Part shown: piece by piece, positions 1-64,000 of the stretch
How the letters are laid out: each line of letters opens with the position of its first letter
How positions within the stretch are numbered: the stretch's first letter is position 1
Virus record (IMG/VR): IMGVR_UViG_3300027809_000006
Span: 4,411 to 68,410 of that record
Direction: 5' to 3' (one strand)
DNA: 64,000 nucleotides
From: a virus
Lineage: Duplodnaviria; Caudoviricetes
Notes under the pieces: generated by a model
Database searches by the model: none
What the model was told of the DNA's origin: nothing
What the model saw: the letters and a program-made list of their open reading frames with translations, nothing else
Program-made: the position numbers and the translations under genes

Positions 1-1573
1 CTGACGGGCCGTAGTGGCCTCTCTGGTGCCATACAGATGAGTCAAGCATACCATATGCAACATTATCATCTTCTTCCATCTGAAGAACTTTTTGTGCCAA
101 GTCGACACCAGTCATTCCCGGTCCATAAAGTTCTTTATAAACATATAACGTATCATAAGCCGGATCAATCGCAAACCAAAGGACACAAGCAGGACTAGAA
201 TAACCATAGTCAGCAGCTCTAAACCTACGCCAATCAGTTGGGATATTAAATGGTTTGCAGACGTGATAACGGGGATTAAATTCTGCAAAGGCAGCTCCTT
301 CTACAATAGACCAATCGCCTTCAAGGAGCTTACGTCTTTGTTCTTCAGGTAGACCTAAGAGCGAGCGCTCGTAGTTACCATCAGCATAAAGATAGGGATT
401 ATCCTTCAACCTAGCGGGAATGAATCGTCTTTTAAATAGTGGCTTACCCCTAAGTAAAGGATTTTCATGATCCTCAGGATAAGTCATAACTTCACCAGTT
501 TCTAAATCCTTAGCCCAAAAAGCTTCCCCTGCTGGAGCTGGATCAATAAACATTTTCTTAACCCAATGATGACCGGGGCCACCGGGGTTAGTAGTTGCCC
601 TAAGAGATAGGGCGGATTTTAGTTCGGGGTCTGCCGTACGTAGACGAGACTTAAGATAATTATAAGCAAAAGGTGTGGGGTACTGAGTTAATTCGTCAAT
701 ACCAATCCAAGTGAATGCCTGACCCTGATAGCGAAGAACGTCATCATCACGATCAAGATATGTCATCCAGAATTTTGCACCGGAAGGGAAGACCCACATA
801 GAATCTTTTTCTTTCCAGACCGCACCGGGGAATGCCTTAGGATAAATCTTTTGTGATTCCCATTTGAGTTCACGGAGTTCATCGTTTGTGCGTCGTAACA
901 ACAAACCAACAAAATTAGGATTGTAGAAATAACGCATAGGGTCGGCGAGCATAGCGTAACTCTTCCCGCCTCCCGCTGAACCTCCGTAAAGTACTTCTTC
1001 TTCAGAAGCAGATAGAAAGTCGTATTGGGGACCCGGATTGGGTTTAAACACATAATTGACTTCCTGAGGGACTGGCGGTTTCGCCCTACGTGTTTCAGCG
1101 GGGTCTTTAAATCCGCCACGGTAAGGCTCTTTCCGATGTGTAGGACCTTCAGGAAATTCTTCATCTGCAATCTTACGATTGGAAAGCTTTTCGTATTTCC
1201 TCTGTGCCATTGTAACGGCACGTTTGGCTACAGCCTTCTCTACAGACTCTTTATCTCTTTTAACTTTACCTGTGAGGATACGACGGTCAGTCTTCCTATT
1301 AAGGAAAGGCTTTCTATGTTTCTTGTACAGGTTAGAAATGGTTTGATGAACAATACTTCTAAGTAGCTTCTGAGAGAGCCATTCGTTTACTTCTCTAAGA
1401 GAAGCACCCTTATCAATGTGGTCGAATGCTTGTTCAATAAAAATGATTTGATCTAAGTCAGGTACGATATGATAGGGATCATCAGAGTCAATCTTATACC
1501 CTACTCCAATTTTACCGTAGGGGAGCTTCCTTCGCCAGTCTGGCCAGCGCTCAAGTTTGATCTGATTGTCCAT
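1..1573 (-). CDS. terL: Terminase large subunit (C-terminal end runs off the window's left edge), with an N-terminal extension
   Basis: Manual translation of the minus strand from ATG at 1573 (SD GAGGT): MDNQIKLERWPDWRRKLPYGKIG... then FKPNPGPQYDFLSASEEEVLYGGSAGGGKS (Walker A), WIGIDELTQ (Walker B), RATTNPGGPGHHWVKKMF and nuclease motif RAADYGYSSPACVLWF. No stop seen in the segments translated; the frame reaches position 2. Absent from the ORF track because the stop lies outside the window. Confidence 0.95.
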   Translation of the reverse strand, partial: MDNQIKLERWPDWRRKLPYGKIGVGYKIDSDDPYHIVPDLDQIIFIEQAFDHIDKGASLREVNEWLSQKLLRSIVHQTISNLYKKHRKPFLNRKTDRRILTGKVKRDKESVEKAVAKRAVTMAQRKYEKLSNRKIADEEFPEGPTHRKEPYRGGFKDPAETRRAKPPVPQEVNYVFKPNPGPQYDFLSASEEEVLYGGSAGGGKSYAMLADPMRYFYNPNFVGLLLRRTNDELRELKWESQKIYPKAFPGAVWKEKDSMWVFPSGAKFWMTYLDRDDDVLRYQGQAFTWIGIDELTQYPTPFAYNYLKSRLRTADPELKSALSLRATTNPGGPGHHWVKKMFIDPAPAGEAFWAKDLETGEVMTYPEDHENPLLRGKPLFKRRFIPARLKDNPYLYADGNYERSLLGLPEEQRRKLLEGDWSIVEGAAFAEFNPRYHVCKPFNIPTDWRRFRAADYGYSSPACVLWFAIDPAYDTLYVYKELYGPGMTGVDLAQKVLQMEEDDNVAYGMLDSSVWHQRGHYGPS

Positions 1574-2012
1574 CTATTACCTCTATAAATTCATCAGGAT
1601 TATGCTCAATTACCACTTCTTCCCTTTTATCTTTGGGGGGCAAAATAAACATATTCCTAATCTCTGTAACTTGTGGCCCTTCTTCTTTGTAAACGCCAGA
1701 ACGGTCAAGTACTTCTTTAGCAGCAGCAATAATATTCTTGGCACCCAACTGTTGTGGGTCTAACAAAACATTAACCAACTGAAGGGAAGCTAGGGCACTG
1801 GCGGACGTGAGGTATTCTTTACTTCTCTCACGAATCTCTTTTTGTAGTTTCTTTGTTACTACACTAGAGGGGGTCCCCTTAGGATATCCAACAGCCTTCA
1901 TTGCTTCCTGAACATTCCCATTACAGTCCTCGAAGAGGACGTTAAGGAAGGCTTCTTCCCGTTCGGTTAGGCCAGTCTCTTTATTTGTAATTTCTTCTAA
2001 TAAATTGGACAA
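1551..2012 (-). CDS. Probable terminase small subunit
   Basis: 153 aa with HTH-like LTEREEAFLNVLFEDCNGNVQEAMKAVGY and AAKEVLDRSG; overlaps the terL start; has an upstream SD (AAGGAG). Confidence 0.7.
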   Translation of the reverse strand: MSNLLEEITNKETGLTEREEAFLNVLFEDCNGNVQEAMKAVGYPKGTPSSVVTKKLQKEIRERSKEYLTSASALASLQLVNVLLDPQQLGAKNIIAAAKEVLDRSGVYKEEGPQVTEIRNMFILPPKDKREEVVIEHNPDEFIEVIDGQSDQT

Positions 2013-2281
2013 CGGATTTCTCCTTAAAAATTATTTTCAATAAGTGAAACCCTTAAAGTATACTTAAAGTACTATACGTCAAGATGAAGTAGCTTGACCG
2101 ATACGTCAATGCATAAGAGCTTGAGTACTTTTGTCTTGAGTACAAAGCGAAAGTGTCAGGCTTGTGTATCAACCAATTGTTCCAACTCACTGCATTTAGA
2201 AAACACAATCTCTAAACAATTAGGACTGAGTTCAAAGCCGTAAGCAGAGCTTTGTTTCTTTTTCTTTTTTCCTTATGAGTT

Positions 2282-2310
2282 ATTATACCATTTTTTAAAA
2301 CCCTTGTCAA
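2282..2310 (-). promoter_or_regulatory. Consensus sigma70 promoter driving the terminase operon
   Basis: Minus strand TTGACA (2310-2305), 17-nt spacer, TATAAT (2287-2282), pointing at ORF 2012. Confidence 0.85.
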
Positions 2311-2468
2311 GTAAAAAATGCATTAATACTTAACAAAAAGCTATTTTTCTTCATTTTTAACAAATAATAACAAAATAACTACTATAGGGACTGCTGCTAC
2401 GCAGTATGAATTATACAAAAGTACTATCTTGAGTATGAACTTGAGTACCCATTTAGACACCTAAATCA

Positions 2469-2497
2469 TTGAAAAATATGTACTATTGGTATATAAC
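2469..2497 (+). promoter_or_regulatory. Possible sigma70 early promoter
   Basis: TTGAAA, 17-nt spacer, TATAAC. Confidence 0.4.
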
Positions 2498-2817
2498 TAT
2501 AGCCACCCACCCCTAGGTCCGGTCCGTCCCCTCTGAAAGTAGTGAGGAAATGGTACTTGAGAAAGGAAAGGAGAGTTATGCATTCAGCAAGAACATTCAT
2601 CATATATACTTAGAACTATACTTGAGTACAATACTTGAGAGTATAACTTGAGTATTAACTACTTGAGTAGTACTTGAGTTCGCCAGTGCTTGAGTATAAC
2701 AATACTACCTACAAATAGAAGGACAATATAGTTTATTTGTTTTGTGTTATAACAAAGCATTACAAATGCTGACAGCGTAAGCGGCTAATAGTCAGTACGA
2801 TTGCAACTATAGGTTGC

Positions 2818-2847
2818 TTGACAAAGGTAGTACAACTATGATATGAT
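2818..2847 (+). promoter_or_regulatory. Sigma70-type early promoter
   Basis: TTGACA (2818-2823), 18-nt spacer, TG-preceded TATGAT (2842-2847), upstream of the first + strand ORFs. Confidence 0.65.
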
Positions 2848-3072
2848 AAGGGATTAAATAGGAGTACAACCAATGGTAGATTGTAAGTTACAACCTTTGA
2901 TTTGTTTATTTGTCAGACCTTTTGTGATAACGCGCGCATGCGTTCATTATCTCCCTAGGAATTTCGTGAGGGATTTCGCGCGGTACAGGAAAAAGATGAA
3001 AGAAAAAATATCTGCCTTATTTTCGCCTTATTACCAGTTCATAGTCAAATCATAGAAGGACACACAAGAGCA

Positions 3073-3276
3073 ATGGGGATTGCACAAATGGAAGCCTTTG
3101 CAGTTATCACTGGTACACGTAAGTATGACCTTGAGTTGCAGATCATTTGCACTGACAAGGCGCAAGCTTCCAGAGAGGTGAAAGACCTTAAGAAAAACTA
3201 TGGCATGGATGACGCCAGAGTGAAGCGCTTTGACAATGAAACTCTTGTTTATGAGTGGATTGAAAAGAACGCTTGA
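3073..3276 (+). CDS. Early hypothetical protein
   Basis: 67-aa ORF with SD (AGAAGGA) and protein-like composition; first + strand gene. Confidence 0.65.
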   Translation: MGIAQMEAFAVITGTRKYDLELQIICTDKAQASREVKDLKKNYGMDDARVKRFDNETLVYEWIEKNA

Positions 3277-4259
3277 AACTCTTTGGTTATGGTCTTAATT
3301 CGGCCATAATCTAATGGTTTCTTACCTAAGCACCGCAAGGTGTTGAGTGAAAGAATTGAACCATTGAGCAATCCAATCCCTTAGGGGAAACGGAATGTAA
3401 GCAAAGGGTGAAAATCCCTTAAGGCTAGGACGTGGGAAAGCCCTATCTTTGGGTGAGGATACCACTTAACAGGCCATATCCCGAATACCGAGAACTATGT
3501 TAAGCGCATGATGAGGGCAATGAAGCTTCGTAAGAGGTGGACTGTGATTAGTCATGAGCACGTCTTAGCTAGGATTAGTGTGAGCTAACAACCGTTGGCA
3601 AGAACCACAAGGGACAGGCGCGAATGCCGATAATCCATGAGGATGGAGAACCATAGTAATATGGGAACCTTGAAGACACTAAGCGTTACTGGTGGAATTG
3701 TGCATATTGTGAGACTGACAATCTCTATGTGTGTGCATAGCTGAAAGCGCCCCATCGCCCCTCAGAAGGCGGAGCCGAAAGGTTGTAACAGTATTGCTCA
3801 CTCCCTTAGCGGTCTTACAGAACGTTTGACCATACAAGGGTAGATAAAACAGAGTGAACAATACACATTGTAGTTTGGTTGTGGTTTCTTCCTTCAAAAG
3901 CTTTCGTAAGATTGTGGATGATAACTGTTCGCCTTACTATAGGTTACAATGTGCGCAAATAACTCAAAAGTAGAAATAAAGTTTAAGTAGCTTCGAAAGA
4001 AGCGAAACAAAAAAGCGGAACCCATTTATTTGGGTTTTAACCTGTTTAAAGTAACACATTTCAAAAGAATGCGGGACCATAACAGGGGGAAAGTATCCTT
4101 GGCGGGGTACATAAGAATTATCATTCCGAATGCATCCGACAATAGTCTTAACGTAAATCCTAACCTTTCCTGTATGATGAATACAGATTATGGCGCGTGG
4201 TTTTGTGCGTTAGATGCATTCTAAGAGGTAATTCAACAAATAGCGAAAGGGACTTTGCT

Positions 4260-4421
4260 ATGTGGACGTTTGAAACGGAATGTCTAGGAAAGAAAGTTAA
4301 ATCCTCTAAATCCTTTCCTACTCGCAGTGATGCATGGGAAGCGGGGGTTAAGTATGCAGATATTTGTTATGAAAATGGCGAAACTGTATACATAAAAGTA
4401 GTTCCTGTGAAAGAAAGCTAG
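4260..4421 (+). CDS. Early hypothetical protein (MWTFETECLGK...)
   Basis: ATG at 4260 after AAAGGGAC SD, within track ORF 4197..4421. Confidence 0.6.
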   Translation: MWTFETECLGKKVKSSKSFPTRSDAWEAGVKYADICYENGETVYIKVVPVKES

Positions 4422-4713
4422 GGATTGATTTGTGTTGATCCTTGAACATGTTTCTTGTGTAGGGTATGGCTTGAAGAACGCTCTTTATGGGTTAGTAAGC
4501 TAGTAAATACCGCACGTTAAAGAGGTGTGGGATAGAGTAACAAATCACTAACCTTGGTAGATATTTCACTTAATGCACATGAAAGAGGGGACACTTTCCG
4601 GTAGTGTGTATTGAGGGCAATATCCTTGCGACATTCCGTTGCAAGAACAGAATGGCCCATAGCAAGACCTTTGAAAACCTTATGGTTAGGTCAATACAAA
4701 AGGATAAACTATT

Positions 4714-5385
4714 ATGAAAACCGATCTCAAGACCATTGACGCCATGATTCTGTCCATTTCCAAGCGCGGCAAGATTCTGCGTAATGATGGCCATGAATGC
4801 CTTGTCGCAATCTGCGAACACCACAAGGAACACGGCGACTATACCCGCCTTCCGAAGCTTTTGGACGCTGTGAAGAATTCTCTTGGCAGTTCTTTGTCCG
4901 CTGCCATGATCGATTGGGTTGAACGCTTCTATACCGGCCTGAAATTCGATCGTGACAACGGCAAGTCTGAAATGGGCTTCTTTGTCAACGTTCCGAAGGT
5001 CAAGAAGGAATTTGTCAATATCACGGCTGAAATGAAAGTCAAATTCAAATCGTCTGATACTGAAGCCTTCTATGTCGGCAGTGCTGAGGGTTTCCCCTTC
5101 TATGAGCTTGAGCGTGAAGTGGCACAAAAGCCTTTCGACTTGAAGGCCGCTATCGTCCAGCTTATCCGCCGCGCTGAAACGGCTATCGAAAAGAATGTGA
5201 CGGACCATGCCGAAAACAAGGTCAATCATGCTCAAGTCGAAGTCCTGAAAGGTCTTGTCAAGAACCTTGACGAAATAAAGGATGAAGAACCGGCCATTAC
5301 GGAAACCAATGTGACCGAAATGGTTCAAGCCAAGAAGCCACGCCGTTCGAGCAAGAAGGCTGAACCCGTCGCTGATGCTGCGTAA
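4714..5385 (+). CDS. Early hypothetical protein resembling a widespread podovirus early-gene family
   Basis: 223 aa, strong SD (AAAGGA), GC-richer host-like codons; ISKRGK...HHKEHGDYT pattern. Confidence 0.85.
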   Translation: MKTDLKTIDAMILSISKRGKILRNDGHECLVAICEHHKEHGDYTRLPKLLDAVKNSLGSSLSAAMIDWVERFYTGLKFDRDNGKSEMGFFVNVPKVKKEFVNITAEMKVKFKSSDTEAFYVGSAEGFPFYELEREVAQKPFDLKAAIVQLIRRAETAIEKNVTDHAENKVNHAQVEVLKGLVKNLDEIKDEEPAITETNVTEMVQAKKPRRSSKKAEPVADAA

Positions 5386-5631
5386 CACACCGCAAGGTGT
5401 TTGAAAATTGGATCGGCAGAAGTCCCCCACATCTATATTGATGTAGTCTGCCGGTTCATAGAACCGTGGGTTGATTTGTAGTCTAGCGGCTATTAAGTCC
5501 CCACGGTTCGCTTTATTATGGGGTTATACGCCTACATAGCTAATCGTAGTAGGCAATTGAGCAAAGCGATTAGGCGGCATTCCACCGTCGTGCTATGTAG
5601 GTTTATAACTTCATACAAGAGGGATTGTGTT

Positions 5632-5784
5632 ATGAAGAAACGTAAGGGTGAGACTGTACAAGCCATTCTATCCAATGAGGCCGTTGGTTTTGGATGGGCA
5701 TTTCTTTATGCTTATGTCATCATCATGGCTTGCTTTGGTGTGTGGTATCGCTTTGAGGTTATAACAAAGGCTTTGGGACTTTAA
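5632..5784 (+). CDS. Small membrane protein
   Basis: ATG 5632 after GAGGGA; hydrophobic GFGWAFLYAYVIIMACFGVWY. Confidence 0.6.
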   Translation: MKKRKGETVQAILSNEAVGFGWAFLYAYVIIMACFGVWYRFEVITKALGL

Positions 5785-5786
5785 CA

Positions 5787-6002
5787 ATGGTTCGGCGACG
5801 TCCTAAGTTTCCTAGTGGCCTCAAGATTATCCGAAAGGGTAATAGGTTAGGTGTTTTTGTCCACAATAACCGAGTGGGGACTATTGTTCGCCATAGGGGT
5901 ATAATCCCCCGCTGGGAAGTAGTGCAGTGGAATTATCCATTTGATAAGGAATGGTTCCACCAATTGCCTAATGCCGTTCTATGGGCTTGTATGTCCGTTT
6001 AA
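5787..6002 (+). CDS. Basic hypothetical protein
   Basis: 71-aa ORF directly after the previous stop. Confidence 0.55.
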   Translation: MVRRRPKFPSGLKIIRKGNRLGVFVHNNRVGTIVRHRGIIPRWEVVQWNYPFDKEWFHQLPNAVLWACMSV

Positions 6003-6033
6003 ACCACTATCTAACAGGAAGGGAGTTTATGAC

Positions 6034-6333
6034 ATGATTATTGGCTTGTTACTTATCATTGCATCACCCCTGCTTATTCCGTTGGCTTATGGTGTGGTGC
6101 AAATCTTGAAGCATCTTCTTGCGGGTGGCATCCAGTTTGTCGTTCAATTAGGTGCAATCGTTATCGGTATATATGCATTGGCCCTTGCTGGCATATTCTT
6201 TGGCAAGATGTGGCCTTACATTGTGTTGGTAATGAAGGGGCTTTTTGTATCTGCTCTAATTGGTGCAATCGTGGCCTATTTGGCAACATACATCTTAGAG
6301 CGTTGGTTTCCTTTAAAGGGGATAGAGGATTAA
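6034..6333 (+). CDS. Multi-pass membrane protein
   Basis: ATG 6034 after AAGGGAG; about three long hydrophobic segments. Confidence 0.7.
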   Translation: MIIGLLLIIASPLLIPLAYGVVQILKHLLAGGIQFVVQLGAIVIGIYALALAGIFFGKMWPYIVLVMKGLFVSALIGAIVAYLATYILERWFPLKGIED

Positions 6334-6335
6334 TC

Positions 6336-6485
6336 ATGTTCACGTTTTTGATAGTACTGGCAGTGCTTATCTCACTTATGGCAGGATTCTTTCTTGGCTT
6401 GTGCATTTCTATAAGTGTACCAGTCAATAATAAGTCTTGCTATAAGGTCATTTCTCTCAACCGCAATGAATGGAATAGGGGTTAG
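6336..6485 (+). CDS. Small membrane protein
   Basis: ATG 6336 after GAGGA; MFTFLIVLAVLISLMAGFFLGLCISISV. Confidence 0.55.
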   Translation: MFTFLIVLAVLISLMAGFFLGLCISISVPVNNKSCYKVISLNRNEWNRG

Positions 6486-6488
6486 TGT

Positions 6489-6827
6489 ATGGGAACGTCT
6501 CTAATCTCCTATAACCACATACAAAAGTTTTGGCTTGCAGAACATAACAAACGTAGTGTTGGTATATTGGTTCTTTGTAACCATGTGATATGTGCCGACG
6601 GTTTTTCTATGTCTGTCCAAGCATCTGAATATCATTATTGTTTGCCACGGACATATTTACCTGATGGTGAATATACTCATTGGGAAGTTTTACCCTACTA
6701 TAGGGATGAGCTATTTGATGAGTTTGGGGATGAAGACGTCATGGCCTATGTCCCTACAAAGATTGTAAATGCCGTTATTGAAAAGCATGGTGGCATTTCT
6801 TTGAGTAGAATACTTAACGTAGAATGA
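6489..6827 (+). CDS. Conserved phage hypothetical protein
   Basis: CADGFSMSVQASEYHYCLPR...WEV...VMAYVP motif recognised from many phage early proteins. Confidence 0.8.
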   Translation: MGTSLISYNHIQKFWLAEHNKRSVGILVLCNHVICADGFSMSVQASEYHYCLPRTYLPDGEYTHWEVLPYYRDELFDEFGDEDVMAYVPTKIVNAVIEKHGGISLSRILNVE

Positions 6828-6839
6828 AAGGGACTTCTT

Positions 6840-7004
6840 ATGCGTAAACAGACTTTATTTGATCGTACTTATCAGGGACCACGCGGAAATCATCTTTCCT
6901 ATCGTACTCACATGACAATTACAGGTGAGCGTAAGGAAGGGGGAACAAGCATCCATCCTGCCAAATCGGCAATTGGTAAGACCGTGCGGCATACCGAACG
7001 ATAG
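6840..7004 (+). CDS. Small basic hypothetical protein (54 aa, not in track)
   Basis: ATG 6840 after AAAGGGAC; MRKQTLFDRTYQGPRGNHLSYRT...TER*. Confidence 0.5.
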   Translation: MRKQTLFDRTYQGPRGNHLSYRTHMTITGERKEGGTSIHPAKSAIGKTVRHTER

Positions 7005-7097
7005 CGAAAACTTAACTCCTAGTACTAACTAGGGGTTATATGGTCGCTGTTGACCAAAGCCCTAAAGGATAGGGTTTAACTTAGGAAAGGGACTACT

Positions 7098-7382
7098 ATG
7101 AATATCAAGGGTATCGCACTTATTGCCGCTATCGGTCTTGCTGCCATGTCTTCCGTTGCCAATGCTGCAACGTGTGGTGGCGAACCGTGGACTTCCGAAG
7201 CCTTCTTTGCTGGCAAGTGCATTGGCAACAATGGTGGTGACACTAATCGTGCAACGATTGAAACTGTGAAGGCCGACAAATCCCTCACGGGTTCTTTCAA
7301 TGTACAGCCTTCTGAAACCAATCTTTCGGGTTCTTTCGGTGGTGCAACTGCTTCTGAGGGCGGGCTTAAGGGTTCGTTCTAA
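7098..7382 (+). CDS. Small exported protein with signal peptide
   Basis: MNIKGIALIAAIGLAAMSSVANA signal peptide (A-N-A cleavage); Cys pair; three L-x-G-S-F repeats; strong SD. Confidence 0.8.
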   Translation: MNIKGIALIAAIGLAAMSSVANAATCGGEPWTSEAFFAGKCIGNNGGDTNRATIETVKADKSLTGSFNVQPSETNLSGSFGGATASEGGLKGSF

Positions 7383-7510
7383 TAACAACATTCCTGTAAG
7401 GTAATTCTAACCCTACGTTTAACCGCGTGGGGTTATTGGTGTTTTACAAGCTTCTTGTGGTGCCGACCTATGCGTGGCGGCTTAAATGGTAGCATAATGC
7501 CATCCATAAG

Positions 7511-7560
7511 CAGGGAGTGATAGCGTGGGCGAAAGGGGGTTCGACTCCCCCCCTCCCTGA
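7511..7560 (+). other. tRNA-like minihelix (acceptor stem plus T-arm, no anticodon arm)
   Basis: CAGGGAG (7511-7517) pairs with CTCCCTG (7553-7559); GGGGG-TTCGACT-CCCCC T-arm at 7535-7551. Confidence 0.5.
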
Positions 7561-7574
7561 AATTTAATTAAAAT

Positions 7575-7652
7575 GGGGGTATAGCCCAACTGGAAGATGG
7601 CAAGAGACTTAAAATCTCTAAAGTGTGGGTTCGAATCCCACTACCCCTACCA
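7575..7652 (+). tRNA. tRNA-Leu(UAA) with encoded CCA and short variable loop
   Basis: Acceptor GGGGGTA/TACCCCT, D-arm GCC..GGC, anticodon arm AGAGA-CTTAAAA-TCTCT, T-arm GTGGG-TTCGAAT-CCCAC, ACCA end. Confidence 0.92.
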
Positions 7653-7713
7653 TTAATTATACCACAAATACAACCTAAAGTAAACGTCCACTTAACTAAA
7701 TCAGGGGTTAGGA

Positions 7714-7968
7714 ATGCTTAAACAAAAAGAAAATGCGCCGGATGGTTTTAAAGCCCACGAACGTAAGGGCGAAAAGATTGAAGGCGGCTTTATTGTTGCT
7801 CGTAAAGGTCGCTGGGGGAAACGCCTCAAGATTAGCGAACGTCCCTTTGAGTACCCTACCTTTGACGCTGCCCTAAAGGGGAAAAAGCGTCTTGAGGATA
7901 TGTTCCCTGATAGCACATTCACCATTTTGTGTGAGGCTAAATTCGTCAAGGAATTGATTCAGGCATAG
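7714..7968 (+). CDS. Hypothetical protein
   Basis: 84-aa ORF with AGGA SD, in operon orientation. Confidence 0.7.
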   Translation: MLKQKENAPDGFKAHERKGEKIEGGFIVARKGRWGKRLKISERPFEYPTFDAALKGKKRLEDMFPDSTFTILCEAKFVKELIQA

Positions 7969-8029
7969 TACCTACCTAAAGGTATAGAAACGCTCTGTAC
8001 GGCCTTCTATGGCCGATTGTGAGGGTATT

Positions 8030-8686
8030 ATGAAACTCCAAAGCATCATTCATCCTGCTACCTCCGTCACATTTCCTGCTTTCATGGCAGAACGTGTTTA
8101 CATGAGGGAATTTCACAAACAAGAAGGCTTGCCAGAGGATTTGAAACATTGGCAACCTACTGTTGACGCTATGCTATCAGGTGTCGATACGGACAATCCC
8201 ATTTACATTATAATTGATTGTGGAATTATCCAAGCGGGTAACACCCATCGTCGTAAGGGATTACATATCGATGGTTATTGGAACCCCGGTTTATCTGCCC
8301 ATGGTAATACTGGCCATAGGTCAATTCCTAGTGGACATGGTGGTGGAGGACGTAGGCACTCTTATGAACCTCCTAGCCACAAGGGTAAAAGTCCCTTTCA
8401 TAGTTCTGGCTCCGATACTTGGAAAGACTCCACCTTTGAAGAACCTGAGGGGCTTATCCTTGCATCCTCTCTTGCTGCCTGTATTGGGTATGTAGGGGAG
8501 TTTGAAGGCCCAATTGGTGAGGGTGGTGATTGCTCTCACATTGATTTATCAGGTCTTATGAAAATCGATATGCAAGCCAATGTTGCATATTGGGGAAATG
8601 TCACAAATCTGCATGAGTCCATTCCGGTTAAATCAGATTGTGAACGTCAACTTGTCCGTCTGAATGTTCCGGGCTGGACACCTTAA
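8030..8686 (+). CDS. 2OG-Fe(II) dioxygenase-like protein
   Basis: H-x-D (GLHIDG), distal His (LHES) and C-terminal RQLVRL strand; ATG 8030 after GAGGG. Confidence 0.7.
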   Translation: MKLQSIIHPATSVTFPAFMAERVYMREFHKQEGLPEDLKHWQPTVDAMLSGVDTDNPIYIIIDCGIIQAGNTHRRKGLHIDGYWNPGLSAHGNTGHRSIPSGHGGGGRRHSYEPPSHKGKSPFHSSGSDTWKDSTFEEPEGLILASSLAACIGYVGEFEGPIGEGGDCSHIDLSGLMKIDMQANVAYWGNVTNLHESIPVKSDCERQLVRLNVPGWTP

Positions 8687-8698
8687 TAGGGGATATAA

Positions 8699-9088
8699 AT
8701 GATTAAGAAATTTTTTGTTGCCACACTGTTTGCTGTAATAACAGGAGTGGTGCTTTCTTCATGCAGTGATGCTGATGTGGCAAGTGCCAATTTGTCTCGT
8801 GCGGCAGATCAATTTGAAGTCAACCGTCGTGTCGTCTTCTATAACGGCATTACAGGGGATTATATCTTATCTGTCGAGGGACTTTGTAGTCTCGGCAATC
8901 AGGATAGTGCAGGACAACTCTCTGTTACCTGTAAAACCGGTCCGGGTGAGTATAAAAAGCATTTCCTTGGGTTGTCTGACAATGTGACTTACTTTGCTGA
9001 GCAAATTCAAGGGTCGTCTGTCAGTACGTACCACTATAAGGTCATCTTCAAACCGTCGGTCATCATTCCTGACATTGATTTGAAGTAG
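8699..9088 (+). CDS. Conserved phage lipoprotein
   Basis: Lipobox LSSC; SDADVASANLSRAADQFEVNRRVVFYNGIT...YKKHFLGLSDNVTYFAEQ matches a widespread phage lipoprotein family. Confidence 0.85.
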   Translation: MIKKFFVATLFAVITGVVLSSCSDADVASANLSRAADQFEVNRRVVFYNGITGDYILSVEGLCSLGNQDSAGQLSVTCKTGPGEYKKHFLGLSDNVTYFAEQIQGSSVSTYHYKVIFKPSVIIPDIDLK

Positions 9089-9099
9089 GGGATTGAGAC

Positions 9100-9393
9100 A
9101 TGACTATCGATTTGACAAAACTTCTCACCTTCATTTTGGCACCTATCATACTGGTGATACTCATTGGTTATGAAGCCTTCTTTGTGTGGTATCTTTGGGC
9201 ATGGTTCGTTGTGCCTTTTGGTATCCAACAGTTAGGTGTTTGGCATATCGCCGGACTTCTATTGATTAGTGGTTTCTTCAAACGGACAATCAAAAAGAAT
9301 GATAAGACTGATTGGCTTGATATGACCAAGTGGCTTATTGCTCCTTGGTTTATTCTGTTGGTTGGCTATATCATTCGCTTTTATATTATGTGA
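9100..9393 (+). CDS. Membrane protein
   Basis: Three hydrophobic segments; YLWAWFVVPFGI motif. Confidence 0.75.
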   Translation: MTIDLTKLLTFILAPIILVILIGYEAFFVWYLWAWFVVPFGIQQLGVWHIAGLLLISGFFKRTIKKNDKTDWLDMTKWLIAPWFILLVGYIIRFYIM

Positions 9394-9618
9394 CAAACAT
9401 AATCCGAGGGATTGAAGATGGCTAGAGACAGTCCGTAACTAATCCATAGGACGCAATGTGCTTTCAAAAGAAAGACGGTCCTATTCAAATTAGATAAATA
9501 TATATATATAAAGATAGTATGGAACGCCTGTAGGGTTGACGGCGTGTTGATATAAATAGACCTACATCAAGCATGTAGAAAATGAGGTTTTGTTATGTAA
9601 CAGGTTGGGTATACAATA

Positions 9619-9756
9619 GGTGAGGGGAGATACCCCTAGAACATGCCCCTCACCACCATATTAGCTTTTATATGACATGTGGTATTCTAACCATTCTTTC
9701 TCCTCCGTTGCTATGGTTAGCCCCTCCCTACAGTACCACATGTCACCTAAAGGTTA
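9619..9756 (+). ncRNA. Putative structured noncoding RNA (two stem-loops; strand assumed)
   Basis: GGTGAGGGG/CCCCTCACC (9619-9654); TGACATGTGGTA/TACCACATGTCA 12-bp stem enclosing CTAACCAT/ATGGTTAG, in a ~390-nt intergenic gap. Confidence 0.45.
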
Positions 9757-9781
9757 ACCAAATAGGCCGGAGTACCTCCTA

Positions 9782-9976
9782 ATGATCGTTTATTTCCTTG
9801 TCCTTACCTTTTGGTATGGAAGCCAATCACCATCTACAACAATAATCCCTCAAACGTATCAGACCAAAGAGGCTTGTGAAGCGGCGGCAATGTCAAGCAT
9901 ATCGGAATACAACAAGCGTTCCGGCTTTAGGGATGTAGATTTTATGTGTGTTCCGTGGAATCAAGAGGGTGACTAA
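9782..9976 (+). CDS. Small exported/membrane-anchored protein
   Basis: MIVYFLVLTF...QTKEACEAA...FMCVP pattern common in small phage proteins. Confidence 0.65.
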   Translation: MIVYFLVLTFWYGSQSPSTTIIPQTYQTKEACEAAAMSSISEYNKRSGFRDVDFMCVPWNQEGD

Positions 9977-10270
9977 ATGCAACCTAGATTCGATGTTGAT
10001 GATGAGGTCAAATGTAATGATCACTTGCAATACATAGGTTTCCCTTCAAATAGAAGATATTATCTTCAAGGGTTAACCCGAAAGAAGAAATATTTTGTTG
10101 TTAAAGTGGTTAATTGGAGTGATGGTTCCCAATCCATTTGGGTTAAAACTAGATATAGTGAAACCATCCGTGGCCCATTTATCTGGACTAGGTTTAAATA
10201 TTATTATGAAACTGTTAGGATACTACAATACGATCCCAATCAACAAGGTGATACTGATGAAGATATTTAA
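9977..10270 (+). CDS. YDPxQQGD-tail family protein 1
   Basis: Starts MQPRFDVDDEVKC; ends LQYDPNQQGDTDEDI*. Confidence 0.85.
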   Translation: MQPRFDVDDEVKCNDHLQYIGFPSNRRYYLQGLTRKKKYFVVKVVNWSDGSQSIWVKTRYSETIRGPFIWTRFKYYYETVRILQYDPNQQGDTDEDI

Positions 10271-10469
10271 TAGAGCGCTCGTAGCAGCAGCCATGGGCTT
10301 CGTCCTTCTTGTTACCTTTGGGTGTGAAAGATATCCTGAATATCATCAAGCTTATAATGATTGTGTCTATCGACTCACCAAAAAGAGGATTAGTCCTCCT
10401 GAAAAATATGAATATTGTAGGTGGTTTGCTAAGCAGTATGTAGGTGTTCAAAATGAAATACACGAATAG
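10257..10469 (+). CDS. Putative lipoprotein
   Basis: ATG at 10257 inside the upstream tail repeat; MKIFNRALVAAAMGFVLLVTFGC (lipobox-like Cys). Confidence 0.65.
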   Translation: MKIFNRALVAAAMGFVLLVTFGCERYPEYHQAYNDCVYRLTKKRISPPEKYEYCRWFAKQYVGVQNEIHE

Positions 10470-10576
10470 GCATGGTGCCATTTGGTCCATTGTGGATCGT
10501 ATCCAGACAGCACCTGATATGCGCAAAACGATCCATCATGACAAAGAAACCTATCATCGGGACAGGGATTTGAAAA

Positions 10577-10945
10577 ATGCATTCCGTTTGTAAATCGTTT
10601 GAAGTTGGTAAGCTTTACAAAAAGAAGGGTCATATCGGCCTTTATAAATGTCTGAGTATCCACCTATTCAGGAAAGACGAACAGTGTGGTGTAATGCAAT
10701 ATGTACGCCCTGATGGTGTTGTGTCCAGTGACCCTGAGGACAAAGGGGATATTCCTTCTGTGTTCAAATGGGATGACACATGGTATGAACACAAAGAGCC
10801 TGTTGTCATAAAGGAACGGAGACTCGTTCTCATTGATGGGAATGATGTTTACCTCCCTACGCAAAAATCGTCATACGGCACAGTCATAGGTGAAATCGAG
10901 GTTGTCATCACCGATAGTAAGCTTATTGATGTGAGGGTTGTGTGA
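10577..10945 (+). CDS. SH3-like small phage protein (untagged)
   Basis: FEVGKLYK start; WYEHKEP motif. Confidence 0.7.
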   Translation: MHSVCKSFEVGKLYKKKGHIGLYKCLSIHLFRKDEQCGVMQYVRPDGVVSSDPEDKGDIPSVFKWDDTWYEHKEPVVIKERRLVLIDGNDVYLPTQKSSYGTVIGEIEVVITDSKLIDVRVV

Positions 10946-11292
10946 TGTTCGAGGTCGGTAAGAAGTATAAGGGAGTAAACACAGGCATTATCTTTACTTG
11001 TGTGTGGGCAAACAATAAGCAAGCTACCCTTACATCTGATATTAGTGGTATGGCTATCCTTGTTGAATGGGATAGGTCTGGTCCTTACTATAAAGAGTAT
11101 ATTGAACCCCGTAAGGAATACTATAACGCCTATAAGGATAGTAAGGGAGTGGTTACTTATAGTAATCCCTATGATGATGTCAAGACCGCAGACGCTGTGG
11201 CAAGAGGATATCTTGATTACTATGGCCGCCTTATCATGACCCATCACAGTGAAACACATGTGGACGTAGAGTTCCACCTCAAGAGAAAGTAA
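10942..11292 (+). CDS. SH3-like small phage protein (untagged)
   Basis: MFEVGKKYKG start; YKEYIEPRKEYYNAY; overlaps the previous stop. Confidence 0.75.
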   Translation: MMFEVGKKYKGVNTGIIFTCVWANNKQATLTSDISGMAILVEWDRSGPYYKEYIEPRKEYYNAYKDSKGVVTYSNPYDDVKTADAVARGYLDYYGRLIMTHHSETHVDVEFHLKRK

Positions 11293-11302
11293 AATACTTA
11301 GT

Positions 11303-11716
11303 ATGTTGGCAGTAGTTTATGGCACCCTCAAGAAGGGTTATTCGAACAATGGTTTCCTTCGTAATGCTACCTTTGTGCAGGGTGGTATTGTCCGTGGACA
11401 CAAGCTTTATTATGCTGGCTTCCCTGTTGCTGCCCCATCTGAGGGTGATTGCATCAAGGTTGAAGTGTGGGATATTGGTGATCCCTCTACGGACACAACA
11501 GCAGCAGCTACCTTGAAGGGTATGGACCGCCTTGAAGGCTATCATGAGGATAGTGAGAGGGGTAGCATGTACCTCCGTAGGGGTGTAACTATCTTTGCTG
11601 ACGATGGCACTCGTCTTGAAGGGCAGATGTATGTTGGCAATGCCCGTACATGGCGAGACTTCAAGGGTATGAGGGAGATGGGTAAAGATGAAACTGGCAT
11701 CTATCAATGGCCCTGA
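11303..11716 (+). CDS. Gamma-glutamylcyclotransferase (AIG2/GGCT family)
   Basis: VVYGTLKKG N-terminal motif, KVEVWDI and MDRLEGY (catalytic Glu). Confidence 0.9.
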   Translation: MLAVVYGTLKKGYSNNGFLRNATFVQGGIVRGHKLYYAGFPVAAPSEGDCIKVEVWDIGDPSTDTTAAATLKGMDRLEGYHEDSERGSMYLRRGVTIFADDGTRLEGQMYVGNARTWRDFKGMREMGKDETGIYQWP

Positions 11717-11978
11717 GGATTTTCAGGTAGGTCGTGTTATTGTACGGAATAATCCCAGACAAAGTAAGTATCGAGAAGAGTATGAAATTGTAGGTTCTCT
11801 TATTAATGGACAAATGAAATTTGAGGCTAATTCCTACGAAGGGTCAGTACTACTTTCTAAAAATACTTATAATTTTCGTGTACCTGAGGATTTCGGTACT
11901 TTAAGTGTTTGGGGTTATTACACAAAGGAACTCCAATATGACCCCATGCAACAAGGAGACAAGGATGAGGATATCTGA
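11688..11978 (+). CDS. YDPxQQGD-tail family protein 2
   Basis: FQVGRVIVR; ends LQYDPMQQGDKDEDI*. Confidence 0.8.
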   Translation: MKLASINGPEDFQVGRVIVRNNPRQSKYREEYEIVGSLINGQMKFEANSYEGSVLLSKNTYNFRVPEDFGTLSVWGYYTKELQYDPMQQGDKDEDI

Positions 11979-12123
11979 TAACATTGATCTTGAAGCTCAA
12001 CTCTTTGTTGAGGGGCGTAAAGCAGCAGCTTCGGCTTATCGTAGAGCCGTTAAGAATGTGAGGAAAGCACATTGGGTAATCAAGAGTTCAAGGGGCCAAA
12101 TACTACATACATCCAATGTGTGA
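11965..12123 (+). CDS. Small hypothetical protein
   Basis: ATG 11965 inside the tail repeat, preceded by AAGGAG; MRISDNIDLEAQLFVEGRK. Confidence 0.5.
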   Translation: MRISDNIDLEAQLFVEGRKAAASAYRRAVKNVRKAHWVIKSSRGQILHTSNV

Positions 12124-12329
12124 ACCGTATTAACAACCGAACTAATATGTCCTATAGGTATTTAACCCTTGGGGCTATTTATCCATTAGTACATGACCAT
12201 GGTCGTGTCTATAGTATTATGACACCAAGGGGTGAAACACATTACCCTAGCCGACAATTCAAAATTGTAACAAACCCTGAGCTTCGATATGATCCGAACC
12301 AACAAGGGGATAGAGATGAGGATATTTAA
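12072..12329 (+). CDS. YDPxQQGD-tail family protein 3
   Basis: Ends LRYDPNQQGDRDEDI*; TTG start after GAGGA. Confidence 0.8.
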   Translation: MGNQEFKGPNTTYIQCVNRINNRTNMSYRYLTLGAIYPLVHDHGRVYSIMTPRGETHYPSRQFKIVTNPELRYDPNQQGDRDEDI

Positions 12330-13604
12330 GTGACTGGTATTGACTTTATGGCAGGTCTTGCTGCCTCCGCTGCTGCTGATGCAAAGGGTGAAAAGAAGGA
12401 AGAAAAAACTATTACTTCAACCAGTGGTGTTAAGAAGGTGTTCTATCGTCAGGGGAATGTCTTTCAAATCATTGATGAACCGAAGTTTGATTTTCTTGAC
12501 AACCTCCCTGCTGGTACATATTCCATTTGTGCATCTATGGAAGGTTACTATCTTGAACGTCGAGATGACTTTGGTATTGACCATAAGGTGTATGGCATTG
12601 CCAACTCCCGTGCACAACGTATTATGAATACCTTTGAAGAACGTTCTGGTAATACCGGCCTTCTTCTTGAAGGTGAAAAAGGTTCAGGCAAAACACTGCT
12701 CACAAAGGTACTGGCCCGTGATTTCGTAGCTAAGGGTTATGTGTGCCTTCTGGTAAGTGGTGCCTTCTGTGGTCCGGGCTTTAATGACTTCCTTGCCAAC
12801 ATCAAACAGCCTGCATTGGTTGTTTTTGATGAGTTCGAGAAGATGTACAATGACGAGAAACAGACTCTGTTGTTGTCCACCTTTGATGGTTTGTTCAGTG
12901 CCAAGAAGCTTTTTGCTGTCACTGTCAACGACACCTACAAAGTGAATGCCTACTTCAAGAACCGTCCGGGTCGCTTTATGTATCGGTATAATTACACTGG
13001 TCTTGAAGACGAATTTATTAAGGAATATTGTGAGGACAACCTTAAAGACCAATCACAAATCCCAAAAATACTTACCTTTGCTACTGTTATGGGTAAATTT
13101 AACTTCGATATGCTCAAGCATATGGTGGAGGATATGAACCGTTATAAGGAAACAGTGGGGGATGTTCTCAAACACCTAAATATTCAAACAGATGGTAATT
13201 CCTATATTCGGGCACAACTTACCGCTATGTTTGATGATAAGGGAAATAAGATTGAACTTACTGAGTCTGATCTTAGACGAATTCATTCCATTCTTCCCTT
13301 TGGTTCATTCACCATTGAAGTTCATAAACAGATGGAAGAGGGTGATGATAAGAAGAAGGCTACTAAGGATGATGCCCTTAACCGTCTTTTGACTAGTGCC
13401 CTTAAACGTCGAAAAGAGCAGTATGGACACGAAGATGATGACGATGAGGATGAAGATGAAACAGCCTCAGTTATTATTAACGGCTCGAAGGACCTTACAA
13501 AGTTCACTCAGGAGCATATCATTTATCGTAATGATATTGGTGAATTTCATTTCCGTAAGGCTATTATGGAAGAAAAGAAACAGTTTGGAGGTATTCTTGA
13601 ATGA
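12330..13604 (+). CDS. AAA+ ATPase
   Basis: Walker A GEKGSGKT, Walker B VVFDEFEK, FKNRPGRF arginine-finger region. Confidence 0.92.
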   Translation: MTGIDFMAGLAASAAADAKGEKKEEKTITSTSGVKKVFYRQGNVFQIIDEPKFDFLDNLPAGTYSICASMEGYYLERRDDFGIDHKVYGIANSRAQRIMNTFEERSGNTGLLLEGEKGSGKTLLTKVLARDFVAKGYVCLLVSGAFCGPGFNDFLANIKQPALVVFDEFEKMYNDEKQTLLLSTFDGLFSAKKLFAVTVNDTYKVNAYFKNRPGRFMYRYNYTGLEDEFIKEYCEDNLKDQSQIPKILTFATVMGKFNFDMLKHMVEDMNRYKETVGDVLKHLNIQTDGNSYIRAQLTAMFDDKGNKIELTESDLRRIHSILPFGSFTIEVHKQMEEGDDKKKATKDDALNRLLTSALKRRKEQYGHEDDDDEDEDETASVIINGSKDLTKFTQEHIIYRNDIGEFHFRKAIMEEKKQFGGILE

Positions 13605-13828
13605 CACAAAAAATGTTCCGTATCTCTCCACTTCCCTATAAGGACGGAGAGGTTTGCGTGGTGGATATCAGTGAGGAAGGGGCTGACTGGCGTACTCTTC
13701 CTACTCCATTTCCATCTCGTGAAGAAGCAGAGAAATTCGTTGATGAGATGATTAAGGGTTTTGAAATCCTTGAAGCTTATCAAGTGAAGAACCCTCCCTA
13801 TCTGTACCCTAAAAGGTTGTTGAACTAA
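13601..13828 (+). CDS. Hypothetical protein
   Basis: 75 aa, overlapping stop/start with both neighbours. Confidence 0.7.
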   Translation: MTQKMFRISPLPYKDGEVCVVDISEEGADWRTLPTPFPSREEAEKFVDEMIKGFEILEAYQVKNPPYLYPKRLLN

Positions 13829-14319
13829 TGAACATATTTGCGACCTATGATTCCCCTATCCAAAGTGCATTAGCATTGGACGACAAACGTTTAGTGAAGA
13901 TGATACTTGAGACTGCACAGATGCTTTCTACCGCACTGCGTAGACATGGTGTGGGAAATGGGCCGCATTATAAATCAGCCTACCAGAAGCACCCTTGCAC
14001 CCTTTGGACGGGGAGGACAAGAGGTAACTTCGGATGGTTGGTTGATCATGGATTAGCCCTTTGCGCTATCTATAGCAGCATCTATAAGCGAGTCCATGGA
14101 TGTGAAGGAGTGATTCAGTTTGCGGATCGAAATAGGCATAAGGTCCCTTCTGGATCACTCCAACCGTTTGTTGATTGTACTGAGTTCAAAATACGTATCG
14201 ACTTGTCTGTTTGTGAACGATACCGTTTGTTCATGAATCTCAAGTGGACAGAACGGGATAGTAGACCACCTGTTTGGACTCGTAGGAAAACACCTGATTG
14301 GTATAAGGGGCGGACATGA
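13828..14319 (+). CDS. Pyrimidine-dimer DNA glycosylase/endonuclease V-like family protein
   Basis: MNIF...DDKRLVKMILETAQMLSTA...YKSAYQKHPCTLW family signature. Confidence 0.8.
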   Translation: MNIFATYDSPIQSALALDDKRLVKMILETAQMLSTALRRHGVGNGPHYKSAYQKHPCTLWTGRTRGNFGWLVDHGLALCAIYSSIYKRVHGCEGVIQFADRNRHKVPSGSLQPFVDCTEFKIRIDLSVCERYRLFMNLKWTERDSRPPVWTRRKTPDWYKGRT

Positions 14320-14555
14320 GTGATTGTGATGTTTGGATAGATATTGACAGGGCCACTAGTACCAAGATTAAAAGGAAGTACATTGCAGGTATAACCTCCA
14401 GTGTCGAATATCGAGGTGTATACAGTGAAGGTGACACAACTGTATATGTTCTCAGTATATACATGTGCTACGGTGAAAGGTATACTATGGACTTCCCTGA
14501 TAGGAAATCTATGGTTGAATTCATTGAACATGCATTGATGGGAGTATACGGATGA
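14316..14555 (+). CDS. Hypothetical protein
   Basis: 79 aa, ATGA overlaps at both ends. Confidence 0.6.
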   Translation: MSDCDVWIDIDRATSTKIKRKYIAGITSSVEYRGVYSEGDTTVYVLSIYMCYGERYTMDFPDRKSMVEFIEHALMGVYG

Positions 14556-14902
14556 TCATTCTTCCATATCAAAGACCTTTACTCATTCTTTTGTTAGCTC
14601 TTATATTGAGCCTTACAATTCATGGGATATTTATCCTTGGATGTTTCATTATGTATCTTGACATGATGGCTCGGTATAAAGACTACCTTCGTATTAAGGA
14701 CACAAAGTTCACAGTAGCTATGACCTACAGGTTGGGTCATTCGTGGTGTGGAAGGGGTGTCTGTTTGTATGTGTGGCCCAAAGAGGCTAAACAATTGTAT
14801 GATGCATTAGGATATCGTTGGTATCACATCTTTCCTGATGGTTTCCCTTTAGTATTCACTAAACTTTCCTTTTGGAAATCTGTTGTGGGGTACAAAAAAT
14901 GA
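14552..14902 (+). CDS. Membrane-anchored hypothetical protein
   Basis: Hydrophobic N-terminus; SWCGRGV...ALGYRWYHIFPDGFP. Confidence 0.7.
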   Translation: MIILPYQRPLLILLLALILSLTIHGIFILGCFIMYLDMMARYKDYLRIKDTKFTVAMTYRLGHSWCGRGVCLYVWPKEAKQLYDALGYRWYHIFPDGFPLVFTKLSFWKSVVGYKK

Positions 14903-15246
14903 CATTCCATATTGGACAAAAAGTTGTTTGTATAGATGATAGACCACATGCTGGTACAAATAATGGTAGGGCTGAGTGGCGTAGTGTTGAAGAAGCTCCT
15001 GTAAATGGGCAAATTTATACTGTACGAAGTGTTCACACTGATCATTTAAATAACCCTGTATTGTGGTTTAATGAAATAAGAAGATCACAATATGCCATTG
15101 ATTCCCATGGACCCAAAGTTGGTTATGGTGTTTGGAGGTTCCGTCCCCTTGTAGACGACCATAAGGGTATGACCATTCTTCGCAGCATTCTCAACGATCC
15201 ACAACAATTCATCCGTAAGGATAAGTTCGATAAGGAAAAGGTGTAA
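14899..15246 (+). CDS. SH3-like small phage protein (untagged)
   Basis: ATG 14899; MTFHIGQKVVCIDD...GQIYTVR...RFRPLV. Confidence 0.8.
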   Translation: MTFHIGQKVVCIDDRPHAGTNNGRAEWRSVEEAPVNGQIYTVRSVHTDHLNNPVLWFNEIRRSQYAIDSHGPKVGYGVWRFRPLVDDHKGMTILRSILNDPQQFIRKDKFDKEKV

Positions 15247-15602
15247 TGAACTCTCTATCTTGGGTACTGTATTTTATTGATGTGTTAGGGAACCTTCAAT
15301 TTGTTTGTACAGCCATTACAATTTTTGGTGGTTGTGGTGTATTCTTCTTAACGTGTGTATACTTTGAGGAATACGACAAACGATATGCTCGTAGTTGTGT
15401 GCATGGTATCATCCCCATCATTTGTTGGGTGTTCATCCTACTGACACTTGCCACTGCTATTGCAATTCCCTCAAAACAAACAATGCAACTAATTGCAGTA
15501 AGTGAAGCATCTGAAATGGTCGTTATGAACGAAGAAATTCGTGATGTAATGAAAGATGTCAAAGAAGTTCTTAGGACTCAACTTAGTAAATTAAAGGAGT
15601 GA
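15246..15602 (+). CDS. Membrane protein
   Basis: Two hydrophobic helices then IPSKQTMQLIAVSE, a common phage motif. Confidence 0.75.
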   Translation: MNSLSWVLYFIDVLGNLQFVCTAITIFGGCGVFFLTCVYFEEYDKRYARSCVHGIIPIICWVFILLTLATAIAIPSKQTMQLIAVSEASEMVVMNEEIRDVMKDVKEVLRTQLSKLKE

Positions 15603-15605
15603 CTG

Positions 15606-16037
15606 ATGTTTAATATTGACTTTCTTAACACACTTCCTTTCCCTATTGCCATCATCATTGTCATTACTGTTGCTGTAGGTATATTCACTACACTGTTTAT
15701 CTGTGGATTTTTAATCTCGGCATTCTTTAATCGCCAGAGAGTTCAAAGACGAGGTGACAAGTACTATGTGGTAAAAGGCAGTGGAGTTGGTAAATTGTAC
15801 TTGACTTACCATTGGGGACAACCTGATTGGACTTATTCAAGAAACTACGCTGGAATTTGGCATGATCGGGATACTGCACTAACCCATCTGACTAGACCAC
15901 CCGGTCCATACCGTAAGTGGAAACAGAAGCAAGAGTATAAGAGGGTAAGGGCAGAGCAGGAAGCTCGTCTTAAGGCTCATCAGGAGAAGATGCTTAAGGT
16001 TCGTTTGGACTTTTCCAACTACGGAGGGACTGACTAA
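15606..16037 (+). CDS. Membrane-anchored hypothetical protein
   Basis: N-terminal TM segment, AAGGAG SD. Confidence 0.7.
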   Translation: MFNIDFLNTLPFPIAIIIVITVAVGIFTTLFICGFLISAFFNRQRVQRRGDKYYVVKGSGVGKLYLTYHWGQPDWTYSRNYAGIWHDRDTALTHLTRPPGPYRKWKQKQEYKRVRAEQEARLKAHQEKMLKVRLDFSNYGGTD

Positions 16038-16077
16038 TCGGTCTTTAAAGTCTAAATCCTAAACTTCCTATGGATTA

Positions 16078-16107
16078 ATTATATCATATCCGAAAGCCCT
16101 TTGTCAA
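16078..16107 (-). promoter_or_regulatory. Antisense consensus sigma70 promoter inside the + strand arm
   Basis: Minus strand TTGACA (16107-16102), 18-nt spacer, TG-preceded TATAAT (16083-16078). Confidence 0.6.
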
Positions 16108-16137
16108 GGGTATTAACAAATAAAAGGTAGGAAATTT

Positions 16138-16629
16138 ATGAGAAACTTAGAAGATATGGTTGGTAAGACCTTTGTTGAAGTAGACGTTGGTGGAGTAGAT
16201 AATGCCTTCTTTGTCTTTCATACAGCTAGTGGAGAAAAATATAGGTTTATTCACCATCAGGATTGTTGTGAAAATGTTGATCTAATTGACTTTGATTACG
16301 ATGATCTTCAATTACTATTAAATAGTCCTATTCTTCTTGCTGAAGAACGCTCTTTGGAAAATGAACGTCCTGAAGGTTGGTATGAAGATGATGCTGAACA
16401 ATGGACCTTTTATTGTCTTGCTACTGTGAAGGGTCATGTTGACATTCGCTTCTTTGGTAGCTCTAATGGCTATTATGGTGTTGAGGTAGATGTAGAAAAA
16501 TGGGACCCTAATTTTGAAGTAAAATGGATGAATGGGATTACTAAAAAGGGACGATGGGTTCAAATACCTAAACCTTCAATATTAAAATATGATCCCACCC
16601 AACAGGGTGATAAGGATGAAGACATTTAA
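16138..16629 (+). CDS. YDPxQQGD-tail family protein 4 (conserved phage domain HHQDCCENV...WTFY...GSSNGYY plus tail)
   Basis: Recognisable widespread phage domain followed by LKYDPTQQGDKDEDI*. Confidence 0.88.
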   Translation: MRNLEDMVGKTFVEVDVGGVDNAFFVFHTASGEKYRFIHHQDCCENVDLIDFDYDDLQLLLNSPILLAEERSLENERPEGWYEDDAEQWTFYCLATVKGHVDIRFFGSSNGYYGVEVDVEKWDPNFEVKWMNGITKKGRWVQIPKPSILKYDPTQQGDKDEDI

Positions 16630-16655
16630 TTTTAACTAATCAAAAGGACTCACAA

Positions 16656-17333
16656 ATGGTTCAACATGCAGCAGTATCTACTACTTGCACGGCTTCTCAT
16701 ATTATCAATTGGGACATTCCTAATCTGAAGGCTGACAATCAGAAACTTCAGGTAAATGCCAGACTGTCAACTGTAGATTCTTTGATCAATCAGGGCTTCA
16801 AGCGTGACTTTGCTTTATTGTTCATCACAGTGACGGACAATCAGATGAAGCGTGGTGGACTGGATGAGTTCCTTCCTAAGTGTGGCTTTGAGCTTGCCTA
16901 TAAGGGTGAGAAGTTTGACGAAAATAAGGGTGAAGGTACACTCCATCGTCATAAAGAAACAGGTGATATTTACCTGTGGGCAACTTCTCCTAAGACCTAT
17001 CAGGAAGCTCTTGTGGCTTACAAGAAGGAACTCACGGAGTTGAAGGACAAGATCGATCCTCCGAAGAAGCCTGATCCGAAGCGTCAAGCCCTTCCCCGTC
17101 TTTTGTTGTCTGCCCTCCGTAAGAAGGGTTTTGTTGTTGACAACGCAAGTGTGGATAATCCACTGCATCAGGTTCTTACTGCTGGCAGTGAAACCAAGTT
17201 GGCCCGCTTCCTTACAGTTGAGTACGGCTGGGACCCACGCTCTATGGAGAAAACGTGGGGTGTCGCATGGACACAGAAAACCACTCGTGCTTTGAAGGAA
17301 GCTCACGAGGCATGGAAAAATGAGCTTATCTGA
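16656..17333 (+). CDS. Hypothetical protein
   Basis: 225 aa, AAAGGA SD, host-like codon use; no family recognised. Confidence 0.8.
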   Translation: MVQHAAVSTTCTASHIINWDIPNLKADNQKLQVNARLSTVDSLINQGFKRDFALLFITVTDNQMKRGGLDEFLPKCGFELAYKGEKFDENKGEGTLHRHKETGDIYLWATSPKTYQEALVAYKKELTELKDKIDPPKKPDPKRQALPRLLLSALRKKGFVVDNASVDNPLHQVLTAGSETKLARFLTVEYGWDPRSMEKTWGVAWTQKTTRALKEAHEAWKNELI

Positions 17334-17622
17334 TCCGTCATGGGAAATTGTTAATGGGAAGGACCTCCAGATAGGTGATGAGCTTATAGGGAAGTTCTTC
17401 CCTTGGGGTATAGACAAATTCTCTGTCCCTTGGATAGTTAAATCCTTACCTACTTTGACTACTCTATTTACTGAACCTCGTTGGAGAATTAGTATGAGAA
17501 ATTCAGAGTCAGGTAGTTTATTTCCTAGTTTCTCATATACCCTTGATCAACAGTTTGTCCGTAAGCTTAAAGAGTTGAAGTACGATCCAATGCAGCAGGG
17601 AGATACTGATGAAGACATTTGA
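17320..17622 (+). CDS. YDPxQQGD-tail family protein 5
   Basis: DLQIGDELIG; ends LKYDPMQQGDTDEDI*. Confidence 0.85.
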   Translation: MSLSDPSWEIVNGKDLQIGDELIGKFFPWGIDKFSVPWIVKSLPTLTTLFTEPRWRISMRNSESGSLFPSFSYTLDQQFVRKLKELKYDPMQQGDTDEDI

Positions 17623-17887
17623 AAGGATAACCCCTGATCAAATAAAAGTCGGTGATCGTATTTGTTCTAATTTGTGGGTCCCTAATGGTGGAGATAAACC
17701 ACCACCTCAACATACTCTTTTTTGGAAAGTAGTTAAGGTAGATGATTTACAGGTTTATATTACAGGTAATGGAATTGTTACTCCTGTTCACTACACAAAA
17801 GCTCAACACTCATGGTGGCGAGAAGACCTTTACCCACAACTAAAATATGATCCTATGCAACAAGGCGACAAGGACGAAGATGTCTAA
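17609..17887 (+). CDS. YDPxQQGD-tail family protein 6
   Basis: QIKVGDRIC; ends LKYDPMQQGDKDEDV*; its start codon lies inside the tail of protein 5. Confidence 0.85.
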   Translation: MKTFERITPDQIKVGDRICSNLWVPNGGDKPPPQHTLFWKVVKVDDLQVYITGNGIVTPVHYTKAQHSWWREDLYPQLKYDPMQQGDKDEDV

Positions 17888-18488
17888 ATCAGTTTATGTA
17901 GTGGGTGAAGACAAACCGGTATCCCGTATGTTCTTCGAACGTCACTACGCTATTATTAATGACCTCGAAAAGGCAGACATTATTTGTTGGATTGGTGGCG
18001 CGGATATCAATCCCGCCTTGTACGATCAGGATATTAATGAAGAGGTTGTCAAACAAATTAACAATAAACATGATGAACGTGATTTAAAGGCTTGGCAAGA
18101 TAGTCGTCCTGATCAGTTCCTTGTGGGTATCTGCCGTGGTGGACAGTTCCTTAATGTAATGAATGGTGGTTCCCTTTATCAGCATGTCAGTGGACATAAC
18201 ACTCCCCATGATATTCATGATACTCTATTTGGTGAAGAGGTAAGGGTTAGTTCTTCCCATCACCAATTGATGATCCCTACAAAAGATGCTGAAACCATCG
18301 CTTATATTGAGGATCATGGTTGGAATTTCACTGGTGAAAGGGGATTTGAAGCTCGTCCTAAAATTGAATCAGAGGTTCTCTGGTACGACCACTCACGGTC
18401 TTTGTGTTTCCAAGGACACCCCGAATGGTATTCCCCTGCCAGTACGCAGGATTATTTCTTTAGAGTTCTGGAGAAACTTTATGGTTGA
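17880..18488 (+). CDS. Class I glutamine amidotransferase / peptidase C26-like
   Basis: GGADINP, nucleophile elbow GICRGGQ, SSHHQ, FQGHPE (Cys-His-Glu triad); ATG 17880. Confidence 0.9.
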   Translation: MSKSVYVVGEDKPVSRMFFERHYAIINDLEKADIICWIGGADINPALYDQDINEEVVKQINNKHDERDLKAWQDSRPDQFLVGICRGGQFLNVMNGGSLYQHVSGHNTPHDIHDTLFGEEVRVSSSHHQLMIPTKDAETIAYIEDHGWNFTGERGFEARPKIESEVLWYDHSRSLCFQGHPEWYSPASTQDYFFRVLEKLYG

Positions 18489-19389
18489 TTACAAGAATGT
18501 ATGGAACGGTCGTCGTCATGCTTATATCTTTGCTACGGATGATGGTGTCATCCACGAACGTCTCGCCCTCCCGTGCTACGGAGAGTTGCGGAAATACGAA
18601 AGTACTCATACTGGTGACTGCACTCAGCCCTTAGATGGCAAGCCGGGTGATCTTCATTACCCCTTCCCTAAGCAAGGTAATCCGGTAGGTGTTATCTTCC
18701 CTTTCAATAATGATTGTGGAATGCAACACAACGATGGCAGTAAAACCGACATTATGTTCAAAGGGTTCTTTGGTGCTGAAAGCCCATGGCTCGGAAGAAT
18801 GGAAACTAATCGTACATTCCATCTTCTCAATGGTCGTATTCAGGGAGTTGAGTTCAAAGATGCTAACTTTGACCCTACGGTTATTGTTAACTTGTGTAAA
18901 TGTTTTCGCACTAACCTTGCTCGTGCAGGGGAATACGTAAAGCTTCTTGAAAATGGTCTGAATGTGAAGGAAGCTATTGCTGCTATCCTTCTTCATGGTG
19001 GTCGTATCGAGGCTGGTCTTTCTCAGCCGGGTGGGTACACTGTTGCTCACAACCTTTCCCTCAAGCGTCTATTTGCCGCACAACCTAATGATCATACTGG
19101 TGGTCTTTTCAAAGATCGTATCGATTATAATAGAAAGAGGATGCAGGATGTTTTCCAATACGATGAGACGCCTGTTGAGGGCTACGGATGGTTCTACAAA
19201 GGAATGCAAAAAGCTGGCTCTCCTGTATACCGGGGGCAAGCTATCGAAAACTTCAGCTACAAACGTTTTACTGACCGGGTGCAGCAAGTCTTCGCAGATC
19301 GCATCAAGCAGGAAAAGGACCCTGTACACGTTTCATACATCTGGACAACCACGAAGGGTGTAACCAATGATACCGTTAAAAGTAGGTGA
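18481..19389 (+). CDS. Hypothetical protein within the ligase cluster
   Basis: ATG 18481 (MVDYKNVWNGRRH) overlapping the previous stop; about 302 aa. Confidence 0.75.
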   Translation: MVDYKNVWNGRRHAYIFATDDGVIHERLALPCYGELRKYESTHTGDCTQPLDGKPGDLHYPFPKQGNPVGVIFPFNNDCGMQHNDGSKTDIMFKGFFGAESPWLGRMETNRTFHLLNGRIQGVEFKDANFDPTVIVNLCKCFRTNLARAGEYVKLLENGLNVKEAIAAILLHGGRIEAGLSQPGGYTVAHNLSLKRLFAAQPNDHTGGLFKDRIDYNRKRMQDVFQYDETPVEGYGWFYKGMQKAGSPVYRGQAIENFSYKRFTDRVQQVFADRIKQEKDPVHVSYIWTTTKGVTNDTVKSR

Positions 19390-19609
19390 CAGAGTAGAAG
19401 TCATATCCAGTGATATAGGACACAGAGAATTTATTGGTAAAATTGGTACTGTAATTAAGTGTAAAAATGGTAGTGGTTTTGACGATCTTTCTGCTGTTGA
19501 AATGGATAGTGGAGAAACGATTGTTATGTTTACTTACCGTTTTAAACCTATTGTGACTGAACTTAAGTACGACCCTTCACAACAAGGGGACAAAGATGAC
19601 GACATTTAG
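19367..19609 (+). CDS. YDPxQQGD-tail family protein 7 (KOW/SH3-like)
   Basis: LKVGDRVEVI...GKIGTVI; ends LKYDPSQQGDKDDDI*. Confidence 0.88.
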   Translation: MIPLKVGDRVEVISSDIGHREFIGKIGTVIKCKNGSGFDDLSAVEMDSGETIVMFTYRFKPIVTELKYDPSQQGDKDDDI

Positions 19610-19853
19610 TGTTGGTGATCGTGTAAGATATGAATATTACAATCGTCCTAATCATAGGTGGAATGGTATGATTGGTACAGTTACAGGATTTAGAGGTAGT
19701 AATGTAACTGTAAGTTGGGATAAAGGTTCTCGTTTATTAGATGAATCTCCTGATGAAGATTTCTTTTGTCACGTTCCTTGTAATCTTACAATATTAAACC
19801 TTGAATTAAAATATGATCCCACCCAACAGGGTGACAGAGAGGAAGATATCTAA
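19596..19853 (+). CDS. YDPxQQGD-tail family protein 8 (KOW/SH3-like)
   Basis: FSVGDRVRY...GMIGTVTG...VTVSWD; ends LKYDPTQQGDREEDI*. Confidence 0.88.
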   Translation: MTTFSVGDRVRYEYYNRPNHRWNGMIGTVTGFRGSNVTVSWDKGSRLLDESPDEDFFCHVPCNLTILNLELKYDPTQQGDREEDI

Positions 19854-20960
19854 ATGTGTGGACTTTTTGGAGTGGCCGGTCCCGGCTTACAGATGCCTGA
19901 CCTCAAAATCCTTAAGGACTTGGGGACAGTAAGTATGCTTCGTGGTACGGATGGTGCTGGTATTTTCCAAATCCGTTCCAATAGCAAGCATTACTCTCAG
20001 GAAGAAGGTTACAAAACTTGGGGTAACTGGATTGACCTTATGGGTGATGTGGAACGGAAGAAGTCTTCTCGTCTTATTCATTCAGTTAGTGTCGATGTGG
20101 TTATGTGTCATGTCCGTGCTGCCACTCGTGGTGCACTTAGGGATGAAAACTCTCATCCGTTTGCTTTTTCAAATCTGGTAGGTGCACACAATGGCACTCT
20201 CAAGGATAAGCGATATGAACATGTCTCAAAGACTGACAGTGAGCTTATGTTTGCTGATATCAACAATCGTGGTATGGAAGCAGTCCTTACTGAACTCGAC
20301 AAAGACTCTGCGTTTGCAGTCTCTGTGTTTGATCGTAAGCGTCAGGTGCTACGGTTTGCCCGTAACGAATTGCGTCCTCTTGCTTTTGCTTTTCTTAAAG
20401 ACCGTGGTGTAATGTATTGGGCATCCGAAAAGGATATGCTCAAGTATGTTCTCTATCGTGCTGGTGAAGAAGCATTATTTTTTAACCTTCGGGCAAATAA
20501 GATTGTTTCACTTAATCCTGAAATGATTACCAAAAAGAATATTGAGGATGGCCCATTGGTTAAAATCCTTAAGTGTGATGCTGAATTGGATCGTCCCCTT
20601 CCTACAACTTATCAACGAATTGAAGATGCTCGTAAGGCACGAGAAGAAGCAGAAGCTAAAAAAGCTGCTGGTGTTGAACCAACAGAAACTAACACTACTC
20701 AGATAACTACACAACAGATGAGTAATGTTGTTCCTTTTGTTCCTAACAAGGAGGATAAGGAAACAAAAAAGGTTGGTTCAACAACACGATTCTCGGTGGA
20801 GAGTCAGTATCGGAAATGTTCTTGCGGTGGCAGGACACTCGATCTTCTAGCACAAAGTCTGGCCAAGAGGGGGAAACACACTAAGTTTACATACAACTCT
20901 GATACTAATGTTTTCCGTTGTGATGGATGCCCAACAGATGCCAATGTTCAAACAGGGTGA
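19854..20960 (+). CDS. Class II (Ntn) glutamine amidotransferase
   Basis: N-terminal MCG nucleophile, RGTDGAG, HVRAAT, HPF, AHNGT, TDSE. Confidence 0.92.
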   Translation: MCGLFGVAGPGLQMPDLKILKDLGTVSMLRGTDGAGIFQIRSNSKHYSQEEGYKTWGNWIDLMGDVERKKSSRLIHSVSVDVVMCHVRAATRGALRDENSHPFAFSNLVGAHNGTLKDKRYEHVSKTDSELMFADINNRGMEAVLTELDKDSAFAVSVFDRKRQVLRFARNELRPLAFAFLKDRGVMYWASEKDMLKYVLYRAGEEALFFNLRANKIVSLNPEMITKKNIEDGPLVKILKCDAELDRPLPTTYQRIEDARKAREEAEAKKAAGVEPTETNTTQITTQQMSNVVPFVPNKEDKETKKVGSTTRFSVESQYRKCSCGGRTLDLLAQSLAKRGKHTKFTYNSDTNVFRCDGCPTDANVQTG

Positions 20961-21186
20961 TCGTATTTGGTCCATCATTAACGGTCGCCGAGAAGAAGCA
21001 ACCGTTGATCGTGTTTCAGATGACCGATTACACAGAGGTCGTACAGTTGTATGGGCTTATTGGGATAGTGATCAAAAACAAGGTAAAGATCGTGTAGGTC
21101 CATATTATACTGATATAGAAAGTTGTTATCATATAGAACTTCAATATGATCCCACCCAACAGGGTGATAGGGATGAAGACATTTAG
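20938..21186 (+). CDS. YDPxQQGD-tail family protein 9 (SH3-like); start approximate
   Basis: MFKQGDRIWS...VVWAYWD; ends LQYDPTQQGDRDEDI*. Confidence 0.85.
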   Translation: MPMFKQGDRIWSIINGRREEATVDRVSDDRLHRGRTVVWAYWDSDQKQGKDRVGPYYTDIESCYHIELQYDPTQQGDRDEDI

Positions 21187-21196
21187 GAGATAAAAG

Positions 21197-21973
21197 ATGT
21201 CTATTACTGCAATGTTCTGCTACAATCAGGCTTCGGAAGGTGGTAGCAATCTGGCTGACGCACTTGGTATCCGCCGCATCAAGCACGGTAACTCCAAGTT
21301 TGTTCCTTCTGCTTCGAAGACTATCCTTAATTGGGGTGCTTCTTCTGAACGGTTCCCGGCTGCATATCGTGTGTGCAATATTCTGAACCACCCGGATCGG
21401 ATTGACACTGCCTGCAACAAAACTCGATCATTCCAAGCTTTTCAGGCAGCGGGTGTGTCCATTCCTGAGTTCACCACAGATCGTGCAACAGCTGTTCAGT
21501 GGCTGGAAGCTGGTAATATGGTGTTTGCTCGTACCCAACTGACGGCACATAGTGGTCGTGGTATTGAGATCATGGATCCCCACCATCCTGAGACATGGGA
21601 AGTGACTGCCCCTCTGTATGTCAAGTACATCCCCAAGAAGGATGAATATCGCATCCATGTATTCCGTGGTAATGTGATTGATGTACAGCGGAAAGGTCTT
21701 CGTGCTGAACTTCAGGGTACTGAAGGTGTAAACTTCAAGGTACGTAACCTTGCCAATGGCTTTGTTTATGTTCGTAATGATGGTCGTCAGACACCTGCTC
21801 GTGTACTTGAAGTAGGTCGTGCTGCTGTGGCTGCCCTTCAGTTGGACTTTGGTGCTGCTGACATCATCTATAATGAACGTAATAACCAAGCCTTTGCACT
21901 TGAGGTTAATTGTGCACCCGGCTTGACTGGCACTACTGTTGACAATTATGCACAGGCACTTTCACAGGTGTAG
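21197..21973 (+). CDS. ATP-grasp peptide ligase (RimK-like, phage type)
   Basis: ILNWG, CNKTRSF, HSGRGI, YVKYIPKKDEYRIHV, LDFGAADII, LEVNCAPG. Confidence 0.92.
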   Translation: MSITAMFCYNQASEGGSNLADALGIRRIKHGNSKFVPSASKTILNWGASSERFPAAYRVCNILNHPDRIDTACNKTRSFQAFQAAGVSIPEFTTDRATAVQWLEAGNMVFARTQLTAHSGRGIEIMDPHHPETWEVTAPLYVKYIPKKDEYRIHVFRGNVIDVQRKGLRAELQGTEGVNFKVRNLANGFVYVRNDGRQTPARVLEVGRAAVAALQLDFGAADIIYNERNNQAFALEVNCAPGLTGTTVDNYAQALSQV

Positions 21974-21974
21974 T

Positions 21975-22214
21975 ATGTTTAAGGTAGGTGATGAAGTAAT
22001 TGCTGATGCTAGTTTCGGAAGGACTATTAGTTGTCATATAACAAATATAACCAATAGTGATACAGTAATTTGGGGAACTTGGTATTGGGACAATGATCCT
22101 GCAAGGGTAAATCCAACCTATGGTTTCATGAATGCATGTGATTGTCAATTAGTAAGTGCAATTGAATTAAAATATGACCCCTTACAACAAGGGGATAAAG
22201 ATGAGGATATTTGA
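21975..22214 (+). CDS. YDPxQQGD-tail family protein 10 (SH3-like)
   Basis: ATG 21975; MFKVGDEVIA...VIWGTWYWD; ends LKYDPLQQGDKDEDI*. Confidence 0.88.
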   Translation: MFKVGDEVIADASFGRTISCHITNITNSDTVIWGTWYWDNDPARVNPTYGFMNACDCQLVSAIELKYDPLQQGDKDEDI

Positions 22215-22216
22215 GA

Positions 22217-22846
22217 ATGCGCCAGAAGTATAAGGGCGAGGACATTCGTGCTCGTCTTCATGGTACTATCCTTCGATACAAGGGTGTACCTTACCTTGCA
22301 GACGTTGATGCAGGGGGTATGGTCGGTATGATTGACATCTGCACGGGCAATTTGATTACTCGTGTATATGGTGATGATGAAGGTATTGACATTAGTTCGA
22401 TTAATATTGGTTTTGTCAATGTCATTGATCCTGACTATAAAACTGCTGTTTATCTTAAGCGGGAACCCCTCCGTCGATTTAAGCAGCCGTTGGAAATTGA
22501 CTTCCTTACTCAGAAGCCACTCCGTCAGGGTATGACCTCCATCCCTAAAAATAAGATTATGGCTGCTGGTTTTGTTGACGCAGTGTTGGGTAAGTTTCCT
22601 CCATTGGAAGAAGCTATCAACTTAATCACAAAAAGAGGTTGGCACTCTGTTGCTCTCTCTCGTGATGTGGCAATCAAGCGGGAAAGTGATTCCCTCAAGG
22701 TTTACTTGAAGGATACTGAGGTTGGCTTTATGAAGATTGGTGATAAGGATCGTAAGCTCATTGTCCCCACGTCTGATGTAAGTTATTATCACTGCACCTA
22801 TTTGAATGACCTTAAAGGTTGGACTGTCATCGAAGGTATTAAATAA
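22217..22846 (+). CDS. Hypothetical protein within the ligase cluster
   Basis: DIRARLHGTILRY...INIGFVN...VALSRDVAI; ATG 22217 after GAGGA. Confidence 0.75.
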   Translation: MRQKYKGEDIRARLHGTILRYKGVPYLADVDAGGMVGMIDICTGNLITRVYGDDEGIDISSINIGFVNVIDPDYKTAVYLKREPLRRFKQPLEIDFLTQKPLRQGMTSIPKNKIMAAGFVDAVLGKFPPLEEAINLITKRGWHSVALSRDVAIKRESDSLKVYLKDTEVGFMKIGDKDRKLIVPTSDVSYYHCTYLNDLKGWTVIEGIK

Positions 22847-23889
22847 TGACACAGCTTGCAACGTTTTATGACATCTTTCGTCAACTCAAGGTATACGGTG
22901 GAGACCGTGTCCGTGGGGATTATGGTGTTGAGATTGAAACTGAAACGGAAAAGAAATATGAGTATCCCAACCTTAAGTATTGGGGTGCCACAAAAGATAA
23001 TAGCCTTCGTGATTGGGGGGTAGAGTATGTTCTAAGGTCTCCTATGTCCATTCCTGAGCTGGAAAAAGCTCTTGTGGAATTTGATATTTGTGAGAAGAAG
23101 TACAAATTTAAGAAGGGTTCTATTTCTACCAGTGTGCATGTCCATGTCAATATGCTTAATGAAACTCCCCTGACATTGGCGAACTTCCTTACAACATATG
23201 CACTGATGGAAAATCTTCTTATCCGTTATAGTGGACCTGATCGTCTATCCAATTTGTTTTGTCTCCCCATTTGTGATGCAGAAGGTGTGAATACAAACTT
23301 GGTGAACATTCTTTCGAGTATAAATCGGAACCAATATACCAAGCTTCGTATTAGTGTGGATAAGTGCAAGTATGGAGCATTGAATCCTGCTACTTTGACT
23401 ACACTTGGTACGGTGGAAATCCGTTCATTCCGTGGTGAGACTGACACAAAAGTTATTCAGAAGTGGCTTGAAATCATTGACAAGATGAAGCAATTCGCTC
23501 GTCAATCTAAGCTTACCCCTCCTGATATCCTTAAGTTGTGGAAAGACAATCGTTCCACCTTGGTCAATATTATTTTCCAAGAGTATGCTGCTGAACTTCG
23601 TTATCGTGATCCTTTAACCAAGAAGGATATCACTGATGACCTTATTCGGCAGAATCTTAAGTATGCAGCAGACTTGGCTTGTGTCTCCAAAGATTGGACT
23701 AAGTTTGGTGTGTATCGTATCAAGCCGGTTTATAAAGAAAAGATCAAGGGTGCACTAGAAGAACTTTCCAATACCTACTTCAAGGTTCCATGGGATAGTC
23801 TGCCTTACCATGAACGTCTCGTTGTCATTGAAAAGTATCACCTTCTGAACCCTAACGTTCGTGTGGTGGATGCTGATGGTGATATTTGA
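22846..23889 (+). CDS. Putative amidoligase (glutamine synthetase-fold COOH-NH2 ligase)
   Basis: YGVEIETE, DNSLR..GVEYV, TSVHVHVN, TVEIRSFRG motifs. Confidence 0.88.
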   Translation: MTQLATFYDIFRQLKVYGGDRVRGDYGVEIETETEKKYEYPNLKYWGATKDNSLRDWGVEYVLRSPMSIPELEKALVEFDICEKKYKFKKGSISTSVHVHVNMLNETPLTLANFLTTYALMENLLIRYSGPDRLSNLFCLPICDAEGVNTNLVNILSSINRNQYTKLRISVDKCKYGALNPATLTTLGTVEIRSFRGETDTKVIQKWLEIIDKMKQFARQSKLTPPDILKLWKDNRSTLVNIIFQEYAAELRYRDPLTKKDITDDLIRQNLKYAADLACVSKDWTKFGVYRIKPVYKEKIKGALEELSNTYFKVPWDSLPYHERLVVIEKYHLLNPNVRVVDADGDI

Positions 23890-24172
23890 TTTAGGCACCA
23901 GAGTACGTCTTAAATGTGATAGTACACAAGGTGGTGATTACCCCGGTGAATATGGTTTGAAAGATCAAACCGGGGAAATTGTCAGTGCATTTGATACTTC
24001 TGATGGCACATACTTAGTACAATTTGATGAACCTGTCCCTTATAATACTGCGAATGAATGGGATGATGAAGATCAAAGTTGGTGGTGCAAAGTAGAAGAA
24101 CTTGAATTTGAAACACTCCCAATGTTAACATACGACCCTAATCAACAGGGCGATAAGGAAGAAGATATTTAA
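23876..24172 (+). CDS. YDPxQQGD-tail family protein 11 (SH3-like); start approximate
   Basis: IFDLGTRVRL...QTGEIV...YLVQFDE...WWCKVEELE; ends LTYDPNQQGDKEEDI*. Confidence 0.88.
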   Translation: MVIFDLGTRVRLKCDSTQGGDYPGEYGLKDQTGEIVSAFDTSDGTYLVQFDEPVPYNTANEWDDEDQSWWCKVEELEFETLPMLTYDPNQQGDKEEDI

Positions 24173-24173
24173 A

Positions 24174-24890
24174 ATGGCTACAATTCGTATTGGTGCAGAC
24201 CCCGAGGGTTTTATTGTAAATCCGGCTGGTGATTTTATTCCAGCCTTTGGTTTTGTGCCGGGTGACAAACAGAACCCCTTCAAGTTGGATGGTGGTGCTG
24301 TACAGGTGGATGGACTGGCAGTTGAGTTCAACATCGATCCTGTCACTAATGAGGATGACTTCAACAAAAATATTGTTAAGGTTGTTGCTCAGATTGACGA
24401 AATGGTTAAACAGGTCGATAAAGACTTGGACCTCCGTTGGACCCCTGTGGCCCGGTTCCGTCAGGCACAGTGGGATATGTCTCCTGAACAGCAGAAGATT
24501 CTTGGTTGTGATCCTGACTACAATATCAGGGGTGATGTTAATCCTAATCCTTCTGAGAAGTTGGAGAATGAACCTCTCCGTACTGCTGCTGGTCATATCC
24601 ACATTGGTTGGTTGGACAATCTGATTGAAGATGTCAATGATAATGCACACTTCCAGTTCTGCCTTGAAATTGCTCAGGGATTCTATGATGGTCGTCTTTC
24701 CACATATGTACCACACACACAGGAAGAGAGTGAACGGTTGTCCTATTATGGTCATTCCGGTGCATGGCGTCCGAAGAAGTATGGTGTAGAACTTCGTGCA
24801 CCTTCCAATCTGTGGGTCCGTTCGGAAGCTTCGCGTAAGTTGATCTTCAACGAGACAAGGAAACATTTCAATGAGCTTACAGGTCTTTAA
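24174..24890 (+). CDS. phiEco32-like COOH-NH2 ligase type 2
   Basis: IGADPEGF, DGLAVEFNI, GCDPDYN, LRTAAGHIHIG, RPKKYGVELRAPSN. Confidence 0.92.
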   Translation: MATIRIGADPEGFIVNPAGDFIPAFGFVPGDKQNPFKLDGGAVQVDGLAVEFNIDPVTNEDDFNKNIVKVVAQIDEMVKQVDKDLDLRWTPVARFRQAQWDMSPEQQKILGCDPDYNIRGDVNPNPSEKLENEPLRTAAGHIHIGWLDNLIEDVNDNAHFQFCLEIAQGFYDGRLSTYVPHTQEESERLSYYGHSGAWRPKKYGVELRAPSNLWVRSEASRKLIFNETRKHFNELTGL

Positions 24891-25146
24891 CACTTGGGAT
24901 GAAATCAATATCGGGGATGAGATATCATGGGGTGATGGTAAAAGTCATCAACTTAAAGTGACAGGAGTACCAAAGGGAGGTAGATCATTACTTACAGGTA
25001 TTCATAAGAAGGGTAAGTTTGGAGAAAACCCCGGTTGGTCTACTATTATAGCTGGTGATCTTGATAGTCTACTAGGTTGGAAAAAGATTATCACGGAACT
25101 AAAATATGATCCTATGCAACAAGGCGACAAGGACGAAGATATCTAA
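24871..25146 (+). CDS. YDPxQQGD-tail family protein 12
   Basis: INIGDEISW; ends LKYDPMQQGDKDEDI*. Confidence 0.85.
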   Translation: MSLQVFNTWDEINIGDEISWGDGKSHQLKVTGVPKGGRSLLTGIHKKGKFGENPGWSTIIAGDLDSLLGWKKIITELKYDPMQQGDKDEDI

Positions 25147-26294
25147 TGTGTGTTATCATTACACTGGCCGCAGGAGCGACTATTAATAAACTCCAATTGT
25201 TTAATGCAGTTTATAACAACTGGCATGGCTTTGGATTGATCCTTCGAGATGGCAACAATAAGATTGAGCTTATCAAAGAGTTCAGTCCTGAAGGTACTGA
25301 CCCGGAGAGAGTATGGAAGCTTCTTGAAGATAATAAGGATTGCATTCGTTATCTTCACGTCCGTCACTCTACTAAGGGTGCACAGGATGAGACGAATGTT
25401 CAGCCCTTTGAAGTTTACAACTCGTCATCACGGCAAGTGTTCTTCATGCATAATGGTACACTGACTGGCTTTGGTGCTGTCACTACCTATGGTAATCAGA
25501 ACCCAACTGGTAAGTCTGATACTCTTGACTTCTGTGAAAAGATTCTTCAACCGGCTCTCCTTCGTTGGTCTGGTGAAAATGGTAAGGCTGACTATACAGA
25601 CGATTTATTCTGGAAATTGGTTTGTGACAAACAGTGGACATATAACTCCACAGGTCTGTTTGTTTCCAACGATTTAGATATGAAGCGCGTCGGTAACGGT
25701 TGGTCTCTTTATAAGCATCCTGATGATAGTAGTGAAGGTGAAGTATGGACCTCCAACACTTCCTATTATGATAAGGTTCAGCGTGGACCAATGTTTCAAA
25801 AGTTGGAAACAGAACGCAAGGCACGAGAAGAAGCAGCAGCGGCACAAAAAGCAGCGGAAAACAAGAAGGAGGTAAACAGCGGCGGTTCTTCTGCACTTTA
25901 CGAAGACCTGAACGATGATATTCCCTTTCTTGGAGGCCATGGACACGGGTTTACTCTGGGCAACTCCGATGGTGTCAAGGAATGGGCGAACTCGAACTGT
26001 AATAAAAGCACCAAAGTACTCAATGCTATCCGAGATACTATCGATAGTTGGGATTTGGACGATCCTGATAACCTTGCTCGCCTTTGCAACGTTACATATG
26101 ATGAATGGGTAGCTGTTGTAGAAGCTGAGAATGAGTTCACTATCGCTGCTCTCCTTGAACATCTGTCGGATGAATTCCACAAGCTCAACCTTCGTAAGCG
26201 TCTTCTCGAAAAGAAGAACGACCGTCAGGAAGCTCGTATCCGTGAGTTCAATATCACAAAGAAGAATGAAGAGAATGTCTCAAAGGTTGCTTAA
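25146..26294 (+). CDS. Second class II (Ntn) glutamine amidotransferase
   Basis: N-terminal MCVII, NWHGFG, HVRHST, QPF, MHNGTL, SDT. Confidence 0.88.
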   Translation: MCVIITLAAGATINKLQLFNAVYNNWHGFGLILRDGNNKIELIKEFSPEGTDPERVWKLLEDNKDCIRYLHVRHSTKGAQDETNVQPFEVYNSSSRQVFFMHNGTLTGFGAVTTYGNQNPTGKSDTLDFCEKILQPALLRWSGENGKADYTDDLFWKLVCDKQWTYNSTGLFVSNDLDMKRVGNGWSLYKHPDDSSEGEVWTSNTSYYDKVQRGPMFQKLETERKAREEAAAAQKAAENKKEVNSGGSSALYEDLNDDIPFLGGHGHGFTLGNSDGVKEWANSNCNKSTKVLNAIRDTIDSWDLDDPDNLARLCNVTYDEWVAVVEAENEFTIAALLEHLSDEFHKLNLRKRLLEKKNDRQEARIREFNITKKNEENVSKVA

Positions 26295-26868
26295 GAGTGA
26301 TGATCATCTCATTTCGTTGAGTGATACAACACGAAACACTCCTGATTGGATGGAACTTAAAAGGGATACTCGTGATGAGTTCCCTATCTTTGTTACTGGA
26401 AGTATGCGCCGTTGGAGGGAGAATGCTCGCTTCCTCTCCGGTTGTAATTATTATGGGATGGCTCAGACATGGGGTGAAAACTTCATCTTGACTCGTCCTA
26501 GAGCACGACCCGGTCAGAACACCGTACCTGATCCGATTATGTTCCAGTTAGATAGTGACAAAACTAATTGGGAACAAACGGGTGAGTACTTCGATCAGGA
26601 TCGTTTGAGAGGTGTCGAGGGGGAGGTGTACGGTGTACCCCTTCGTAAATTAGCCCAACTAGATATTCATGAACAAAATGGTGATGGTGTCAATAGGCAG
26701 AAGCTTTATGTCAATCTCATCAACCCCAAACAGAAGCGTGCAAACGTTCGTTGCTTTGCCTATGTTGCCGATGTAGATGAGTATATGAAGACATATGCCC
26801 CTTCGGATAACCTTGAATATTGTGGCACTATCGCTACAGGTGGAGGTAAGGAGTTTTATCGTGCTTAA
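26275..26868 (+). CDS. Second gamma-glutamylcyclotransferase-like protein; start approximate
   Basis: IFVTGSMRR, VEGEVYGV, LAQLDIHE, C-terminal RQKLYV..CFAY pattern. Confidence 0.7.
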   Translation: MSQRLLKSDDHLISLSDTTRNTPDWMELKRDTRDEFPIFVTGSMRRWRENARFLSGCNYYGMAQTWGENFILTRPRARPGQNTVPDPIMFQLDSDKTNWEQTGEYFDQDRLRGVEGEVYGVPLRKLAQLDIHEQNGDGVNRQKLYVNLINPKQKRANVRCFAYVADVDEYMKTYAPSDNLEYCGTIATGGGKEFYRA

Positions 26869-26870
26869 CC

Positions 26871-27119
26871 TTGGAGATAAGAATGAAGATATCTGATTGG
26901 CTTCTCAGTCATTATAAAAAGAAGTTTGGTAATAATCTTGTTGTATTAAGTCATGAACATGGTTCTACTTGGAACGATGGTGGTGGATGGAACAACACTG
27001 TAATTAAAGTAGACGGTAAAATATTACAAATTTATATGCCCTCTGATTATAACACTAATAAATTAGAAGTAACTGAGATGAAGGCTGTACTCAAAGAGGT
27101 TTATGTACCAGCCAAATAA
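26871..27119 (+). CDS. Hypothetical protein
   Basis: 82 aa in operon context. Confidence 0.65.
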   Translation: MEIRMKISDWLLSHYKKKFGNNLVVLSHEHGSTWNDGGGWNNTVIKVDGKILQIYMPSDYNTNKLEVTEMKAVLKEVYVPAK

Positions 27120-27129
27120 GGATTTTAAA

Positions 27130-27480
27130 ATGGCAAAACATAATATTGGTGATATTGTATGTTATACAAATAAGAATGAACGACTTGTTGTATATGGTGA
27201 AGTTGTTGCAATTTGGAGGGATAGTTGGTCTGGTAGTAGGCAAGTTATGATTGAACCTTTGGATGAATCTTTTAATCATTCTCGTTTGTTTCATACTACA
27301 GTAAGTACTACTCAAGATTACCAATTTAATCCAAATAAGTTCGGTAATCATTCTGTTAATCTTCGCCGCTCACTTCGTAGATGTATTTGGGCACCTATGG
27401 TAAGTAAAAATCTTGTGGCAGCATATCCCTCAAAGGATTATGATCCTACTCAAAATGGTGACAGAGATGAGGACATTTAA
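27130..27480 (+). CDS. YDPxQQGD-tail family protein 13 (SH3-like)
   Basis: ATG 27130; HNIGDIVCY...YGEVVAI; ends KDYDPTQNGDRDEDI*. Confidence 0.85.
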   Translation: MAKHNIGDIVCYTNKNERLVVYGEVVAIWRDSWSGSRQVMIEPLDESFNHSRLFHTTVSTTQDYQFNPNKFGNHSVNLRRSLRRCIWAPMVSKNLVAAYPSKDYDPTQNGDRDEDI

Positions 27481-27730
27481 AGTTGGTGATCAGGTAGTAT
27501 TTATTAGGGATAATAGAGAAGGTGGCTCAAGTGTAGGGGCCAAAGGTGATGAAGCAACTGTTATAGAATATCATAATAACACTAGTGGGTACTATGCACG
27601 TATATTAAGAGTTAGAATGAAAAGTGGTCGTACTAAAGGGGCATCTTGGTGGTGTCATGAAGATGATATAAGGGTATCAGAATTAACTTATGATCCCAAC
27701 CAACAAGGAGATACTGACGAAGATATTTAA
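27467..27730 (+). CDS. YDPxQQGD-tail family protein 14 (SH3-like)
   Basis: ATG 27467 inside the previous tail; FKVGDQVVF...WWCHEDDIR; ends LTYDPNQQGDTDEDI*. Confidence 0.88.
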   Translation: MRTFKVGDQVVFIRDNREGGSSVGAKGDEATVIEYHNNTSGYYARILRVRMKSGRTKGASWWCHEDDIRVSELTYDPNQQGDTDEDI

Positions 27731-27731
27731 C

Positions 27732-27760
27732 TTGACTACCCCACAACAAAATGATATAAT
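27732..27760 (+). promoter_or_regulatory. Sigma70 promoter for the replication module
   Basis: TTGACT, 17-nt spacer, TG-preceded TATAAT. Confidence 0.85.
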
Positions 27761-27775
27761 TAATAGGTAGAGTAA

Positions 27776-28003
27776 ATGAGCAAACTGAAAGAACTACAAG
27801 AGTTGTCATATCTAGCCAGTCGAGGAACACATTTCCGTTGTTCTATTTGTAACACGGTATCAAATGAGAGTATTGAGACGAATATAGGGGACTATCGACC
27901 GCATACCTCATTCACATCAGACCCCAAAGATAGACGCCACTTCATCTGTATTACTTGTGATGAAGTTATTAATGATACATTATCTGAATTTGAAGAAGAA
28001 TAA
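27776..28003 (+). CDS. Zinc-ribbon protein
   Basis: RCSIC...ICITC (two CxxC) and acidic tail. Confidence 0.75.
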   Translation: MSKLKELQELSYLASRGTHFRCSICNTVSNESIETNIGDYRPHTSFTSDPKDRRHFICITCDEVINDTLSEFEEE

Positions 28004-28036
28004 ATTTTTAACAATACATATATTTAAGGAATTTGA

Positions 28037-29587
28037 ATGTCCAAATGGGATAAAACGCAATTACCGTGCCCATGTGGAAAGTCCTCAGATGCATATTCTA
28101 CAGATGTCAATGGAAATGGTTATTGTTTTGGTCAGTGTGGAGGTAAATTTTTCCGCAATGAGGTTGAAGAAAGTATTGACAAAGACCAATATACCCTTGA
28201 CTACTATGAGCATCGTGGTCTAACCAAACGCACGTTTGAAAAATTTGGAGTACAAACAAAATTCTATGAGGGTATTCCCCTTGAAGTAGCTTTCGATTAC
28301 CCTAATGGTGCTAAGAAAATCAGACGACTGGATGATAAAAAGTTCCGTTCGTTTGGTGATATCTCTAGTACCCACCTCTTTGGTAAAAATATTTATGACA
28401 AGGGGTCAAAGAAAGTATTGACAATTACTGAGGGTGAATATGATGCCCTCTCTGTGGCACAAATTGTAGGTGATGAAACCGCTGTTGTGTCCGTTCGTAA
28501 TGCTGCCTCCGCCAAGAACGACTGTACTATTGAACATGAGTACATAAATTCATTTGACAAAATTATTATTAACTTTGATGCAGATGAAGCAGGTCAAACA
28601 GCTGCCAAAAGGGTAGCTTCCTTGTTTGACTTTAAGAAGGTATATAATCTTTGTCTCTCTCGACATAAGGATGCTAACAAGTATCTGGAAGAAGGGGAGG
28701 CTAAGGAATATTATGAAGCATGGAGAGGTGTTCGTAGGTACTCTCCTGATAACCTTCTTTCCACCATGAGTGACTTCCGTGAGGCTCTTAAGAATAGACG
28801 TGAGGAACGACTTGCCTCATATCCGTTTGAAACTATGCAACGTATGCTTCACGGTATCCATAGTAGTGAAGTTATTGTTATCAAAGCACCAGAAGGTGTT
28901 GGCAAAACAGAAGTCTTTAGGGCAATTGAAAACCATGTGCTAAAGACAACCAACCATCCTATTGCTCTCATTCATCTTGAAGAAGATAATGGCACTACCC
29001 TTAGGGCAATGGCAGGGTATTTCTCTGAGACCAGAGTTCTTGATCCAGAGGCACCAGCAGAAGATGAAGAAGTTCTTAAAATCCTAGAGAAGATTGCAGG
29101 AGACCACGAAAGTCGGTTCATGTTGCATTCCTCTTTTGATGTCGAGGATGAAGATGCCTTTATTGGTAATGTTCGCTTTATGGTGGCTGCCGGTGGAGCT
29201 AAGGTTGTATTCTTTGACCATATCAGTTGGTTGGCTACTGGCTCTCCCACAGATGGTAAGGGTGATGATGAACGTAAGAAGCTTGACCGTATTAGTCAGA
29301 AGTTAAAGCTGCTTGCGAAAGAATTAGGATTTGCCCTTATTATGATCTCTCACGTTAACGACGATGGCCTTACACGAGGTTCTCGTAACATTAGTAAGGT
29401 AGCCAATACAGTTATCTCTCTTGCTCGTGACAAGACCTCTGCGGACGAAATGGAACGTATGAAAACTCAATTCCTTATTGAGAAGGCTCGACTGATTGGT
29501 GCCAAGGAAGGCCCAGCTGGTTTTGCTATTTATGATGATGAGTGCCTCATGTTAAGGGACCCGATGGAGAAAGGATTAACAATATGA
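28037..29587 (+). CDS. T7 gp4-like primase-helicase
   Basis: N-terminal CPC..C..C Zn finger, TOPRIM TEGEYDA and FDAD, helicase GVGKT, FFDHIS, ISHV, RGS. Confidence 0.95.
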   Translation: MSKWDKTQLPCPCGKSSDAYSTDVNGNGYCFGQCGGKFFRNEVEESIDKDQYTLDYYEHRGLTKRTFEKFGVQTKFYEGIPLEVAFDYPNGAKKIRRLDDKKFRSFGDISSTHLFGKNIYDKGSKKVLTITEGEYDALSVAQIVGDETAVVSVRNAASAKNDCTIEHEYINSFDKIIINFDADEAGQTAAKRVASLFDFKKVYNLCLSRHKDANKYLEEGEAKEYYEAWRGVRRYSPDNLLSTMSDFREALKNRREERLASYPFETMQRMLHGIHSSEVIVIKAPEGVGKTEVFRAIENHVLKTTNHPIALIHLEEDNGTTLRAMAGYFSETRVLDPEAPAEDEEVLKILEKIAGDHESRFMLHSSFDVEDEDAFIGNVRFMVAAGGAKVVFFDHISWLATGSPTDGKGDDERKKLDRISQKLKLLAKELGFALIMISHVNDDGLTRGSRNISKVANTVISLARDKTSADEMERMKTQFLIEKARLIGAKEGPAGFAIYDDECLMLRDPMEKGLTI

Positions 29588-30021
29588 GAATTTATTTAAA
29601 CACTGATTTTCACTCTATATCAACTCGTGATGCAGATACTGAAGATGAATGGGATCGTGGCGATACTCATACTTCTTGGACTTTTGGTAGTGCTTATGTG
29701 AGCGATGATAAAAAGTATGGTGAGTACATTGAAGTAGATTTTGACGTTAAACAAGGTGATGTAGTTTACTTAGTAGGAGCTATTTGGTCTGACGGTGATT
29801 CTTTTGGTCATGACGACTGTTCACGTTTTGAGTTATTTGCTGGATACAAAGATAAAAATAAAGCACTTGAGGCAGTAAAAATTCTTGAGGGTACTTCTAC
29901 TGGATCATGGGATAAAAAGGTTAAACTTCCTGATGGTTATGAATTAACTTATATTCCATGGAATGGTTATTTTGAAAGTCTTGACTCTATAGAGTTATTT
30001 GAAAGGATTATTACAGAATGA
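29584..30021 (+). CDS. Acidic hypothetical protein
   Basis: ATG 29584; WSDGDSFG...WNGYFESL motif. Confidence 0.7.
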   Translation: MRIYLNTDFHSISTRDADTEDEWDRGDTHTSWTFGSAYVSDDKKYGEYIEVDFDVKQGDVVYLVGAIWSDGDSFGHDDCSRFELFAGYKDKNKALEAVKILEGTSTGSWDKKVKLPDGYELTYIPWNGYFESLDSIELFERIITE

Positions 30022-30134
30022 AAGCACTTCCTGTAATTCTTGCCCTAATTATTATCTTAGTGGCACTAACTTCTTGTCAATCAATTAATTATGTACCCAA
30101 ACCGGATGATAGTTGGTTATGGAGGACAATATGA
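30018..30134 (+). CDS. Small lipoprotein (38 aa, not in track)
   Basis: MKALPVILALIIILVALTSC lipobox; ATGA overlap with the upstream stop. Confidence 0.55.
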   Translation: MKALPVILALIIILVALTSCQSINYVPKPDDSWLWRTI

Positions 30135-30270
30135 GTAGTGATAAGGATGGTGAATTATTCTATCTTCGTGATAAAGTAAAACGATTGACAAAACTTAATG
30201 CAGAACTTCGACGTGAACTTGAGAATAAAGAACAACCTAAAGTTTCTCAACAAGGTTGGGGATATTCTGA

Positions 30271-30299
30271 TTGACAACCACTCGTTTAGGTGGTATAAT
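30271..30299 (+). promoter_or_regulatory. Perfect consensus sigma70 promoter upstream of DNA polymerase
   Basis: TTGACA, 17-nt spacer, TATAAT. Confidence 0.9.
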
Positions 30300-30461
30300 T
30301 AATATGTACAGTAAGAAAGATAGAATGAAAACACTTGATGAAATGAAAGAAGATTATCTAAAAGAAAAACAAATCAAGTATATTGGGAGGCGTAAGAAAA
30401 AGAAGTTTGAAACAAATGATTTGATTACCTATCACACAATGCATGAGACACAAAAGGTGTT

Positions 30462-30668
30462 ATGATGATTGCAAATTATGTATTTATTGGCCTTTGCGTA
30501 ATGATTACTAACTATGTATATCGTTATTGGGAAAGCAAGGGTTTTTCGGATCGTGAAGAACCGACTTTTATGGCTTTAGCTTTTACTGTCTTCCTTTGGC
30601 CAGCATGTCTGCTGTTCCTTATTGTTGACAGCTTTATGAAATTTATCTCTCTCTTTAGAAGGAATTGA
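30462..30668 (+). CDS. Small membrane protein
   Basis: Two hydrophobic segments, FLWPACL. Confidence 0.6.
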   Translation: MMIANYVFIGLCVMITNYVYRYWESKGFSDREEPTFMALAFTVFLWPACLLFLIVDSFMKFISLFRRN

Positions 30669-30669
30669 T

Positions 30670-32562
30670 TTGTCAAAAGGAATTTGGGTATTCGATTGTG
30701 AAGGTGATGGACTTAATCCTACTAAACTTCACTGCTTAGCAGCTTGTGCCCCTAAGACACCTGACAAAGTTTTTGTTACCTCTGATTATGATGAGATGCG
30801 TAAGTTCCTTTTAAATGCAAAGGTTCTTATTGCACACAATAGTAAACGATTTGATATTCCTGCACTGGAACGTCTACTAGGTATTAAGATTACAGCCAAG
30901 ATTGTAGATACCTTGGCACTCTCTTGGTATCTATATCCTCAAAGACAAAAACATGGATTGGCAGAATGGGGTATCTCTTTTGGTGTCCCGAAACCCCCAA
31001 TTGACGATTGGGAAAATCTTTCAGTTGAAGAATATCAAAACCGATGCAAAGAAGATGTGCGTATTAATGTTCGTCTTTGGAACCAGATGTACGAGTATTT
31101 GGTTAATATCTACCACACCAATACGGAAATCTGGCGACTTGTTGACTACCTTTCCTTCAAAATGCATTGCGCAATGCTTCAAGAAAAAAGCAGATGGTTG
31201 CTAGATATTGAAGCTACACGTAAGTCATTAACAGAACTTGAAGAAATTCAACAAGAAAAAGTTGAGAACCTTAGTGCAGCAATGCCTCAGGTTCCTGAAA
31301 TACAGTACAAAACAAAACCTAAGAGGTTCTTAAACAAAGATGGTTCATACTCAAAGTTGGGTATGGATTGGAATGCTCTCCTTGCAGAGAAAGGCTTACC
31401 GCCTAATTATGATGGTGAGATTGAAATTATCAAGGGGATGGAGCCGGGTAATCCGAACTCCAATGACCAAAAGAAAGAGTGGCTATATTCGTTAGGATGG
31501 AAACCAAGAACTTTCAAAGAAGTCAAAAATAAAGAGACAGGTGAAATTAGGGAAATCCCTCAGATTAATCTCGAACAAGGTAAGGGTATTTGTGACTCCA
31601 TTAAGGAGTTATATGAAATTGAACCTGCCTTGGAACTTCTGGAAGGATTGTCAGTCCTACAACATAGGATTGGTATTCTTAAAGGATTTCTTAGGGATCA
31701 AGAAGAAGGATGGCTACAAGCTCAAATCTCCGGTCTGACAAACACACTCAGGTTTAAGCATACTACAATTGTTAATCTACCAAAGCCTGACAAGCTTTTT
31801 GCCAAGTCTATACGTAGTGCCCTAGTTGCTCCGAAAGGTATGCAATTATGTGGTTCGGATATGTCCTCTCTTGAGGATCGATTGAAGCAACACTTTATCT
31901 ATCCCCTCGACCCTAAGTATGTTGAGGAAATGATGGTTGATGGGTTCGATCCGCATCTTGACTTGGCTTTGTCTGCATCTGCTGTAACAATAGAACAAGT
32001 TTTAAGATTTAAAGATGGCACTGATAAGTCTATTGGTGGTATTCGTCATATCTATAAAACTGGTAACTACTCTCTTCAATATGGAACAGGAGTGCCAAAA
32101 CTTAGTAGATCAACAGGTCTCTCTCAAGATGAAGCCAGAAAGGTTTATGAAGCCTACTGGAAACGTAATTGGGCTGTTAAGAAGGTTGCTAGTCAGCAGA
32201 TTGTAAAGACTGTAGATAACCAAATGTGGTTGTTTAACCCTGTCAGTAAGTTGTGGTATTCCCTTCGTTATGAGAAAGATATTTTCTCTACGTTGGTACA
32301 AGGTACTGCATCTTATGTGTTTGACATGTGGGTTCAGAAGATTATGAACAAAAAGGAGCAACTAACTGCTCAGTTCCACGACGAAATTGTTCTTTGTGTT
32401 AAAGAAGGTTATGCCAACTTTAATGAAGAGACAAAGAAGTGGGAAGGACCAATTGTAAACTTACTTAAAAATTGTATTAAAGAACTTAACGAAGAACTTA
32501 AACTTAATCGTGAATTGGATATTGATGTTCAATTCGGTTATAGATATTCGGATATTCACTAA
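30670..32562 (+). CDS. DNA polymerase family A (T7-like) with 3'-5' exonuclease
   Basis: Exo FDCEGD, HNSKRFDIP; polymerase motif A GSDMSSLED, motif B KTGNYSLQYG, motif C QFHDE. Confidence 0.96.
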   Translation: MSKGIWVFDCEGDGLNPTKLHCLAACAPKTPDKVFVTSDYDEMRKFLLNAKVLIAHNSKRFDIPALERLLGIKITAKIVDTLALSWYLYPQRQKHGLAEWGISFGVPKPPIDDWENLSVEEYQNRCKEDVRINVRLWNQMYEYLVNIYHTNTEIWRLVDYLSFKMHCAMLQEKSRWLLDIEATRKSLTELEEIQQEKVENLSAAMPQVPEIQYKTKPKRFLNKDGSYSKLGMDWNALLAEKGLPPNYDGEIEIIKGMEPGNPNSNDQKKEWLYSLGWKPRTFKEVKNKETGEIREIPQINLEQGKGICDSIKELYEIEPALELLEGLSVLQHRIGILKGFLRDQEEGWLQAQISGLTNTLRFKHTTIVNLPKPDKLFAKSIRSALVAPKGMQLCGSDMSSLEDRLKQHFIYPLDPKYVEEMMVDGFDPHLDLALSASAVTIEQVLRFKDGTDKSIGGIRHIYKTGNYSLQYGTGVPKLSRSTGLSQDEARKVYEAYWKRNWAVKKVASQQIVKTVDNQMWLFNPVSKLWYSLRYEKDIFSTLVQGTASYVFDMWVQKIMNKKEQLTAQFHDEIVLCVKEGYANFNEETKKWEGPIVNLLKNCIKELNEELKLNRELDIDVQFGYRYSDIH

Positions 32563-33419
32563 TGGATAGTGTAGTTAAATCAGTGCTGGAATATATCCAG
32601 AAACAAGAAGGGCATCAATTCAGTGTCCTTGCAGGTGGAGCAGTAAGAGATGAACACTTTGGGTTAACACCAAAAGATTATGATTTGTTTATCCCATCCA
32701 CCTCTCCCCGCCAAATCAACGAACTTAAAGACTCAATGATTAAAGATTTGGGTATTGAGGATGTCATCCTTAAGGGCACTCAATACGAAGGTCTTACGGA
32801 ACACTCAGGTCAAAAGGTTACTGGTGTATATGGCTTCTTTTATGCTGACAAAGAGTTTGATCTTATTGGTGTAAAAGAAGAAGATGATGGTGACTTTGGT
32901 GATATTGTGATCAATAGTTTCGATTATGGTATCAACATGTTGTGGCATGATGGTGTCACTAAGTATGAAAGCCCTAAGTTTCAAGATGATGTTTGGGGTA
33001 GACGTTTGACCCTACATAATATTAAAACTCTTGATGCACTTCCAAAAGCAATGGAACGTTTTAATAAGTTTAATGAAAAATTAGGTGGTGGTTATCTTTT
33101 TAGGTGCCCAAAACTTACACTAAAGGGTGATGAAAGGGATATTAAAACTCTACCAAGAAAGAAATTCCCTGATCTTGTTTTTGATGATGCAGAAAATACT
33201 GAAGTAGGTTGGGGTGAAGATCCTATTCCTACTCCTAATATAGCACCCACTGCAACTATTCCTACTATGGGTGGTGTTGGTACTGGTTGGACTGGTGGCT
33301 TAGGTACAACTGGTGTATGGGCAGCAAATACTGGTAACACAATTAATGTTGCAGAACAAGCCACCATTACACAAGAAACAATTATTAATCAAATGAATAA
33401 CCTACTAAATAATAACTAA
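32562..33419 (+). CDS. Nucleotidyltransferase (polyA polymerase/CCA-enzyme head-like)
   Basis: LAGGAVRD...KDYDLF, FDLI, SFDYGINM; low-complexity C-terminus. Confidence 0.8.
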   Translation: MDSVVKSVLEYIQKQEGHQFSVLAGGAVRDEHFGLTPKDYDLFIPSTSPRQINELKDSMIKDLGIEDVILKGTQYEGLTEHSGQKVTGVYGFFYADKEFDLIGVKEEDDGDFGDIVINSFDYGINMLWHDGVTKYESPKFQDDVWGRRLTLHNIKTLDALPKAMERFNKFNEKLGGGYLFRCPKLTLKGDERDIKTLPRKKFPDLVFDDAENTEVGWGEDPIPTPNIAPTATIPTMGGVGTGWTGGLGTTGVWAANTGNTINVAEQATITQETIINQMNNLLNNN

Positions 33420-33429
33420 AGGAAAACTA

Positions 33430-34023
33430 ATGGCTACAAAATACGCAAACCTGAAAGTAAAACTTAAGTGGGCAAAGGTCTATGAACCTGATGCCTTCAT
33501 GGGTGCTGAGAACTGGAAGGTAGCTGCCTATCCGGTTGACGAAAAGGAATGGGATAAGTTTAAGGCTACTGGTCTTGAGCTTGGTATTAAGACTGATGCT
33601 GATGGTGAGTATATCACCCTTCGTCGTCCAACTAAGAAGCTTATTAAGGATGAGTTAGTTGTATTCTCTCCACCGGAAATCACTGGTGCAGTTAACGTTC
33701 TATATGTGAATGAAGCTGGTGATCGTGTACGTCAGTATAATAAGGGTGATAAGGTAAAGGTCATCACTGAGGGTGAACAGGAGATGATCCCGAATGGATC
33801 GCTTGCTATCGTCAACTTCTCTTATTACGATACGATTAAGGGTAAAGGACATCGACTGGAAAGTCTTCGAATTCTTGAACTTGCCGAATATATCGAAGCT
33901 ACCCCAAGGGTTGCAGATGAAGCAGAAGCTAAAGAAGAAGTTAAGGAAGTAAAGAAAGAGACTAAGGTGAAGGACGTTAAGGCTTCTGATAAAGAAGAAC
34001 TTAACGATGATATTCCTTGGTAA
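33430..34023 (+). CDS. Single-stranded DNA-binding protein
   Basis: KLKWAKVYEPD...NGSLAIV...HRLESLRIL and acidic tail ending LNDDIPW. Confidence 0.85.
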   Translation: MATKYANLKVKLKWAKVYEPDAFMGAENWKVAAYPVDEKEWDKFKATGLELGIKTDADGEYITLRRPTKKLIKDELVVFSPPEITGAVNVLYVNEAGDRVRQYNKGDKVKVITEGEQEMIPNGSLAIVNFSYYDTIKGKGHRLESLRILELAEYIEATPRVADEAEAKEEVKEVKKETKVKDVKASDKEELNDDIPW

Positions 34024-34055
34024 TAGTTCCTGTAACAATTATTGTGGTTATGATG

Positions 34056-34081
34056 GGGGTAGTCTCTTGGCTATCCCTTTC
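34056..34081 (+). terminator. Probable intrinsic terminator after SSB
   Basis: GGGGTAGTC-TCTT-GGCTATCCC followed by TTT. Confidence 0.5.
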
Positions 34082-34092
34082 AGGCCGTTGGA

Positions 34093-34305
34093 GTGATGAC
34101 GAAGATGACTAAATATCTTGAATATCTAATTGAATATGACAATAAGAACCTTGTAGTGTATGTCTCTGGTCTTGATGAGGATGGCTATTGGTGGCAGCTT
34201 AGTTGTCATGAAGATGTAAATAACCCTGAAGATTTTGCTCAGGGTATGGAGCAAATGTATATTAGTGCAGGAGATAAGGTAACTGTGGAGGCTGTCACTA
34301 TTTGA
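34093..34305 (+). CDS. Acidic hypothetical protein
   Basis: 70 aa; its stop overlaps the exonuclease start. Confidence 0.6.
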   Translation: MMTKMTKYLEYLIEYDNKNLVVYVSGLDEDGYWWQLSCHEDVNNPEDFAQGMEQMYISAGDKVTVEAVTI

Positions 34306-35033
34306 CAAAACTTCTTATTGATGCCGACATTCTTTTATATCAATCAGCAGCTGTTTGTGAAGAAGCTAAAGAGGTAGAGCCGGGATATTGGACATGGCAT
34401 GTAGAGGAAAAGAAAGTCTACGAAGTCATTAACGATAAGCTCAAATACTACATGGAACATCTGAGTGCTGATGATTATGTACTCTGTTTGTCTGATGATA
34501 ATAACTTTCGTAAACAATTGACAAACACATATAAAGGTAAACGGTCAAATCTTAAACGACCAATCCTTCTGAAAAAGCTACGGCAAGATTTTATTAATGG
34601 TGGTGCCGTCGTATATCCCAATCTTGAAGCTGATGATGTTATGGGTATCCTTAGTACATCAGAGGAAGATTGTATTATTGTTTCTTCTGACAAGGATATG
34701 AAAACAATCCCCGGTTGGTTCTTCAAAGATACTGAAACTGGATTGGTGAAGATTACAGAAGAACAAGCAGACTATTACCATTTGTATCAAACATTGATTG
34801 GTGACACTATTGATGGCTACAGTGGCATTACCGGAGTTGGTCCAGTTGCTGCTGAGAAGATACTAGCAAAAGGTGCAACATGGGAAAACGTATTAGATAA
34901 CTTCTTAAAGAAAGGTTATTCAGAAGAGTATGCCTTACTACAAGCACGACTGGCACGTATCCTTCGCACGACAGATTATAACCACGAAACAAAAGAGCCT
35001 ATCCTATGGACTCCAAAAACGATAACAGTTTAA
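34302..35033 (+). CDS. 5'-3' exonuclease (T7 gp6-like)
   Basis: LLIDAD, YKGKR, LEADDVMG, SSDKDM, GDTIDGYSGITGVGP. Confidence 0.93.
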   Translation: MTKLLIDADILLYQSAAVCEEAKEVEPGYWTWHVEEKKVYEVINDKLKYYMEHLSADDYVLCLSDDNNFRKQLTNTYKGKRSNLKRPILLKKLRQDFINGGAVVYPNLEADDVMGILSTSEEDCIIVSSDKDMKTIPGWFFKDTETGLVKITEEQADYYHLYQTLIGDTIDGYSGITGVGPVAAEKILAKGATWENVLDNFLKKGYSEEYALLQARLARILRTTDYNHETKEPILWTPKTITV

Positions 35034-35156
35034 CAGTTTACTCAGACAATAGAACAGGAAAGTTTTTCATTATTTTAAAGAATGGTGACATTAGAGATTT
35101 TGACACCCTTATGGATGCTTTTGAAGGACTTTATGAGGAATATCCAGTAAAGGAGA

Positions 35157-35582
35157 ATGTATCTGAAAAGACCTAAAAAGAAAATTAATGGTAAGGTGAT
35201 CCATTCACAATTCGAGCAGGAAGTCTACGATAACCTCAAGGCATTACTTCCCCGTGGAGCTACTATTGAGTACGAACCAGAGAAGCTTCGATATGTGATC
35301 GAGTATGACTACAAACCAGATTTCGTTATTACCTTCAAGGACGGTCGAAAGATTTACATTGAAGCTAAGGGTGCAGGTCGTCAGTTTGATGATAATGTAC
35401 GACGAAAAATGGTAGCTGTAAAGGCACAACATCCAGATAAAGACATTCGTATTATTTTCTATAGGGATGCTGAGTTTGGTAAACGTCGTAAGAATGGATC
35501 AAAAACAAGACAATCGGATTGGAGTTCTAAGACAGGATTCCCATTCACCATTAGAGAATATTTGAAAGAATGGTTTGATTAA
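35157..35582 (+). CDS. Endonuclease I / Holliday junction resolvase (T7 gp3-like)
   Basis: SQFE...YEPEKLRY...YKPDF...YIEAKG...HPDKDIRIIF. Confidence 0.9.
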   Translation: MYLKRPKKKINGKVIHSQFEQEVYDNLKALLPRGATIEYEPEKLRYVIEYDYKPDFVITFKDGRKIYIEAKGAGRQFDDNVRRKMVAVKAQHPDKDIRIIFYRDAEFGKRRKNGSKTRQSDWSSKTGFPFTIREYLKEWFD

Positions 35583-36019
35583 TGTTTTTTAGATATTTAT
35601 TATTTAACGCAGTGACATTGTTTTTGGCAATTTTCACAATCCAATATTATGATGCTTTTAACTGGTTGTTAACAAATGACCCAACTCGTGTATCCCTCCT
35701 TATTTCTGCACTATACATTGGCTGTATTGCTTATCTTCTTCCTGCCGTTCTTGGTAAATCCAACGATGTGGCTAAGGATGTTAAGCGTGTTTCTTTTGTT
35801 GGTAAATCTCTTATGGGGATTGGTCTTATTGGAACTGTTATTGGGATGATGCATATCTTCTCTACTATTGGTTTCAGTGGCGACATTAAAGCAGCTATCC
35901 CTCAACTGATGCTTGGCGTGGGGACTGCACAAATCACCACCCTTTTCGGTCTGTCCTCAGCACTGTTAGTATCTTACCTAAACTTCTTTGTGTTTGGAGA
36001 TACTGAGGATGGGCGGTAA
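35582..36019 (+). CDS. MotA/TolQ/ExbB-like membrane protein
   Basis: Four hydrophobic segments; GIGLIGTVIGM and GTAQITTLFGL match the MotA/TolQ helix motifs. Confidence 0.75.
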   Translation: MFFRYLLFNAVTLFLAIFTIQYYDAFNWLLTNDPTRVSLLISALYIGCIAYLLPAVLGKSNDVAKDVKRVSFVGKSLMGIGLIGTVIGMMHIFSTIGFSGDIKAAIPQLMLGVGTAQITTLFGLSSALLVSYLNFFVFGDTEDGR

Positions 36020-36590
36020 ATATTTACTTAGTCTTCTTGACTATTTTGTATTCCTACTCGTCGTCTTTGTAGCCCTTTTTGGTATGTCATTCCTCTTAAT
36101 AAATGAGGAAAGCAAGAAGGGGAATGTCACTGAGAAGGCTGAGTTCATTATCGAAATGACATGGAATGATGGTTCTGATAACGATATTGACTTGTGGGTA
36201 GCTGGACCTGAGGATAACATTGTCTTCTTTGGGCATAAGGATGGTAAGTTTATCATTCTTGATAGAGATGACGTTGGCATTAATAATGCAATGATTACCC
36301 CTCAAGGAATTGTCATTAACAACACAAGACGGGAAGTTGCTACTATTAGGAAGATACTCCCCGGTAGGTATACGGTTAATGCAATGATGTTTCGTAATCG
36401 TAATGGACAAACAGAACATCCCAAAATTACAATTAGGAAGCTTAATCCCTATGGAGAAGTTATTGAGAAGGTTGTCGAACTCACAGAAGATGGTGAGGAA
36501 CAAACAATCCTATCATTCGATTTGGATGATAAAGGTAACGTAACCAATAAGGATGAAGACTACGTTCCTTTGTTTGAGAAGGTGCATTAA
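36009..36590 (+). CDS. Membrane-anchored partner of the MotA-like protein
   Basis: LLDYFVFLLVVF TM with Asp; EFIIEMTW...DIDLWV...LDRDDVG...RREV. Confidence 0.75.
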   Translation: MGGKYLLSLLDYFVFLLVVFVALFGMSFLLINEESKKGNVTEKAEFIIEMTWNDGSDNDIDLWVAGPEDNIVFFGHKDGKFIILDRDDVGINNAMITPQGIVINNTRREVATIRKILPGRYTVNAMMFRNRNGQTEHPKITIRKLNPYGEVIEKVVELTEDGEEQTILSFDLDDKGNVTNKDEDYVPLFEKVH

Positions 36591-37060
36591 TGACACTCCT
36601 ATACACAGTAATAGCTGGACTTATTGCTTTAGCTGTTTACTTCATTCTCACAACGTATGGTGATCGTCGGGTAGTGGCAGCAGCAATTGTTGCCCTCTCC
36701 TTCACCGGTTACTATTATTACAGTACGAAACTACCAGACCTTTTTGGTTATGCTGTTGATATTAAATTAATTAGTATTGAAGAGTCTAGGGTTATCTCAG
36801 CTTTCGATGGACCTGATATGATTTATATTGTCGTCCTCCATAAGGGTGAGACTGAACCCCGCCTGATTAAGATGGAGAAGACTGAACGAAACAGTGAACA
36901 ACTCAGTAACATTAAAAAAGGTCTTAAGAAGGGTGCTGTTGTAGTTAAAGGTAAAGAAGGCAATGGCAAACCATCTAAAGGTGAGTATGATGTAGATACA
37001 GGTGACCTTAAGATTGTCCCTATTAAAGAGCAAACAATTTTCGAGAAAGATCAACCATGA
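36590..37060 (+). CDS. Membrane protein (third gene of the MotA-like triad)
   Basis: Two N-terminal TM segments, LFGYAV, EPRLI. Confidence 0.7.
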   Translation: MTLLYTVIAGLIALAVYFILTTYGDRRVVAAAIVALSFTGYYYYSTKLPDLFGYAVDIKLISIEESRVISAFDGPDMIYIVVLHKGETEPRLIKMEKTERNSEQLSNIKKGLKKGAVVVKGKEGNGKPSKGEYDVDTGDLKIVPIKEQTIFEKDQP

Positions 37061-37338
37061 GTATTTATAAAATTACTTTTAAATATATCCCACTTAATCC
37101 ACCTTTGGATGTGAAATATGTAACAGCGGATGAAGTGGATTGCTATAGTGATACAGCTACTTTCACCAATCGTATTCCGCTCCCTGATGATCCTAATCCC
37201 CCTTTTGGTTTCAATAGTGTTGGTGGTAACTATAGAACTCATGTAGTTGCATCATTTAAAGAATGGCTTTCCGTTGAAGAAGTAGAGAGTATTCCTTTCG
37301 ATGCTTCTCAATCTTTTGACTCCCCTGAGGATATTTAA
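37057..37338 (+). CDS. Hypothetical protein
   Basis: 93 aa, ATGA overlap. Confidence 0.65.
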   Translation: MSIYKITFKYIPLNPPLDVKYVTADEVDCYSDTATFTNRIPLPDDPNPPFGFNSVGGNYRTHVVASFKEWLSVEEVESIPFDASQSFDSPEDI

Positions 37339-38129
37339 TGACAAATATTATTACAAGTAAACAACCACAAGTTCATCTTGTGTTACCTGATCCACATGCC
37401 CACCCTGATCACAATAATGATCGTGCAGATTGGATTGGTAAGCTTATTCTTGATGTTAAGCCTGACGTTGTAATCAACATTGGTGATATGTTCGATATGC
37501 CATCTATGGCTGAATACGATAAGGGTAAGAAGTCCTTTTGGGGTCGTACTTACAAAAAGGATATTAATGCTGGCTTAGATTTTGATGAACGTCTGTGGGA
37601 CCCTGTTCGTAGGGCAAAGAAGAAGCGTCCTTATGCCATCTTCACGGAAGGTAATCATGAGTTCCGTCTTAAGAAGGCTATCAACCTTCAGCCTGAACTT
37701 GAAGGTACTATTTCTTTTAAGGACCTTGACCTAAATCGAAACTATGATGAGGTAGTTGAATATGCAGGAAACACCCCCGGAATTGTGGAGGTCGATGGTA
37801 TCCACTACGCTCACTACTTTGTTAGTGGTGTTATGGGCCGTCCTGTCGGTGGTGAGCATCCCGCATATAGCCTACTTACTAAAGAGTTTGTTTCCTGCAC
37901 ATGTGGTCACATTCACACTACCGATTATGCTGTTCGTACCACTGTTGGCGGGAAGCGTATTATGGGTCTTGTTGCTGGTGTGGGTCAAGATTATGATAGC
38001 GGTTGGGCTGGCGAAGTAAACAAGCTTTGGTATAGAGGTGTTATTATTAAACGACATGTAGAAGACGGATCGTATGACCCCGAATGGGTTAGTATGGCTC
38101 GCCTGAAGAGCGAATATGGTAATACTTAA
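37338..38129 (+). CDS. Calcineurin-like metallophosphoesterase
   Basis: PDPH, GDMFD, EGNHE, HYAH, GHIH motifs. Confidence 0.9.
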   Translation: MTNIITSKQPQVHLVLPDPHAHPDHNNDRADWIGKLILDVKPDVVINIGDMFDMPSMAEYDKGKKSFWGRTYKKDINAGLDFDERLWDPVRRAKKKRPYAIFTEGNHEFRLKKAINLQPELEGTISFKDLDLNRNYDEVVEYAGNTPGIVEVDGIHYAHYFVSGVMGRPVGGEHPAYSLLTKEFVSCTCGHIHTTDYAVRTTVGGKRIMGLVAGVGQDYDSGWAGEVNKLWYRGVIIKRHVEDGSYDPEWVSMARLKSEYGNT

Positions 38130-38551
38130 TGCATTTTTGTCGAAGGTGTGAGACTCACAAATCTGTCGATGAGATGAAGAAAGGCTCTAGGACTTGCTGT
38201 AAGAAATGCAATTCCAAAGAGAAGGTTCAGTATTGGAGCAATCTTTCCAAACACGAAAAGAGGGAACGTTCCGCTAAGCGTTATGGTATTGACAAAGAGA
38301 CATTCGATCAAATGTTTTCCGAACAGAAAGGAAAGTGTAAAATTTGCGATATCTCTTTAGTCATACCAGAGGCTAACACTAGACCTAAGAATAGAGCCTG
38401 TATAGATCATGATCATAAAACAGGTATGGTAAGAGGTCTTCTTTGCTCTAATTGTAATTTAGCATTAGGTTTTCTATCTGATAGTGAAGAAACTGTTAGT
38501 AAAGCATTAGAATATTTAAAAGAGTACAAGCATGGCATCCACCGAGTTTAA
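38129..38551 (+). CDS. Endonuclease VII-like (His-Me finger) endonuclease, possibly homing
   Basis: CRRC...CKKC N-terminus; CKIC, IDHDHKTGMVRGLLCSNCNLALG. Confidence 0.9.
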   Translation: MHFCRRCETHKSVDEMKKGSRTCCKKCNSKEKVQYWSNLSKHEKRERSAKRYGIDKETFDQMFSEQKGKCKICDISLVIPEANTRPKNRACIDHDHKTGMVRGLLCSNCNLALGFLSDSEETVSKALEYLKEYKHGIHRV

Positions 38552-38711
38552 AGAAAAACATTCCAAACGACTCAGAAACAAATATGCGAAATCGTTGCGC
38601 GATCAGGGGGATCACAAAGGTGCTTTTTCCCTGAGAGTGCACGATGCTCGTAAGACAGAATATAAAAGAGAAAAAATTAGGGTAACGGATATCAACGATG
38701 AAGAAGAATAA
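38532..38711 (+). CDS. Small basic hypothetical protein (59 aa, not in track)
   Basis: MASTEFKEKHSKRLRNKYAKSLRD...DEEE*. Confidence 0.5.
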   Translation: MASTEFKEKHSKRLRNKYAKSLRDQGDHKGAFSLRVHDARKTEYKREKIRVTDINDEEE

Positions 38712-38851
38712 ACTCGAAGATTATGTTGCCTCCGCACTTAACGAAATTTCATTTGAAGAACTATTGGAGAAGTATGACCTAACTCCCATTGAAGTATTCA
38801 CGTTCCTGTATGACAACGGACATATTGATGAAGACACGCTAACTGCTGAGA

Positions 38852-39043
38852 GTGACGTTTATGAAGAATGAATTTAGTGTAAAATTTCCTGTAGAGGATT
38901 TTGAGGTATGGGTTAAAGAACAAGGTATTGAAGCTGGTATGGTATTAGACCATCAAGACTTATTTGTAAATGATGTTTCATATGATCCTAAACTTGGATA
39001 TGTCCTAGTTGAAGGTGTACTTGAGGTTAAACTTAGTTCATGA
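38852..39043 (+). CDS. Hypothetical protein
   Basis: 63 aa, overlaps the next start. Confidence 0.5.
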   Translation: MTFMKNEFSVKFPVEDFEVWVKEQGIEAGMVLDHQDLFVNDVSYDPKLGYVLVEGVLEVKLSS

Positions 39044-39696
39044 TTAAAGATATTATATTTGGAGTAGCAGTATTTGTTTTTTGTACCATACTCCTAGCAT
39101 TTGGTAATGCAAAAGCAGATGAACCCCTTCGATTTGATGCAATTCAACCAGTTTACAAAATCCAAAGTGGTCCTATTGCTTGCTCTGCTGTAGCAATTGA
39201 AACTCCCGGCCTTGATCAAACAGTTCTCCTAACTGCTGCTCATTGTATTGATCGTTCTAAAGAAGGTGGTAAAATTTCTGATAGTTATGATTTCATTACT
39301 GAGTTTAAGGTACTGAAAGTTTCTAATGATACTGATCTTGCGGCAATCATTGTGTTAGACAAGAACTTTCAGCCGAAGAAAGCTCTTGTTGCTAAAACTA
39401 TAATTGCAGAAGAAGGTGATGATATTGTAGTTGTAGGATATCCATATGGTGGTGCTAGGACTACAACCAAAGGAACTGTTGGAGTAAAGATCACTACTAT
39501 GACTCCACTAAACAATGTAGAACAATTCCTTATGGCTACTGCGAATGTTGATACTGGTAATTCTGGTGGTGGACTATTCCAAAAGAATGGTGATCATTGG
39601 GAATTGATTGGTATTACTTCTATGAAGGGTCCATCTATCTTTACCAATTTCTTTACTACTTTGGCAAACATTAATAAGTTTATTGAAGTGGAATAA
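39040..39696 (+). CDS. Exported trypsin-like serine protease
   Basis: Signal peptide (...LAFGNAKA), LTAAHC (His), DLAAI (Asp), GNSGGGL (Ser). Confidence 0.9.
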   Translation: MIKDIIFGVAVFVFCTILLAFGNAKADEPLRFDAIQPVYKIQSGPIACSAVAIETPGLDQTVLLTAAHCIDRSKEGGKISDSYDFITEFKVLKVSNDTDLAAIIVLDKNFQPKKALVAKTIIAEEGDDIVVVGYPYGGARTTTKGTVGVKITTMTPLNNVEQFLMATANVDTGNSGGGLFQKNGDHWELIGITSMKGPSIFTNFFTTLANINKFIEVE

Positions 39697-39703
39697 TCTA
39701 ATT

Positions 39704-39734
39704 GACCCCTGCCGAAAGGTGGGGGTTTTCTTTT
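39704..39734 (+). terminator. Intrinsic terminator
   Basis: GACCCCTGCC-GAAA-GGTGGGGGTT then TTCTTTT. Confidence 0.75.
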
Positions 39735-39744
39735 GGAGAGTACA

Positions 39745-39936
39745 ATGAATATTAGTGATTTTAATAATGAATATGACATGCTTACCTCTGCTCGTCAAAA
39801 AGAGGGATTAACTAAATTATTTAAGCTGATTGTAGATAACCATCAAAATTATCATGGACTTATTGATGAAATCTTACATCAAGCTACTATAGAAGAAGAT
39901 GATGATGGTTTTGGTACAGAAGGTGCAAACATTTGA
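39745..39936 (+). CDS. Acidic hypothetical protein
   Basis: ATG 39745 after GGAG. Confidence 0.6.
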   Translation: MNISDFNNEYDMLTSARQKEGLTKLFKLIVDNHQNYHGLIDEILHQATIEEDDDGFGTEGANI

Positions 39937-40634
39937 AGGTAGAATATGTAGACAGTATGGGTGACGACCTTACTGTTGTTAACTCAGCAAGAGTGTCTTT
40001 TAGTAAAGAATCTAGTTGGGAAATTGACAAAGAAAGGAGTGTATACGAAAGTGGAGTTCTTGTTGATCCTTATGTGACTATTTCTGATAAAGACAAGAAA
40101 CTACTATCCTATCTTGCAAAACACAATCATTGGACTCCTTTCTCACACCCTCAAATTACACTAAGAGAGAAAGTCCCTATTTTTGTTGCTCGTCAGCGTT
40201 TCAAGCATATGATTGGCTTTACATACAACGAAGTGTCAAGACGGTATGTAGATGAGGCCCCTGAGTTCTTCATTCCTAGTGAGTGGAGAGGTAAACCAGA
40301 AGGTTCGATGAAACAAGGTAGTAGTGAAACTGTTGTTGTAACTGTTGGCTCAGAAGGTATTACTGATCTTTATGAGGATTTTCTACAACGTGCAGAAGCT
40401 CTTTATAACTCCCTCCTTAAGGGTGGAGTAGCCCCTGAACAAGCTCGTATGGTTCTCCCTCAAAGTATGATGACAGAGTATATAGTGACTGGCTCACTTG
40501 CTGCTTTTGCAAGAGCATATAAACTTAGGATTGATGCACATGCCCAAAGAGAAATCCAATTCCTTGCTACCGAATGGGATAGGATCATCAGACCTCTCTA
40601 CCCGGAAAGTTGGAAAGCCCTTACCGAAAGTTAA
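39933..40634 (+). CDS. thyX: Flavin-dependent thymidylate synthase
   Basis: VVNSARVSF, HWTPF, FVARQRFKH..G..YNEVSRRYV, EQARMVLPQS, HAQREI. Confidence 0.93.
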   Translation: MKVEYVDSMGDDLTVVNSARVSFSKESSWEIDKERSVYESGVLVDPYVTISDKDKKLLSYLAKHNHWTPFSHPQITLREKVPIFVARQRFKHMIGFTYNEVSRRYVDEAPEFFIPSEWRGKPEGSMKQGSSETVVVTVGSEGITDLYEDFLQRAEALYNSLLKGGVAPEQARMVLPQSMMTEYIVTGSLAAFARAYKLRIDAHAQREIQFLATEWDRIIRPLYPESWKALTES

Positions 40635-40688
40635 GCAATATTTTTGTGAAGATGATTTTATACCTGTAGTTGTAATGAAAGAAAAAGA

Positions 40689-40994
40689 ATGAGTGACAAG
40701 TGGTTTGTAGTTTATACGACATCTGCTTTTGAGTGCAAGTGGTGCAATAAATTGAAGCAGTTGTTAAGTGTTTATGGATATGAATATTTCGAGAAGGACA
40801 TTACTGATGAACAATATTTAAAAGAATTTAAAGAGCAGGGCTTTAAGACTGTCCCCCAAGTTTTCCTAAACACAAAAACTACAAACAATCACATTGGTGG
40901 ATATGAGACTACTAAGGACTATCTCCGTAGGAATTTCTTCACCGCACATCCTAATCAAGATGAAATTATCAAACAATTGGAAGAGTTGGAATAA
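40689..40994 (+). CDS. Glutaredoxin
   Basis: CKWC active site, TVPQVF, IGGY. Confidence 0.88.
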   Translation: MSDKWFVVYTTSAFECKWCNKLKQLLSVYGYEYFEKDITDEQYLKEFKEQGFKTVPQVFLNTKTTNNHIGGYETTKDYLRRNFFTAHPNQDEIIKQLEELE

Positions 40995-41266
40995 TGGGTT
41001 TTAAAAAGTACGAAGAATTTGTAAAAAGTATGCCTGACTTTGATGATGCTGCCCTTGGATTGGCAGGTGAAGTTGGTGAAGTCCTTGAACATGTAAAGAA
41101 GGATCGTCGTCCTGATGGTCGTCGTCAACCATTGGATAAGGAATCCTTTACTGCTGAGTTGGGTGATGTTTTGTTCTATCTCACCCGATTGGCCCATAAG
41201 AATGGTATCACTCTTAAAGAGGTTGCTGATTACAACGAAAAGAAGCTTACAAAGAGGCACGGCTAA
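40994..41266 (+). CDS. MazG-like nucleotide pyrophosphohydrolase
   Basis: LGLAGEVGEVLEHVKK...ELGDVLFY...NEKKLTKR. Confidence 0.88.
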   Translation: MGFKKYEEFVKSMPDFDDAALGLAGEVGEVLEHVKKDRRPDGRRQPLDKESFTAELGDVLFYLTRLAHKNGITLKEVADYNEKKLTKRHG

Positions 41267-41360
41267 TGAGTGGTTGGTTAGTACTTGTTATTATATTGTG
41301 TGTAGGTATTGCAGCTGTTAGTATAGCAAACGGGCAAGGTCCTAACGATAGGGGTTACTA

Positions 41361-41492
41361 ATGAATGAAGATGAGTTCGAACAGTTTCTAGCAGAACTGG
41401 CAGTTTTTGCTGAAGAAACTGAAATGGAAAATGACGAAGATAATGACGATTGGGATTGGGATGATGAAGGAGACGATCTGTTTGACGAATAA
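41361..41492 (+). CDS. Hyperacidic 43-aa peptide (not in track)
   Basis: MNEDEFEQFLAELAVFAEETEMENDEDNDDWDWDDEGDDLFDE*; SD-like AGGGG upstream. Confidence 0.6.
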   Translation: MNEDEFEQFLAELAVFAEETEMENDEDNDDWDWDDEGDDLFDE

Positions 41493-43347
41493 TTTAAGTG
41501 TAGAAAATGACATTCTTTCAAAGATTGTAACATTTAGTAAGTATGCCCGTTATGATAAAGACCTCCTTCGACGAGAGACTTGGGAAGAAATTGCATACCG
41601 TAATGCTGATATGCACCAACGTAAGTATCCACATATTAAGAAAGAAATTTATAATATTTACAAAGATTATGTGGTAACAAAGAAGTTGCTCCCTTCGATG
41701 AGATCACTACAGTTCGGAGGTAAAGCAATTGAACGTAATCCCGCTCGTATCTATAATTGTGCTTACTTGCCTATTGAACATCCAGACGCTTTTAGCGAGA
41801 CAATGTTTCTCCTTTTGGGGGGTACTGGTGTCGGATACTCTGTTCAACATCGCCATGTGGATCGTCTTCCCGTGTGTGTTGGTCCTAAGCGTCGCACACG
41901 TAGGTATGTAATTGGTGATAGTATTGAAGGTTGGGCTGATAGTGTAAAGGTTCTAGTTGAGGCATACTTCCATGGTAAACTTCAGCCGGTATTCGACTAT
42001 GATGACATTCGTGAAAAGGGTACTGAGCTTGTTACCTCAGGTGGTAAGGCTCCGGGGCCAGACCCGCTTCGTGTATGTTTGGCTCAAGTCGAAGCTGTTC
42101 TCCATGGGGCTATCGGACGTAGACTTACCCCTCTTGAATGCCACGATATTCTTTGCTTCCTCGCTGATGCTGTACTTGCTGGTGGCATTCGTCGTGCAGC
42201 AATGATTTCTTTGTTCTCTCCTGAGGATGATGAAATGCTTCTGTGTAAGAGTGGTAACTGGTGGGAACTCAATCCTCAGCGTGGTAGGGCTAACAACTCT
42301 GTGTCCCTCCTTCGTGAGACAACCACAGTAGAACAGTTCTTCTCTATCTGGAAGCGAGTGTTCGAAAGTAAGGCAGGTGAACCGGGTATCTATTGGACAA
42401 ACAATCTTGATTGGGGTACTAACCCTTGCTGTGAGATTGCCCTTCGTCCATATCAGTTCTGTAACCTAGTTGAACTTAATGGCTCTACTATTGAGAGTGA
42501 AGATGACTTCATGGATAGGGCAGAGAAGGCAACCATTCTGGCAACCCTTCAAGCTGGCTACACTGACTTCCATTACCTCCGTCCTATCTGGAAAGTGACG
42601 ACTGAGGAAGATGCACTTGTTGGTGTGGGTATCACTGGTATTGGCTCCAATCAGATTGAACAGTACGACCTTACTAAGGTTAGTGATCATGTTAAGCACA
42701 CTAATATCCTTTGGGCAGAAAAGATTGGTGTCAATCAGGCTGCTCGTACAACTACTATCAAGCCATCAGGAACATCTTCTCTTGTTCTTGGCACTCCTTC
42801 CGGTATTCATGCAGCGCATAATGATTACTACCTGCGTCGTATGAGGTTTGGTAAAGACGAAGCAATCTACCAGTATCTACAAACAGTAATTCCTGACTTG
42901 TGTGAAGACGAATACTTCCGTCCACAACATCAGGGTGTTCTTACAATCCCACAGAAAGCAGCAGATGGTGCGTTCATTCGTACAGAATCTCCGATCACTC
43001 TTCTTGAGCGAGTTAGAAAGTATAACATCGATTGGGTGGCTAATGGTCACAATCGGGGCGATAATCACAATAATGTCTCTTGTACTATTTCTCTAAAGGA
43101 TGAGGAATGGGAAGAGGTAAGTGAATGGATGTGGAATAATAGAGAACACTATAATGGTATCTCTGTTCTACCTTTTGATGGTGGCACTTACATTCAGGCA
43201 CCTTTTGAAGATTGCACAAAGGAGAAGTATGAGGAACTGATGAAGTTCGTTACTAATATTGATCTAACCAAGGTTATTGAATTTAACAATAATACAGACC
43301 TCTCCGGTGAGTTGGCCTGTGCAGCAGATGGATGTGTCGTAGTATGA
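41482..43347 (+). CDS. nrdJ: Class II (adenosylcobalamin-dependent, monomeric RTPR-type) ribonucleotide reductase
   Basis: LPSMRSLQFGG, IYNCAY, GGIRRAA, RANNS, TNPCCEI, TTIKPSGT, C-terminal CAADGC; no small-subunit gene nearby; TTG start 41482 after AAGGAG. Confidence 0.93.
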   Translation: MTNNLSVENDILSKIVTFSKYARYDKDLLRRETWEEIAYRNADMHQRKYPHIKKEIYNIYKDYVVTKKLLPSMRSLQFGGKAIERNPARIYNCAYLPIEHPDAFSETMFLLLGGTGVGYSVQHRHVDRLPVCVGPKRRTRRYVIGDSIEGWADSVKVLVEAYFHGKLQPVFDYDDIREKGTELVTSGGKAPGPDPLRVCLAQVEAVLHGAIGRRLTPLECHDILCFLADAVLAGGIRRAAMISLFSPEDDEMLLCKSGNWWELNPQRGRANNSVSLLRETTTVEQFFSIWKRVFESKAGEPGIYWTNNLDWGTNPCCEIALRPYQFCNLVELNGSTIESEDDFMDRAEKATILATLQAGYTDFHYLRPIWKVTTEEDALVGVGITGIGSNQIEQYDLTKVSDHVKHTNILWAEKIGVNQAARTTTIKPSGTSSLVLGTPSGIHAAHNDYYLRRMRFGKDEAIYQYLQTVIPDLCEDEYFRPQHQGVLTIPQKAADGAFIRTESPITLLERVRKYNIDWVANGHNRGDNHNNVSCTISLKDEEWEEVSEWMWNNREHYNGISVLPFDGGTYIQAPFEDCTKEKYEELMKFVTNIDLTKVIEFNNNTDLSGELACAADGCVVV

Positions 43348-43598
43348 CAAAGAAGTTGATTGGGTTTGAGTATCCACCAGAAGAAGTAGAAGTATACACT
43401 GAAGTTCGCATTTGTTTTATGGGTTCTTTTGTTCATAAGGATGAAGCAGAAGCTCATCGACAGGAATTCTACGATGTGTATGGACAGGATGTTGAAGATG
43501 GTAATCTAGTAGTTATTCAGGATGATATCCTTGAGTTGAACACAAAGTTTGTTACTCGTATTATGGCACAAAATGCACAAGGGGAGTTACAACTATAA
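43344..43598 (+). CDS. Acidic hypothetical protein
   Basis: ATG 43344 overlapping the nrdJ stop. Confidence 0.6.
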   Translation: MTKKLIGFEYPPEEVEVYTEVRICFMGSFVHKDEAEAHRQEFYDVYGQDVEDGNLVVIQDDILELNTKFVTRIMAQNAQGELQL

Positions 43599-43748
43599 TG
43601 AAAGTAAAAACACTAATAGATATCCTTTCTAAATTACCACTAGATGTTGATGTTATTTATCAAGGTGGTGAATATAAAGACGATTATCGTAATGTTAATA
43701 AAGCAACCTATAAGGATAATTTAGGTTGGGATAAAAAGGGTGTTCTAA

Positions 43749-43964
43749 TTGAGTGATCCCCATGACAAACAAATTGGTGGTACACATTATAAAGATATGG
43801 CCATCCAGCCGGGTGACTATATTGTAAAGAATGGTATTGGTTGGTACGAAGGTAATGCTATTAAGTATCTTACCAGACATAAAGCTAAAGGTCAGAAACA
43901 AGACCTTGAGAAAGCCATTCATTATATCGAACTAGCAATCCAACACTATTATGGTAACAAATAA
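43749..43964 (+). CDS. DUF3310 / T7 gp1.7-like nucleotide kinase family protein
   Basis: QIGGTHY...IQP...GNAIKYLTR...K..QDLEKAIHY. Confidence 0.88.
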   Translation: MSDPHDKQIGGTHYKDMAIQPGDYIVKNGIGWYEGNAIKYLTRHKAKGQKQDLEKAIHYIELAIQHYYGNK

Positions 43965-43965
43965 A

Positions 43966-44502
43966 ATGGCTGAAGATTTTATTCAGACCTACAGTGGGAG
44001 GGCCTTTCATTTTGGCTCTCCTAAAGTAGAAGAAATTGATATTGAAGATATTGCTCATGCACTATCCCTACTTTGTCGATTTGGTGGTCATTGTACAGAG
44101 TTTTATTCTGTCGCTGAACATTCAGTAAGATGTGCACAAGCTGCATCAAAAGAATATAAACTTGAGGCACTACTTCATGATGCTGGTGAGGCTTATGTGG
44201 TAGATATTCCAAGACCTATTAAATATACCCTTAAGGGTTATAAAGAATTAGAAAATTCTATTGAAAGTGTTATTCGTAAGAAATTTAACCTCCCTATTGA
44301 AATGACCAAGGAAGTAAAACATCTAGATAATGTGATGTTAGCAACAGAGAAACGGGACCTTATGCTTCCTAGTGAGATTGAGTGGTTTCCTCTCCCTGAT
44401 CCACTTAAAGATAAAATTGAACCAATGTCTCCCAAAGAAGCTAAAATTGCTTTTATAAATATGTTTAAAGAATTGACAAAGGAAGATACTAATGACCAGT
44501 AA
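43966..44502 (+). CDS. HD-domain 5'-deoxynucleotidase (YfbR-like)
   Basis: IQTYSG, IEDIAHALS..CRFGGH, YSVAEHS, LLHDAGEAY..DIPRPIK. Confidence 0.9.
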   Translation: MAEDFIQTYSGRAFHFGSPKVEEIDIEDIAHALSLLCRFGGHCTEFYSVAEHSVRCAQAASKEYKLEALLHDAGEAYVVDIPRPIKYTLKGYKELENSIESVIRKKFNLPIEMTKEVKHLDNVMLATEKRDLMLPSEIEWFPLPDPLKDKIEPMSPKEAKIAFINMFKELTKEDTNDQ

Positions 44503-44686
44503 GACTGAAGTTAATGAAAAGGTTCGTCGTGTTGTATCTAATAATGGACACGAGCAGCGACTTACAAATGTAACCTCTGTTGATAATACAGGATCGTGGA
44601 CACGACTTGAATGTGATCAGGGTTATGCAATTATTAACAATGACAATGTACTGATGTTCATCGTTAAGGGTGAAATCAAGTTCTAA
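44492..44686 (+). CDS. Hypothetical protein
   Basis: 64 aa, last + strand gene before the terminator. Confidence 0.65.
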   Translation: MTSKTEVNEKVRRVVSNNGHEQRLTNVTSVDNTGSWTRLECDQGYAIINNDNVLMFIVKGEIKF

Positions 44687-44691
44687 AACGC

Positions 44692-44747
44692 AAAAAGGCC
44701 CCATTAGGAAATCCGAAAGGAAATCCCGATGGGGCCTTTTTTTTTTT
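44692..44747. terminator. Bidirectional intrinsic terminator between the convergent genome arms
   Basis: AAAAAGGCCCCAT...ATGGGGCC followed by a long T tract; overlaps the stop of the minus-strand ORF at 44746. Confidence 0.9.
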
Positions 44748-47700
44748 ACTTAAGTTTCTTCATTTCATCTTTAAGATAAGATTCATTACTTTGATCTTCA
44801 CCTTCCCGGAGTTTACCATACAGTGCATCCGTGTTGGCCAAACTATAGGAACGTACAAGATATTTTGTGAAGTACTTACGTGCTTCCGAAGTGTCAACAC
44901 CCTTCTTAACTGTCTTCATAATTTCACCGAATTTCACAGGGTCTTCCATCATTGCATCAAGTAGCGCCTTACGAGTAGCAGCAACCTGACCTAAGGATTG
45001 AGAAGAATAACCCATGGTAAGACGACGAGCCTTACTAGAGACAGGATTAAGAACACCAAACAAAAGGGTAATACCAGATTGAATGGCATGTGCAGGGTCT
45101 TCATTACGACTTAATTGATCAAGTCCACTAGAACCCTGATGGGGAGTTTTCTTACTAAGAGAGGTATATACTCTCTGCATTTCTTCAAGGCCGTCAATAA
45201 CTTCAGGTTGATCCTTAAAGATAGTCCTCATGTTTGCCATATCCTTACCACCCTCATCAAACAATTTGTCTGCTTGAGTTTCATTGATACGGAAACCAGT
45301 ACGAACCTTACCATTGGCAGCAGGTTCACCGATACCAAGGGCACTACGAGAACCAATCCTCTCACGAACATAATCCATATAAGTACCCTTAAGGGCATCC
45401 TTAATGGCCTGTCCATCTTCACCCATTGAGTCAGCCTTTTTGATAAGGTCATCAATTTGAGATGTAGAGGTATTAGATCGGAACATGGTTCTTAACTGAG
45501 AGCCAACTTCAGAAGGCTTAAGAGGTGCACCATCACCATACACAAACTTACCAAGAATTGACTGTTGTGCTTCCTTACGGATAGCATCAGCTTCGGACTT
45601 AATACTTTCGTATGCAGCAGCTTTATCAACTGAGGTATTTTCCAATGTCTGCAATTTGACTTCAAGTGCTTTGAACTTTTCAATCAAGGGGGAATTAACT
45701 CCCTGTAGACCTTCGACAATACCACTAATATTCCTACGTAACTCACCTACACCCTGCTTGGCACCACTAGATGCACTATTGGCAAGATTGGTAATAGCTC
45801 GTGTAGCATAGTAGTTTGCAAGATCACCAGAGATGTCATTACCACCAGCAGCGGCTGCCCTTTTGAGGCTTTCCCTGAGTGGTTTACCATTGACACCATC
45901 CAACTCTTGGATTTTGTTACCAAAGGTTACATCCCAATTGGTTTTACCCTGCCCTTCAGCAGTCATACCCGGAACGAACTTTTCTCCAGTAAGACGACCT
46001 TCTCCAGCTTTTTGTAGAGCTTTATTTTCTGGTTCACCAAAAGTGGACTTGTAGTTGATGTACTTCTCTTTAGCATCAGCAACCATTCGCTTAATACCTT
46101 CGTCACCTTGAGAGGCAACAAAATCAAGCTGTTCATTGTTGATGTTATCACGAAGTTCATACAAAGCATCCAAACGAGTGGAGTCCTTTGCAGCATTAGC
46201 ACGAGAGATTTCTTTGTTTACCTGATTGCGAATGTTATTGTAGATGTTCCCAAAGGAATCATCAGCGTTAACTTCATTGGCAACCTTACGAAGAAATGGA
46301 TCAGTAATCTTAACAGAACCATCTTCAGCAACTTCAGAATTCTTTTTAATGACTTCAAGAATACTATTAGCATCACCTTGAGTGCCAGTATCGGCCAAAG
46401 CTCGGTAAGCATTATCAGTGTCAGTCTTTAGGGTTTTGAGGGACTGATAAGTCTTTTCAGACATATTACCATGAACAACATCATAGACACCACTCTTAGA
46501 GCCAAGCTCAGCATTAGCTTCTTCCATAAAAAGCTTAAACTCTGGATCATTACTGACACCACGTTCGGCAGCTTCTTTTGCAGTTGTTGCTTCAGTTCGA
46601 GCAGCATTTTCCATGGTGTCGGCCTGTAAGCGTTTTGCAAGTAGACTGTCAGAAGCCAGTCGTCCAGTTTGTTCTTGAGCTTCTCCAAGATTACCTCCCG
46701 CTACAACATCTTTAGCTTCATCTAGAGTATCATTAATAGTAGTAGCACCCTTAGCTGCCGTATCATGAGCATTCAAAGAGGTACGGATTTCATACAAAAC
46801 AGTAGAGGTATCTCTAGCCTGCTCTTGAGTCCACTTAGTGAAAGCTTCTTCACCCATAACATCCTTACGGTTTGCATAGGCAATACGGAAATAGTCCTCA
46901 GCTGCTTCATTGTAGGCAGTAGCAGTATCGACTTTCATCTTACCACCAACACCAGCGATCTTAAGTTCCATTTCAGCATTACGGCTGATTGCATCACCAA
47001 GAACTTTAATCTTAAATGCAGCATCTTCAGGAGCAAGGTTCTTAAGGTTAGGGTCAATAGCTTGTGCTAACTTCATACCGGCAATCTTGTCAGAGGTCTT
47101 AAGGACTTTACCAACACTCATACCAAATACTTCGGCATTACGAAGACCACCAATAGATGGACCAATAAGACCAGTATTGATGCTATTTGCAATCTTACCA
47201 AACGTACCAAGGACACCACCAACAATAGGCGTATCAGCCATCTGAGCCATGTCAGCGGACCATTCCTTACTTGCACCCATGCCAACAAAAGCATCAGGGG
47301 GAAGGATACCTTGGGCATCATTAGGAGCTACAGCAGCTTCTGTACCCATTACAGCAGTACCCCTAAGGCCAAGACCAATAAGAGTATTAGAAGTATAAGC
47401 CTTAGCAGCTTTTTGTGCTAATACAGCATCACCAGTACGCTTAAGAACTGCATCATACGTCTTATAGATACCTTCACGAGCCGCAGGAGATAGAAGACCT
47501 ACCGTCTTTGGAATAATACCACCAACGGATTGAGCAATCTTACCAATGGTTTTAGCACCAGCTCCAGTAGCCGCAGCCCCGCCAATAGCATAAGTAGTCA
47601 TGTCTTCTACAAACTTTTCACCAGTTTGGTCAGGAACCGTTCCGGGAATAGCTTTACCTACTGTACCTTCCTCAGAGATTTTACCCTGAGCAAGATCAGC

Positions 47701-48417
47701 AGTACCACCAACAATATTCTTCATAACCTGATAGGACATACGACCAATAACATCCTGCGTAGGCTTATCTACAACATAACGAGTAGATTGCATAGGCTGA
47801 TTGTCAGGACCTATCTCTTTGGTAGGATCAAATTTAGGATTATTGGTCATCTTTTCCTGAGTACGAACTGGAATAATACCAGCAACTGTATCAGCTTGAC
47901 CCGTCTTTTCATAAATCTGTTGAGCTTCTTCAGCACGCTGCTTCTTAAGATTTTGTACTTCATCGGGAAGTTGGAAGGTACCAAAACTATCACTCATTGG
48001 ATTGATGCCACTAAGGACAGAGCCTACAGTGTATTCACCCTCAATACCACTACGAGTATTAGGATCACCACCCATCCACTGAGGAAGTTCAATCTTTACA
48101 TTACCAGCACGACTACCTAAAGAGTTTTCACTCTCAACAACAGGTGCATACTTTTCCTTTTCATTCAATCCACCATAAAGTTCAGATTGACTACGAAGAG
48201 TACCAAGATCAGGACCTGCCTCAGTAGGAACTTTATCCAACTCCCCACCTTCACGCATACGATTAAGTTCATCCATAAGACCCCCATCAGGTGAGGGCGC
48301 TAGGATTTGATCTTCGTTTTGGTCAACTGTGGGAGCAGCTTCCCACCAGTTATCTCCTTCAGTAGGAGCATTCTGTGTTTCATCCACTACGGGAGCATTA
48401 TCCCACCAGTTAGCCAT
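44746..48417 (-). CDS. Large internal virion (ejection) protein
   Basis: 1223 aa, Ala/Gly/Gln-rich helical; WWDNAPVV/WWEAAPTV N-terminal repeat; position in the virion arm. Confidence 0.75.
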   Translation of the reverse strand: MANWWDNAPVVDETQNAPTEGDNWWEAAPTVDQNEDQILAPSPDGGLMDELNRMREGGELDKVPTEAGPDLGTLRSQSELYGGLNEKEKYAPVVESENSLGSRAGNVKIELPQWMGGDPNTRSGIEGEYTVGSVLSGINPMSDSFGTFQLPDEVQNLKKQRAEEAQQIYEKTGQADTVAGIIPVRTQEKMTNNPKFDPTKEIGPDNQPMQSTRYVVDKPTQDVIGRMSYQVMKNIVGGTADLAQGKISEEGTVGKAIPGTVPDQTGEKFVEDMTTYAIGGAAATGAGAKTIGKIAQSVGGIIPKTVGLLSPAAREGIYKTYDAVLKRTGDAVLAQKAAKAYTSNTLIGLGLRGTAVMGTEAAVAPNDAQGILPPDAFVGMGASKEWSADMAQMADTPIVGGVLGTFGKIANSINTGLIGPSIGGLRNAEVFGMSVGKVLKTSDKIAGMKLAQAIDPNLKNLAPEDAAFKIKVLGDAISRNAEMELKIAGVGGKMKVDTATAYNEAAEDYFRIAYANRKDVMGEEAFTKWTQEQARDTSTVLYEIRTSLNAHDTAAKGATTINDTLDEAKDVVAGGNLGEAQEQTGRLASDSLLAKRLQADTMENAARTEATTAKEAAERGVSNDPEFKLFMEEANAELGSKSGVYDVVHGNMSEKTYQSLKTLKTDTDNAYRALADTGTQGDANSILEVIKKNSEVAEDGSVKITDPFLRKVANEVNADDSFGNIYNNIRNQVNKEISRANAAKDSTRLDALYELRDNINNEQLDFVASQGDEGIKRMVADAKEKYINYKSTFGEPENKALQKAGEGRLTGEKFVPGMTAEGQGKTNWDVTFGNKIQELDGVNGKPLRESLKRAAAAGGNDISGDLANYYATRAITNLANSASSGAKQGVGELRRNISGIVEGLQGVNSPLIEKFKALEVKLQTLENTSVDKAAAYESIKSEADAIRKEAQQSILGKFVYGDGAPLKPSEVGSQLRTMFRSNTSTSQIDDLIKKADSMGEDGQAIKDALKGTYMDYVRERIGSRSALGIGEPAANGKVRTGFRINETQADKLFDEGGKDMANMRTIFKDQPEVIDGLEEMQRVYTSLSKKTPHQGSSGLDQLSRNEDPAHAIQSGITLLFGVLNPVSSKARRLTMGYSSQSLGQVAATRKALLDAMMEDPVKFGEIMKTVKKGVDTSEARKYFTKYLVRSYSLANTDALYGKLREGEDQSNESYLKDEMKKLK

Positions 48418-50171
48418 TAAGGTTTCCTTCTAACAGAACCATCTGGTGCCTTAAATTTAGTACCAGAGGGAAGTTTATCAAAGTCTTCTTTAGATTTAAT
48501 TTCAACAGGTGCAGCTTCAGACTTTACTGCTGGGTCTTGATAACCCTGTTGAGCATTTTGTTCCTGTACACTTTGGAAGGTATCAGCCTGTCCCTGAGAA
48601 TACTGACGAGTAATACCGCCAAGATATTTCATAAGCATTTGCTTCTGTTCAGGGGGCAGTTCAGTACCTTGAATGATTTCACCAATACGTTTACCCTTCA
48701 GACCAGTCTTAACACCATACCTCTTTTCAAAATCATCGACAGAGGGATTACGGTTAAGTGTAGCCTGAGAAGACTGAAGCTTAAGGAATGCACCCTGCAT
48801 CTGAGCATTAAGAGCAGGAAGGATTTGCTTAGGATCACTAGAGTTGCCAATAATTTCCAGAGCATTTGCCAAGTCCTGATTACTTACCTTACCATCAGTG
48901 GAGGTAGCCTGTGCAATCTGATAGGCGGTCTGCATTCTCAAGCTATTGTATTTAGCAGCATTAACAGCCTTCTGTTGGTTAGCATCAGATAGGACACCAC
49001 CATTCTTAAGGAAGTTATCAACTGCCTTGGCATGATCCATGATATCTTTTTCAATACCTTCAATCTTACCACTAGCAGTCTTTTGACTAATAGTTTGCTC
49101 AATACCAAGAATAGCTTTGTAGCCAGCCTGTGCTTCACCAGAGAGACTTTCAATCAGACCAAGACCCTTAGATGCCATCGTAGCAGCCTGAGGATCATTA
49201 TGTAGGATTTGTGTCATCTGTTGAGATGCATTAAGTGCGGACACAAAAGATTCAGCATTTGCATTGTAATCCTTAGATGCCTTACCAAAGTCATCAACAA
49301 GAGAGTTGTAACGCTTGACATCATCATCAGACATACGACGTACAGGTCCAGATACCTTTTGTGGGTTCATAGGATCAGATACGTTATAAAGACCATCTTC
49401 ACGAACTTCACCCGGCAATTGAGGACCAAGTGATCCATCTGGATTTACTGAGAAGTAGGTGTCTACATTCTTACCATTTGCGCGGGCCTGATTACGTGCT
49501 CGTTCAGTTTCAACACGCTGATTGATTTCAACCTGAGCTTGAGCATTCCTAATTCGAGTAGGATCACCAGACTGTTTAGCCTGATAGAGTGCCCAATAAG
49601 AGTCATTCATGTCACCAATTTTAATCTCATTGGTAGGCTTAAATACATAGGCACCCTTACCATCACCAGTAGCTGTAAGTTGATCTTGATCAGCAATAGT
49701 AGACTTACGAAGGGTAGGATCGATGTCATCAATTCGCTTATTGACAGTTTTATTCAGCTCAGCTCTCTTAGGATCAGTAGCATCCATACCAGTGTCATAC
49801 TGAACTTCAGTAGGCATAGGATTAGAAACACCATTAGGAACCTTAAGAGTTTGTGTAGGAGCTTTATAGTCAGTGTTTTTCTGATAGTAGCCCTTACCAA
49901 TACGTTCCTGAATAGTCTCAGGAGAAACACCAAGTTTTAGTTCCTGCATAGCAGTTGTGGCAAAAGTATCATCACCAAACTGTTGGGATAACATCTTGGC
50001 CTGTGAGGCAAGCTGTGTTTCCTTCTCGGATTTAGCTTCACGCTTCTCCCTTAGTTTTACAAGAGCATCCATCTTATACTTGAATTGCGTATCTTCTTGC
50101 TGTTGTTCCCGTTCCATTTTCTTGTTACGAGCATCAATAAAACTTTCAGCAAATCCAGAAAGAAATGTCAT
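48417..50171 (-). CDS. Internal virion (ejection) protein
   Basis: 584 aa; FLSGFAESF start, GKVSNQDL, C-terminal SKEDFDKLPSGTKFKAPDG motif typical of podovirus core proteins. Confidence 0.75.
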   Translation of the reverse strand: MTFLSGFAESFIDARNKKMEREQQQEDTQFKYKMDALVKLREKREAKSEKETQLASQAKMLSQQFGDDTFATTAMQELKLGVSPETIQERIGKGYYQKNTDYKAPTQTLKVPNGVSNPMPTEVQYDTGMDATDPKRAELNKTVNKRIDDIDPTLRKSTIADQDQLTATGDGKGAYVFKPTNEIKIGDMNDSYWALYQAKQSGDPTRIRNAQAQVEINQRVETERARNQARANGKNVDTYFSVNPDGSLGPQLPGEVREDGLYNVSDPMNPQKVSGPVRRMSDDDVKRYNSLVDDFGKASKDYNANAESFVSALNASQQMTQILHNDPQAATMASKGLGLIESLSGEAQAGYKAILGIEQTISQKTASGKIEGIEKDIMDHAKAVDNFLKNGGVLSDANQQKAVNAAKYNSLRMQTAYQIAQATSTDGKVSNQDLANALEIIGNSSDPKQILPALNAQMQGAFLKLQSSQATLNRNPSVDDFEKRYGVKTGLKGKRIGEIIQGTELPPEQKQMLMKYLGGITRQYSQGQADTFQSVQEQNAQQGYQDPAVKSEAAPVEIKSKEDFDKLPSGTKFKAPDGSVRRKP

Positions 50172-50722
50172 TACTTAGCTTCCTTTTTCTGTTCTCCACC
50201 TTGAGACATTTGCATAAAGCCTTCAGTCTGTAGGTCCTGTACCTGTTCACCATCTCCACCTGAAGACTGGTCTTCTGCTGCCTCTTTGATCTGAGGAAGT
50301 TCTTCGTCAAGAAGCTTGAAGTTACCATTAGGTGTTTTAAGTTTTTCTTCTTCTTTAAAGAATGTACCAGTGTCGAAATCATCTTCGTCATCATAGATGC
50401 CAAGTTCGTAATCAACATTAAAACCAATACAAATAAGTTCAATCATACGAGCAAGAGGACCAGCTAATAGATATACATAATCAACAGTCCACTTACCCTC
50501 AGATACACCTAACATAAGAAGCATGTTTACAATCTTATAAATGGGAAATCCGATTTCAACCATAGTAAGAATGCCATTGGCAGCCTTAAAGTTTGTTAAC
50601 TTATTGGCAAGAAAGTCAAGAGCTTCATCAAGATCAGTATACTGAGGTGGCTGTCTCCAAGGATAATTCTTAGTATCAGAAGTATAATTCTCTCCGGGGA
50701 TAGGTCCACTATTTACAGCCAT
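50171..50722 (-). CDS. Conserved virion-arm protein
   Basis: PIPGENYT...YPWRQPPQY...EGKWTVD, recognised from SIO1-like phages. Confidence 0.75.
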   Translation of the reverse strand: MAVNSGPIPGENYTSDTKNYPWRQPPQYTDLDEALDFLANKLTNFKAANGILTMVEIGFPIYKIVNMLLMLGVSEGKWTVDYVYLLAGPLARMIELICIGFNVDYELGIYDDEDDFDTGTFFKEEEKLKTPNGNFKLLDEELPQIKEAAEDQSSGGDGEQVQDLQTEGFMQMSQGGEQKKEAK

Positions 50723-50943
50723 TATTCTTCTCCTTCGGAAGCTTCTTCCATCTCTTCGTCTTTGTTTTTACCCTTAGGCTTTTTTGAAACAGATTTACGA
50801 AGTTCTTTTTCGTACCCATCAAAAAAATCTTTGGAATATTTAGACTTCTTACCACTAGTCTTTTCGTATTCTTCAAACCCACTCTTTTCATAGAAGGAGC
50901 GAATGGCCCTACGAATTGCCTCATCTTGATCTACAACGGCCAT
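50722..50943 (-). CDS. Small charged hypothetical protein
   Basis: 73 aa, overlapping stop/start. Confidence 0.6.
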   Translation of the reverse strand: MAVVDQDEAIRRAIRSFYEKSGFEEYEKTSGKKSKYSKDFFDGYEKELRKSVSKKPKGKNKDEEMEEASEGEE

Positions 50944-50954
50944 TTATTTACCTC

Positions 50955-52574
50955 TTAAAAAATTGAACTCATAATATTTTCGAAAGTCTTTGAACCAACA
51001 AAGGCACCAGCCAATGAACCTAAAGCAGTCATGTTGGCATTTTTACTAGCTGTACGAGCCTGTAGAGATGCAGCTGCAATAGTTGTTTCACGGTCTTTTG
51101 CGCTCTCAGAAGATTTAAAAGCATAATCAAGAAGTGCATCAGAACGATCCCACAACTGATTAAGCTGATTTACACTAATATCCAATCGATTTTTTACATC
51201 AGTAGTAGCGGCTTCGTAAAGCTGTTGGTCATCCTGAAGCTGAACCTGTTGACGCCAGTTAGCATTTGCCACAGCAATATTATACTGTTGTTCAGAGTAA
51301 AACTTCTGGCGACTGTCTTCCATTGTGGCATTATACTTATCAGCATCTAAAGTCTGAGAAGCATTAAACTGACCAATCTGAGTATTCAAAGAAGCATAGA
51401 ACTGATCAAGAGTATTCTGGGACTGAGCCATAAACTGACCCTTAACATTCTCAGCATTTGCATCAGTTAGGATGGACTGAATACGAGACTGATTGTTAAT
51501 AACAGCAGCCTGTTGTTCATTGTCAAGATTTTTCATATCCATTGCAAGAAATGCCTGAGCATTCTGAACAGCAGCAGTCATTCTATTATCAAGATTTGTT
51601 TGTTCGAACTTAGCAAGAACATTGGCAGTATTAATGGTAGACTGCTGTTTATTGTCAAGATTCTTAAGAGTTAACGTCTGAAAGAATTGAGCATCTTGCT
51701 GAGCAATAGGAAGAGAAGCTTCAAGTAGTGCCTGAGACATAGCAGCAGTAGCAGCAGTACCTGTCATACCACCAAAAGCAGCAATCTTACTTACATTACG
51801 TGCAGTAGCAGCAGCCCATGATGGGATTTTAGGTTCACCAGTAGCTTCATCAACAAATTGCTTCTGTAAAAGTTCTATTTGACCCTGAAGAGTAGCTTTA
51901 CTATCAAGATAATTACCTTCACCTAACTGTTGAGCAAGAAGTTTACCAGCAGCAGTACTAGTGTCAATAACATTAGACATATTCTGAGAAGCATACTTAT
52001 TAAGAGCTTGTCCTAACTCATTAACAGTACCGTCTTTGTTTACACCAGTAGCAATACCAGTAGTATCTGCTTGAGGGACATCTTTAATTTGTGCATTTTC
52101 AGAGACAGTGCCTTGTGCACCCTCCATCTGATTTTGAGATACTTTGTCCTCAGTTTTAGTTACATCATAATCGTGAGCCTGTGTAGGATCAACATTATCA
52201 ACAGTTCCAGCCTCAACACTAGGGGTCTGTCCAAGAGCAAGATTGGGGTTATTAGGATCAACCTGAGCAGCAGTACCTGTTTGTCCCTGAACAGCCCCAA
52301 GAGCAGATGTACCATTTGCATTGTTGACAACATTGCCGGCACCACTATTGATAGTCTGACTTGCATAATCTGCAATATTAGTAGGATTAATTTGACTACC
52401 AGCCTCATAATTAGGAGATTGTGTAGGACCAGTAGAAGCAGCTGGAGCAGCAGCCTGTGGAGCCTGTCCAGTCATTTTCTGTTGCCAGTAAGCAGCGGTA
52501 GCTTCATTATCAAAAGAACCAGACAGTTGTTCTTCATTATCTCCACCACCAAAAGAGCCATAAAGGTCTGCCAT
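50955..52574 (-). CDS. Internal virion protein
   Basis: Gln/Asn/Ala-rich; IPSWAAATAR...ALLEASLPIAQQDA; C-terminal LGSLAGAFVG. Confidence 0.75.
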   Translation of the reverse strand: MADLYGSFGGGDNEEQLSGSFDNEATAAYWQQKMTGQAPQAAAPAASTGPTQSPNYEAGSQINPTNIADYASQTINSGAGNVVNNANGTSALGAVQGQTGTAAQVDPNNPNLALGQTPSVEAGTVDNVDPTQAHDYDVTKTEDKVSQNQMEGAQGTVSENAQIKDVPQADTTGIATGVNKDGTVNELGQALNKYASQNMSNVIDTSTAAGKLLAQQLGEGNYLDSKATLQGQIELLQKQFVDEATGEPKIPSWAAATARNVSKIAAFGGMTGTAATAAMSQALLEASLPIAQQDAQFFQTLTLKNLDNKQQSTINTANVLAKFEQTNLDNRMTAAVQNAQAFLAMDMKNLDNEQQAAVINNQSRIQSILTDANAENVKGQFMAQSQNTLDQFYASLNTQIGQFNASQTLDADKYNATMEDSRQKFYSEQQYNIAVANANWRQQVQLQDDQQLYEAATTDVKNRLDISVNQLNQLWDRSDALLDYAFKSSESAKDRETTIAAASLQARTASKNANMTALGSLAGAFVGSKTFENIMSSIF

Positions 52575-52861
52575 TATTTCTTTCCTTTCACAAGACCATC
52601 ACGTTCGATGATGTACTTAACAAATGCTTTGTGTTTATAATAACAATCTAACAAACTAATACGATCCGTAATCCAAAGTTTTTCAACTTGAGCTTGAGTA
52701 AGAGGACCTTGTCCTAACTGTATAGGAAGATTACAATCATCTAAAAGTTTACTATCAGCTTCTGCCAGAATAGGTCCAACATTAACGGATTTTGTTGATA
52801 CGCAAGACGCTAGACTTAGGCAGAGCAGTACGATTAGCATCGGGGTCTTGTTCAGCTTCAC
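52574..52861 (-). CDS. o-spanin (Rz1-like lipoprotein)
   Basis: Lipobox LSLASC; overlaps the i-spanin; LLDDCNLP...LWITDR..LLDC. Confidence 0.8.
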   Translation of the reverse strand: MKLNKTPMLIVLLCLSLASCVSTKSVNVGPILAEADSKLLDDCNLPIQLGQGPLTQAQVEKLWITDRISLLDCYYKHKAFVKYIIERDGLVKGKK

Positions 52862-53120
52862 TTATTGCCTCCTTGGCTTTAATATCTAGCTCTAATTTCT
52901 TTTTATTAAGTTCTTCAAGGAGGATTTTTTCTCTTTCCTTGGCTAATTCATTAGCTTTAACTTGTCTATCTCGTTCTTCGGTATACTTCTGAGATTGCTC
53001 AAGTTTGTATTCTACGAAGCTACTGTTTGAAATCTTCCAGCCAATCCATCCTGCAAACAGGAGGCTGACAATATAAAAAACTACAAACCAAAATTCTTTT
53101 TTAAATAATATCGCTGGCAT
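52782..53120 (-). CDS. i-spanin (Rz-like)
   Basis: N-terminal TM then coiled coil, directly after the endolysin. Confidence 0.8.
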   Translation of the reverse strand: MPAILFKKEFWFVVFYIVSLLFAGWIGWKISNSSFVEYKLEQSQKYTEERDRQVKANELAKEREKILLEELNKKKLELDIKAKEAISEAEQDPDANRTALPKSSVLRINKIR

Positions 53121-53590
53121 TAGAGACCCTCCAAGCAGAATTGCTTTTCCTTCTCTCTACGCTTAGTAAGTCCATTTACCACCTTACCGCCAGCCTTATT
53201 GAAGCTTAGTAATTTAAAACAAGCTTCCCGGTACTTACCTGCATTAATCAGAGCAGGAAGAGAGGACTTACAAAAACCCCCCACACCAATATTATACGTT
53301 AAACTAACATATGCAATATAAGGTTTATCTGGTACTGCATCAGGTGTCTTGAGGCACTTACTCATACCTTCTTCATGTTGTACGAGTTCTTCCATAAACT
53401 TTGCATCACATTGTGCTTTAGTAAACTTCATACCCGGTTTAATACCCTTAGTAGTACCATAACAAGCAGTCCAGACACCAATAACGTCAGGGTAGGAATT
53501 AAGGCGAAGACCTTCGAAACCACCAATTAATGTAATTGCCATAGCTCCTGCAACTGTCATACCTGTAATCTTTTTAAACCTACTTGCCAT
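53120..53590 (-). CDS. Endolysin, GH24 lysozyme (possible SAR type)
   Basis: FEGLRLNSYPDVIGVWTACYGTT (E..D..T triad), SLTYNIG, GLTKRR; Gly/Ala-rich hydrophobic N-terminus. Confidence 0.93.
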   Translation of the reverse strand: MASRFKKITGMTVAGAMAITLIGGFEGLRLNSYPDVIGVWTACYGTTKGIKPGMKFTKAQCDAKFMEELVQHEEGMSKCLKTPDAVPDKPYIAYVSLTYNIGVGGFCKSSLPALINAGKYREACFKLLSFNKAGGKVVNGLTKRREKEKQFCLEGL

Positions 53591-53801
53591 CTTTAAATTC
53601 CTTTTGTGAAATTACTCTTGCGATATTTGCCAAGAAGTTACATATAAGGGCGGCTGCTAAGAACCAACCCCTAGGAATGTAAATCATCTCGTCTATAATT
53701 GGTAATGCAATCTCAAACAACCCAAAGAGAGTTGCGAGAAGATTAAATCTAATACTCCAAGCATATCTTAGGATTTTTTTCCAATCTTCTCGCAGTTTCA
53801 T
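53580..53801 (-). CDS. Holin
   Basis: MKLREDWKKILRYAWSIRF...two TMs...ARVISQK, upstream of the endolysin. Confidence 0.8.
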   Translation of the reverse strand: MKLREDWKKILRYAWSIRFNLLATLFGLFEIALPIIDEMIYIPRGWFLAAALICNFLANIARVISQKEFKDGK

Positions 53802-54371
53802 TTAAGTTTCCATTGCCTGAACCCACAAATCATCTACTTGTTCTTTTGTTAGTCCAAGACTATTTGCAACAAGTAAAAGAGTAGGATGATTACGTTCAAA
53901 CTCTTGAGTTTCAAGCCACTCGATTTGAGCCTCTTCTCTTGCCAAACTCTCAGGCATTGCAGCAATAACTTGATCAATACTTGAAAGAGATATACCATTA
54001 CGAACTAATGTAAGCTTAAGTTGTCGTTTAGATATAGGCCACATCTTAATTGGTTCAGGTGGAGCTTCCACAATCTGACCATTTTGATAGAGCATACCTT
54101 CCTTAATGTCTTCCCAATCTGCATCAATACCTAATACAATTCTTTCCCTAGGAACTAATTTAGAGGGGTCATATTCAACATTCTTAATCTTCATAGTTTC
54201 AGGGTCAACTGTGGCCCATGCACCATAGATAGAGTTGATAAAATTACCACGTTCATCCCATGAGGTAAGGCCATTCAACATTTGATACCAGTCTTGTCCA
54301 CTCTCATTAGTGAAATACATAACACCATTGAGACCATAGTGTGTAAAAGTTCCAAAATTAACGATTTCCAT
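53802..54371 (-). CDS. Tail fibre assembly/chaperone-like protein
   Basis: YFTNESGQDWY N-domain and ISKRQLKLTL...IEW...FERNHP C-domain, after the fibre gene. Confidence 0.7.
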   Translation of the reverse strand: MEIVNFGTFTHYGLNGVMYFTNESGQDWYQMLNGLTSWDERGNFINSIYGAWATVDPETMKIKNVEYDPSKLVPRERIVLGIDADWEDIKEGMLYQNGQIVEAPPEPIKMWPISKRQLKLTLVRNGISLSSIDQVIAAMPESLAREEAQIEWLETQEFERNHPTLLLVANSLGLTKEQVDDLWVQAMET

Positions 54372-54379
54372 AATTCACC

Positions 54380-55873
54380 TCAAGCATAGTAACAAGAAAT
54401 CCATCCACTTGCAGGATTATATACCTGTAAATAACGATAAGTTAGTGTAGTGATAATACGACTTGGGGAGTTAATTGTACTATAACCAGTAATAACTGTA
54501 CCACTTGGGGCTTCATATGTACCATTTGTGGGATTGTAGAAATCAAGTTCATTTCTTGAAACTAACCTACTTTGGATTTGATTAACACGATCATTTGCCC
54601 ATGCTAATGCACGAGCTTCAATACGGGAATTTAAATCACCAAGTTCAGAAGTAGATACCTGACCACCAGTATTAATAGAAAACTTCTCGGCACCGTTATA
54701 TTGAATTTTATACTTACCATCACCAGTATCGTAATAAGCATTCCAAGTATTAGTCCCATTATTAAAACTAATAAGCGGAAAAGATGCTTTTTGGATAGTA
54801 AGATTACCAGTCATAGTGTCACCAGTTTTGGCAACTTTGGCATTTAGTGCAGTAGTGGTAGCCGTACTTACAGGTTTGTTTAAATCTGAAGTATTGTCAA
54901 CATTACCAAGACCAAGAGTAGTTCTCTGAGCACTAGCATCTACATCATCAACAAGTGCACGACCAGCAGAAGTAAAATCAGCCAATGCAGCTGTACCACT
55001 ACCTGTAAAATAAGGTACTTTATCAGCAGCTGAAGTTAGTCCAGCAATAGCAGAAAGTTCTGCATCCTGAGCTTGAACATCAGTACCAATAACAAGACCG
55101 AGATTACTTCTTGCATTAGCAGCAGTAGAGGCACCAGTACCACCATCAGCAATTGCCAAATCAGTAATACCAGTAATTGAACCACCAGTAATATTAACGT
55201 CATTTGATGCAAGTGTACCACTAAAAGTAACACCAGAAATAGAACCACCGGTAATTGCTACACTGTTTGAAGTAACAGAGCCTGAAAAACTACCACCAGT
55301 AATGGATACTGAGTTAGAGTTCTGAGTTGCCATACTTCCTAAACCAATAGTGGTTCGTACAGCAGCAGCATCTACATCATCCAAGATGGTACGACCAAAT
55401 GGAGTTAATGCAGTAGTTGCATAAGCATCAGGGGCGGTCGTGTAGATCATCTGATTTGCTGCGGTAGTTAAAGCACTAATACTTGCAAGAGCAGCATTCC
55501 AAGCAATAGACCAAATCCAAACAGCTGCACCAGCAGTTGCATCTACACAAACATAAAAAGTATCAGCAGTTGTGTTAACCCAAATAGAGCCTACAGCATA
55601 ACCATCATTTATATCATCATTTGCAGTTGGGGCAACTGTAGCATTCAATTTATGAATACCACCAGTACCACCATTAACTATTGGTAACATACCAGTAATA
55701 GATGTAACTAGATTAATTTTAGGACCTTCACCCACAGTACCATCATGGGTATGACCACTGGTTCCATCAGCAAAGTTCTGAATTGCATTAAATTCTGCAT
55801 TTAGGGGAGCAGCAAAAATAGTCTGACCATCGATAATGTCAGCAGAAGATTGCCTAGTATAACTATTACCCAT
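54380..55873 (-). CDS. Tail fibre protein
   Basis: YTRQ...LNAEFNAI...GHTHDG head-binding region; SITGG repeats; GLGNVDNTSD..KPVS; C-terminal APSGTVITG...YRYLQ. Confidence 0.9.
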   Translation of the reverse strand: MGNSYTRQSSADIIDGQTIFAAPLNAEFNAIQNFADGTSGHTHDGTVGEGPKINLVTSITGMLPIVNGGTGGIHKLNATVAPTANDDINDGYAVGSIWVNTTADTFYVCVDATAGAAVWIWSIAWNAALASISALTTAANQMIYTTAPDAYATTALTPFGRTILDDVDAAAVRTTIGLGSMATQNSNSVSITGGSFSGSVTSNSVAITGGSISGVTFSGTLASNDVNITGGSITGITDLAIADGGTGASTAANARSNLGLVIGTDVQAQDAELSAIAGLTSAADKVPYFTGSGTAALADFTSAGRALVDDVDASAQRTTLGLGNVDNTSDLNKPVSTATTTALNAKVAKTGDTMTGNLTIQKASFPLISFNNGTNTWNAYYDTGDGKYKIQYNGAEKFSINTGGQVSTSELGDLNSRIEARALAWANDRVNQIQSRLVSRNELDFYNPTNGTYEAPSGTVITGYSTINSPSRIITTLTYRYLQVYNPASGWISCYYA

Positions 55874-57456
55874 TATTTCCTTCCTTCTACGGTGTAATCA
55901 ATAAGAATGCCTTGGATTGAGTAAGGGGCCGCAGCGTCAAATGTAGTAAACTTTATTTGTAATGAGAAACCAGAACCTTCAACTGGAGAAATGAGAACAG
56001 GTGCTGTTGGTGAAGAATAGATTGCAATACCATAAACATCTTCTCCAAACATACTATCGTCACTTTCTCTATAAAAGTCGTAGTTAGTTAGGTTTTCTTT
56101 AATTGTATCAGCCCAATCGTAGCTCATCTTTGCATTAACTGTGACGTTGCCTTCAGGTCGAATGAACAATCTCAGTTTTCTATAAGTCTTACGAATACCA
56201 GCAGAACTAAAATCCAGATAAGGAGTACTATAGACTGCCTGAACATACTCACCAGCAAAAGTGTTACCAACCTCTTGTCTATAAACACGACCATCATAAT
56301 CACCATGGATTACAAACTCAGTAGCATTAATATACTTAGAAGTAGCACAAGAAGCTCGAATACCTTTACTCCTACTCCACTCCCAACTATTACTACCATC
56401 TGAATTAGGACGAAGGCACCCAATAATACCAAATGTAGCACTAGGTTCTTTGGAAGGGGAGGAGAAGAAAAATCTAACCTGAGATTTAGCTCGAATAAGA
56501 ACAGAACAAAGTTCATTCATACTATTACTAGCAACTTCAGATGTAACTAACTGTTGAATTTTCCTACTTAAGCTTTCAATATTAACGTCACCAATGTAGT
56601 TAGTACCTGCAATCGGCCTAAATCCATCCTGAGACAGGAACATCAAATTACCATCTACTTCTTGTACACTATCAGATGCTAAACATCCAATACTGGAAGT
56701 AACACCATTAAGGACAAAAGAGGTTTGAGAAACTTCAATTTTTTTGATATTTGTAGTACCAAACACGTAAAGTGCATCACGGAATGGTTTAATTTGGTTT
56801 ACAAGATAACCAGCAGGTAACTGACCTGCACCACTAGCTGCAAGAAAGTCATATTCAACAAGAGGTGCTGAATGGAATACGATATTATCTTGTGCCAAGA
56901 ACAAATGGTTCTTAAATACATCTACATAAGATGGGGCTTCAATAGCCTGATCACCACCAGCAGTAGCATAAGTTAGTCCATTATTACTTGTAAGAATTTG
57001 TGTCCAGTTAGTGCCATCATAAACCATAGCTGGATTAACACCATCGACAAAACAAATCTTGGGTGTGCCATTAAAGTTAAATTCTTTATACCTGATACGA
57101 AGTACATCATTAGAGTTTTTACTAAAAACAGTAGGCATTTTAGTCCAACCAGAACCAGAATAGTAATAAAAATCGTATGTACTATCAGCTTGTTGTTTAC
57201 GTGCTACAATGATTGTTTCATCATAAAATGCAATTCCAAGAATGCGACCTTCTGCACCAGTTGGATCAACTTCTGCATATAGTTCATCTAAAGGTTGGAA
57301 ACCTGAGAGTCGTCTATATCCACCATAAAGAGAGGCCTCAAAGTTAATTAGTTCAACAGCACTCCCCGGCTCATTATCTGAAAGCTGAATGTGATTGATA
57401 TTAGAGTTAAGGCCACCAACACAGACGACCTTTTGACTCTCAAGTTGTTCCATCAT
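55873..57456 (-). CDS. Tail tubular protein B / nozzle (P22 gp10-like)
   Basis: GGLNSN...AVELINFE...GGYRRLSGF; beta-propeller-like repeats; IGCLASDSVQEVDGNLMFLSQDGFR. Confidence 0.8.
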   Translation of the reverse strand: MMEQLESQKVVCVGGLNSNINHIQLSDNEPGSAVELINFEASLYGGYRRLSGFQPLDELYAEVDPTGAEGRILGIAFYDETIIVARKQQADSTYDFYYYSGSGWTKMPTVFSKNSNDVLRIRYKEFNFNGTPKICFVDGVNPAMVYDGTNWTQILTSNNGLTYATAGGDQAIEAPSYVDVFKNHLFLAQDNIVFHSAPLVEYDFLAASGAGQLPAGYLVNQIKPFRDALYVFGTTNIKKIEVSQTSFVLNGVTSSIGCLASDSVQEVDGNLMFLSQDGFRPIAGTNYIGDVNIESLSRKIQQLVTSEVASNSMNELCSVLIRAKSQVRFFFSSPSKEPSATFGIIGCLRPNSDGSNSWEWSRSKGIRASCATSKYINATEFVIHGDYDGRVYRQEVGNTFAGEYVQAVYSTPYLDFSSAGIRKTYRKLRLFIRPEGNVTVNAKMSYDWADTIKENLTNYDFYRESDDSMFGEDVYGIAIYSSPTAPVLISPVEGSGFSLQIKFTTFDAAAPYSIQGILIDYTVEGRK

Positions 57457-58184
57457 ATATGATAGCCTCCGCTTCTATAAACAGGTCCACCAAAATTTAT
57501 ACGAGTGTCAAAAACACCACTAGGTGAAGTTTTTACAAGTTGGAAATACATGTTTTTAATACCATCACGAAATTTGGTTTCAGCGATAGAATAACCTTGA
57601 GGGTTTTCCCTAAATAGATTCATATGATATAGGGCACCAAAAACAATAATATTATCAAATTGTACAGGTATATCAGTCCTATCCAAAGGATTGACTAAAA
57701 TTACAGGATTTTTAAAGTAACTGTAAGTTAGAGTATACTCTTTGTCAGGGATAGGAGTAACACCAAAGCCATTTGAGTTAGTTTTAAATATACGTCTTGG
57801 TACTGATAAACCATTTACTTTATTGTCAGTATCAATATCAACTTGTGCTTCTCTCCACTCATCAATATCTACTTCTTCTAGAGTGTCACTATTGTTAATA
57901 CCAACAAGAGGATCAATCTGAATTTGAAAACTTTTCCAATCTGCTACTTTAAAGTCATCAGGAAATGAATATTCAGTTTGACCTTTAACTAGTACTTGAG
58001 TATCAGTGGCTGCATGGTATGGCCACTCCCACCTCTGTTGGTTTATTTCAGAAATAGCATCTAATACAGAGTCTTTACACAAAGATTGAATGCCGCGGGC
58101 ACTGTTGAAATTTGACTCTGTGAGTTCTACTTCATTGATTTTACGAATTACTCGATTAGTCAATTCAAGATATGTACTGCCCAT
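57453..58184 (-). CDS. Tail adaptor / tubular protein A
   Basis: TYLELTNRVIRKINEVEL...DAISEIN...WPY...IPVQFDNIIVFGA. Confidence 0.8.
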   Translation of the reverse strand: MGSTYLELTNRVIRKINEVELTESNFNSARGIQSLCKDSVLDAISEINQQRWEWPYHAATDTQVLVKGQTEYSFPDDFKVADWKSFQIQIDPLVGINNSDTLEEVDIDEWREAQVDIDTDNKVNGLSVPRRIFKTNSNGFGVTPIPDKEYTLTYSYFKNPVILVNPLDRTDIPVQFDNIIVFGALYHMNLFRENPQGYSIAETKFRDGIKNMYFQLVKTSPSGVFDTRINFGGPVYRSGGYHI

Positions 58185-58193
58185 TTTAATTCC

Positions 58194-58439
58194 TTAAATA
58201 AAATCTTTGAGACCACCACTAAGGGCAAATTTAATGAATACAAGAATAACAGCACCCCAAATTGTAAAGTTTAAGTTTTTTGCTGTTTGTTTAATTTCTT
58301 TAAGTTCATCCTTAAGTTCGGCGAACTCTTTTTTCATATATTCAGAATTAAGTCTATGTTCACTCAGAGAAACTTCAATAAGAGTTCTCCAGTCTTCAAG
58401 AGCTTTAATACGTTGTTCTAAGTCCATAACTAACTCCAT
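58194..58439 (-). CDS. Coiled-coil protein with C-terminal TM (XhlA/holin-like)
   Basis: LEQRIKALE...coiled coil...IWGAVILVFIKFAL. Confidence 0.65.
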   Translation of the reverse strand: MELVMDLEQRIKALEDWRTLIEVSLSEHRLNSEYMKKEFAELKDELKEIKQTAKNLNFTIWGAVILVFIKFALSGGLKDFI

Positions 58440-58440
58440 T

Positions 58441-58469
58441 AAATAAACCGGGGGTTATTACACCCCCGG
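58441..58469 (-). terminator. Intrinsic terminator after the capsid genes
   Basis: CCGGGGGT/ACCCCCGG 8-bp stem followed (minus strand) by TTTATTT. Confidence 0.75.
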
Positions 58470-58481
58470 AATAGTAGTTAA

Positions 58482-58982
58482 TTAAGACTTCGGCTGAGCG
58501 ATAGCACCACGAGATTCTCCGGTGACATCAACAACTACTGCCCACACCATGACTTTACCACCAGTTACGGTGCCAGTCTGAGTAGCAATAAGAATATCAA
58601 TAGTATCCGAAGAGGCAAGGATAAGTGCCGGGGTCTGTACGCCAGCAGGGGTGCCATAGGAACCAACAGCAGCAGCGTCAAAATCCCAACCATCGACATA
58701 GATGTCAGCGTCAACACCAGTGATACCAATATCAAAAGTGAGGTCCGTAGACGTACCTGTCATTGCAGTGGTCTTTTGAGCACCTGCCGTAAGAACCTGA
58801 ACACCTGCCGGAAGGCGAAGAACCTCAATGACATCAGCAGCAGCAAGGGCAGAACCCTTAGCAGTTGCAGCGGCCGCAAGATCAACTTCCTTCCAGATTT
58901 TATAGGCGAAGTTCGAGTTGTCCATAACACGCGGAGGCAGGTTAGCACTCAGCGGATTAGCGAGGGACGTAATAGTAGCCAT
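58482..58982 (-). CDS. Capsid decoration/cement-like protein
   Basis: AAADVIEVLRLPAGVQVL...FDIGITG...DTIDIL...GKVMVWAVV, immediately after the MCP. Confidence 0.7.
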   Translation of the reverse strand: MATITSLANPLSANLPPRVMDNSNFAYKIWKEVDLAAAATAKGSALAAADVIEVLRLPAGVQVLTAGAQKTTAMTGTSTDLTFDIGITGVDADIYVDGWDFDAAAVGSYGTPAGVQTPALILASSDTIDILIATQTGTVTGGKVMVWAVVVDVTGESRGAIAQPKS

Positions 58983-59003
58983 TCAAATATCTCCTTCTTA
59001 AGA

Positions 59004-60050
59004 TTAGTTGGCTTTGTTGTAGGCTGCACGTACGAGACCCTGAGGCTTCAGGATTTTACGACCGTACATATGCATACCACGAACAATGTCGGAGAAGCCG
59101 AACGGAGAACGGAAGGTTTCCGTCTTATTGATCTGTTCAGCAGTAGCTACCGAGGCGTCATGACCTGCAACAATCAAACCGTAGTCAGTTGCAGAGCCAT
59201 TGTTGTCAAGGACAGCAGGACCAGAACCGATGTACGGGAGGTTGTTGGAGAGGTAGATACGGAAGCCATAAACTGCGTTAGCAGAGAGCTTACCGTTAGA
59301 AAGCTGTTCGCTGTCCTGATAGAACTGGTTCATGAACTTAGAATTTTCGTCCATGAGGATTTCCATAAAGACCGGATCAACTACGATCCAGCGGCCTTCC
59401 TTCGGAACGTTCTGCTGATCGAGCAGACGGTTCATACGGTTAAGGACCTGAAGCGGAGTTACATCGTAAGTACCCTGAGTACCAACAGCAAGCGAGTCCG
59501 TAGAAGCGCCACCAGATACGAAAGCATTACGAGCCAGCTTATGAATACCGAACAGTTCGTCAGCATCAGCACCAGACTCAGACTTAGTACCAACAGCAGT
59601 CGTACGAGCCTGCCAAGCACCATCAAACGTCAGACGCTCGAAACCAGTAAGGTAGCCGAGAACGTCAGCATCGTATTCCTGTGCCAGACGATAAGCTGCA
59701 CGATCCGTTGCCAGATCAAGCCAGTTAACATGGGATTGCTTCTTTTCAATATCATCGATCTGGAACTGGAATGCGTTCGCACGATCAACAATAAGGGTGA
59801 AGTCTTCGTCCTGAAGGTCCTGAGACGTCATCTGAGTACCACGAGCGTACTTAGAGATCGCGATTTCAGGTTCCTTGATGATCTGAACAGAGTCACCATA
59901 GTTCGAGATTTCGCCGAAGTAGTCAGAATTGGTAATGTCTTCAACAACAGAGGTCTTGCGGAACTGCTTCTGAACCTTCTGCGAGTAGATTACCGGGCTA
60001 AATTTGCCATTAGGCAGGTTGCTATAGCCAGTTGCACTTTGAAATGCCAT
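59004..60050 (-). CDS. Major capsid protein
   Basis: ATG 60050 after AGGAG; FSPVIYSQKV...ITNSDYFGEI..GDSVQIIKEP...FGFSDIVRGMHMYGRKILKP. Confidence 0.93.
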   Translation of the reverse strand: MAFQSATGYSNLPNGKFSPVIYSQKVQKQFRKTSVVEDITNSDYFGEISNYGDSVQIIKEPEIAISKYARGTQMTSQDLQDEDFTLIVDRANAFQFQIDDIEKKQSHVNWLDLATDRAAYRLAQEYDADVLGYLTGFERLTFDGAWQARTTAVGTKSESGADADELFGIHKLARNAFVSGGASTDSLAVGTQGTYDVTPLQVLNRMNRLLDQQNVPKEGRWIVVDPVFMEILMDENSKFMNQFYQDSEQLSNGKLSANAVYGFRIYLSNNLPYIGSGPAVLDNNGSATDYGLIVAGHDASVATAEQINKTETFRSPFGFSDIVRGMHMYGRKILKPQGLVRAAYNKAN

Positions 60051-60196
60051 ATTTATATCTCCTAAATTAAATTGATTTATTGTGTGAGAATAGATCAAAT
60101 ATCTAGGGAGGTCATTCTTTTATAGGTATCCCATAAGGGGCTAATTAAGATTGAGTATTCCTTTGTATTTTATTCTATGTCAGTAAGTTTTTACTA

Positions 60197-60988
60197 TTAA
60201 CGAGCACCACCAGTTAAATCATAATGAAACTTACCCTTGCGCATTGCATCCATAATCTTGGTTTCATTCTGTTCATACCAACGACGATTATTTTTGCTTT
60301 CACGTTCGACCTGACTTTCAGAGAATTCATAGTCACCACCAAAAGAAGGTTCTTCGACTGCACGACTAGAGCGAACTGCCTCAGCTGCTCCACGGCCATC
60401 AAATTCTTCCTCTACCTTAGAGGACTTTCCTTTGTTCTTATACATATTGATGACAAAATCAGCCTCATCCACATCAAGAGAACGATAAATCGCATCCTGA
60501 TACTTCTGCTTCTGTGTCTTCAACCACGTATGGAAGGCTTCATCCTTCGCCAACTTGTCAAAGTCGGGATGTAGTTTACGGAGAGCTACAAGAGCTTTCT
60601 CCACTTCGAGTTGCTTCTGTTGTACAGAAAGTTCCTCAATAGTTTTCCGAGTTGTAGAGGTAGACTCTTCAATCCGCTTCTGAACAATTGTTTCCAGAAT
60701 GGATGCAAACTCAGGATATTCCTTAGTCCAAGCTTCAATTTCATCATCGGACTTCGGTGGTTTAATCTGGCCCCGGAGAGCCTGATCAAGTTTCTGTTTC
60801 AGCGTTTCAATTTCGGCCTTACTTTCAGACTTGATCTGATTGATATACCGATCTTTATCCCCTGCTCGCTTCTTCCAAATTTCTTCTTCAACAGTAGCAG
60901 CAGGTTCTTGATACTCTCGTTCGAGTGCTTCAAGAGCTTCAGTTTCGAGGGATTCAAGTTCCTTACGGGGATTACGATATTTAGTCAT
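60197..60988 (-). CDS. Capsid scaffolding protein
   Basis: Charged coiled coil upstream of the MCP; WKKR..D, HPDF, IMDAMRKGKFHYD; ATG 60988 after AAGGAG. Confidence 0.8.
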   Translation of the reverse strand: MTKYRNPRKELESLETEALEALEREYQEPAATVEEEIWKKRAGDKDRYINQIKSESKAEIETLKQKLDQALRGQIKPPKSDDEIEAWTKEYPEFASILETIVQKRIEESTSTTRKTIEELSVQQKQLEVEKALVALRKLHPDFDKLAKDEAFHTWLKTQKQKYQDAIYRSLDVDEADFVINMYKNKGKSSKVEEEFDGRGAAEAVRSSRAVEEPSFGGDYEFSESQVERESKNNRRWYEQNETKIMDAMRKGKFHYDLTGGAR

Positions 60989-61049
60989 TTGTTCTCCTTT
61001 GGGCCACAAGTGTTCTCACTATGAGAGGTTGAGGGTAGCCAATTAGTTG

Positions 61050-63341
61050 TTAACGTTCGTCACGATCATCAGGTGATCCAGACGAGTTGGCAGCTTTGCC
61101 TCCAGAGTTTGAACCACTCTGGTTATTTCCAGACTCATGACCACCACTATCACTACCGCTGCCACTAGAATTACTACTATTTGAAGTAGAGCTAGTGTCA
61201 TTCTGAGAGGTAGTATCTTTTTGGTTACTCTGTTGAGTACTGGACTGTGCACTTTCCATTGTATTCATACTATCCATTAGACCACTATTGGCCGATGGAG
61301 CGGAAGTTGCATCAGTATTGAAGGCAGTCTGAGCCTGTACCATATCAAGGGCACCTTGACCGATAGACTGCGTTGTAGCTTTAGATTGATACTCAGGAAG
61401 TGATCCAAATGTATGGGCACCAATTTGTGTACGATCAGCCATAGAAGCAGACCAACCGGGATTAACCGTATTGGCATGATAGCTAGTAAAGCCAAGGTTC
61501 TGTGTTGGGTCTGTTACAAACGAATCAACTAAGCCGTCATACAATCCTTTATTAAGACCATAATTCTTATTAGCTGTATTAGCGGCAGCCATGTTACTCC
61601 AAGTACTATATTGATTGGGAGCGTTAATGGCATCTGTAATAGAACCATATTTACCAACTCGGTTTTCAATAGTAGACAGGATACCCATAGCTTCCTTACG
61701 ACCATCTTCTGTGGAAAGGTCAGTTTTACTAGTATCAATTTCACCAGCAAGTGTAGCAGCCATAAGACTACGATCTTCAGGTGTAATATCAGCAAACCTA
61801 TCAATACCAACAGGATTGGCAGTTGTCATATTATTCATTAGGCCCAAACCAGTACCAAGAGAAGGTTCAGTTGTTTGAGCAATAGCATCTGTGAGTTCAG
61901 GTCTAGATGTAGGAGTAGGTGCCTTATCAGCGACCTGATCGTAATAACTAGATGGCATCAAACCATATTCACGAGAATAATCTAATGTGCCTGCAAGCTC
62001 TTTACCAAGAGAACCCCACTGAGCACCAAGACCGGGATGTTGACTAAGATCAAGAGTATCCATATGCATAGTTTTACCACCCATATACTCAGGACCCATA
62101 CCAAAGTTACCACCATATCTGGCAGCAAAACCTTGAGCTACATCTTGAATAGCCTGTTTATCAGCAGGATTGGCAGTATTAAGTGAGCGACCATTTGGGT
62201 CCTTAATATCCAAGTCAGCTGCGACACCAGATGGATGCCTATGAGCAGACCCTACAGGAGAACGTCCTTCTGGTTCCATACCAGAAGTAACATTAACTGT
62301 ATATCCAGAGCCAAGAACATCAGTAACAACATCTGCTACTTTATGTTCAACACCACTGGAGGGTTTTTCACTACGACCCTTACCTGCAAGATCATAACTT
62401 ATACCAGCCATCTGACGAGCTGGAAGATCACCCATTCCCATACCTCTTGCAAGATCATAAGATGGATTACTTACAGGAGCATTATTCACTGCCCTATCAG
62501 TTTGTGTCTTTGTACTTGTAGATATAGCTTTATCTTTAGCACTCATAGTTCTATCTCTAACAGAACCAAAAACATTATCTGCCAGAGAGCCAAGGAAGCT
62601 CTTATCAGGTTTTACACCAGCCGCTTTAGCAGCATCAATAGAAGCTTTCTTTTCTTCTTTAGTAGCTTCTTTTAGTGTTACACCCTGAGTTAAAGCTCTT
62701 TGTCTAGCTTCATTGGGGGTAAGAGTAGTACGACCTTTAGCATCAGCGGCTTCAAGACCTACAGAGTATACTTCATCACCGATTTTAACATCAGCTACAT
62801 ATCCCTGTGGATCACCAAACACATTCTTTAATCCACCAGAAAGGTAGTTAGGTTCTAGTCCAAGAAACTCACGAGCCTTACCTGTAGCATGGGTATTTTG
62901 TACACCCATCATTGCACCAACAGCTTTGGCACCCATGCCAACCAATCCGGGCATACGGGAAGCAAGTCCTAAGACTGCTGTAGGTTTATCTACATAACGA
63001 AAGTTATTAGATGCCGATGGTTCATTTGCTGGATTAAAGTAATCTTTAGTGCCACCCTGATTTTCACTTTCATGAAGAAGAGGGTTCTTAACAAATCCAT
63101 TAGTGTTTTTAGCACCACTTGCATTCTTAGAACTAGAAGTAGTAGGAGTTTGATCGAACATACTAGAAAAGGGATTACTAGCACTATCGTATGCTGGAAT
63201 ATTTGATTGATCGATGACTTGGTAATCACTGAGGTTATTAATAATGGAACCTGTTGCAGCGTCAATGAAAGATACTTCAGGTTGTCCTAAAGCATTCTGT
63301 TCAATAACCCTAACTGCCCACTTATCGTCATTACTTGCCAT
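61050..63341 (-). CDS. Virion-associated peptidoglycan hydrolase with M15-like peptidase and SleB-like (Hydrolase_2) domains
   Basis: VTSG...HPSGVAAD...MHMD (Zn H-x6-D..H); ATLAGE...IENRV...PNQYSTW...YHAN...QIGAHTF; Ser/Asn-rich tail. Confidence 0.75.
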   Translation of the reverse strand: MASNDDKWAVRVIEQNALGQPEVSFIDAATGSIINNLSDYQVIDQSNIPAYDSASNPFSSMFDQTPTTSSSKNASGAKNTNGFVKNPLLHESENQGGTKDYFNPANEPSASNNFRYVDKPTAVLGLASRMPGLVGMGAKAVGAMMGVQNTHATGKAREFLGLEPNYLSGGLKNVFGDPQGYVADVKIGDEVYSVGLEAADAKGRTTLTPNEARQRALTQGVTLKEATKEEKKASIDAAKAAGVKPDKSFLGSLADNVFGSVRDRTMSAKDKAISTSTKTQTDRAVNNAPVSNPSYDLARGMGMGDLPARQMAGISYDLAGKGRSEKPSSGVEHKVADVVTDVLGSGYTVNVTSGMEPEGRSPVGSAHRHPSGVAADLDIKDPNGRSLNTANPADKQAIQDVAQGFAARYGGNFGMGPEYMGGKTMHMDTLDLSQHPGLGAQWGSLGKELAGTLDYSREYGLMPSSYYDQVADKAPTPTSRPELTDAIAQTTEPSLGTGLGLMNNMTTANPVGIDRFADITPEDRSLMAATLAGEIDTSKTDLSTEDGRKEAMGILSTIENRVGKYGSITDAINAPNQYSTWSNMAAANTANKNYGLNKGLYDGLVDSFVTDPTQNLGFTSYHANTVNPGWSASMADRTQIGAHTFGSLPEYQSKATTQSIGQGALDMVQAQTAFNTDATSAPSANSGLMDSMNTMESAQSSTQQSNQKDTTSQNDTSSTSNSSNSSGSGSDSGGHESGNNQSGSNSGGKAANSSGSPDDRDER

Positions 63342-63342
63342 A

Positions 63343-63558
63343 TCAATCCCTCGGGTTGTTAACTTCGTCTCTGATACTCTTCAGTCGTTTAAGTTCATCA
63401 ATGGCACCCTGAGTTCTACGAAGTTCATCAATTGTATCCACCTTTGTTAAGGCTTCTTTAAGGAACTCAATTCGAAGATCAACGTAGAACTTAAGGGCAT
63501 CCATATTAGACTTATCATTTACCAAGAGGTAGAGTTGACTAGCCTGTTCTTTTTTCAT
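63343..63558 (-). CDS. Small protein between the portal and hydrolase genes
   Basis: 71 aa; ELRRTQGAIDELKRLKSIRDEV is typical of this locus in podoviruses. Confidence 0.75.
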   Translation of the reverse strand: MKKEQASQLYLLVNDKSNMDALKFYVDLRIEFLKEALTKVDTIDELRRTQGAIDELKRLKSIRDEVNNPRD

Positions 63559-64000
63559 TAGCCAGAAAATCCTTCTGCACCGGGTTCGGGAGCATTACCG
63601 GGAGCAATGTTTCCACCACCATTTCCAGTAGGATCACTTGGGTTAGGAACACCACCCTTAGCACCTTGTGCATTTGGATCAGTAGCACCAACTCCCTGTG
63701 CACCAGCAGCTTGAGCAACCTTACGCATAAGGACAGCTTGAATAGCAGCGGCTCTAGGGTCGTTAACTACCTTCTCTTCATCAAGGTCAAGAGATGCGGC
63801 ATATTCCCTAAGGATGTAATCCCATTTAATAAAGGGTGCCATAGCAGGGTTAGGAGAAGCAAACTGTGCAAGCTGAAGAAGACGTTGAGAGCGAATTTCA
63901 TTTCGCATCAAAGACTCAGTACCCTTGGCAACTACTGCAAGATTTCCAATATAATCCTGATCAAAATTGAATTGCATATTGAATGCAAACAATGCTCGAC
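63558..64000 (-). CDS. Portal protein, C-terminal part (start outside the window)
   Basis: Frame open to the right edge; FNMQF...LAVVAKGTESLMRNEIRSQRLLQ...LREYAASLDLDEEKVVND resembles SIO1-like portals. Confidence 0.8.
   Translation of the reverse strand, partial: RALFAFNMQFNFDQDYIGNLAVVAKGTESLMRNEIRSQRLLQLAQFASPNPAMAPFIKWDYILREYAASLDLDEEKVVNDPRAAAIQAVLMRKVAQAAGAQGVGATDPNAQGAKGGVPNPSDPTGNGGGNIAPGNAPEPGAEGFSG

What the first reader, a model, noticed from the sequence alone, without database searches (positions are those of the whole stretch)
9977..27730. Fourteen divergent small proteins share one C-terminal peptide tag, LxYDPxQQGDxDEDI-COOH
Seen: ORFs ending at 10270, 11978, 12329, 16629, 17622, 17887, 19609, 19853, 21186, 22214, 24172, 25146, 27480 and 27730 all finish with Y-D-P-x-Q-Q(N)-G-D-[KRT]-[DE]-[ED]-D-[IV]-stop, while their bodies are not alignable by eye beyond a short N-terminal motif. 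All four Gly codons, all four Pro codons, both Tyr/Gln/Asp/Glu codons and all three stops are used, which points to selection on the peptide and its exact terminal position. All copies lie upstream of the replication promoter at 27732; the last stop is at 27730. I do not recognise this motif from any described family. Inference: a portable tag read by one phage or host factor (ligase substrate, docking motif, degron or localisation signal) that recruits a diverse effector set.
Basis: partly seen in the sequence, partly recalled or inferred. Interest (0 to 1): 0.96.

Follow-up and report, generated by a model that had tools for sequence, protein, structure and literature searches.

The report
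Shared acidic tail on phage proteins
Fourteen small early proteins of this uncultured phage all end in the same 13-16-residue acidic peptide, which evolution keeps as a peptide at the exact protein end; some Rhizobium strains and prophages carry the same peptide (on their histidyl-tRNA synthetase, or on one small gene), so it looks like an undescribed transferable address tag whose reader is still unknown.

Summary
Fourteen + strand ORFs between 9977 and 27730 end in [E]-L-x-Y-D-P-x-Q-[QN]-G-D-[KRT]-[DE]-[DE]-D-[IV]-stop. Identity between copies is 0.96/0.89 at codon positions 1/2 and 0.45 at position 3, so selection acts on the peptide.

The tail marks one clade of 65-70 kb podophages related to Rhizobium phage RHph_I3_11, with 12-15 copies per genome. 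A tail-only profile finds 259 protein clusters. All 150 listed are 40-165 aa and match at the last or second-to-last residue.

Most bodies are SH3/KOW-like small barrels; one is DUF7448.

The genes are interleaved with an amidoligase/ATP-grasp/GAT-II/GGCT island. Outgroup phages have that island without this tail.

Host side:
- The tail sits on histidyl-tRNA synthetase in 7 of 121 Rhizobium species genomes. GC3 there is 0.38 against 0.82 in the gene body, which suggests phage origin.
- It also sits on single small genes beside two prophages that lack the enzyme island.

No reader was identified; the co-folding job gave no verdict.

My best reading is a portable C-terminal address tag read by one partner, probably phage-encoded. 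The mechanism is inferred, not shown.

This scan found the same tail and the HisRS graft before on other DNA (e1-3433680). I found nothing about it in the papers searched.

The parts
9977..10270 (+). tagged ORF 1 (97 aa), ends ILQYDPNQQGDTDEDI
11688..11978 (+). tagged ORF 2 (96 aa), ends ELQYDPMQQGDKDEDI
12072..12329 (+). tagged ORF 3 (85 aa from TTG; the start is uncertain), ends ELRYDPNQQGDRDEDI
16138..16629 (+). tagged ORF 4 (163 aa); the body is DUF7448 / phrog_2650, not a small barrel
17320..17622 (+). tagged ORF 5 (100 aa); its tail holds the ATG of ORF 6
17609..17887 (+). tagged ORF 6 (92 aa), ends ...DEDV; its GAT GTC codons hold the ATG of the peptidase C26 gene. Fourteen codons of tail DNA are identical to those of ORF 12.
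19367..19609 (+). tagged ORF 7 (80 aa), small barrel (MIPLKVGDRV...)
19596..19853 (+). tagged ORF 8 (85 aa), small barrel with a marginal DUF4314 match
20908..21186 (+). tagged ORF 9 (92 aa)
21939..22214 (+). tagged ORF 10 (91 aa from TTG; the likely start is the ATG of MFKVGDEV)
23861..24172 (+). tagged ORF 11 (103 aa from GTG)
24871..25146 (+). tagged ORF 12 (91 aa)
27103..27480 (+). tagged ORF 13 (125 aa); the only copy with Q-N instead of Q-Q
27413..27730 (+). tagged ORF 14 (the likely start is the ATG at 27467, inside the tail of ORF 13: MRTFKVGD...)
26867..26896 (+). fossil half-tail (...N-L-G-D-K-N-E-D-I-stop) in an otherwise non-coding frame. Only the GGAGA...ATG part survives, as the translation start region of the gene beginning at 26883.
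11303..11716 (+). gamma-glutamyl cyclotransferase (PF06094); present in all clade members examined
16656..17333 (+). p225: no family. It occurs only in tail-bearing genomes. It has an invariant KIDPPKKPDPKR linker. A weak GNAT-like fold match is inconclusive.
17880..18488 (+). peptidase C26 / class-I glutamine amidotransferase
18481..19389 (+). p302: no family. It is not found in two tail-bearing loci (L103, L105), so it is unlikely to be a universal reader.
19854..20960 (+). class-II (Ntn, Cys-2) glutamine amidotransferase no. 1, with a C-terminal Cys-rich end
21197..21973 (+). RimK-like ATP-grasp ligase (phrog_2599)
22211..22846 (+). p211 (phrog_11055, unknown function)
22846..23889 (+). amidoligase (PF12224)
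24174..24890 (+). COOH-NH2 ligase (phrog_3815)
25146..26294 (+). class-II glutamine amidotransferase no. 2; among the phages compared it is found only in the tail-bearing clade
26131..26868 (+). second GGCT/AIG2-like protein (p245); the real start is probably later than 26131; specific to the tail-bearing clade
27732..27760 (+). sigma-70-like promoter match directly after the last tail

Best explanation
The peptide (E-L-x-)Y-D-P-x-Q-Q-G-D-x-[DE]-[DE]-D-[IV]-COOH is a portable C-terminal address tag.

Shown:
- It is conserved as a peptide, not as DNA.
- It sits at the protein's last residue in nearly every listed match.
- It is attached to different bodies.
- It defines one clade of 65-70 kb podophages related to Rhizobium phage RHph_I3_11, with 12-15 tagged early genes per genome.
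- Each lineage has its own variant of the middle part: QQG, QMG, Q[TAS]G, QNG, NGEG or QQP.
- The only universal positions are Y-D-P, then four residues, then [DE]-x-[DE]-[DE]-D-[IVL]-COOH.

Inferred: one partner grips the free acidic end (carboxylate plus terminal Ile/Val), with Y-D-P as a second anchor. This gives a whole set of early small barrel proteins a common fate.

Most likely, but conjectural: the partner is phage-encoded and belongs to the clade-specific extension of the amide-bond enzyme island (p225, the second class-II amidotransferase, the GGCT-like proteins). It would ligate to, amidate or dock at the acidic end, much as RimK treats ribosomal protein S6 and tubulin-tyrosine ligase treats tubulin tails.

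The copies on Rhizobium HisRS and on single prophage genes were taken from such phages. They would act as competitors, decoys or tripwires for the same partner (conjecture).
For: Peptide-level selection:
- Identity between tails is 0.96/0.89/0.45 at codon positions 1/2/3. In the 13 codons upstream it is 0.30/0.38/0.37. All synonymous codons and all three stops are used.

Terminal position:
- A 30-column tail profile finds 259 of 1.84 billion representatives at E<=1e-3. All 150 listed are 40-165 aa, and the match ends at the last or second-to-last residue.

Portability:
- The bodies fall into 64 BLAST components.
- Carriers include DUF7448, HisRS and prophage ORFs.

Clade-wide presence:
- There are 12-14 tails in each of G000, G001, G002 and RHph_I3_11 and in L101-L106. 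G185 also carries them.

Lineage-specific variants within a genome fit co-evolution with a factor encoded in the same genome.

Clade-specific genes next to the tails are p225, the second GAT-II and the two GGCT-like proteins.

Host HisRS:
- It is the only ORF with this ending in two Rhizobium genomes.
- Tail GC3 is 0.38 against 0.82 in the gene body; only 2 of 491 body windows are as low.
- The linker diverges while the tail is kept, with synonymous changes.
- Presence varies between strains, and decayed versions exist.
Against: - No reader was found, and there is no biochemical evidence of any kind.
- Outgroup phages carry the core ligases without this tail, so the core enzymes do not need it.
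- Host-side copies occur in genomes with no homologue of p225 or of the amidoligase.
- Co-occurrence of the tails with the clade-specific genes rests on a single clade, so it is one evolutionary event, not independent contrasts.
- Gln and Gly, invariant in this window, are replaced in L101 and L106. This argues against a chemical role for those residues.
- An Ile/Val end is not what known ATP-grasp tail ligases accept.
- Some tails share identical DNA over 14 codons. Part of the within-genome uniformity may therefore come from recent duplication or gene conversion rather than co-evolution.
Confidence: 0.5

Rival explanations
1. The tail docks on a conserved host protein. This would resemble the acidic, hydrophobic-ended tails of bacterial SSB or of T7 gp2.5 and gp4, which plug into basic pockets of partner proteins. 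In this reading the phage sends many small proteins to one host hub, and HisRS in some rhizobia uses or competes for the same hub.
For: - The tail is an acidic run ending in one hydrophobic residue with a free carboxylate.
- It works on host-side proteins in genomes with none of the phage enzymes.
- The phage has a T7-like replication module directly downstream.
- That such tails dock on polymerases and repair proteins is from my own knowledge.
Against: - HisRS carries the tail in only about 7 of 121 Rhizobium species genomes. It varies between strains and often decays at the tip. That is odd for a normal host interaction.
- The low GC3 points to phage-to-host transfer, not mimicry of a host motif.
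- Lineage-specific variants of the middle part are easier to explain with a fast-evolving phage partner.
- The phage's own primase-helicase (28037-29587) lacks the tail.
Confidence: 0.2
2. The tail is a shared degradation or timing signal. Early proteins carrying it are removed together at the switch to replication, by a host protease or through a phage adaptor. A host HisRS carrying it would be destroyed on infection, which would abort the infection.
For: - All tagged genes lie in the early region and stop exactly at the promoter in front of the replication genes.
- The exact C-terminal position is typical of C-terminal degrons such as the ssrA tag (own knowledge).
- Only one essential host protein carries the tag, and in a strain-variable way.
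Against: - Known bacterial C-terminal degrons are non-polar, not acidic (own knowledge).
- No protease or unfoldase is conserved across the clade. The AAA ATPase at 12330-13604 is unique to this genome, and the trypsin-like peptidase homologue (39040-39696) is not found in G001.
Confidence: 0.12
3. The tail has no function as a peptide. It is carried along because its DNA holds the Shine-Dalgarno sequence and start codon of the next gene, and because the genes multiplied by tandem duplication and gene conversion.
For: - In 35 of 54 tails, a start codon followed by an open frame of at least 45 codons lies inside the tail or its stop codon. About 20 of these are ATG; the rest are GTG inside GGTGA and may be spurious.
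- CAAGGAGA in Q-Q-G-D resembles a ribosome-binding site.
- A fossil at 26867-26896 keeps just that part.
- Some tails share 14 identical codons.
- CVT22-like phages have a short LENE tail on similar small proteins. Earlier notes of this scan read a related LENK tail mainly as a ribosome-binding site.
Against: - Third codon positions are nearly saturated (identity 0.45) while the residues are kept.
- Tails are equally conserved where the next gene starts 1-40 nt downstream.
- Y-D-P-x-Q lies upstream of any start signal, yet it is near-invariant in 151 proteins.
- In the fossil, exactly that part has been lost.
- The tail is kept on HisRS, where the next gene (hisZ) starts about 180 nt away.
Confidence: 0.05

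Closest known systems
Phage amidoligase / gamma-glutamyl enzyme cassette (Iyer, Abhiman, Burroughs and Aravind 2009; Pfam PF12224 neighbourhoods; PA11, VpV262-, phiEco32- and LUZ24-type phages)
   Same: The window holds the same enzyme set: a PF12224 amidoligase, a COOH-NH2 ligase, a RimK-like ATP-grasp, a class-II Ntn amidotransferase, a peptidase C26 and a GGCT. They lie in a similar order to PA11 and just upstream of the primase-helicase.
   Different: - The cassette is described without a protein substrate. PMC10580990 cites the 2009 paper for a proposed cell-wall modification role; the 2009 paper itself is not held.
- PA11, VPp1 and four other cassette loci have no such tail.
- This clade adds a second GAT-II, two GGCT-like proteins, p225 and 12-15 tagged genes.
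Acidic C-terminal tails that are substrates of ATP-grasp ligases: ribosomal protein S6 with RimK, alpha-tubulin with tubulin-tyrosine ligase (own knowledge)
   Same: A flexible acidic C-terminal tail with a required free end, and a RimK-like ATP-grasp encoded among the tagged genes.
   Different: Those tails end in Glu and sit on one protein. Here the end is Ile/Val/Leu, on 14 proteins. No modification has been shown.
Acidic docking tails: bacterial SSB C-terminus (D-D-D-I-P-F), and T7 gp2.5 and gp4 tails that bind T7 DNA polymerase (own knowledge; also named in the later check of e1-3433680)
   Same: An acidic run ending in a hydrophobic residue with a free carboxylate, and a T7-like replisome in the same phage.
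   Different: The carriers are small early barrels rather than replication proteins. The tail has a second invariant block, Y-D-P. There are 12-15 carriers per genome.
Pup and other small protein modifiers with a defined C-terminus (own knowledge)
   Same: A small protein with a conserved C-terminal peptide, next to a glutamine-synthetase-like amidoligase and amidohydrolases.
   Different: There is no G-G-Q/E end. The bodies are folded barrels, not a disordered modifier. No proteasome or Mpa-like partner is present. Membership is not met.
Other shared tails on small phage proteins seen in this scan (LENK/LENE in Citrobacter CVT22-like phages; a 'WRL' tail in another cassette)
   Same: Arrays of small barrel proteins starting F-K-x-G-D-x-V and sharing one C-terminal ending, interleaved with the same cassette (L108).
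   Different: Those tails are 4-5 residues long and largely coincide with the next gene's ribosome-binding site. This one is 13-16 residues, shows clear peptide-level selection, and has been copied onto host proteins.
Host 'tripwire' or decoy motifs that copy a viral recognition site, such as protease-site mimics in mammalian NLRP1 (own knowledge; analogy only)
   Same: A host protein carries a copy of a short motif otherwise typical of the virus, in a patchy, fast-changing distribution.
   Different: There is no evidence here that the HisRS tail affects infection.

Membership tests
Phage amidoligase cassette (PF12224 neighbourhood) | PF12224 amidoligase present | tested here: met
   22846-23889, E 4.7e-9, 36.9 bits against a cut-off of 22
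Phage amidoligase cassette (PF12224 neighbourhood) | Class-II (Ntn, N-terminal Cys) amidotransferase-like gene alongside | tested here: met
   19854-20960 and 25146-26294 match GATase_6/GATase_4, and both start M-C
Phage amidoligase cassette (PF12224 neighbourhood) | ATP-grasp ligase and AIG2/GGCT cyclotransferase alongside | tested here: met
   phrog_2599 at E 7e-74; PF06094 at 11303-11716 and in 26131-26868
Phage amidoligase cassette (PF12224 neighbourhood) | The tagged proteins are the cassette's substrates | not testable with these tools
   Only clade-level co-occurrence is available. Outgroup cassettes lack the tail.
Pup-like protein modifier | C-terminus G-G-Q or G-G-E | tested here: not met
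   All 14 copies end D-[IV]; 151 of 151 relatives end D-[IVL]
Pup-like protein modifier | PafA/Dop-type ligase and a proteasomal ATPase partner | not tested
   No specific search was made. Pfam named only PF12224 for the ligase.
RimK/S6- or TTL/tubulin-type tail substrate | Acidic C-terminal tail with an ATP-grasp ligase encoded nearby | tested here: met
RimK/S6- or TTL/tubulin-type tail substrate | The acceptor end is Glu | tested here: not met
   The terminal residue is I (144), V (4) or L (3) in 151 proteins
SSB-Ct / T7 gp2.5-type docking tail | Acidic run followed by a C-terminal hydrophobic residue | tested here: met
SSB-Ct / T7 gp2.5-type docking tail | Carried by ssDNA-binding or replisome proteins | tested here: not met
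   The carriers are small barrels and DUF7448. The primase-helicase ends ...EKGLTI.
Translational-coupling junction | The next gene's start codon lies inside the end of the upstream gene | tested here: inconclusive
   35 of 54 tails, but many are GTG inside GGTGA; about 20 have a clear ATG
Translational-coupling junction | Conservation explained at the DNA level | tested here: not met
   Third-position identity is 0.45 against 0.96/0.89 at positions 1/2
SH3/KOW-like small barrel (bodies) | Sequence-profile similarity to known barrels | tested here: inconclusive
   The body profile hits Spt5 KOW at E 5.6e-4, with MIB1 and L24 weaker. Pfam SH3_12 and DUF4314 match only a few members, marginally. 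No structure was predicted.
DUF7448 (body of 16138-16629) | Pfam match above the cut-off | tested here: met
   E 1.6e-23, 83.5 bits against a cut-off of 27
GNAT fold (p225, 16656-17333) | Structural similarity of the model to GNAT enzymes | tested here: inconclusive
   Model pLDDT is 72.7. Foldseek's best hit is E 0.05. VIA-align gives Z 5.7, not above the unrelated rows.

The most novel reading that the evidence does not exclude
The tail is the handle of a phage-encoded protein-tagging or docking system. One phage factor, part of the clade-specific amide-bond enzyme set, recognises the free acidic end of 12-15 early proteins. Rhizobia and their prophages have repeatedly copied this handle from the phage, onto the essential HisRS and onto single prophage genes, as a decoy, competitor or abortive-infection tripwire. 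If so, a 13-residue peptide is the currency of a phage-host arms race.
Probability: 0.12. Interest if true: 0.9.

Novelty: new variant of a known kind. Interest (0 to 1): 0.7.

Why it matters
Short C-terminal motifs are how many cellular machines choose their clients. Almost none are known that mark a whole set of phage early proteins.

This one is unusually well defined. It has 13-16 residues, occurs in 259 protein clusters, always sits at the very end, and shows clear peptide-level selection. It also comes with a testable natural experiment: a cultured phage-host pair (RHph_I3_11 on Rhizobium), and natural Rhizobium strains whose HisRS does or does not carry the tail.

It could also show whether bacteria and prophages use copied phage tags as decoys. 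If the tag turns out to be a modular docking or modification handle, it might also serve as a tool.

Tried and rejected
- **Co-folding.** One job with p225, p302, the second GAT-II and an 80-aa tagged protein gave no verdict (ipSAE 0.00; controls not run). It says nothing either way.
- **Folds of p225 and p302.** The AlphaFold2 models are mediocre (pLDDT 72.7 and 60.3). For p225, Foldseek and VIA-align give only a weak, inconclusive GNAT-like match. For p302, Foldseek finds nothing. The ESM Atlas look-ups were uninformative. A profile against PDB sequences was empty for p225 and for the tail.
- **Gln as reactive residue.** I considered the idea that the invariant Gln is a gamma-glutamyl donor for the Ntn amidotransferases. 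I dropped it because the L101 tails read Y-D-P-N-G-E-G-E-T-D-D-D-I, with no Gln. Both GAT-II proteins also keep the residues typical of enzymes that bind free glutamine (my reading).
- **AAA ATPase as reader.** The ATPase at 12330-13604 was rejected because it is unique to this genome.
- **p75 as clade-specific.** The protein at 27776-28003 was rejected because small Cys-rich proteins sit in the same place in outgroups.
- **Prophage junction at hisS.** Rejected: hisS-hisZ-hisG synteny is intact, and there is no DNA similarity to the phage beyond the tail.
- **Reader in tail-bearing hosts.** Searches for p225 or PF12224 homologues in tail-bearing and tail-less Rhizobium genomes found none.
- **Literature.** The searches found no description of the tail, of the RHph phages, or of a HisRS extension. 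The 2009 amidoligase paper is not held.
- **First word-index protein search.** It returned only 8 hits; the full profile search replaced it.

Full report
**1. The observation**

A codon-by-codon print of their last 20 codons shows that each ends Y-D-P-x-Q-[Q/N]-G-D-[K/R/T]-[D/E]-[D/E]-D-[I/V]-stop. In 11 of 14 this is preceded by E-L or x-L and then K/Q/R/T.

All four Gly and all four Pro codons, both codons of Tyr, Gln, Asp and Glu, and all three stops occur.

Among 519 ORFs of 35 aa or more in the window, 13 end in EDI. No other tripeptide ending occurs more than twice. A degenerate DNA pattern finds 13 forward copies in the 68,410-bp genome and none in the reversed control.

Mean pairwise identity between the 13 tail codons is 0.96, 0.89 and 0.45 at codon positions 1, 2 and 3. 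The 13 codons upstream give 0.30, 0.38 and 0.37. Three related genomes behave the same way. Selection therefore acts on the peptide.

Some pairs do share identical DNA. ORFs ending at 17887 and 25146 are identical over 14 codons. Recent duplication or conversion therefore also occurs.

**2. What the carriers are**

An alignment of 39 tagged proteins from three genomes shows an N-terminal F-x-x-G-D-x-V motif, a G-x-V motif and the tail. A profile of the bodies weakly matches Spt5 KOW (E 5.6e-4), MIB1 and ribosomal L24 and L21e. Pfam gives marginal SH3_12 and DUF4314 matches.

ORF 16138-16629 is different: it is DUF7448 (E 1.6e-23) and phrog_2650. Untagged barrels also exist, for example 10577-10945, 10942-11292 and 14872-15246. 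The tail is thus a module added to a fold, not part of the fold.

**3. Where else the tail occurs in phages**

The window is 4411-68410 of an IMG/VR virus record. The cultured Rhizobium phage RHph_I3_11 (68,071 bp) is syntenic and has 14 tagged genes. RHph_N3_13 and RHph_N3_19 also match.

Two complete uncultured genomes, G001 and G002, have 14 and 12 tagged genes. Amidoligase-anchored loci from six clade members all carry 12-14. A further complete genome, G185, carries them too.

A profile of the last 30 residues was searched against 1.84 billion representative proteins. It finds 259 at E<=1e-3. All 150 listed are 40-165 aa, and the match ends at the last or second-to-last residue. In 151 of these proteins Y, Q, G and both flanking D are invariant, and the end is I (144), V (4) or L (3). 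The bodies fall into 64 BLAST components.

Wider sampling shows lineage-specific variants:
- QMGDR in G002;
- Q[TAS]GDT in the Rhizobium phages;
- Y[SD]P[ED]QNGD in L056/L105;
- NGEGET in L101;
- QQ[PRA]D or QEPD in L106 and G185.

The only universal positions are Y-D-P, four residues, then [DE]-x-[DE]-[DE]-D-[IVL]-COOH.

**4. Relation to the enzyme island**

The tagged genes are interleaved with these genes:
- a GGCT;
- a peptidase C26;
- two class-II amidotransferases;
- a RimK-like ATP-grasp;
- a PF12224 amidoligase;
- a COOH-NH2 ligase;
- a second GGCT-like protein.

The core of this island is a known cassette, found in 110 phage records. It has no known substrate. PMC10580990 cites Iyer et al. 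2009 for a proposed cell-wall modification role.

Pseudomonas phage PA11, Vibrio phage VPp1 and loci L107-L112 have the cassette but not this tail. The core enzymes therefore do not depend on it.

Genes found in every tail-bearing genome or locus examined, but not in these outgroups, are p225 (16656-17333), the second GAT-II (25146-26294) and the two GGCT-like proteins.
- p302 is missing from two tail-bearing loci.
- The small Cys-rich protein before the primase has counterparts in outgroups.
- The AAA ATPase at 12330-13604 is unique to this genome.

All of this is one clade against outgroups, so the co-occurrence counts as a single event.

**5. The host side**

A scan of one genome per prokaryote species for the tail-coding pattern returned phage contigs binned into MAGs and two Rhizobium chromosomes. 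In both chromosomes the carrier is histidyl-tRNA synthetase, ending ...Y-D-P-A-Q-A-G-D-T-D-D-D-I. It is the only ORF in those genomes with this ending. Two high-GC metagenome contigs (L042, L048) carry other HisRS versions, N-Q-V-G-D-T-E-E-D-I and A-Q-N-G-D-R-D-D-D-I.

Of 30 Rhizobiaceae HisRS examined, only one has the tail. Of 121 Rhizobium species genomes, seven carry it on HisRS, one of them decayed at the tip.

The protein database holds 7 HisRS clusters with an intact tail and about a dozen with decayed tips. Examples of decayed tips are ...GDTDENA...GDTDDKD...GDPSDGI and ...QQPYDDADI. Most R. leguminosarum strains, and another R. binxianense record, have the 506-507-aa form without the tail.

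Further points on the hisS tail:
- hisS-hisZ-hisG synteny is intact, and there is no phage-like DNA beyond the tail.
- Tail GC3 is 0.38 against 0.82 for the gene body. Only 2 of 491 body windows are as low. The phages have 41-45% GC. This points to transfer from phage to host.
- Between species the 7-residue linker changes at most positions. The tail changes only at the variable x position and I/V, plus synonymous sites. This suggests selection for the tail in some hosts.

Two further host-side copies exist:
- A 72-aa ORF ending ...Y-D-P-T-Q-A-G-D-T-E-D-D-V lies beside a P2-like prophage tail module in another Rhizobium genome.
- A 59-aa ORF ending ...Y-D-P-T-Q-E-P-D-D-E-D-D-V is the last gene of a 45-kb provirus record of 58% GC with no amidoligase. 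Its variant matches that of the lytic phage G185.

No p225 or PF12224 homologue was found in tail-bearing or tail-less Rhizobium genomes.

**6. The translation-coupling reading**

In many junctions the next gene's ATG lies in G-AT-G-A of the D-[DE] codons, 6-7 nt after GGAG of Q-G-D. A fossil at 26867-26896 keeps only that half (N-L-G-D-K-N-E-D-I-stop), in front of a gene starting at 26883. The 3' half of the tail DNA therefore does double duty.

This cannot explain the conservation:
- third codon positions are free;
- tails followed by a gene starting 1-40 nt downstream are equally conserved;
- Y-D-P-x-Q lies upstream of any start signal;
- the tail is kept on HisRS.

**7.

Models of p225 and p302 were of moderate to low confidence. 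Only a weak, inconclusive GNAT-like match emerged for p225. One co-folding job with three clade-specific proteins and a tagged protein gave no verdict.

**8. Reading**

Shown: a portable, strictly C-terminal peptide under peptide-level selection, specific to one phage clade, and copied onto host-side proteins.

Inferred: one partner reads the free acidic end.

I give 0.5 to a tag read by a common partner, most plausibly a phage-encoded member of the clade-specific enzyme set. I give 0.2 to docking on a host hub, 0.12 to a shared degron and 0.05 to a non-functional by-product. The decoy or tripwire role of the host-side copies is conjecture; I put the full combined story at about 0.12.

**9. 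Prior work**

The scan's index shows that another agent reached the same observation and the HisRS graft on another genome (e1-3433680). A later check there accepted what was seen but priced the bold reading at 5 in 100. I found the HisRS link independently before reading that note.

New here:
- the profile census of 259 clusters, all terminal;
- the codon-position test;
- the tail variants lacking Gln or Gly;
- the clade-specific gene list;
- the GC3 contrast in hisS;
- the two prophage-borne copies;
- the fossil half-tail.

I found no description of the tail in the papers searched.

Noticed in passing
L038:6179-7750 (Rhizobium binxianense BJ04 chromosome); also L035, L042, L048, L090-L095, L100: Histidyl-tRNA synthetase of some Rhizobium strains and species carries a 17-residue C-terminal extension ending in the phage tail. 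It is the only such ORF in those genomes. Its GC3 is 0.38 against 0.82 in the gene body. Presence varies between strains, and other lineages have versions with a decayed tip.
   Followed up: yes
L113:9814-10032 (= G144:C2, about 27814-28032); L096:1324-1542: A 72-aa ORF ending ...HKYDPTQAGDTEDDV lies in a Rhizobium genome next to a P2-like prophage tail module (tape-measure-like, gpD-like ORFs). No amidoligase cassette is nearby.
   Followed up: partly
G186:C1:44891-45067 (-), seen in L116: A 59-aa ORF ending ...RYDPTQEPDDEDDV is the last gene of a 45,070-bp IMG/VR provirus record (58% GC) that has no PF12224 gene. Its tail variant equals that of the lytic 69-kb phage G185 (L115, L126).
   Followed up: partly
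window 26867-26896: A fossil half-tail (N-L-G-D-K-N-E-D-I-stop) lies in a frame with no real gene. It survives only as the Shine-Dalgarno sequence plus ATG of the gene starting at 26883.
   Followed up: yes
L108 (IMGVR_UViG_2706796794_000001, 47,636 bp, the same length as Citrobacter phage CVT22): About 20 small F-K-x-G-D-x-V barrel proteins, interleaved with the amidoligase cassette and replication genes, all end [ST]-L-E-N-E. This is a different shared tail on the same kind of protein.
   Followed up: partly
window 25146-26294 and orthologues (alignment A5): The second class-II amidotransferase has a conserved Ntn domain, a variable charged linker and a C-terminal helical part. In 7 of 8 orthologues it ends in A-A (the window copy ends K-V-A), which recalls ClpX-type C-terminal signals.
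   Followed up: no
window 16656-17333 (alignment A3): p225 has an invariant 12-residue linker, K-I-D-P-P-K-K-P-D-P-K-R, between two domains. It also has an invariant His-4, Thr-9, Cys-11, Thr-12 and Ser-14 cluster at the N-terminus. No family is known.
   Followed up: partly
window 12330-13604: A 424-aa AAA-type ATPase (phrog_2376) is inserted among the tagged genes. It is not found in G001, G002, RHph_I3_11, PA11 or VPp1.
   Followed up: partly
window 13828-14319: A pyrimidine-dimer DNA glycosylase (PF03013, T4 endonuclease V type) lies in a block (12330-16037) with almost no counterpart in the related genomes compared (one weak match, in G002).
   Followed up: no
window 8699-9088: A lipoprotein of family Phage_VG64 (PF25682, E 3e-55) is conserved in all four tail-bearing genomes. 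PHROGs labels the family as a recombination directionality factor, which looks doubtful for a protein with a lipoprotein signal.
   Followed up: no
protein P0004 (= window 24871-25146): The protein database lists this exact protein on two contigs, the longest 129,572 bp. That is about twice the genome length and may be a concatemer or misassembly.
   Followed up: no
window 7575-7652: The only tRNA gene in the window is tRNA-Leu(TAA).
   Followed up: no

What the first reader, a model, noticed from the sequence alone, without database searches (positions are those of the whole stretch)
10577..27730. Expanded SH3/KOW-like small-barrel family, in tagged and untagged forms
Seen: most tagged ORFs begin with (F/L/I)-x-(V/I)-G-D-x-(V/I), e.g. 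FKVGDEV, FSVGDRV, LKVGDRV, IKVGDRI, LQIGDEL, INIGDEI, HNIGDIV, FKVGDQV, FKQGDRI, FDLGTRV, often followed by G.IG.V and an aromatic-rich strand (VWAYWD, WGTWYWD, WWC). Three ORFs with similar starts lack the tag (10577, 10942, 14899). Established: this start is typical of SH3-like/KOW beta-barrels. Inference: a hypervariable small-barrel scaffold with a constant handle, like an adaptor library (variable target-binding face plus common tag), possibly for anti-defence or host takeover.
Basis: partly seen in the sequence, partly recalled or inferred. Interest (0 to 1): 0.7.

Follow-up and report, generated by a model that had tools for sequence, protein, structure and literature searches.

The report
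Tailed SH3-like barrel family in phage
A rhizobial-type phage carries about a dozen fast-changing small proteins with an SH3/KOW-like barrel, each ending in the same 13-residue acidic tail; this layout (variable binder, constant handle) is not described for phages and its function is untested.

Summary
The window is a complete 68.4-kb phage of the phiM6/RHph rhizobiophage group. Fourteen + strand ORFs (9977-27730) end in the tail Y-D-P-x-Q-x-G-D-x-[DE]-[DE]-D-I.

Across 116 tailed proteins of the clade the strict motif occurs in 52%, against 1.6% of other ORFs.
- Two AlphaFold models, one per sequence flavour, are SH3-like barrels. The better one matches NusG/Spt5 KOW domains at Z 9.7-9.9. Pfam and PDB profile searches agree.
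- About 10-11 of the 14 are barrels. ORF 16138 is DUF7448, 12072 is unresolved, and 9977 groups with untagged 14899. Untagged 10577 and 10942 show no detectable relation.
- In a sister phage whose enzymes are 74-95% identical, the barrels are 31-84% identical or replaced in the same slot. The tail stays constant and is kept by selection on the peptide.

"Variable barrel plus constant handle" is therefore supported; the adaptor or anti-defence role is untested.

The fold is common among uncharacterised small phage proteins. The tailed multi-copy arrangement was not found in the papers searched.

The parts
19367..19609 (+). Tailed barrel, flavour 1 (80 aa); protein that was modelled
   Evidence: AF2 pLDDT 86.5, five strands plus a 3-10 turn. 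Foldseek YorP 3e-4, PetP, eS4/NusG/Spt5 KOW. VIA NusG KOW Z 9.7, rmsd 1.1 A over 53 aa. HHalign to an independent flavour-1 profile 96%.
19596..19853 (+). Tailed barrel, flavour 1 (85 aa); its start lies inside the tail of 19367
   Evidence: HHalign 97%, E 3.5e-11, 66 columns. Weak DUF4314 hit. Overlapping start.
27413..27730 (+). Tailed barrel, flavour 1; likely true start 27467 inside the tail of 27103
   Evidence: HHalign 95%, E 1.9e-8, 62 columns. Start at 27467.
27103..27480 (+). Tailed barrel, flavour 1, with a longer C-terminal body; likely start 27130
   Evidence: Orthologue cluster of 10-13. Cluster profile against flavour 1: 96%, E 1.6e-9.
23861..24172 (+). Tailed barrel, flavour 1; start overlaps the end of the amidoligase gene
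   Evidence: HHalign 76%, E 2.4e-5, 46 columns. No counterpart in the sister phage.
20908..21186 (+). Tailed probable barrel (W-A-Y-W-D strand)
   Evidence: BLAST to 21939 1e-4. Profile match covers the motif only. 45% identical in the sister phage.
21939..22214 (+). Tailed probable barrel; likely start 21975
   Evidence: BLAST to 20908 1e-4. Profile match covers the motif only. The body is replaced in the sister phage.
17609..17887 (+). Tailed barrel, flavour 2 (92 aa); protein that was modelled; its start lies inside the tail of 17320
   Evidence: AF2 pLDDT 77.5, six strands. VIA EF-P domain I Z 6.1, rmsd 1.9 A over 55 aa; RimP, eIF5A, Tudor, Hfq, NusG. HHalign to flavour 2: 85%.
17320..17622 (+). 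Tailed barrel, flavour 2
   Evidence: HHalign 82%, E 1.1e-5, 71 columns.
24871..25146 (+). Tailed barrel, flavour 2
   Evidence: HHalign 53-65%. 63% identical in the sister phage.
11688..11978 (+). Tailed protein with a flavour-2-like start; weakly supported
   Evidence: Aligns in A3, but HHalign only 8%. 69% identical in the sister phage.
9977..10270 (+). Tailed protein, possible third flavour (V-x-C-I-D type)
   Evidence: Cluster of 4. The match to flavour 1 covers the motif only (86% over 9 columns). 64% over 51 columns to untagged 14899.
12072..12329 (+). Tailed protein, fold unresolved; likely start 12147
   Evidence: No motif and no profile match. 84% identical in the sister phage.
16138..16629 (+). 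Tailed DUF7448 protein; not a barrel of this family
   Evidence: Pfam PF24240, 1.6e-23, 83.5 bits. HHalign 0.2% to both flavours.
14899..15246 (+). Untagged protein, possibly related to the 9977 flavour
   Evidence: HHalign 43% to flavour 1 over 44 columns and 64% to the 9977 cluster. The Atlas places it in a widespread unnamed phage family; its own model has low confidence.
10942..11292 (+). Untagged conserved gene upstream of GGACT; membership not supported
   Evidence: HHalign 2% or less. Atlas neighbours are ambiguous. Syntenic homologues exist in relatives.
10577..10945 (+). Untagged ORF; membership not supported
   Evidence: HHalign below 1% to both flavours and 9% to 10942.

Best explanation
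The region holds a clade-specific multigene family with rapid turnover. Each member has three pieces: a small SH3-like (KOW/Tudor-type) five-stranded beta-barrel of about 55-75 residues, a short linker, and an invariant 13-residue acidic C-terminal peptide ending in a free aliphatic carboxyl terminus.

Shown:
- The fold, in at least two sequence flavours.
- The statistical reality of the N-terminal strand motif.
- Peptide-level selection on the tail.
- Much faster divergence or replacement of the barrels than of the neighbouring enzymes.
- Grafting of the same tail onto an unrelated fold (DUF7448) and onto a host enzyme.

Inferred: the barrels are diversifying binding modules and the tail is a common handle read by one shared partner. 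The family would then work like a set of adaptors or clients of one machine. The partner is unknown. The leading candidates are components of the interleaved gamma-glutamyl/amidoligase enzyme set; a host factor is the alternative.
For: Fold:
- AF2 model of 19367: pLDDT 86.5.
- Foldseek: YorP, PetP, eS4/NusG/Spt5 KOW, PHF1 Tudor.
- VIA: Z 9.9 and 9.7 to KOW domains; 18 chains at Z 8 or more.
- AF2 model of 17609: pLDDT 77.5. All its top VIA rows are SH3-like barrels, such as EF-P domain I at Z 6.1.

Sequence:
- Weak Pfam hits of 116 tailed proteins pile up on SH3_12, DUF4314, Chromo, UBE2O SH3-C and Agenet.
- The family profile hits YdhK, Spt5 KOW, L21e, PsaE and L24 among PDB sequences.
- Single window sequences match independent clade profiles at 75-97% for five proteins and 53-85% for three more. 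All negative controls score 1% or less.

Family size: 118 distinct tailed proteins in the loci fetched, and 52 further 50%-identity clusters among the 150 best hits of the whole-library search.

Turnover: against a sister phage with primase 95%, ATP-grasp 92% and amidoligase 86% identical, the barrels are 31-84% identical, and four have no counterpart in their slot.

Tail under peptide selection:
- Synonymous codons vary freely at the invariant Q, G and D.
- Conservation is the same whether or not the next gene starts inside the tail.
- phiM6 has a divergent tail of the same character on 14 or more barrels.

Portability: the tail sits on DUF7448 and on HisS of two Rhizobium species, where the tail is 49% GC against 63% for the gene.
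Against: - No binding partner, modification or phenotype is known, so the adaptor idea rests on architecture alone.
- Small SH3-like proteins are very common in phage early regions, so the fold by itself says little.
- Several members (27103, 9977, 12072, 11688, 24871) are fairly conserved among relatives. They are stable paralogues rather than a hypervariable library.
- The amidoligase module occurs in tail-less phages (O4, Slicky01), so the module does not need these proteins.
- 43% of tails also hold the next gene's start codon. In Salinivibrio phage CW02 the analogous tail is largely a Shine-Dalgarno plus start element. A junction or translation-coupling role therefore contributes at least in part.
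- Flavour 2 rests on a moderate model and Z of only 5-6.
Confidence: 0.5

Rival explanations
1. Junction cassettes without a common reader. The barrels are ordinary, functionally independent small SH3-like accessory proteins (DUF4314/YorP-like). They spread into gene junctions, and their shared 3' end persists mainly because it supplies the ribosome-binding site and start for the next gene and promotes recombination between cassettes.
For: - 48 of 112 tails contain the next ORF's ATG 11 or 14 nt before the tail's end, giving the recurrent M-x-T-F start.
- GGA, the best Shine-Dalgarno codon, is somewhat enriched when the next start lies inside the tail: 32% against 18%.
- In CW02 the tail's two Glu codons are GAG GAG in most of the eight copies (GAG GAA and GAG GAC once each), forming GGAGGAG 6-8 nt before the next start.
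- The amidoligase's own last residues are shaped by the same overlap.
Against: - Codon entropy is near maximal at the invariant Q, G and D.
- The peptide is equally conserved in the 62 tails that have no internal start.
- The Y-D-P-x-Q half has no role in translation initiation.
- phiM6 keeps the physicochemical pattern with a different sequence.
- The host HisS graft keeps the full peptide although nothing is translationally coupled downstream.
Confidence: 0.2
2. Substrates rather than adaptors. The tails are the acceptor or donor peptides of the interleaved ligases (two GS-like amidoligases, a RimK-like ATP-grasp, Ntn-amidotransferases, GGACT). The barrels would then be carriers or modifiers whose tail is extended, amidated or conjugated, by analogy with S6/RimK, tubulin tails or Pup.
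For: - The enzyme set is confirmed: Amidoligase_2, two GATase-II, Peptidase_C26 and GGACT; COOH.NH2 ligase at 1e-56 and a RimK-like ATP-grasp at 7e-74.
- The tailed genes span the same stretch as the module in the window and in the RHph phages, and flank GGACT in phiM6.
- A second GATase-II and GGACT occur in the tail-bearing clade but not in the O4 or Slicky01 loci examined.
- The tail has an invariant Gln and an acidic run.
- Tailed small barrels also sit inside the module of CW02.
Against: - The module is widespread without any tailed proteins.
- Papers that cite Iyer 2009 and Hardies 2013 describe a cell-wall role (PMC6256558, PMC5498523, PMC10580990); I could not read the two originals.
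- The tail ends in Ile or Leu, not the Glu-Glu that RimK extends (own knowledge).
- The barrels are folded, unlike Pup.
- No mass-shift data exist.
Confidence: 0.2
3. Replisome or SSB-tail mimicry. The acidic tail with a terminal hydrophobic residue docks where acidic C-terminal tails of replication proteins dock (T7 gp2.5 and gp4 on the polymerase; bacterial SSB tips on their clients). This would bring the barrels to the replisome or let them compete there.
For: - The phage has a T7-type primase-helicase and polymerase next to the region.
- A 197-aa protein (33430-34023) ends in an SSB-tip-like acidic D-D-I-P-W.
- The second GATase-II carries the near-identical string internally at 25908-25928.
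- The later check on e1-3433680 named the T7 tails as the nearest thing in print.
Against: - The tail lacks the Pro-aromatic tip of SSB tails.
- Fourteen competing copies seem wasteful.
- Nothing links SH3-like barrels to this site.
- The identity of 33430-34023 as an SSB was not confirmed.
Confidence: 0.08

Closest known systems
KOW / SH3-like small barrels (NusG and Spt5 KOW, ribosomal L24, eS4 and L21e, PetP, PsaE, Tudor domains)
   Same: Same fold and the same first-strand signature (hydrophobic-x-V-G-D-x-V, then G-x-x-G-x-V). Z 9.7-9.9 and rmsd 1.1 A to NusG KOW. Profile hits to Spt5 KOW, L24, L21e and PsaE.
   Different: These are stand-alone proteins of 60-125 aa and are not part of a transcription or ribosomal protein. 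No Pfam model is reached at its curated cut-off. They carry an acidic C-terminal peptide that none of the known families has.
Uncharacterised small phage SH3-like proteins (YorP of SPbeta, DUF4314, DUF4926)
   Same: Best structural neighbours are YorP (E 3e-4, Z 8.7) and many 60-80 aa phage proteins in BFVD, including a DUF4314 protein of phage CW02. Weak DUF4314 sequence hits.
   Different: Those are described as single genes with no shared tail. Here 14 copies per genome share one invariant tail and turn over rapidly in fixed slots.
SspB-type protease adaptors (own knowledge, not tested)
   Same: Same architecture: a small beta-rich substrate-binding domain, a flexible linker and a short C-terminal docking peptide that tethers cargo to one machine.
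   Different: No sequence relation was tested or claimed. SspB is a single gene whose docking peptide is basic and hydrophobic, not acidic. No protease link was found here.
Poxvirus ankyrin/PRANC (F-box-like) multigene families (own knowledge)
   Same: A viral multigene family with a variable binding domain plus a short constant C-terminal motif that plugs into one host machine. This is the closest analogue of an adaptor library.
   Different: Eukaryotic virus, different folds, and a known partner (SCF ligase). Here the partner is unknown.
Phage amidoligase / gamma-glutamyl module (Iyer et al. 2009; Hardies et al. 2013; described in PMC6256558 and PMC5498523)
   Same: The tailed genes are interleaved with this module. 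Its enzymes are confirmed in the window.
   Different: The papers I could read do not mention tailed small proteins and propose cell-wall modification. Module-bearing phages O4 and Slicky01 have no tails.

Membership tests
SH3-like barrel fold (structural class) | Five-stranded, partly open beta-barrel of about 60 residues with a 3-10 turn before the last strand | tested here: met
   DSSP of the 19367 model gives strands 9-12, 26-33, 41-46, 51-55 and 59-61, with a turn at 56-58. Top Foldseek and VIA rows are all SH3-like barrels. The flavour-2 model has six strands and only SH3-like neighbours at Z 5-6.
SH3-like barrel fold (structural class) | All 17 proteins of the finding share the fold | tested here: not met
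   16138 is DUF7448. 12072, 10577 and 10942 give no profile match.
KOW motif family (Pfam PF00467 and KOW-named models) | Match to a curated KOW model at its gathering score | tested here: inconclusive
   No KOW model is among the 25 most-hit Pfam families at E 0.5 or less. Sub-threshold profile hits to Spt5 KOW at 5e-4 and L24 among PDB sequences. Structural Z 9.7-9.9.
DUF4314 (PF14192) | Score at or above the 27-bit cut-off | tested here: not met
   The window's only hit, 19596, scores 16.3 bits at E 0.009. Five of 116 clade members hit weakly, best E 0.0048.
DUF7448 (PF24240), for ORF 16138 only | Score above the 27-bit cut-off over the full model | tested here: met
   83.5 bits, model positions 1-104 of 104.
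Pup-like modifier system | Intrinsically disordered small modifier ending in G-G-Q/E at the extreme C-terminus | tested here: not met
   The bodies are folded barrels. The tail ends D-I, and the invariant Gln lies nine residues from the end.
Pup-like modifier system | GS-fold ligase and deamidase encoded nearby | tested here: inconclusive
   Amidoligase_2, a COOH.NH2 ligase and Ntn-amidotransferases are adjacent, but no relation to PafA or Dop was tested.
Adaptor with a C-terminal docking peptide (SspB-like logic) | The tail binds one defined partner while the body binds cargo | not testable with these tools
This needs pull-downs.

The most novel reading that the evidence does not exclude
The barrels are a diversifying library of target binders whose common acidic tail plugs them, and whatever they hold, into the phage's own gamma-glutamyl/amidoligase machinery. 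That would be a phage-encoded protein-tail modification or conjugation system with many interchangeable receptor subunits. Some rhizobia would then have answered by grafting the same tail onto histidyl-tRNA synthetase as a decoy or tripwire.
Probability: 0.08. Interest if true: 0.9.

Novelty: new variant of a known kind. Interest (0 to 1): 0.6.

Why it matters
Small SH3-like proteins are among the commonest unexplained genes of phage early regions. Here a whole clade has turned them into a tailed, rapidly diversifying set. That gives an experimental handle: one 13-residue peptide can be used as bait to find the shared partner, and fourteen natural barrels per genome can be used to find targets.

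If the tail is read by the long-unexplained amidoligase module, that module would at last have a testable substrate. The host HisS graft would offer a natural genetic test.

If the tail has no reader, the family remains a clear example of cassette-like gene turnover at fixed junctions with overlapping start signals.

Tried and rejected
- Iterated HMM searches from BLAST clusters did not unite the family: 13 of 122 recruited. Only profile-profile comparison and folds did.
- Tag-stripped all-against-all BLAST within the window gave only marginal pairs, best 1e-4.
- The search for homologous proteins on the 19367 barrel found only itself and one 75% relative. Alignments were therefore built from clade paralogues.
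- The megablast DNA search against phage records found almost nothing.
- Unsupervised search for shared C-termini in Pseudomonas phage O4 and Pseudoalteromonas phage Slicky01 found none. Vibrio phage 275E43-1 has KOW-like small ORFs but no shared tail.
- Atlas look-ups for untagged 14899 and 10942 were uninformative or ambiguous. PHROGs gave nothing for 9977, 10577, 10942 or 27130.
- A purely DNA-level explanation of the tail was considered and rejected for this clade, though it holds largely for CW02.
- The AAA ATPase 12330-13604 was considered as the tail reader and dropped because it is absent from the RHph and phiM6 loci.
- Iyer 2009 (PMC3268129) and Hardies 2013 (PMC3754069) are not held. 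Their content is cited only through papers that quote them.
- Two literature searches for tailed phage small-protein families or DUF4314 in phages found nothing relevant.
- A scan of 401 genomes of the same family as the Rhizobium host genome for the short tail pattern found it only at hisS of the centre genome.


Full report
**What the window is.** It is positions 4411-68410 of a complete 68,410-bp IMG/VR phage record. The nearest named relatives are Rhizobium phages RHph_N3_19, RHph_I3_11 and RHph_N3_13 and Sinorhizobium phage phiM6. Their primase-helicase is about 68-71% identical to ORF 28037-29587. A 67.9-kb scaffold binned into a 'Rhodovulum' MAG (QFPW01000021.1; loci L034, L035, L039) is a much closer sister phage, with primase 95%, ATP-grasp 92% and amidoligase 86% identical.

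**The observation.** Fourteen + strand ORFs between 9977 and 27730 end in Y-D-P-x-Q-Q-G-D-x-[DE]-[DE]-D-I followed by a stop. There are none elsewhere in the genome and none for a reversed control pattern.

To test whether the motif exceeds chance I collected the family:
- A degenerate DNA pattern for the tail found 26 loci from about ten IMG/VR contigs. Four of those contigs are 65-70 kb long.
- The two RHph phages carry 14 and 16 copies.
- Together this gives 118 distinct tailed proteins, median length 94 aa.

The strict motif [FLIVMYW]-x-[VILM]-G-D-x-[VILMF] occurs in the first 50 residues of 52% of them. It occurs in 1.6% of 1015 untagged ORFs from the same DNA and 0.5% of shuffled sequences. 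A looser form gives 84% against 13%. In the window the counts are 7 of 14 strict and 11 of 14 loose.

**Is it one SH3/KOW-like family?** Plain sequence searches barely connect the members. The best tag-stripped BLAST pair in the window scores 1e-4, the 118 proteins fall into 62 BLAST clusters, and iterated HMMs stall. Four independent lines nevertheless agree on the fold.

1. Scanning all 116 members against Pfam at a lax threshold piles the weak hits onto SH3-type families: SH3_12 (9 members, best 6e-5), DUF4314 (5), Chromo, UBE2O SH3-C, Agenet, PSA_CBD, BPL_C and Spin/Ssty.
2. A profile of 33 flavour-1 members (A2) hits YdhK, Spt5 KOW, Mind bomb, L21e, PsaE, L24, Pif1 SH3, Xrn1 SH3 and NusG among PDB sequences. 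In the 1.84-billion-protein library the same profile finds long multi-repeat SH3_15, SH3_12, DUF4314 and DUF1918 proteins through its barrel part.
3. AlphaFold on A2, with ORF 19367 as the query, gives pLDDT 86.5 with five strands and a 3-10 turn.
   - Foldseek returns YorP (3e-4), PetP, the eS4, NusG and Spt5 KOW domains and the PHF1 Tudor domain.
   - VIA-align gives Z 9.9 to DSIF KOW6-7 and Z 9.7 to T. maritima NusG KOW (rmsd 1.1 A over 53 residues). Eighteen chains score Z 8 or more.
4. A second sequence flavour has a leader and then a G-P-D-D-type turn before the V-G-D strand. Alignment A3 holds 17 such sequences. The model of ORF 17609 has pLDDT 77.5 and six strands. Its neighbours are weaker but uniformly SH3-like: EF-P domain I at Z 6.1 (rmsd 1.9 A over 55 residues), RimP, eIF5A, Tudor, Hfq, NusG and FeoA.

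Only two folding jobs were allowed. I therefore placed the remaining proteins by HHalign of single window sequences against profiles built only from non-window members of other BLAST clusters, with tails removed. Cluster-level profiles followed.
- Flavour 1: 19596 (97%), 19367 (96%), 27413 (95%), 23861 (76%) and the 27103 cluster (96%).
- Motif-only matches: 20908 and 21939, which are related to each other.
- Flavour 2: 17609 (85%), 17320 (82%), 24871 (53-65%) and 11688 (8%, weak).
- Possible third flavour: the 9977 cluster matches flavour 1 only over the motif, but matches untagged 14899 at 64% over 51 columns.
- No match: 16138 (a full-length DUF7448), 12072, and untagged 10577 and 10942.
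- Controls: six unrelated small ORFs all scored 1% or less.

The honest count is about 10-11 barrels among the 14 tailed proteins and at most one of the three untagged ORFs.

**Variable body, constant tail.** Against the sister phage, the tag-stripped bodies compare as follows:

| ORF | Identity in sister phage |
|---|---|
| 9977 | 78% |
| 11688 | 69% |
| 12072 | 84% |
| 16138 | 75% |
| 24871 | 63% |
| 27103 | 54% |
| 20908 | 45% |
| 19596 | 39% |
| 27413 | 31% |
| 21939 | only its leader is kept |
| 17320, 17609, 19367, 23861 | no counterpart; their slots hold other tailed ORFs |

The flanking enzymes are 74-95% identical in the same comparison.

The tail is kept by selection on the peptide:
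- The invariant Q, G and D use all their synonymous codons, and all three stop codons occur.
- Conservation is the same in the 50 tails that contain the next gene's start and in the 62 that do not.
- phiM6 carries a different tail of the same character on at least 14 small ORFs with the same N-terminal motif: Tyr, Gln four residues later, an acidic run and a terminal Leu or Ile.

There is also a DNA-level layer. In 48 of 112 tails the acidic codons supply an out-of-frame ATG 11 or 14 nt before the end of the tail. The next protein then starts M-x-T-F. In the window this applies to 17609, 19596 and the probable true start of the last barrel at 27467. Part of the first motif position is thus forced by the overlap.

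**Context.** The tailed genes are interleaved with the enzymes below.

| Enzyme | Window coordinates |
|---|---|
| GGACT | 11303-11716 |
| Peptidase_C26 | 17847-18488 |
| Ntn-type amidotransferase 1 | 19854-20960 |
| RimK-like ATP-grasp | 21197-21973 |
| Amidoligase_2 | 22846-23889 |
| COOH.NH2 ligase | 24174-24890 |
| Ntn-type amidotransferase 2 | 25146-26294 |

This is the phage amidoligase module. Papers that cite Iyer 2009 and Hardies 2013 ascribe to it a cell-wall or superinfection-exclusion role (PMC6256558; PMC5498523; PMC10580990). I could not read the two originals.

The module occurs in 110 phage records. What I found in other module-bearing phages:
- Pseudomonas phage O4 and Pseudoalteromonas phage Slicky01 have no shared tails.
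- Salinivibrio phage CW02 has eight small ORFs inside its module that begin F-x-x-G-Q/H-x-V and end P-x-L-L-E-E-N-V. One of them is a BFVD neighbour of my model. In that tail the two Glu codons are GAG GAG in most of the eight copies, forming a Shine-Dalgarno sequence just before the next start, so the tail is largely a coupling element.
- Pseudoalteromonas phage HP1 has three paralogues with a long shared C-terminus.

Small tailed barrels therefore recur around this module, but the meaning of the tail may differ between lineages.

**Host graft.** A strict tail pattern scanned over one genome of each of 185,579 species hit mis-binned phage contigs and exactly two Rhizobium genomes. In both, the hit is the C-terminus of histidyl-tRNA synthetase, upstream of hisZ and hisG.
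- The 20-residue extension is absent from 29 other Rhizobiales HisS proteins, including a 95%-identical one.
- The short tail pattern was not found in the other 400 genomes searched from the same family as that Rhizobium genome.
- The extension is 49% GC in a 63% GC gene.

The graft shows the tail is portable and is tolerated on an essential enzyme. That argues against a constitutive degron.

**Reading.** What is shown: a real, clade-wide, fast-evolving family of SH3-like barrels with a selected constant tail. What is inferred: the barrels are binding modules and the tail a common handle. I give about 0.85 to the structural and family statement and about 0.35 to the adaptor logic, hence 0.5 overall.

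The rivals are junction cassettes without a reader (0.2), tails as ligase substrates (0.2) and replisome-tail mimicry (0.08). The last is prompted by a 197-aa protein ending in an SSB-tip-like string and by the same string inside the second amidotransferase.

**Novelty.** The fold and the enzyme module are known. The tailed multi-copy arrangement was not found in the papers searched, but this scan had already seen it on related DNA. I class it as a new variant of a known kind.

Noticed in passing
L036:6179-7750 (R. binxianense BJ04 chromosome) and L033, ORF ending at 6888 on the - strand (Rhizobium sp. L43): Host histidyl-tRNA synthetase ends in a 20-residue extension carrying the complete phage tail. 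It is absent from 29 other Rhizobiales HisS proteins, including a 95%-identical one. The extension is 49% GC in a 63% GC gene, which points to acquisition from a phage. The scan had seen this before (e1-3433680).
   Followed up: yes
window 17609-17622, 19596-19609, 27467-27480, 10257-10270, 11965-11978: The last 11-14 nt of the tail, read in another frame, supply the ATG and the first codons (M-x-T-F or M-x-I-F) of the next ORF. This holds for 48 of 112 tails across the clade. The whole tail in the alternative frame reads M-I-P-L-N-K, which explains spurious long N-terminal extensions in ORF calls.
   Followed up: yes
window 33430-34023 and 25908-25928: A 197-aa protein ends in E-E-L-N-D-D-I-P-W, like the tip of bacterial SSB tails. 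The second Ntn-amidotransferase (25146-26294) carries the near-identical E-D-L-N-D-D-I-P-F internally, between its two halves. PHROGs did not name the 197-aa protein.
   Followed up: partly
L072 (Salinivibrio phage CW02, 1-8049) and L073 (Pseudoalteromonas phage HP1): CW02 gp1, 4, 6, 7, 11, 13, 14 and 17 are small barrel-like proteins inside the amidoligase module, and all end P-x-L-L-E-E-N-V. The Glu-Glu codons are mostly GAG GAG, forming a Shine-Dalgarno sequence for the next gene. HP1 has three paralogues sharing about 30 C-terminal residues.
   Followed up: partly
L034, L035, L039 (QFPW01000021.1, 67,886 bp): A scaffold filed under a Rhodovulum sulfidophilum MAG is a near-complete sister phage of the window (13 tails, primase 95% identical). 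It is almost certainly mis-binned. Short contigs in a Pseudobdellovibrionaceae MAG and a Cellvibrionaceae MAG also carry tails.
   Followed up: partly
window 22846-23889 (C-terminus): The amidoligase ends ...D-A-D-G-D-I (phiM6: ...S-E-E-D-I). This resembles the tail's end because the next barrel's start (M-V-I-F) overlaps it in another frame.
   Followed up: partly
window 12330-13604: A 424-aa AAA-type ATPase (phrog_2376, 1e-93) with a poly-acidic stretch sits among the tailed genes. It is present in the sister phage and in one IMG/VR contig but absent from the RHph and phiM6 loci, so it is an accessory gene rather than part of the conserved set.
   Followed up: partly
window 10942-11292: This untagged 116-aa gene is kept directly upstream of GGACT in RHph_I3_11 and several IMG/VR relatives, and probably in phiM6 (gene 98, HHalign 54%). 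It looks like a conserved partner of GGACT rather than a member of the variable family.
   Followed up: partly

Follow-up and report, generated by a model that had tools for sequence, protein, structure and literature searches.

Organization of the tagged locus

The window, a 64,000-nt stretch of a 68,410-bp Caudoviricetes genome, carries 14 ORFs ending in the same short peptide, (E)L-x-YDPxQ[Q/N]GDx[DE][DE]D[I/V]-stop, interleaved with a cassette of amide-bond enzymes (Table 1). All 14 lie on the plus strand and span positions 9977 to 27730. When the window and the complete genome were scanned in six frames for ORFs ending in YDPxQ[Q/N]GDx[DE][DE]D[I/V]-stop, no further tail copy, whole or degenerate, came to light. 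Ten of these ORFs occupy nearly every gap in the phiEco32-type amidoligase cassette, and between 17320 and 27730 ten of 11 small ORFs are tagged, versus 4/48 elsewhere on the plus-strand arm (Fisher p = 1.6e-7; counts taken from a rough gene map made in this analysis). The interleaving described in the original prediction is confirmed, as are all of its enzyme calls, by Pfam or PHROG matches.

Table 1 Tagged ORFs and cassette genes in the window (the last position of each tagged ORF is the end of its stop codon)
Feature	Position	Strand	Remarks
Tagged ORF 1	9977..10270	+	97 aa, ending ...LQYDPNQQGDTDEDI
GGACT no. 1 (gamma-glutamyl cyclotransferase, AIG2-like)	11303..11716	+	Pfam PF06094, E 1.6e-14
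Tagged ORF 2	11688..11978	+	96 aa
Tagged ORF 3	12072..12329	+	85 aa; stop abuts GTG of AAA ATPase gene
AAA-type ATPase	12330..13604	+	phrog_2376, 1e-93
Tagged ORF 4	16138..16629	+	DUF7448/phrog_2650 body (Pfam 1.6e-23, PHROG 4.7e-37)
Tagged ORF 5	17320..17622	+	100 aa; 14-nt overlap with ORF 6
Tagged ORF 6	17609..17887	+	92 aa, ending ...DEDV; last codons contain GATase-I start (17880)
Class I glutamine amidotransferase/peptidase C26-like	17880..18488	+	PF07722, 2.7e-12; phrog_7218, 3e-37
302-aa protein, family unassigned	18481..19389	+	Nearly confined to type A clade
Tagged ORF 7	19367..19609	+	80 aa
Tagged ORF 8	19596..19853	+	85 aa; KOW/SH3-like barrel (1-66) and unstructured tail (67-85) in AF2 model
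GATase-II (Ntn) no. 1	19854..20960	+	Pfam GATase_6, 1.7e-12; starts Met-Cys
Tagged ORF 9	20938..21186	+	Start 20938 or alternatively 20908
RimK-like ATP-grasp ligase	21197..21973	+	phrog_2599, 7.3e-74; homologues in 313 phage records
Tagged ORF 10	21939..22214	+	91 aa
Universal cassette protein, phrog_11055	22211..22846	+	Likely start ATG 22217
Amidoligase_2-family ligase	22846..23889	+	PF12224, 4.7e-9; phrog_7469, 6.5e-48
Tagged ORF 11	23861..24172	+	103 aa
COOH-NH2 ligase (glutamine-synthetase-fold carboxylate-amine ligase, PHROG name)	24174..24890	+	phrog_3815, 1.2e-56; no Pfam match at E <= 0.01
Tagged ORF 12	24871..25146	+	91 aa; TAATG overlap with following gene
GATase-II (Ntn) no. 2	25146..26294	+	Pfam GATase_4, 5.7e-7; starts Met-Cys
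GGACT/AIG2-like no. 2	26275..26868	+	PF06094, 1.8e-5, 25.7 bits (cut-off 22.8)
Tagged ORF 13	27103..27480	+	125 aa; QN variant
Tagged ORF 14	27467..27730	+	ATG 27467 within ORF 13 tail codons

The cassette itself is already known, the phiEco32 type having reportedly been described by comparative genomics (Iyer, Abhiman, Burroughs and Aravind, 2009, Mol Biosyst 5:1636). Enzymes and order (GATase-I, Ntn GATase-II, COOH-NH2 ligase, a ~200-aa unknown protein, Amidoligase_2, RimK-like ATP-grasp and GGCT) are shared, as is the location upstream of the primase-helicase gene, whereas the present clade has two further enzymes, a second GATase-II and a second GGACT, as well as the 302-aa protein. In comparison with phiEco32, PaP3, TC6 and Phriendly, only this clade has its junctions filled with tagged small ORFs. 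The phrog_11055 protein was found in all 15 genomes compared. Its AF2 model (pLDDT 90.5) combines an N-terminal Tudor/KOW-like barrel with an alpha/beta domain and returned no Foldseek match, the best VIA score (Z 4.4) involving the barrel only. For the 302-aa protein, Pfam, PHROG and PDB sequences gave no match, and homologues occur in relatives only. The AAA-type ATPase lies outside the conserved set, being absent from three tagged relatives, including RHph_I3_11.

The tagged genes are coupled at their junctions, with the next start codon located -14 to +11 nt from the stop at 11 of the 14 tag ends. An identical 14-nt overlap recurs at four junctions, where GAT-GAN-GAY-ATT-stop also reads ATG-ANG-AYA-TTT, the D-[DE]-D-I-stop of one protein doubling as the M-x-[TI]-F of the next. 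A lipoprotein-like ORF after tagged ORF 1 likewise starts within tag codons (ATG at 10257), and GATGAGGAT places GAGGA 9 nt ahead of the 22217 start. Gaps of 26 to ~94 nt come after the three tags with stops at 11978, 16629 and 27730.

A portable C-terminal peptide

Selection on the tail acts at the peptide level, because pairwise identity over 13 tag codons is 95.8%, 89.3% and 45.4% at the first, second and third codon positions, and synonymous codons are freely used (five for Leu, four for Gly, four for Pro and all three stops). Codon differences comprise 472 synonymous versus 197 non-synonymous changes, and conservation spans 13-16 residues. A profile built from 50 tails and searched against 1.84 billion proteins (E <= 1e-3) matched 239 representative proteins; among the 150 matches listed, all but one are 40-165 aa long with the match reaching the last residue, the exception being a 1123-aa protein with an internal match.

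The tail is strictly C-terminal and predicted to be disordered. In the AF2 model of tagged ORF 8 (mean pLDDT 79.8), it scores 55-58 and has no secondary structure, following a barrel that aligns with Spt5 KOW (VIA-align Z 8.2). The tagged proteins are small and early, the tail is flexible and acidic, and the bodies are mostly KOW/SH3-like barrels. The tail is also portable across unrelated folds and onto a host enzyme: without their tails, most bodies of the window match merely one to three of 150 tag-bearing representatives, and tagged ORF 4 carries an identical kind of tail on a body of unrelated fold (DUF7448). The Gln pair, held to be invariant in the original prediction, proved variable: QQ is present in 13 of the 14 tails (QN in tag 13), close relatives have M, A, V, N or S in place of the second Gln, and one subtype has Gly instead of the first (G-E). 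Residues K, R, T, Q and L all occur at position -5, and the terminal residue here is Ile or Val.

Distribution of the tails in phages and Rhizobium

Multi-copy tails are specific to the phage group with the cassette: they were detected in 12 of 80 cassette-bearing viral loci, and 117 viral loci taken at random had none (p = 1.2e-5), a comparison confounded by common descent since the tag-bearing phages all come from related podophage groups. The expectation that phages with the ligase cluster would also carry multi-copy tails holds for these 12 loci, but not for the other 68, nor for PaP3, phiEco32, TC6 and Phriendly, whose cassettes are tagless. Each genome harbors one tail type, rarely two, and types differ among lineages, with QQ, QM, QA/QV, QN/QS and QQP/QQR in sublineages of type A, and unrelated multi-copy tails in other lineages (LLEENV, SLENK, SLENE, IVENE, QMENK and the basic FKGNK). 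This single, lineage-specific type per genome, with no DNA homogenisation, fits co-evolution with one reader. The penultimate residue is Asp in the YDPxQ type and Asn in five other types, a regularity that hints at chemistry rather than mere docking. A literature search found no paper on these tails.

Most cassettes are tagless, around one tag in two is located outside the cassette (in some cases next to primase and DNA polymerase genes), and no gene family was found in 9/9 tagged but 0/6 untagged complete genomes. Tags and enzymes are thus not bound together as initially proposed; among the genomes compared, no enzyme had a presence that follows them. A YDPxQ-type tail also ends the chromosomal histidyl-tRNA synthetase (HisRS) of ~6% of Rhizobium species (10/173; no control matches), a 530-aa housekeeping enzyme encoded in a hisS-hisZ-hisG operon. 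In three of the four species examined, a GC-rich hairpin element, and no coupled gene, comes after this tail, and a single query did not find the phage-type ATP-grasp in five Rhizobium genomes with tailed HisRS. Tag families in phages lacking the cluster, or a cluster always without tags, had been named as counting against the original prediction, and about half of this is seen: the cassette is often tagless and the tag exists in genomes apparently without the cassette, whereas no cassette-free phage with a tag has been found yet.

Potential roles of the tail

These results partly support the interpretation first given to the locus and weaken the chemistry proposed with it. We regard it as about an even call that the tail is a portable C-terminal peptide, intrinsically disordered, that serves in docking or in recognition by a putative shared reader and has spread on gene cassettes coupled in translation. 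As a short linear motif whose carboxylate is free, it would have been attached to numerous unrelated small early proteins and be read by one co-evolving partner, which would bring a panel of different small effector bodies to one site or one fate. This putative partner could dock the tagged proteins, or could be a protease adaptor, making the tail a degron. Insertion of small cassettes between genes of the early/middle arm, each coupled to the following gene, may have spread the tagged genes; as the phiEco32-type cassette lies in this arm, tags would become interleaved with it. We infer a single reader other than the amide-bond enzymes, with a host protein or a universally conserved phage protein as the likelier candidates since no phage gene is tag-specific and the tail occurs on rhizobial HisRS.

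The tags had been proposed as the missing substrate of the cassette, for deamidation, isopeptide ligation or polyglutamylation, and a functional link may exist given the restriction of tails to cassette-bearing phages in our comparison and the excess of tagged small ORFs within this cassette. One of three ATP-dependent ligases (ATP-grasp, Amidoligase_2 or COOH-NH2 ligase) or an Ntn amidotransferase would modify or extend the tail, or link it to an amine of a target protein or of the cell wall, in a Pup-like or tubulin/S6-like tagging system with GGACT and C26 proteins as erasers. Free, disordered and acidic C-termini are the kind of substrate used by RimK and tubulin-ligase-type ATP-grasp enzymes, S6 and tubulin being the known examples, and the tail has these properties. 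Reaction at the conserved penultimate Asp/Asn or at the terminal carboxylate would be more probable than at the Gln pair; Asp/Asn alternation also occurs, by analogy only, at the isopeptide-forming residues of pilins and of the HK97 capsid. We nevertheless consider this role unlikely. The Gln pair is not conserved, the terminal Ile/Val departs from the Glu or Gln of S6 or Pup systems, and the FKGNK tail is basic. Moreover, many tags lie outside the cassette, tags come with no accompanying extra enzyme, and HisRS keeps its tail in Rhizobium genomes where the ATP-grasp query found nothing. Most cassettes being tagless, the cassette has another primary substrate.

A tail that would be chiefly a side effect of nucleic-acid function appears decidedly improbable. 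The purine-rich GAN-GAN-GAY and stop would then provide a Shine-Dalgarno sequence, spacer and overlapping start, leaving a peptide with no reader, as the tight coupling of most junctions, the repeated 14-nt overlap and the GAGGA before 22217 would suggest. However, conservation extends well past any ribosome-binding site, third codon positions vary freely, GAA is more frequent than GAG at the Glu codon, three tags precede gaps, the HisRS tail has no coupled gene behind it in three of four species, and tail types diverge sharply among lineages, which ribosome-binding sites do not. Hardly credible is a RiPP-like system, in which the small proteins would be precursor scaffolds whose conserved C-terminal core is released and then converted by the cassette to a small gamma-glutamyl-type metabolite, more copies raising the yield: many conserved-core copies do adjoin an ATP-grasp and other ligases, some ATP-grasp RiPPs have multi-copy precursors, and the Asp-Pro bond and invariant Tyr, Gly and Asp could conceivably be processing sites, but the bodies are diverse folded domains rather than leader peptides, the cassette showed neither a protease nor a transporter of the sort that RiPP clusters have, the ATP-grasp matches RimK-like enzymes rather than macrocyclases, the candidate nucleophile position -5 is variable, the cassette is common without any precursor, and the tail ends a large housekeeping enzyme.

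Comparison with known systems

The tail can be set beside several known systems. Pupylation (Pup, PafA and Dop) relies on a disordered tag with a C-terminal GGQ/GGE. The locus resembles it by the disorder of the tag, by glutamine-synthetase-fold carboxylate-amine ligases and amidohydrolases encoded nearby and, in this genome but not in the tagged relatives, by a neighboring AAA ATPase. By contrast, the Gln residues here are internal and not conserved, neither a C-terminal GGQ/GGE nor a Pup-ligase family match was found, and the tag is fused to folded proteins instead of being a free modifier.

Terminal cargo or targeting peptides, such as encapsulin or microcompartment targeting peptides, PTS1 and ssrA-type degrons, similarly place one short, lineage-specific peptide on unrelated proteins for one receptor, here putative. 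Unlike these, the tails have so far been linked to no compartment, receptor or protease, and the tagged genes belong to the early/middle arm, not to the structural genes.

Replication proteins carry acidic C-terminal docking tails, as in the tip of E. coli SSB and the tails of T7 gp2.5 and gp4. These are likewise short, disordered, acidic, conserved as peptides and used as handles, with a hydrophobic end and a free carboxylate, whereas the motif here is YDPxQxGD...DI and other lineages have non-acidic tails. A tail of the SSB, gp2.5 or gp4 kind has many readers, whereas the present one is common to many unrelated proteins, which implies a single reader.

A conserved C-terminal tail on small proteins of the window

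The window covers bases 4411-68410 of one virus record of 68,410 bp. A six-frame scan of this whole genome recovered exactly 14 ORFs (hereafter numbered 1 to 14) with the ending (E)L-x-Y-D-P-x-Q-[Q/N]-G-D-x-[DE]-[DE]-D-[I/V]-stop. They are located on the + strand between window positions 9977 and 27730, with no fifteenth copy, whole or degenerate, anywhere in the genome. In 14 of 14 cases the tail lies at the extreme C-terminus and closes with D-I or D-V, the Gln residues at positions -9 and -8 being replaceable. Synonymous codons are widely spread within these tags (five codons for Leu, four for Gly, four for Pro, and all three stops), and pairwise identity over 13 tag codons reaches 95.8% at position 1 and 89.3% at position 2, against 45.4% at position 3. 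Selection on the tail thus acts at the peptide level and not on the DNA, and these codon-position identities rule out a DNA element such as a promoter or a repeat. According to rough ORF maps, 10 of the 11 small ORFs in 17320-27730 are tagged versus 4 of the 48 in the rest of that arm (p = 1.6e-7), bearing out the interleaving of tagged ORFs with ligation enzymes described in the original prediction.

The proteins carrying the tail are diverse. In the AlphaFold2 model of ORF 8, residues 1-66 form a small beta-barrel. Its closest structural neighbour is the Spt5 KOW domain (Z 8.2, rmsd 2.9 Å, 59 residues); NusG KOW, ribosomal and Tudor barrels rank next. The tail, at residues 67-85, adopts no secondary structure (pLDDT 55-58), so that in this model the tail is disordered and separable from the folded body. 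The body of ORF 4 is a DUF7448 domain unrelated to the KOW-like barrel and, once deprived of their tails, most bodies find only 1-3 matches among 150 other proteins bearing the tag. The presence of different bodies under the same tail identifies the latter as a module.

Distribution of the tail among phages

When 1.84 billion representative proteins were searched with a profile built from 50 tails, 239 matched at E <= 1e-3. Among the 150 matches listed, 149 were proteins of 40-165 aa with the tail at the very end, the exception being a 1123-aa protein (P0064) with an internal match. In pattern scans of viral contigs, the tail occurred only in multiple copies and in 66-70-kb phages, whose primase-helicase is 58-74% identical to that of the window phage; it is also present in the cultured Rhizobium phage RHph_I3_11. 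In this clade bearing the YDPxQ-type tail (type A), the copies within a genome vary together, with the subtypes QQGD in the window genome and its relative G001, QMGD in the relative G002 (11 tails out of 12 counted, the other being QQGD), and QA/QV/QM, QN/QS and QQP/QQR in the viral loci L061, L062 and L063, respectively. Another viral locus, L060 (IMGVR_UViG_3300023118_000023), carries two subtypes side by side, ...YDPTQQGETDDDI and ...YDPNGEGETDDDI, with at least 13 copies in all, and one of them reads D-P-N-G-E-G-E, Gln being wholly absent. The QQ pair, initially described as invariant, is therefore a local feature of the window genome.

To extend this survey, 80 viral loci were fetched around ATP-grasp homologues and the last eight residues of all their ORFs were clustered. 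Twelve of these loci contained at least four ORFs with one common ending, in up to 20 copies, whereas the largest common-ending cluster among 117 random viral loci (0.95 Mb) had three members (12/80 versus 0/117, p = 1.2e-5 in a test that ignores kinship). Besides type A, these endings were LLEENV (Salinivibrio phage CW02), [IV]SLENK, FSLENE, IVENE, xQMENK and the basic FKGNK. Their terminal residue is K, E or V, and the sole regularity seen across types is a penultimate Asn, replaced by Asp in type A. In the ATP-grasp tree, type A forms one clade and the ENK/ENE types another, while CW02 and the FKGNK phages are placed among lineages lacking tags. In the latter phages (G010 and G011, at loci L095 and L103), 6-10 small proteins end in the basic ...[NST][KT]FKGNK, and the nearest relatives in the tree are tail-less. 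No description of these tails was found in the literature searched, in which they appear undescribed.

The tail on rhizobial HisRS and in bacterial assemblies

A 36-nt degenerate tail pattern scanned over 185,579 species, with one genome each, produced single chromosomal matches in several Rhizobium species, along with multi-copy matches in MAG contigs, these being evidently the genomes of phages. The pattern was detected in 10 of 173 Rhizobium species genomes (reversed control, 0). The single matches are the C-termini of 490-540-aa proteins ending in ...YDP[ATN]Q[ASI]GDTDDD[IV]. In the one scanned against Pfam, which has 530 residues, the HisRS and anticodon-binding domains extend to residue 476, and its gene heads a hisS-hisZ-hisG operon. 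On the Rhizobium chromosomal contigs L295, L297, L298, L300, L301, L305 and L307, HisRS is extended by a ~27-residue linker and ...YDPxQxGDTDDD[IV]. In L307, hisZ and hisG come after the gene. The host tails belong to the QAGDT subtype, also seen in RHph_I3_11. No phage-type ATP-grasp was found with a single query in five tail-bearing Rhizobium genomes. Downstream of the HisRS tail, a GC-rich hairpin element takes the place of a coupled gene in three species (L297, L298, L300) out of four examined. HisRS hence keeps its tail without the cassette and without translational coupling.

Contigs L296, L299 and L306 (QFPW01000021.1, 67,886 bp, labelled as a Rhodovulum sulfidophilum MAG), as well as L294, L302 and L303, carry 2-13 tail copies each. 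They look like type A phage genomes and not bacterial DNA, the 67.9-kb contig being phage-sized. On a 237-kb contig of Rhizobium sp. 16-488-2b (L304), a 72-aa chromosomal ORF at positions 3814-4032, lacking any Pfam match, ends in ...YDPTQAGDTEDDV and may be left over from a prophage or be a second tail carried by the host.

The amidoligase cassette and neighbouring genes

Every enzyme call of the original prediction holds. The corresponding genes belong to the phiEco32-type amidoligase cassette, which is already known and of which the window possesses the RimK-like ATP-grasp, both carboxylate-amine ligases and the amidotransferase/GGCT block. The class I and class II (Ntn, Cys1) amidotransferases and the GGCT/AIG2 enzyme form one co-directional block adjoining the primase-helicase gene. 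Cassette order is common to the window, CW02, TC6 and RHph_I3_11, and the window ATP-grasp is 31-66% identical to its homologues in PaP3, phiEco32, TC6, CW02 and RHph. Searched at near-identity level, the DNA of the cassette matched only one of 50,697 phage records, RHph_I3_11, and that weakly. To our knowledge, and in the literature searched, this cassette has no known substrate.

Features of the window, with positions and supporting matches
Feature	Window position	Match or remark
Lipoprotein-like ORF	10257-10469	starts inside tag 1; signal …LLVTFGC…
GGACT (gamma-glutamyl cyclotransferase, AIG2-like)	11303 and 26275	
AAA ATPase	12330	
Pyrimidine-dimer DNA glycosylase-like protein	13828-14319	Pfam Pyr_excise 7.4e-8; among untagged small genes
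GATase-I/C26	17880	
302-aa protein	18481	no family match, no PDB sequence match
Ntn GATase-II	19854 and 25146	
RimK-like ATP-grasp	21197	phrog_2599 7.3e-74
Universal cassette protein (211 aa)	22211-22846	found in 15/15 compared genomes
Amidoligase_2	22846-23889	PF12224 4.7e-9, phrog_7469 6.5e-48
COOH-NH2 ligase	24174	phrog_3815 1.2e-56
Genes starting at an ATG formed from the GAT-GAR codons of the preceding tail	10257, 17609, 19596, 27467	

The universal cassette protein was modelled confidently (pLDDT 90.5) and begins with an N-terminal Tudor/KOW-like barrel, to which its best VIA-align match (Z 4.4) is restricted; Foldseek gave no match, and no solved structure resembles the whole protein. 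Amidoligase_2 ends in ...VVDADGDI, and its relatives in ...VDLTEDV and ...VDAQGDL, an acidic and hydrophobic-terminated ending that is faintly tail-like. The AAA ATPase, which adjoins tags 2-3, was rejected as a reader of the tag, i.e. its binding partner, having no homologue in the tagged relatives G001, G002 and RHph_I3_11.

Relationship between the tail and the enzymes

Evidence is mostly against a tie between the tail and the enzymes, and the proposal that the tags are the missing substrate of the cassette was not upheld. The related expectation that phages with this gene cluster also carry multi-copy tags stood for the 12 loci with common endings, without equivalent among random loci, and failed for the other 68 of 80, as well as for PaP3, TC6, phiEco32 and Phriendly. 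Considering these untagged cassettes and the presence of ATP-grasp homologues in 313 sequenced phage records, the cassette must have another primary substrate. Furthermore, the nine complete genomes with tags have about half of them outside the cassette span, some adjoining primase, DNA polymerase and exonuclease genes. No enzyme was gained together with the tags. An all-against-all comparison of the nine tagged and six untagged complete genomes identified no family present in all tagged yet absent from untagged genomes, and the families confined to tagged genomes, present in six of them, follow phylogeny. The association of tails with the cassette is what still speaks for a link, and it is confounded by common descent, since the phages with tags all come from related podophage groups. 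A role of the tagged proteins as adaptors for the enzymes encoded downstream was likewise weakened, the bodies adjoining the same enzyme being non-orthologous between relatives; in G001, the ORF upstream of the ATP-grasp matches the body of window ORF 2 and not that of ORF 9.

A covalent modification of the tail by the cassette is accordingly unlikely, given the tagless majority of cassettes and the tags lying outside them. If it occurs, the conserved penultimate Asp/Asn or the terminal carboxylate would be likelier as its site than the Gln pair. In an elaborated form, to which we accord a slim chance, the cassette ligases or Ntn amidotransferases would activate either of these groups and join a whole panel of small KOW-like proteins to amines of host targets, in analogy with pupylation, GGACT and C26 acting as erasers and the HisRS tail as a host decoy or counter-measure. 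The type A clade offers a concrete and cheaply testable substrate candidate for the cassette, for which comparative data already indicate the likely outcome.

Gene junctions and translational coupling

For 11 of the 14 tags, the distance from the stop to the start codon of the next gene is between -14 and +11 nt. Four junctions (after tags 1, 5, 7 and 13) share an identical 14-nt overlap, where GAT-GAN-GAY-ATT-stop doubles as ATG-ANG-AYA-TTT in the other frame, so that the bases specifying D-[DE]-D-I-stop in the tail also specify M-x-[TI]-F in the protein encoded next. This coupling explains the placement of tagged genes between enzyme genes, and would also explain how they may have spread, as cassettes inserted at gene junctions. 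By contrast, coupling does not explain 13-16 conserved residues with free third positions, and rhizobial HisRS keeps the tail with no coupled gene in three of four species; a purely translational role is therefore quite improbable and fits worse than a recognition peptide.

A putative recognition peptide

The tail carriers span KOW-like barrels, DUF7448, other bodies and bacterial HisRS, making the tail portable across unrelated proteins. We thus propose, with about even confidence, that it is a portable, disordered C-terminal recognition peptide for one putative shared and co-evolving partner, of which a degron would be a special case. That the copies in a genome are of one type, with no homogenisation of their DNA, speaks for a single reader. 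The lack of a tag-specific phage gene, together with the HisRS tail, suggests that this putative reader would be either a protein of the host or one of the universally conserved phage proteins. Apart from the cassette, a lineage-specific tail that one phage has on as many as 20 early proteins, and that recurs on the housekeeping HisRS of the likely host genus, points to an undescribed phage-host hub, for which phage and host would compete. Finding the reader would assign a function to dozens of small “hypothetical” early proteins together.

Comparison with known systems

The Pup modifier ends in Gly-Gly-Gln/Glu, the terminal residue being the ligation site, and has a dedicated AAA unfoldase as partner. 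The window tails end in D-I or D-V instead and the AAA gene is not conserved with the tag, so that the Pup-like system initially envisaged finds neither its ending nor its partner. Among the cassette proteins, no Pup-ligase match to Pfam was obtained at E <= 0.01, a sequence-level result compatible with a distant fold relation between the COOH-NH2 ligase and PafA/Dop. Polyglutamylation of the RimK/S6 type, also proposed, involves an acceptor ending in Glu-Glu; the window tail is acidic and free, but its last residue is Ile or Val. A RiPP-like role is highly improbable and fits worse than a recognition peptide, as graspetide/microviridin-like precursors combine a leader and a core with conserved Ser/Thr/Lys and Asp/Glu for side-chain macrocyclisation, whereas the tagged proteins are folded domains (ORF 8 model) and the only candidate nucleophile position of the tail, -5, is K, R, T, Q or L. 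With terminal recognition peptides such as docking tails or degrons, the tail shares its extreme C-terminal position, its disorder and its portability.
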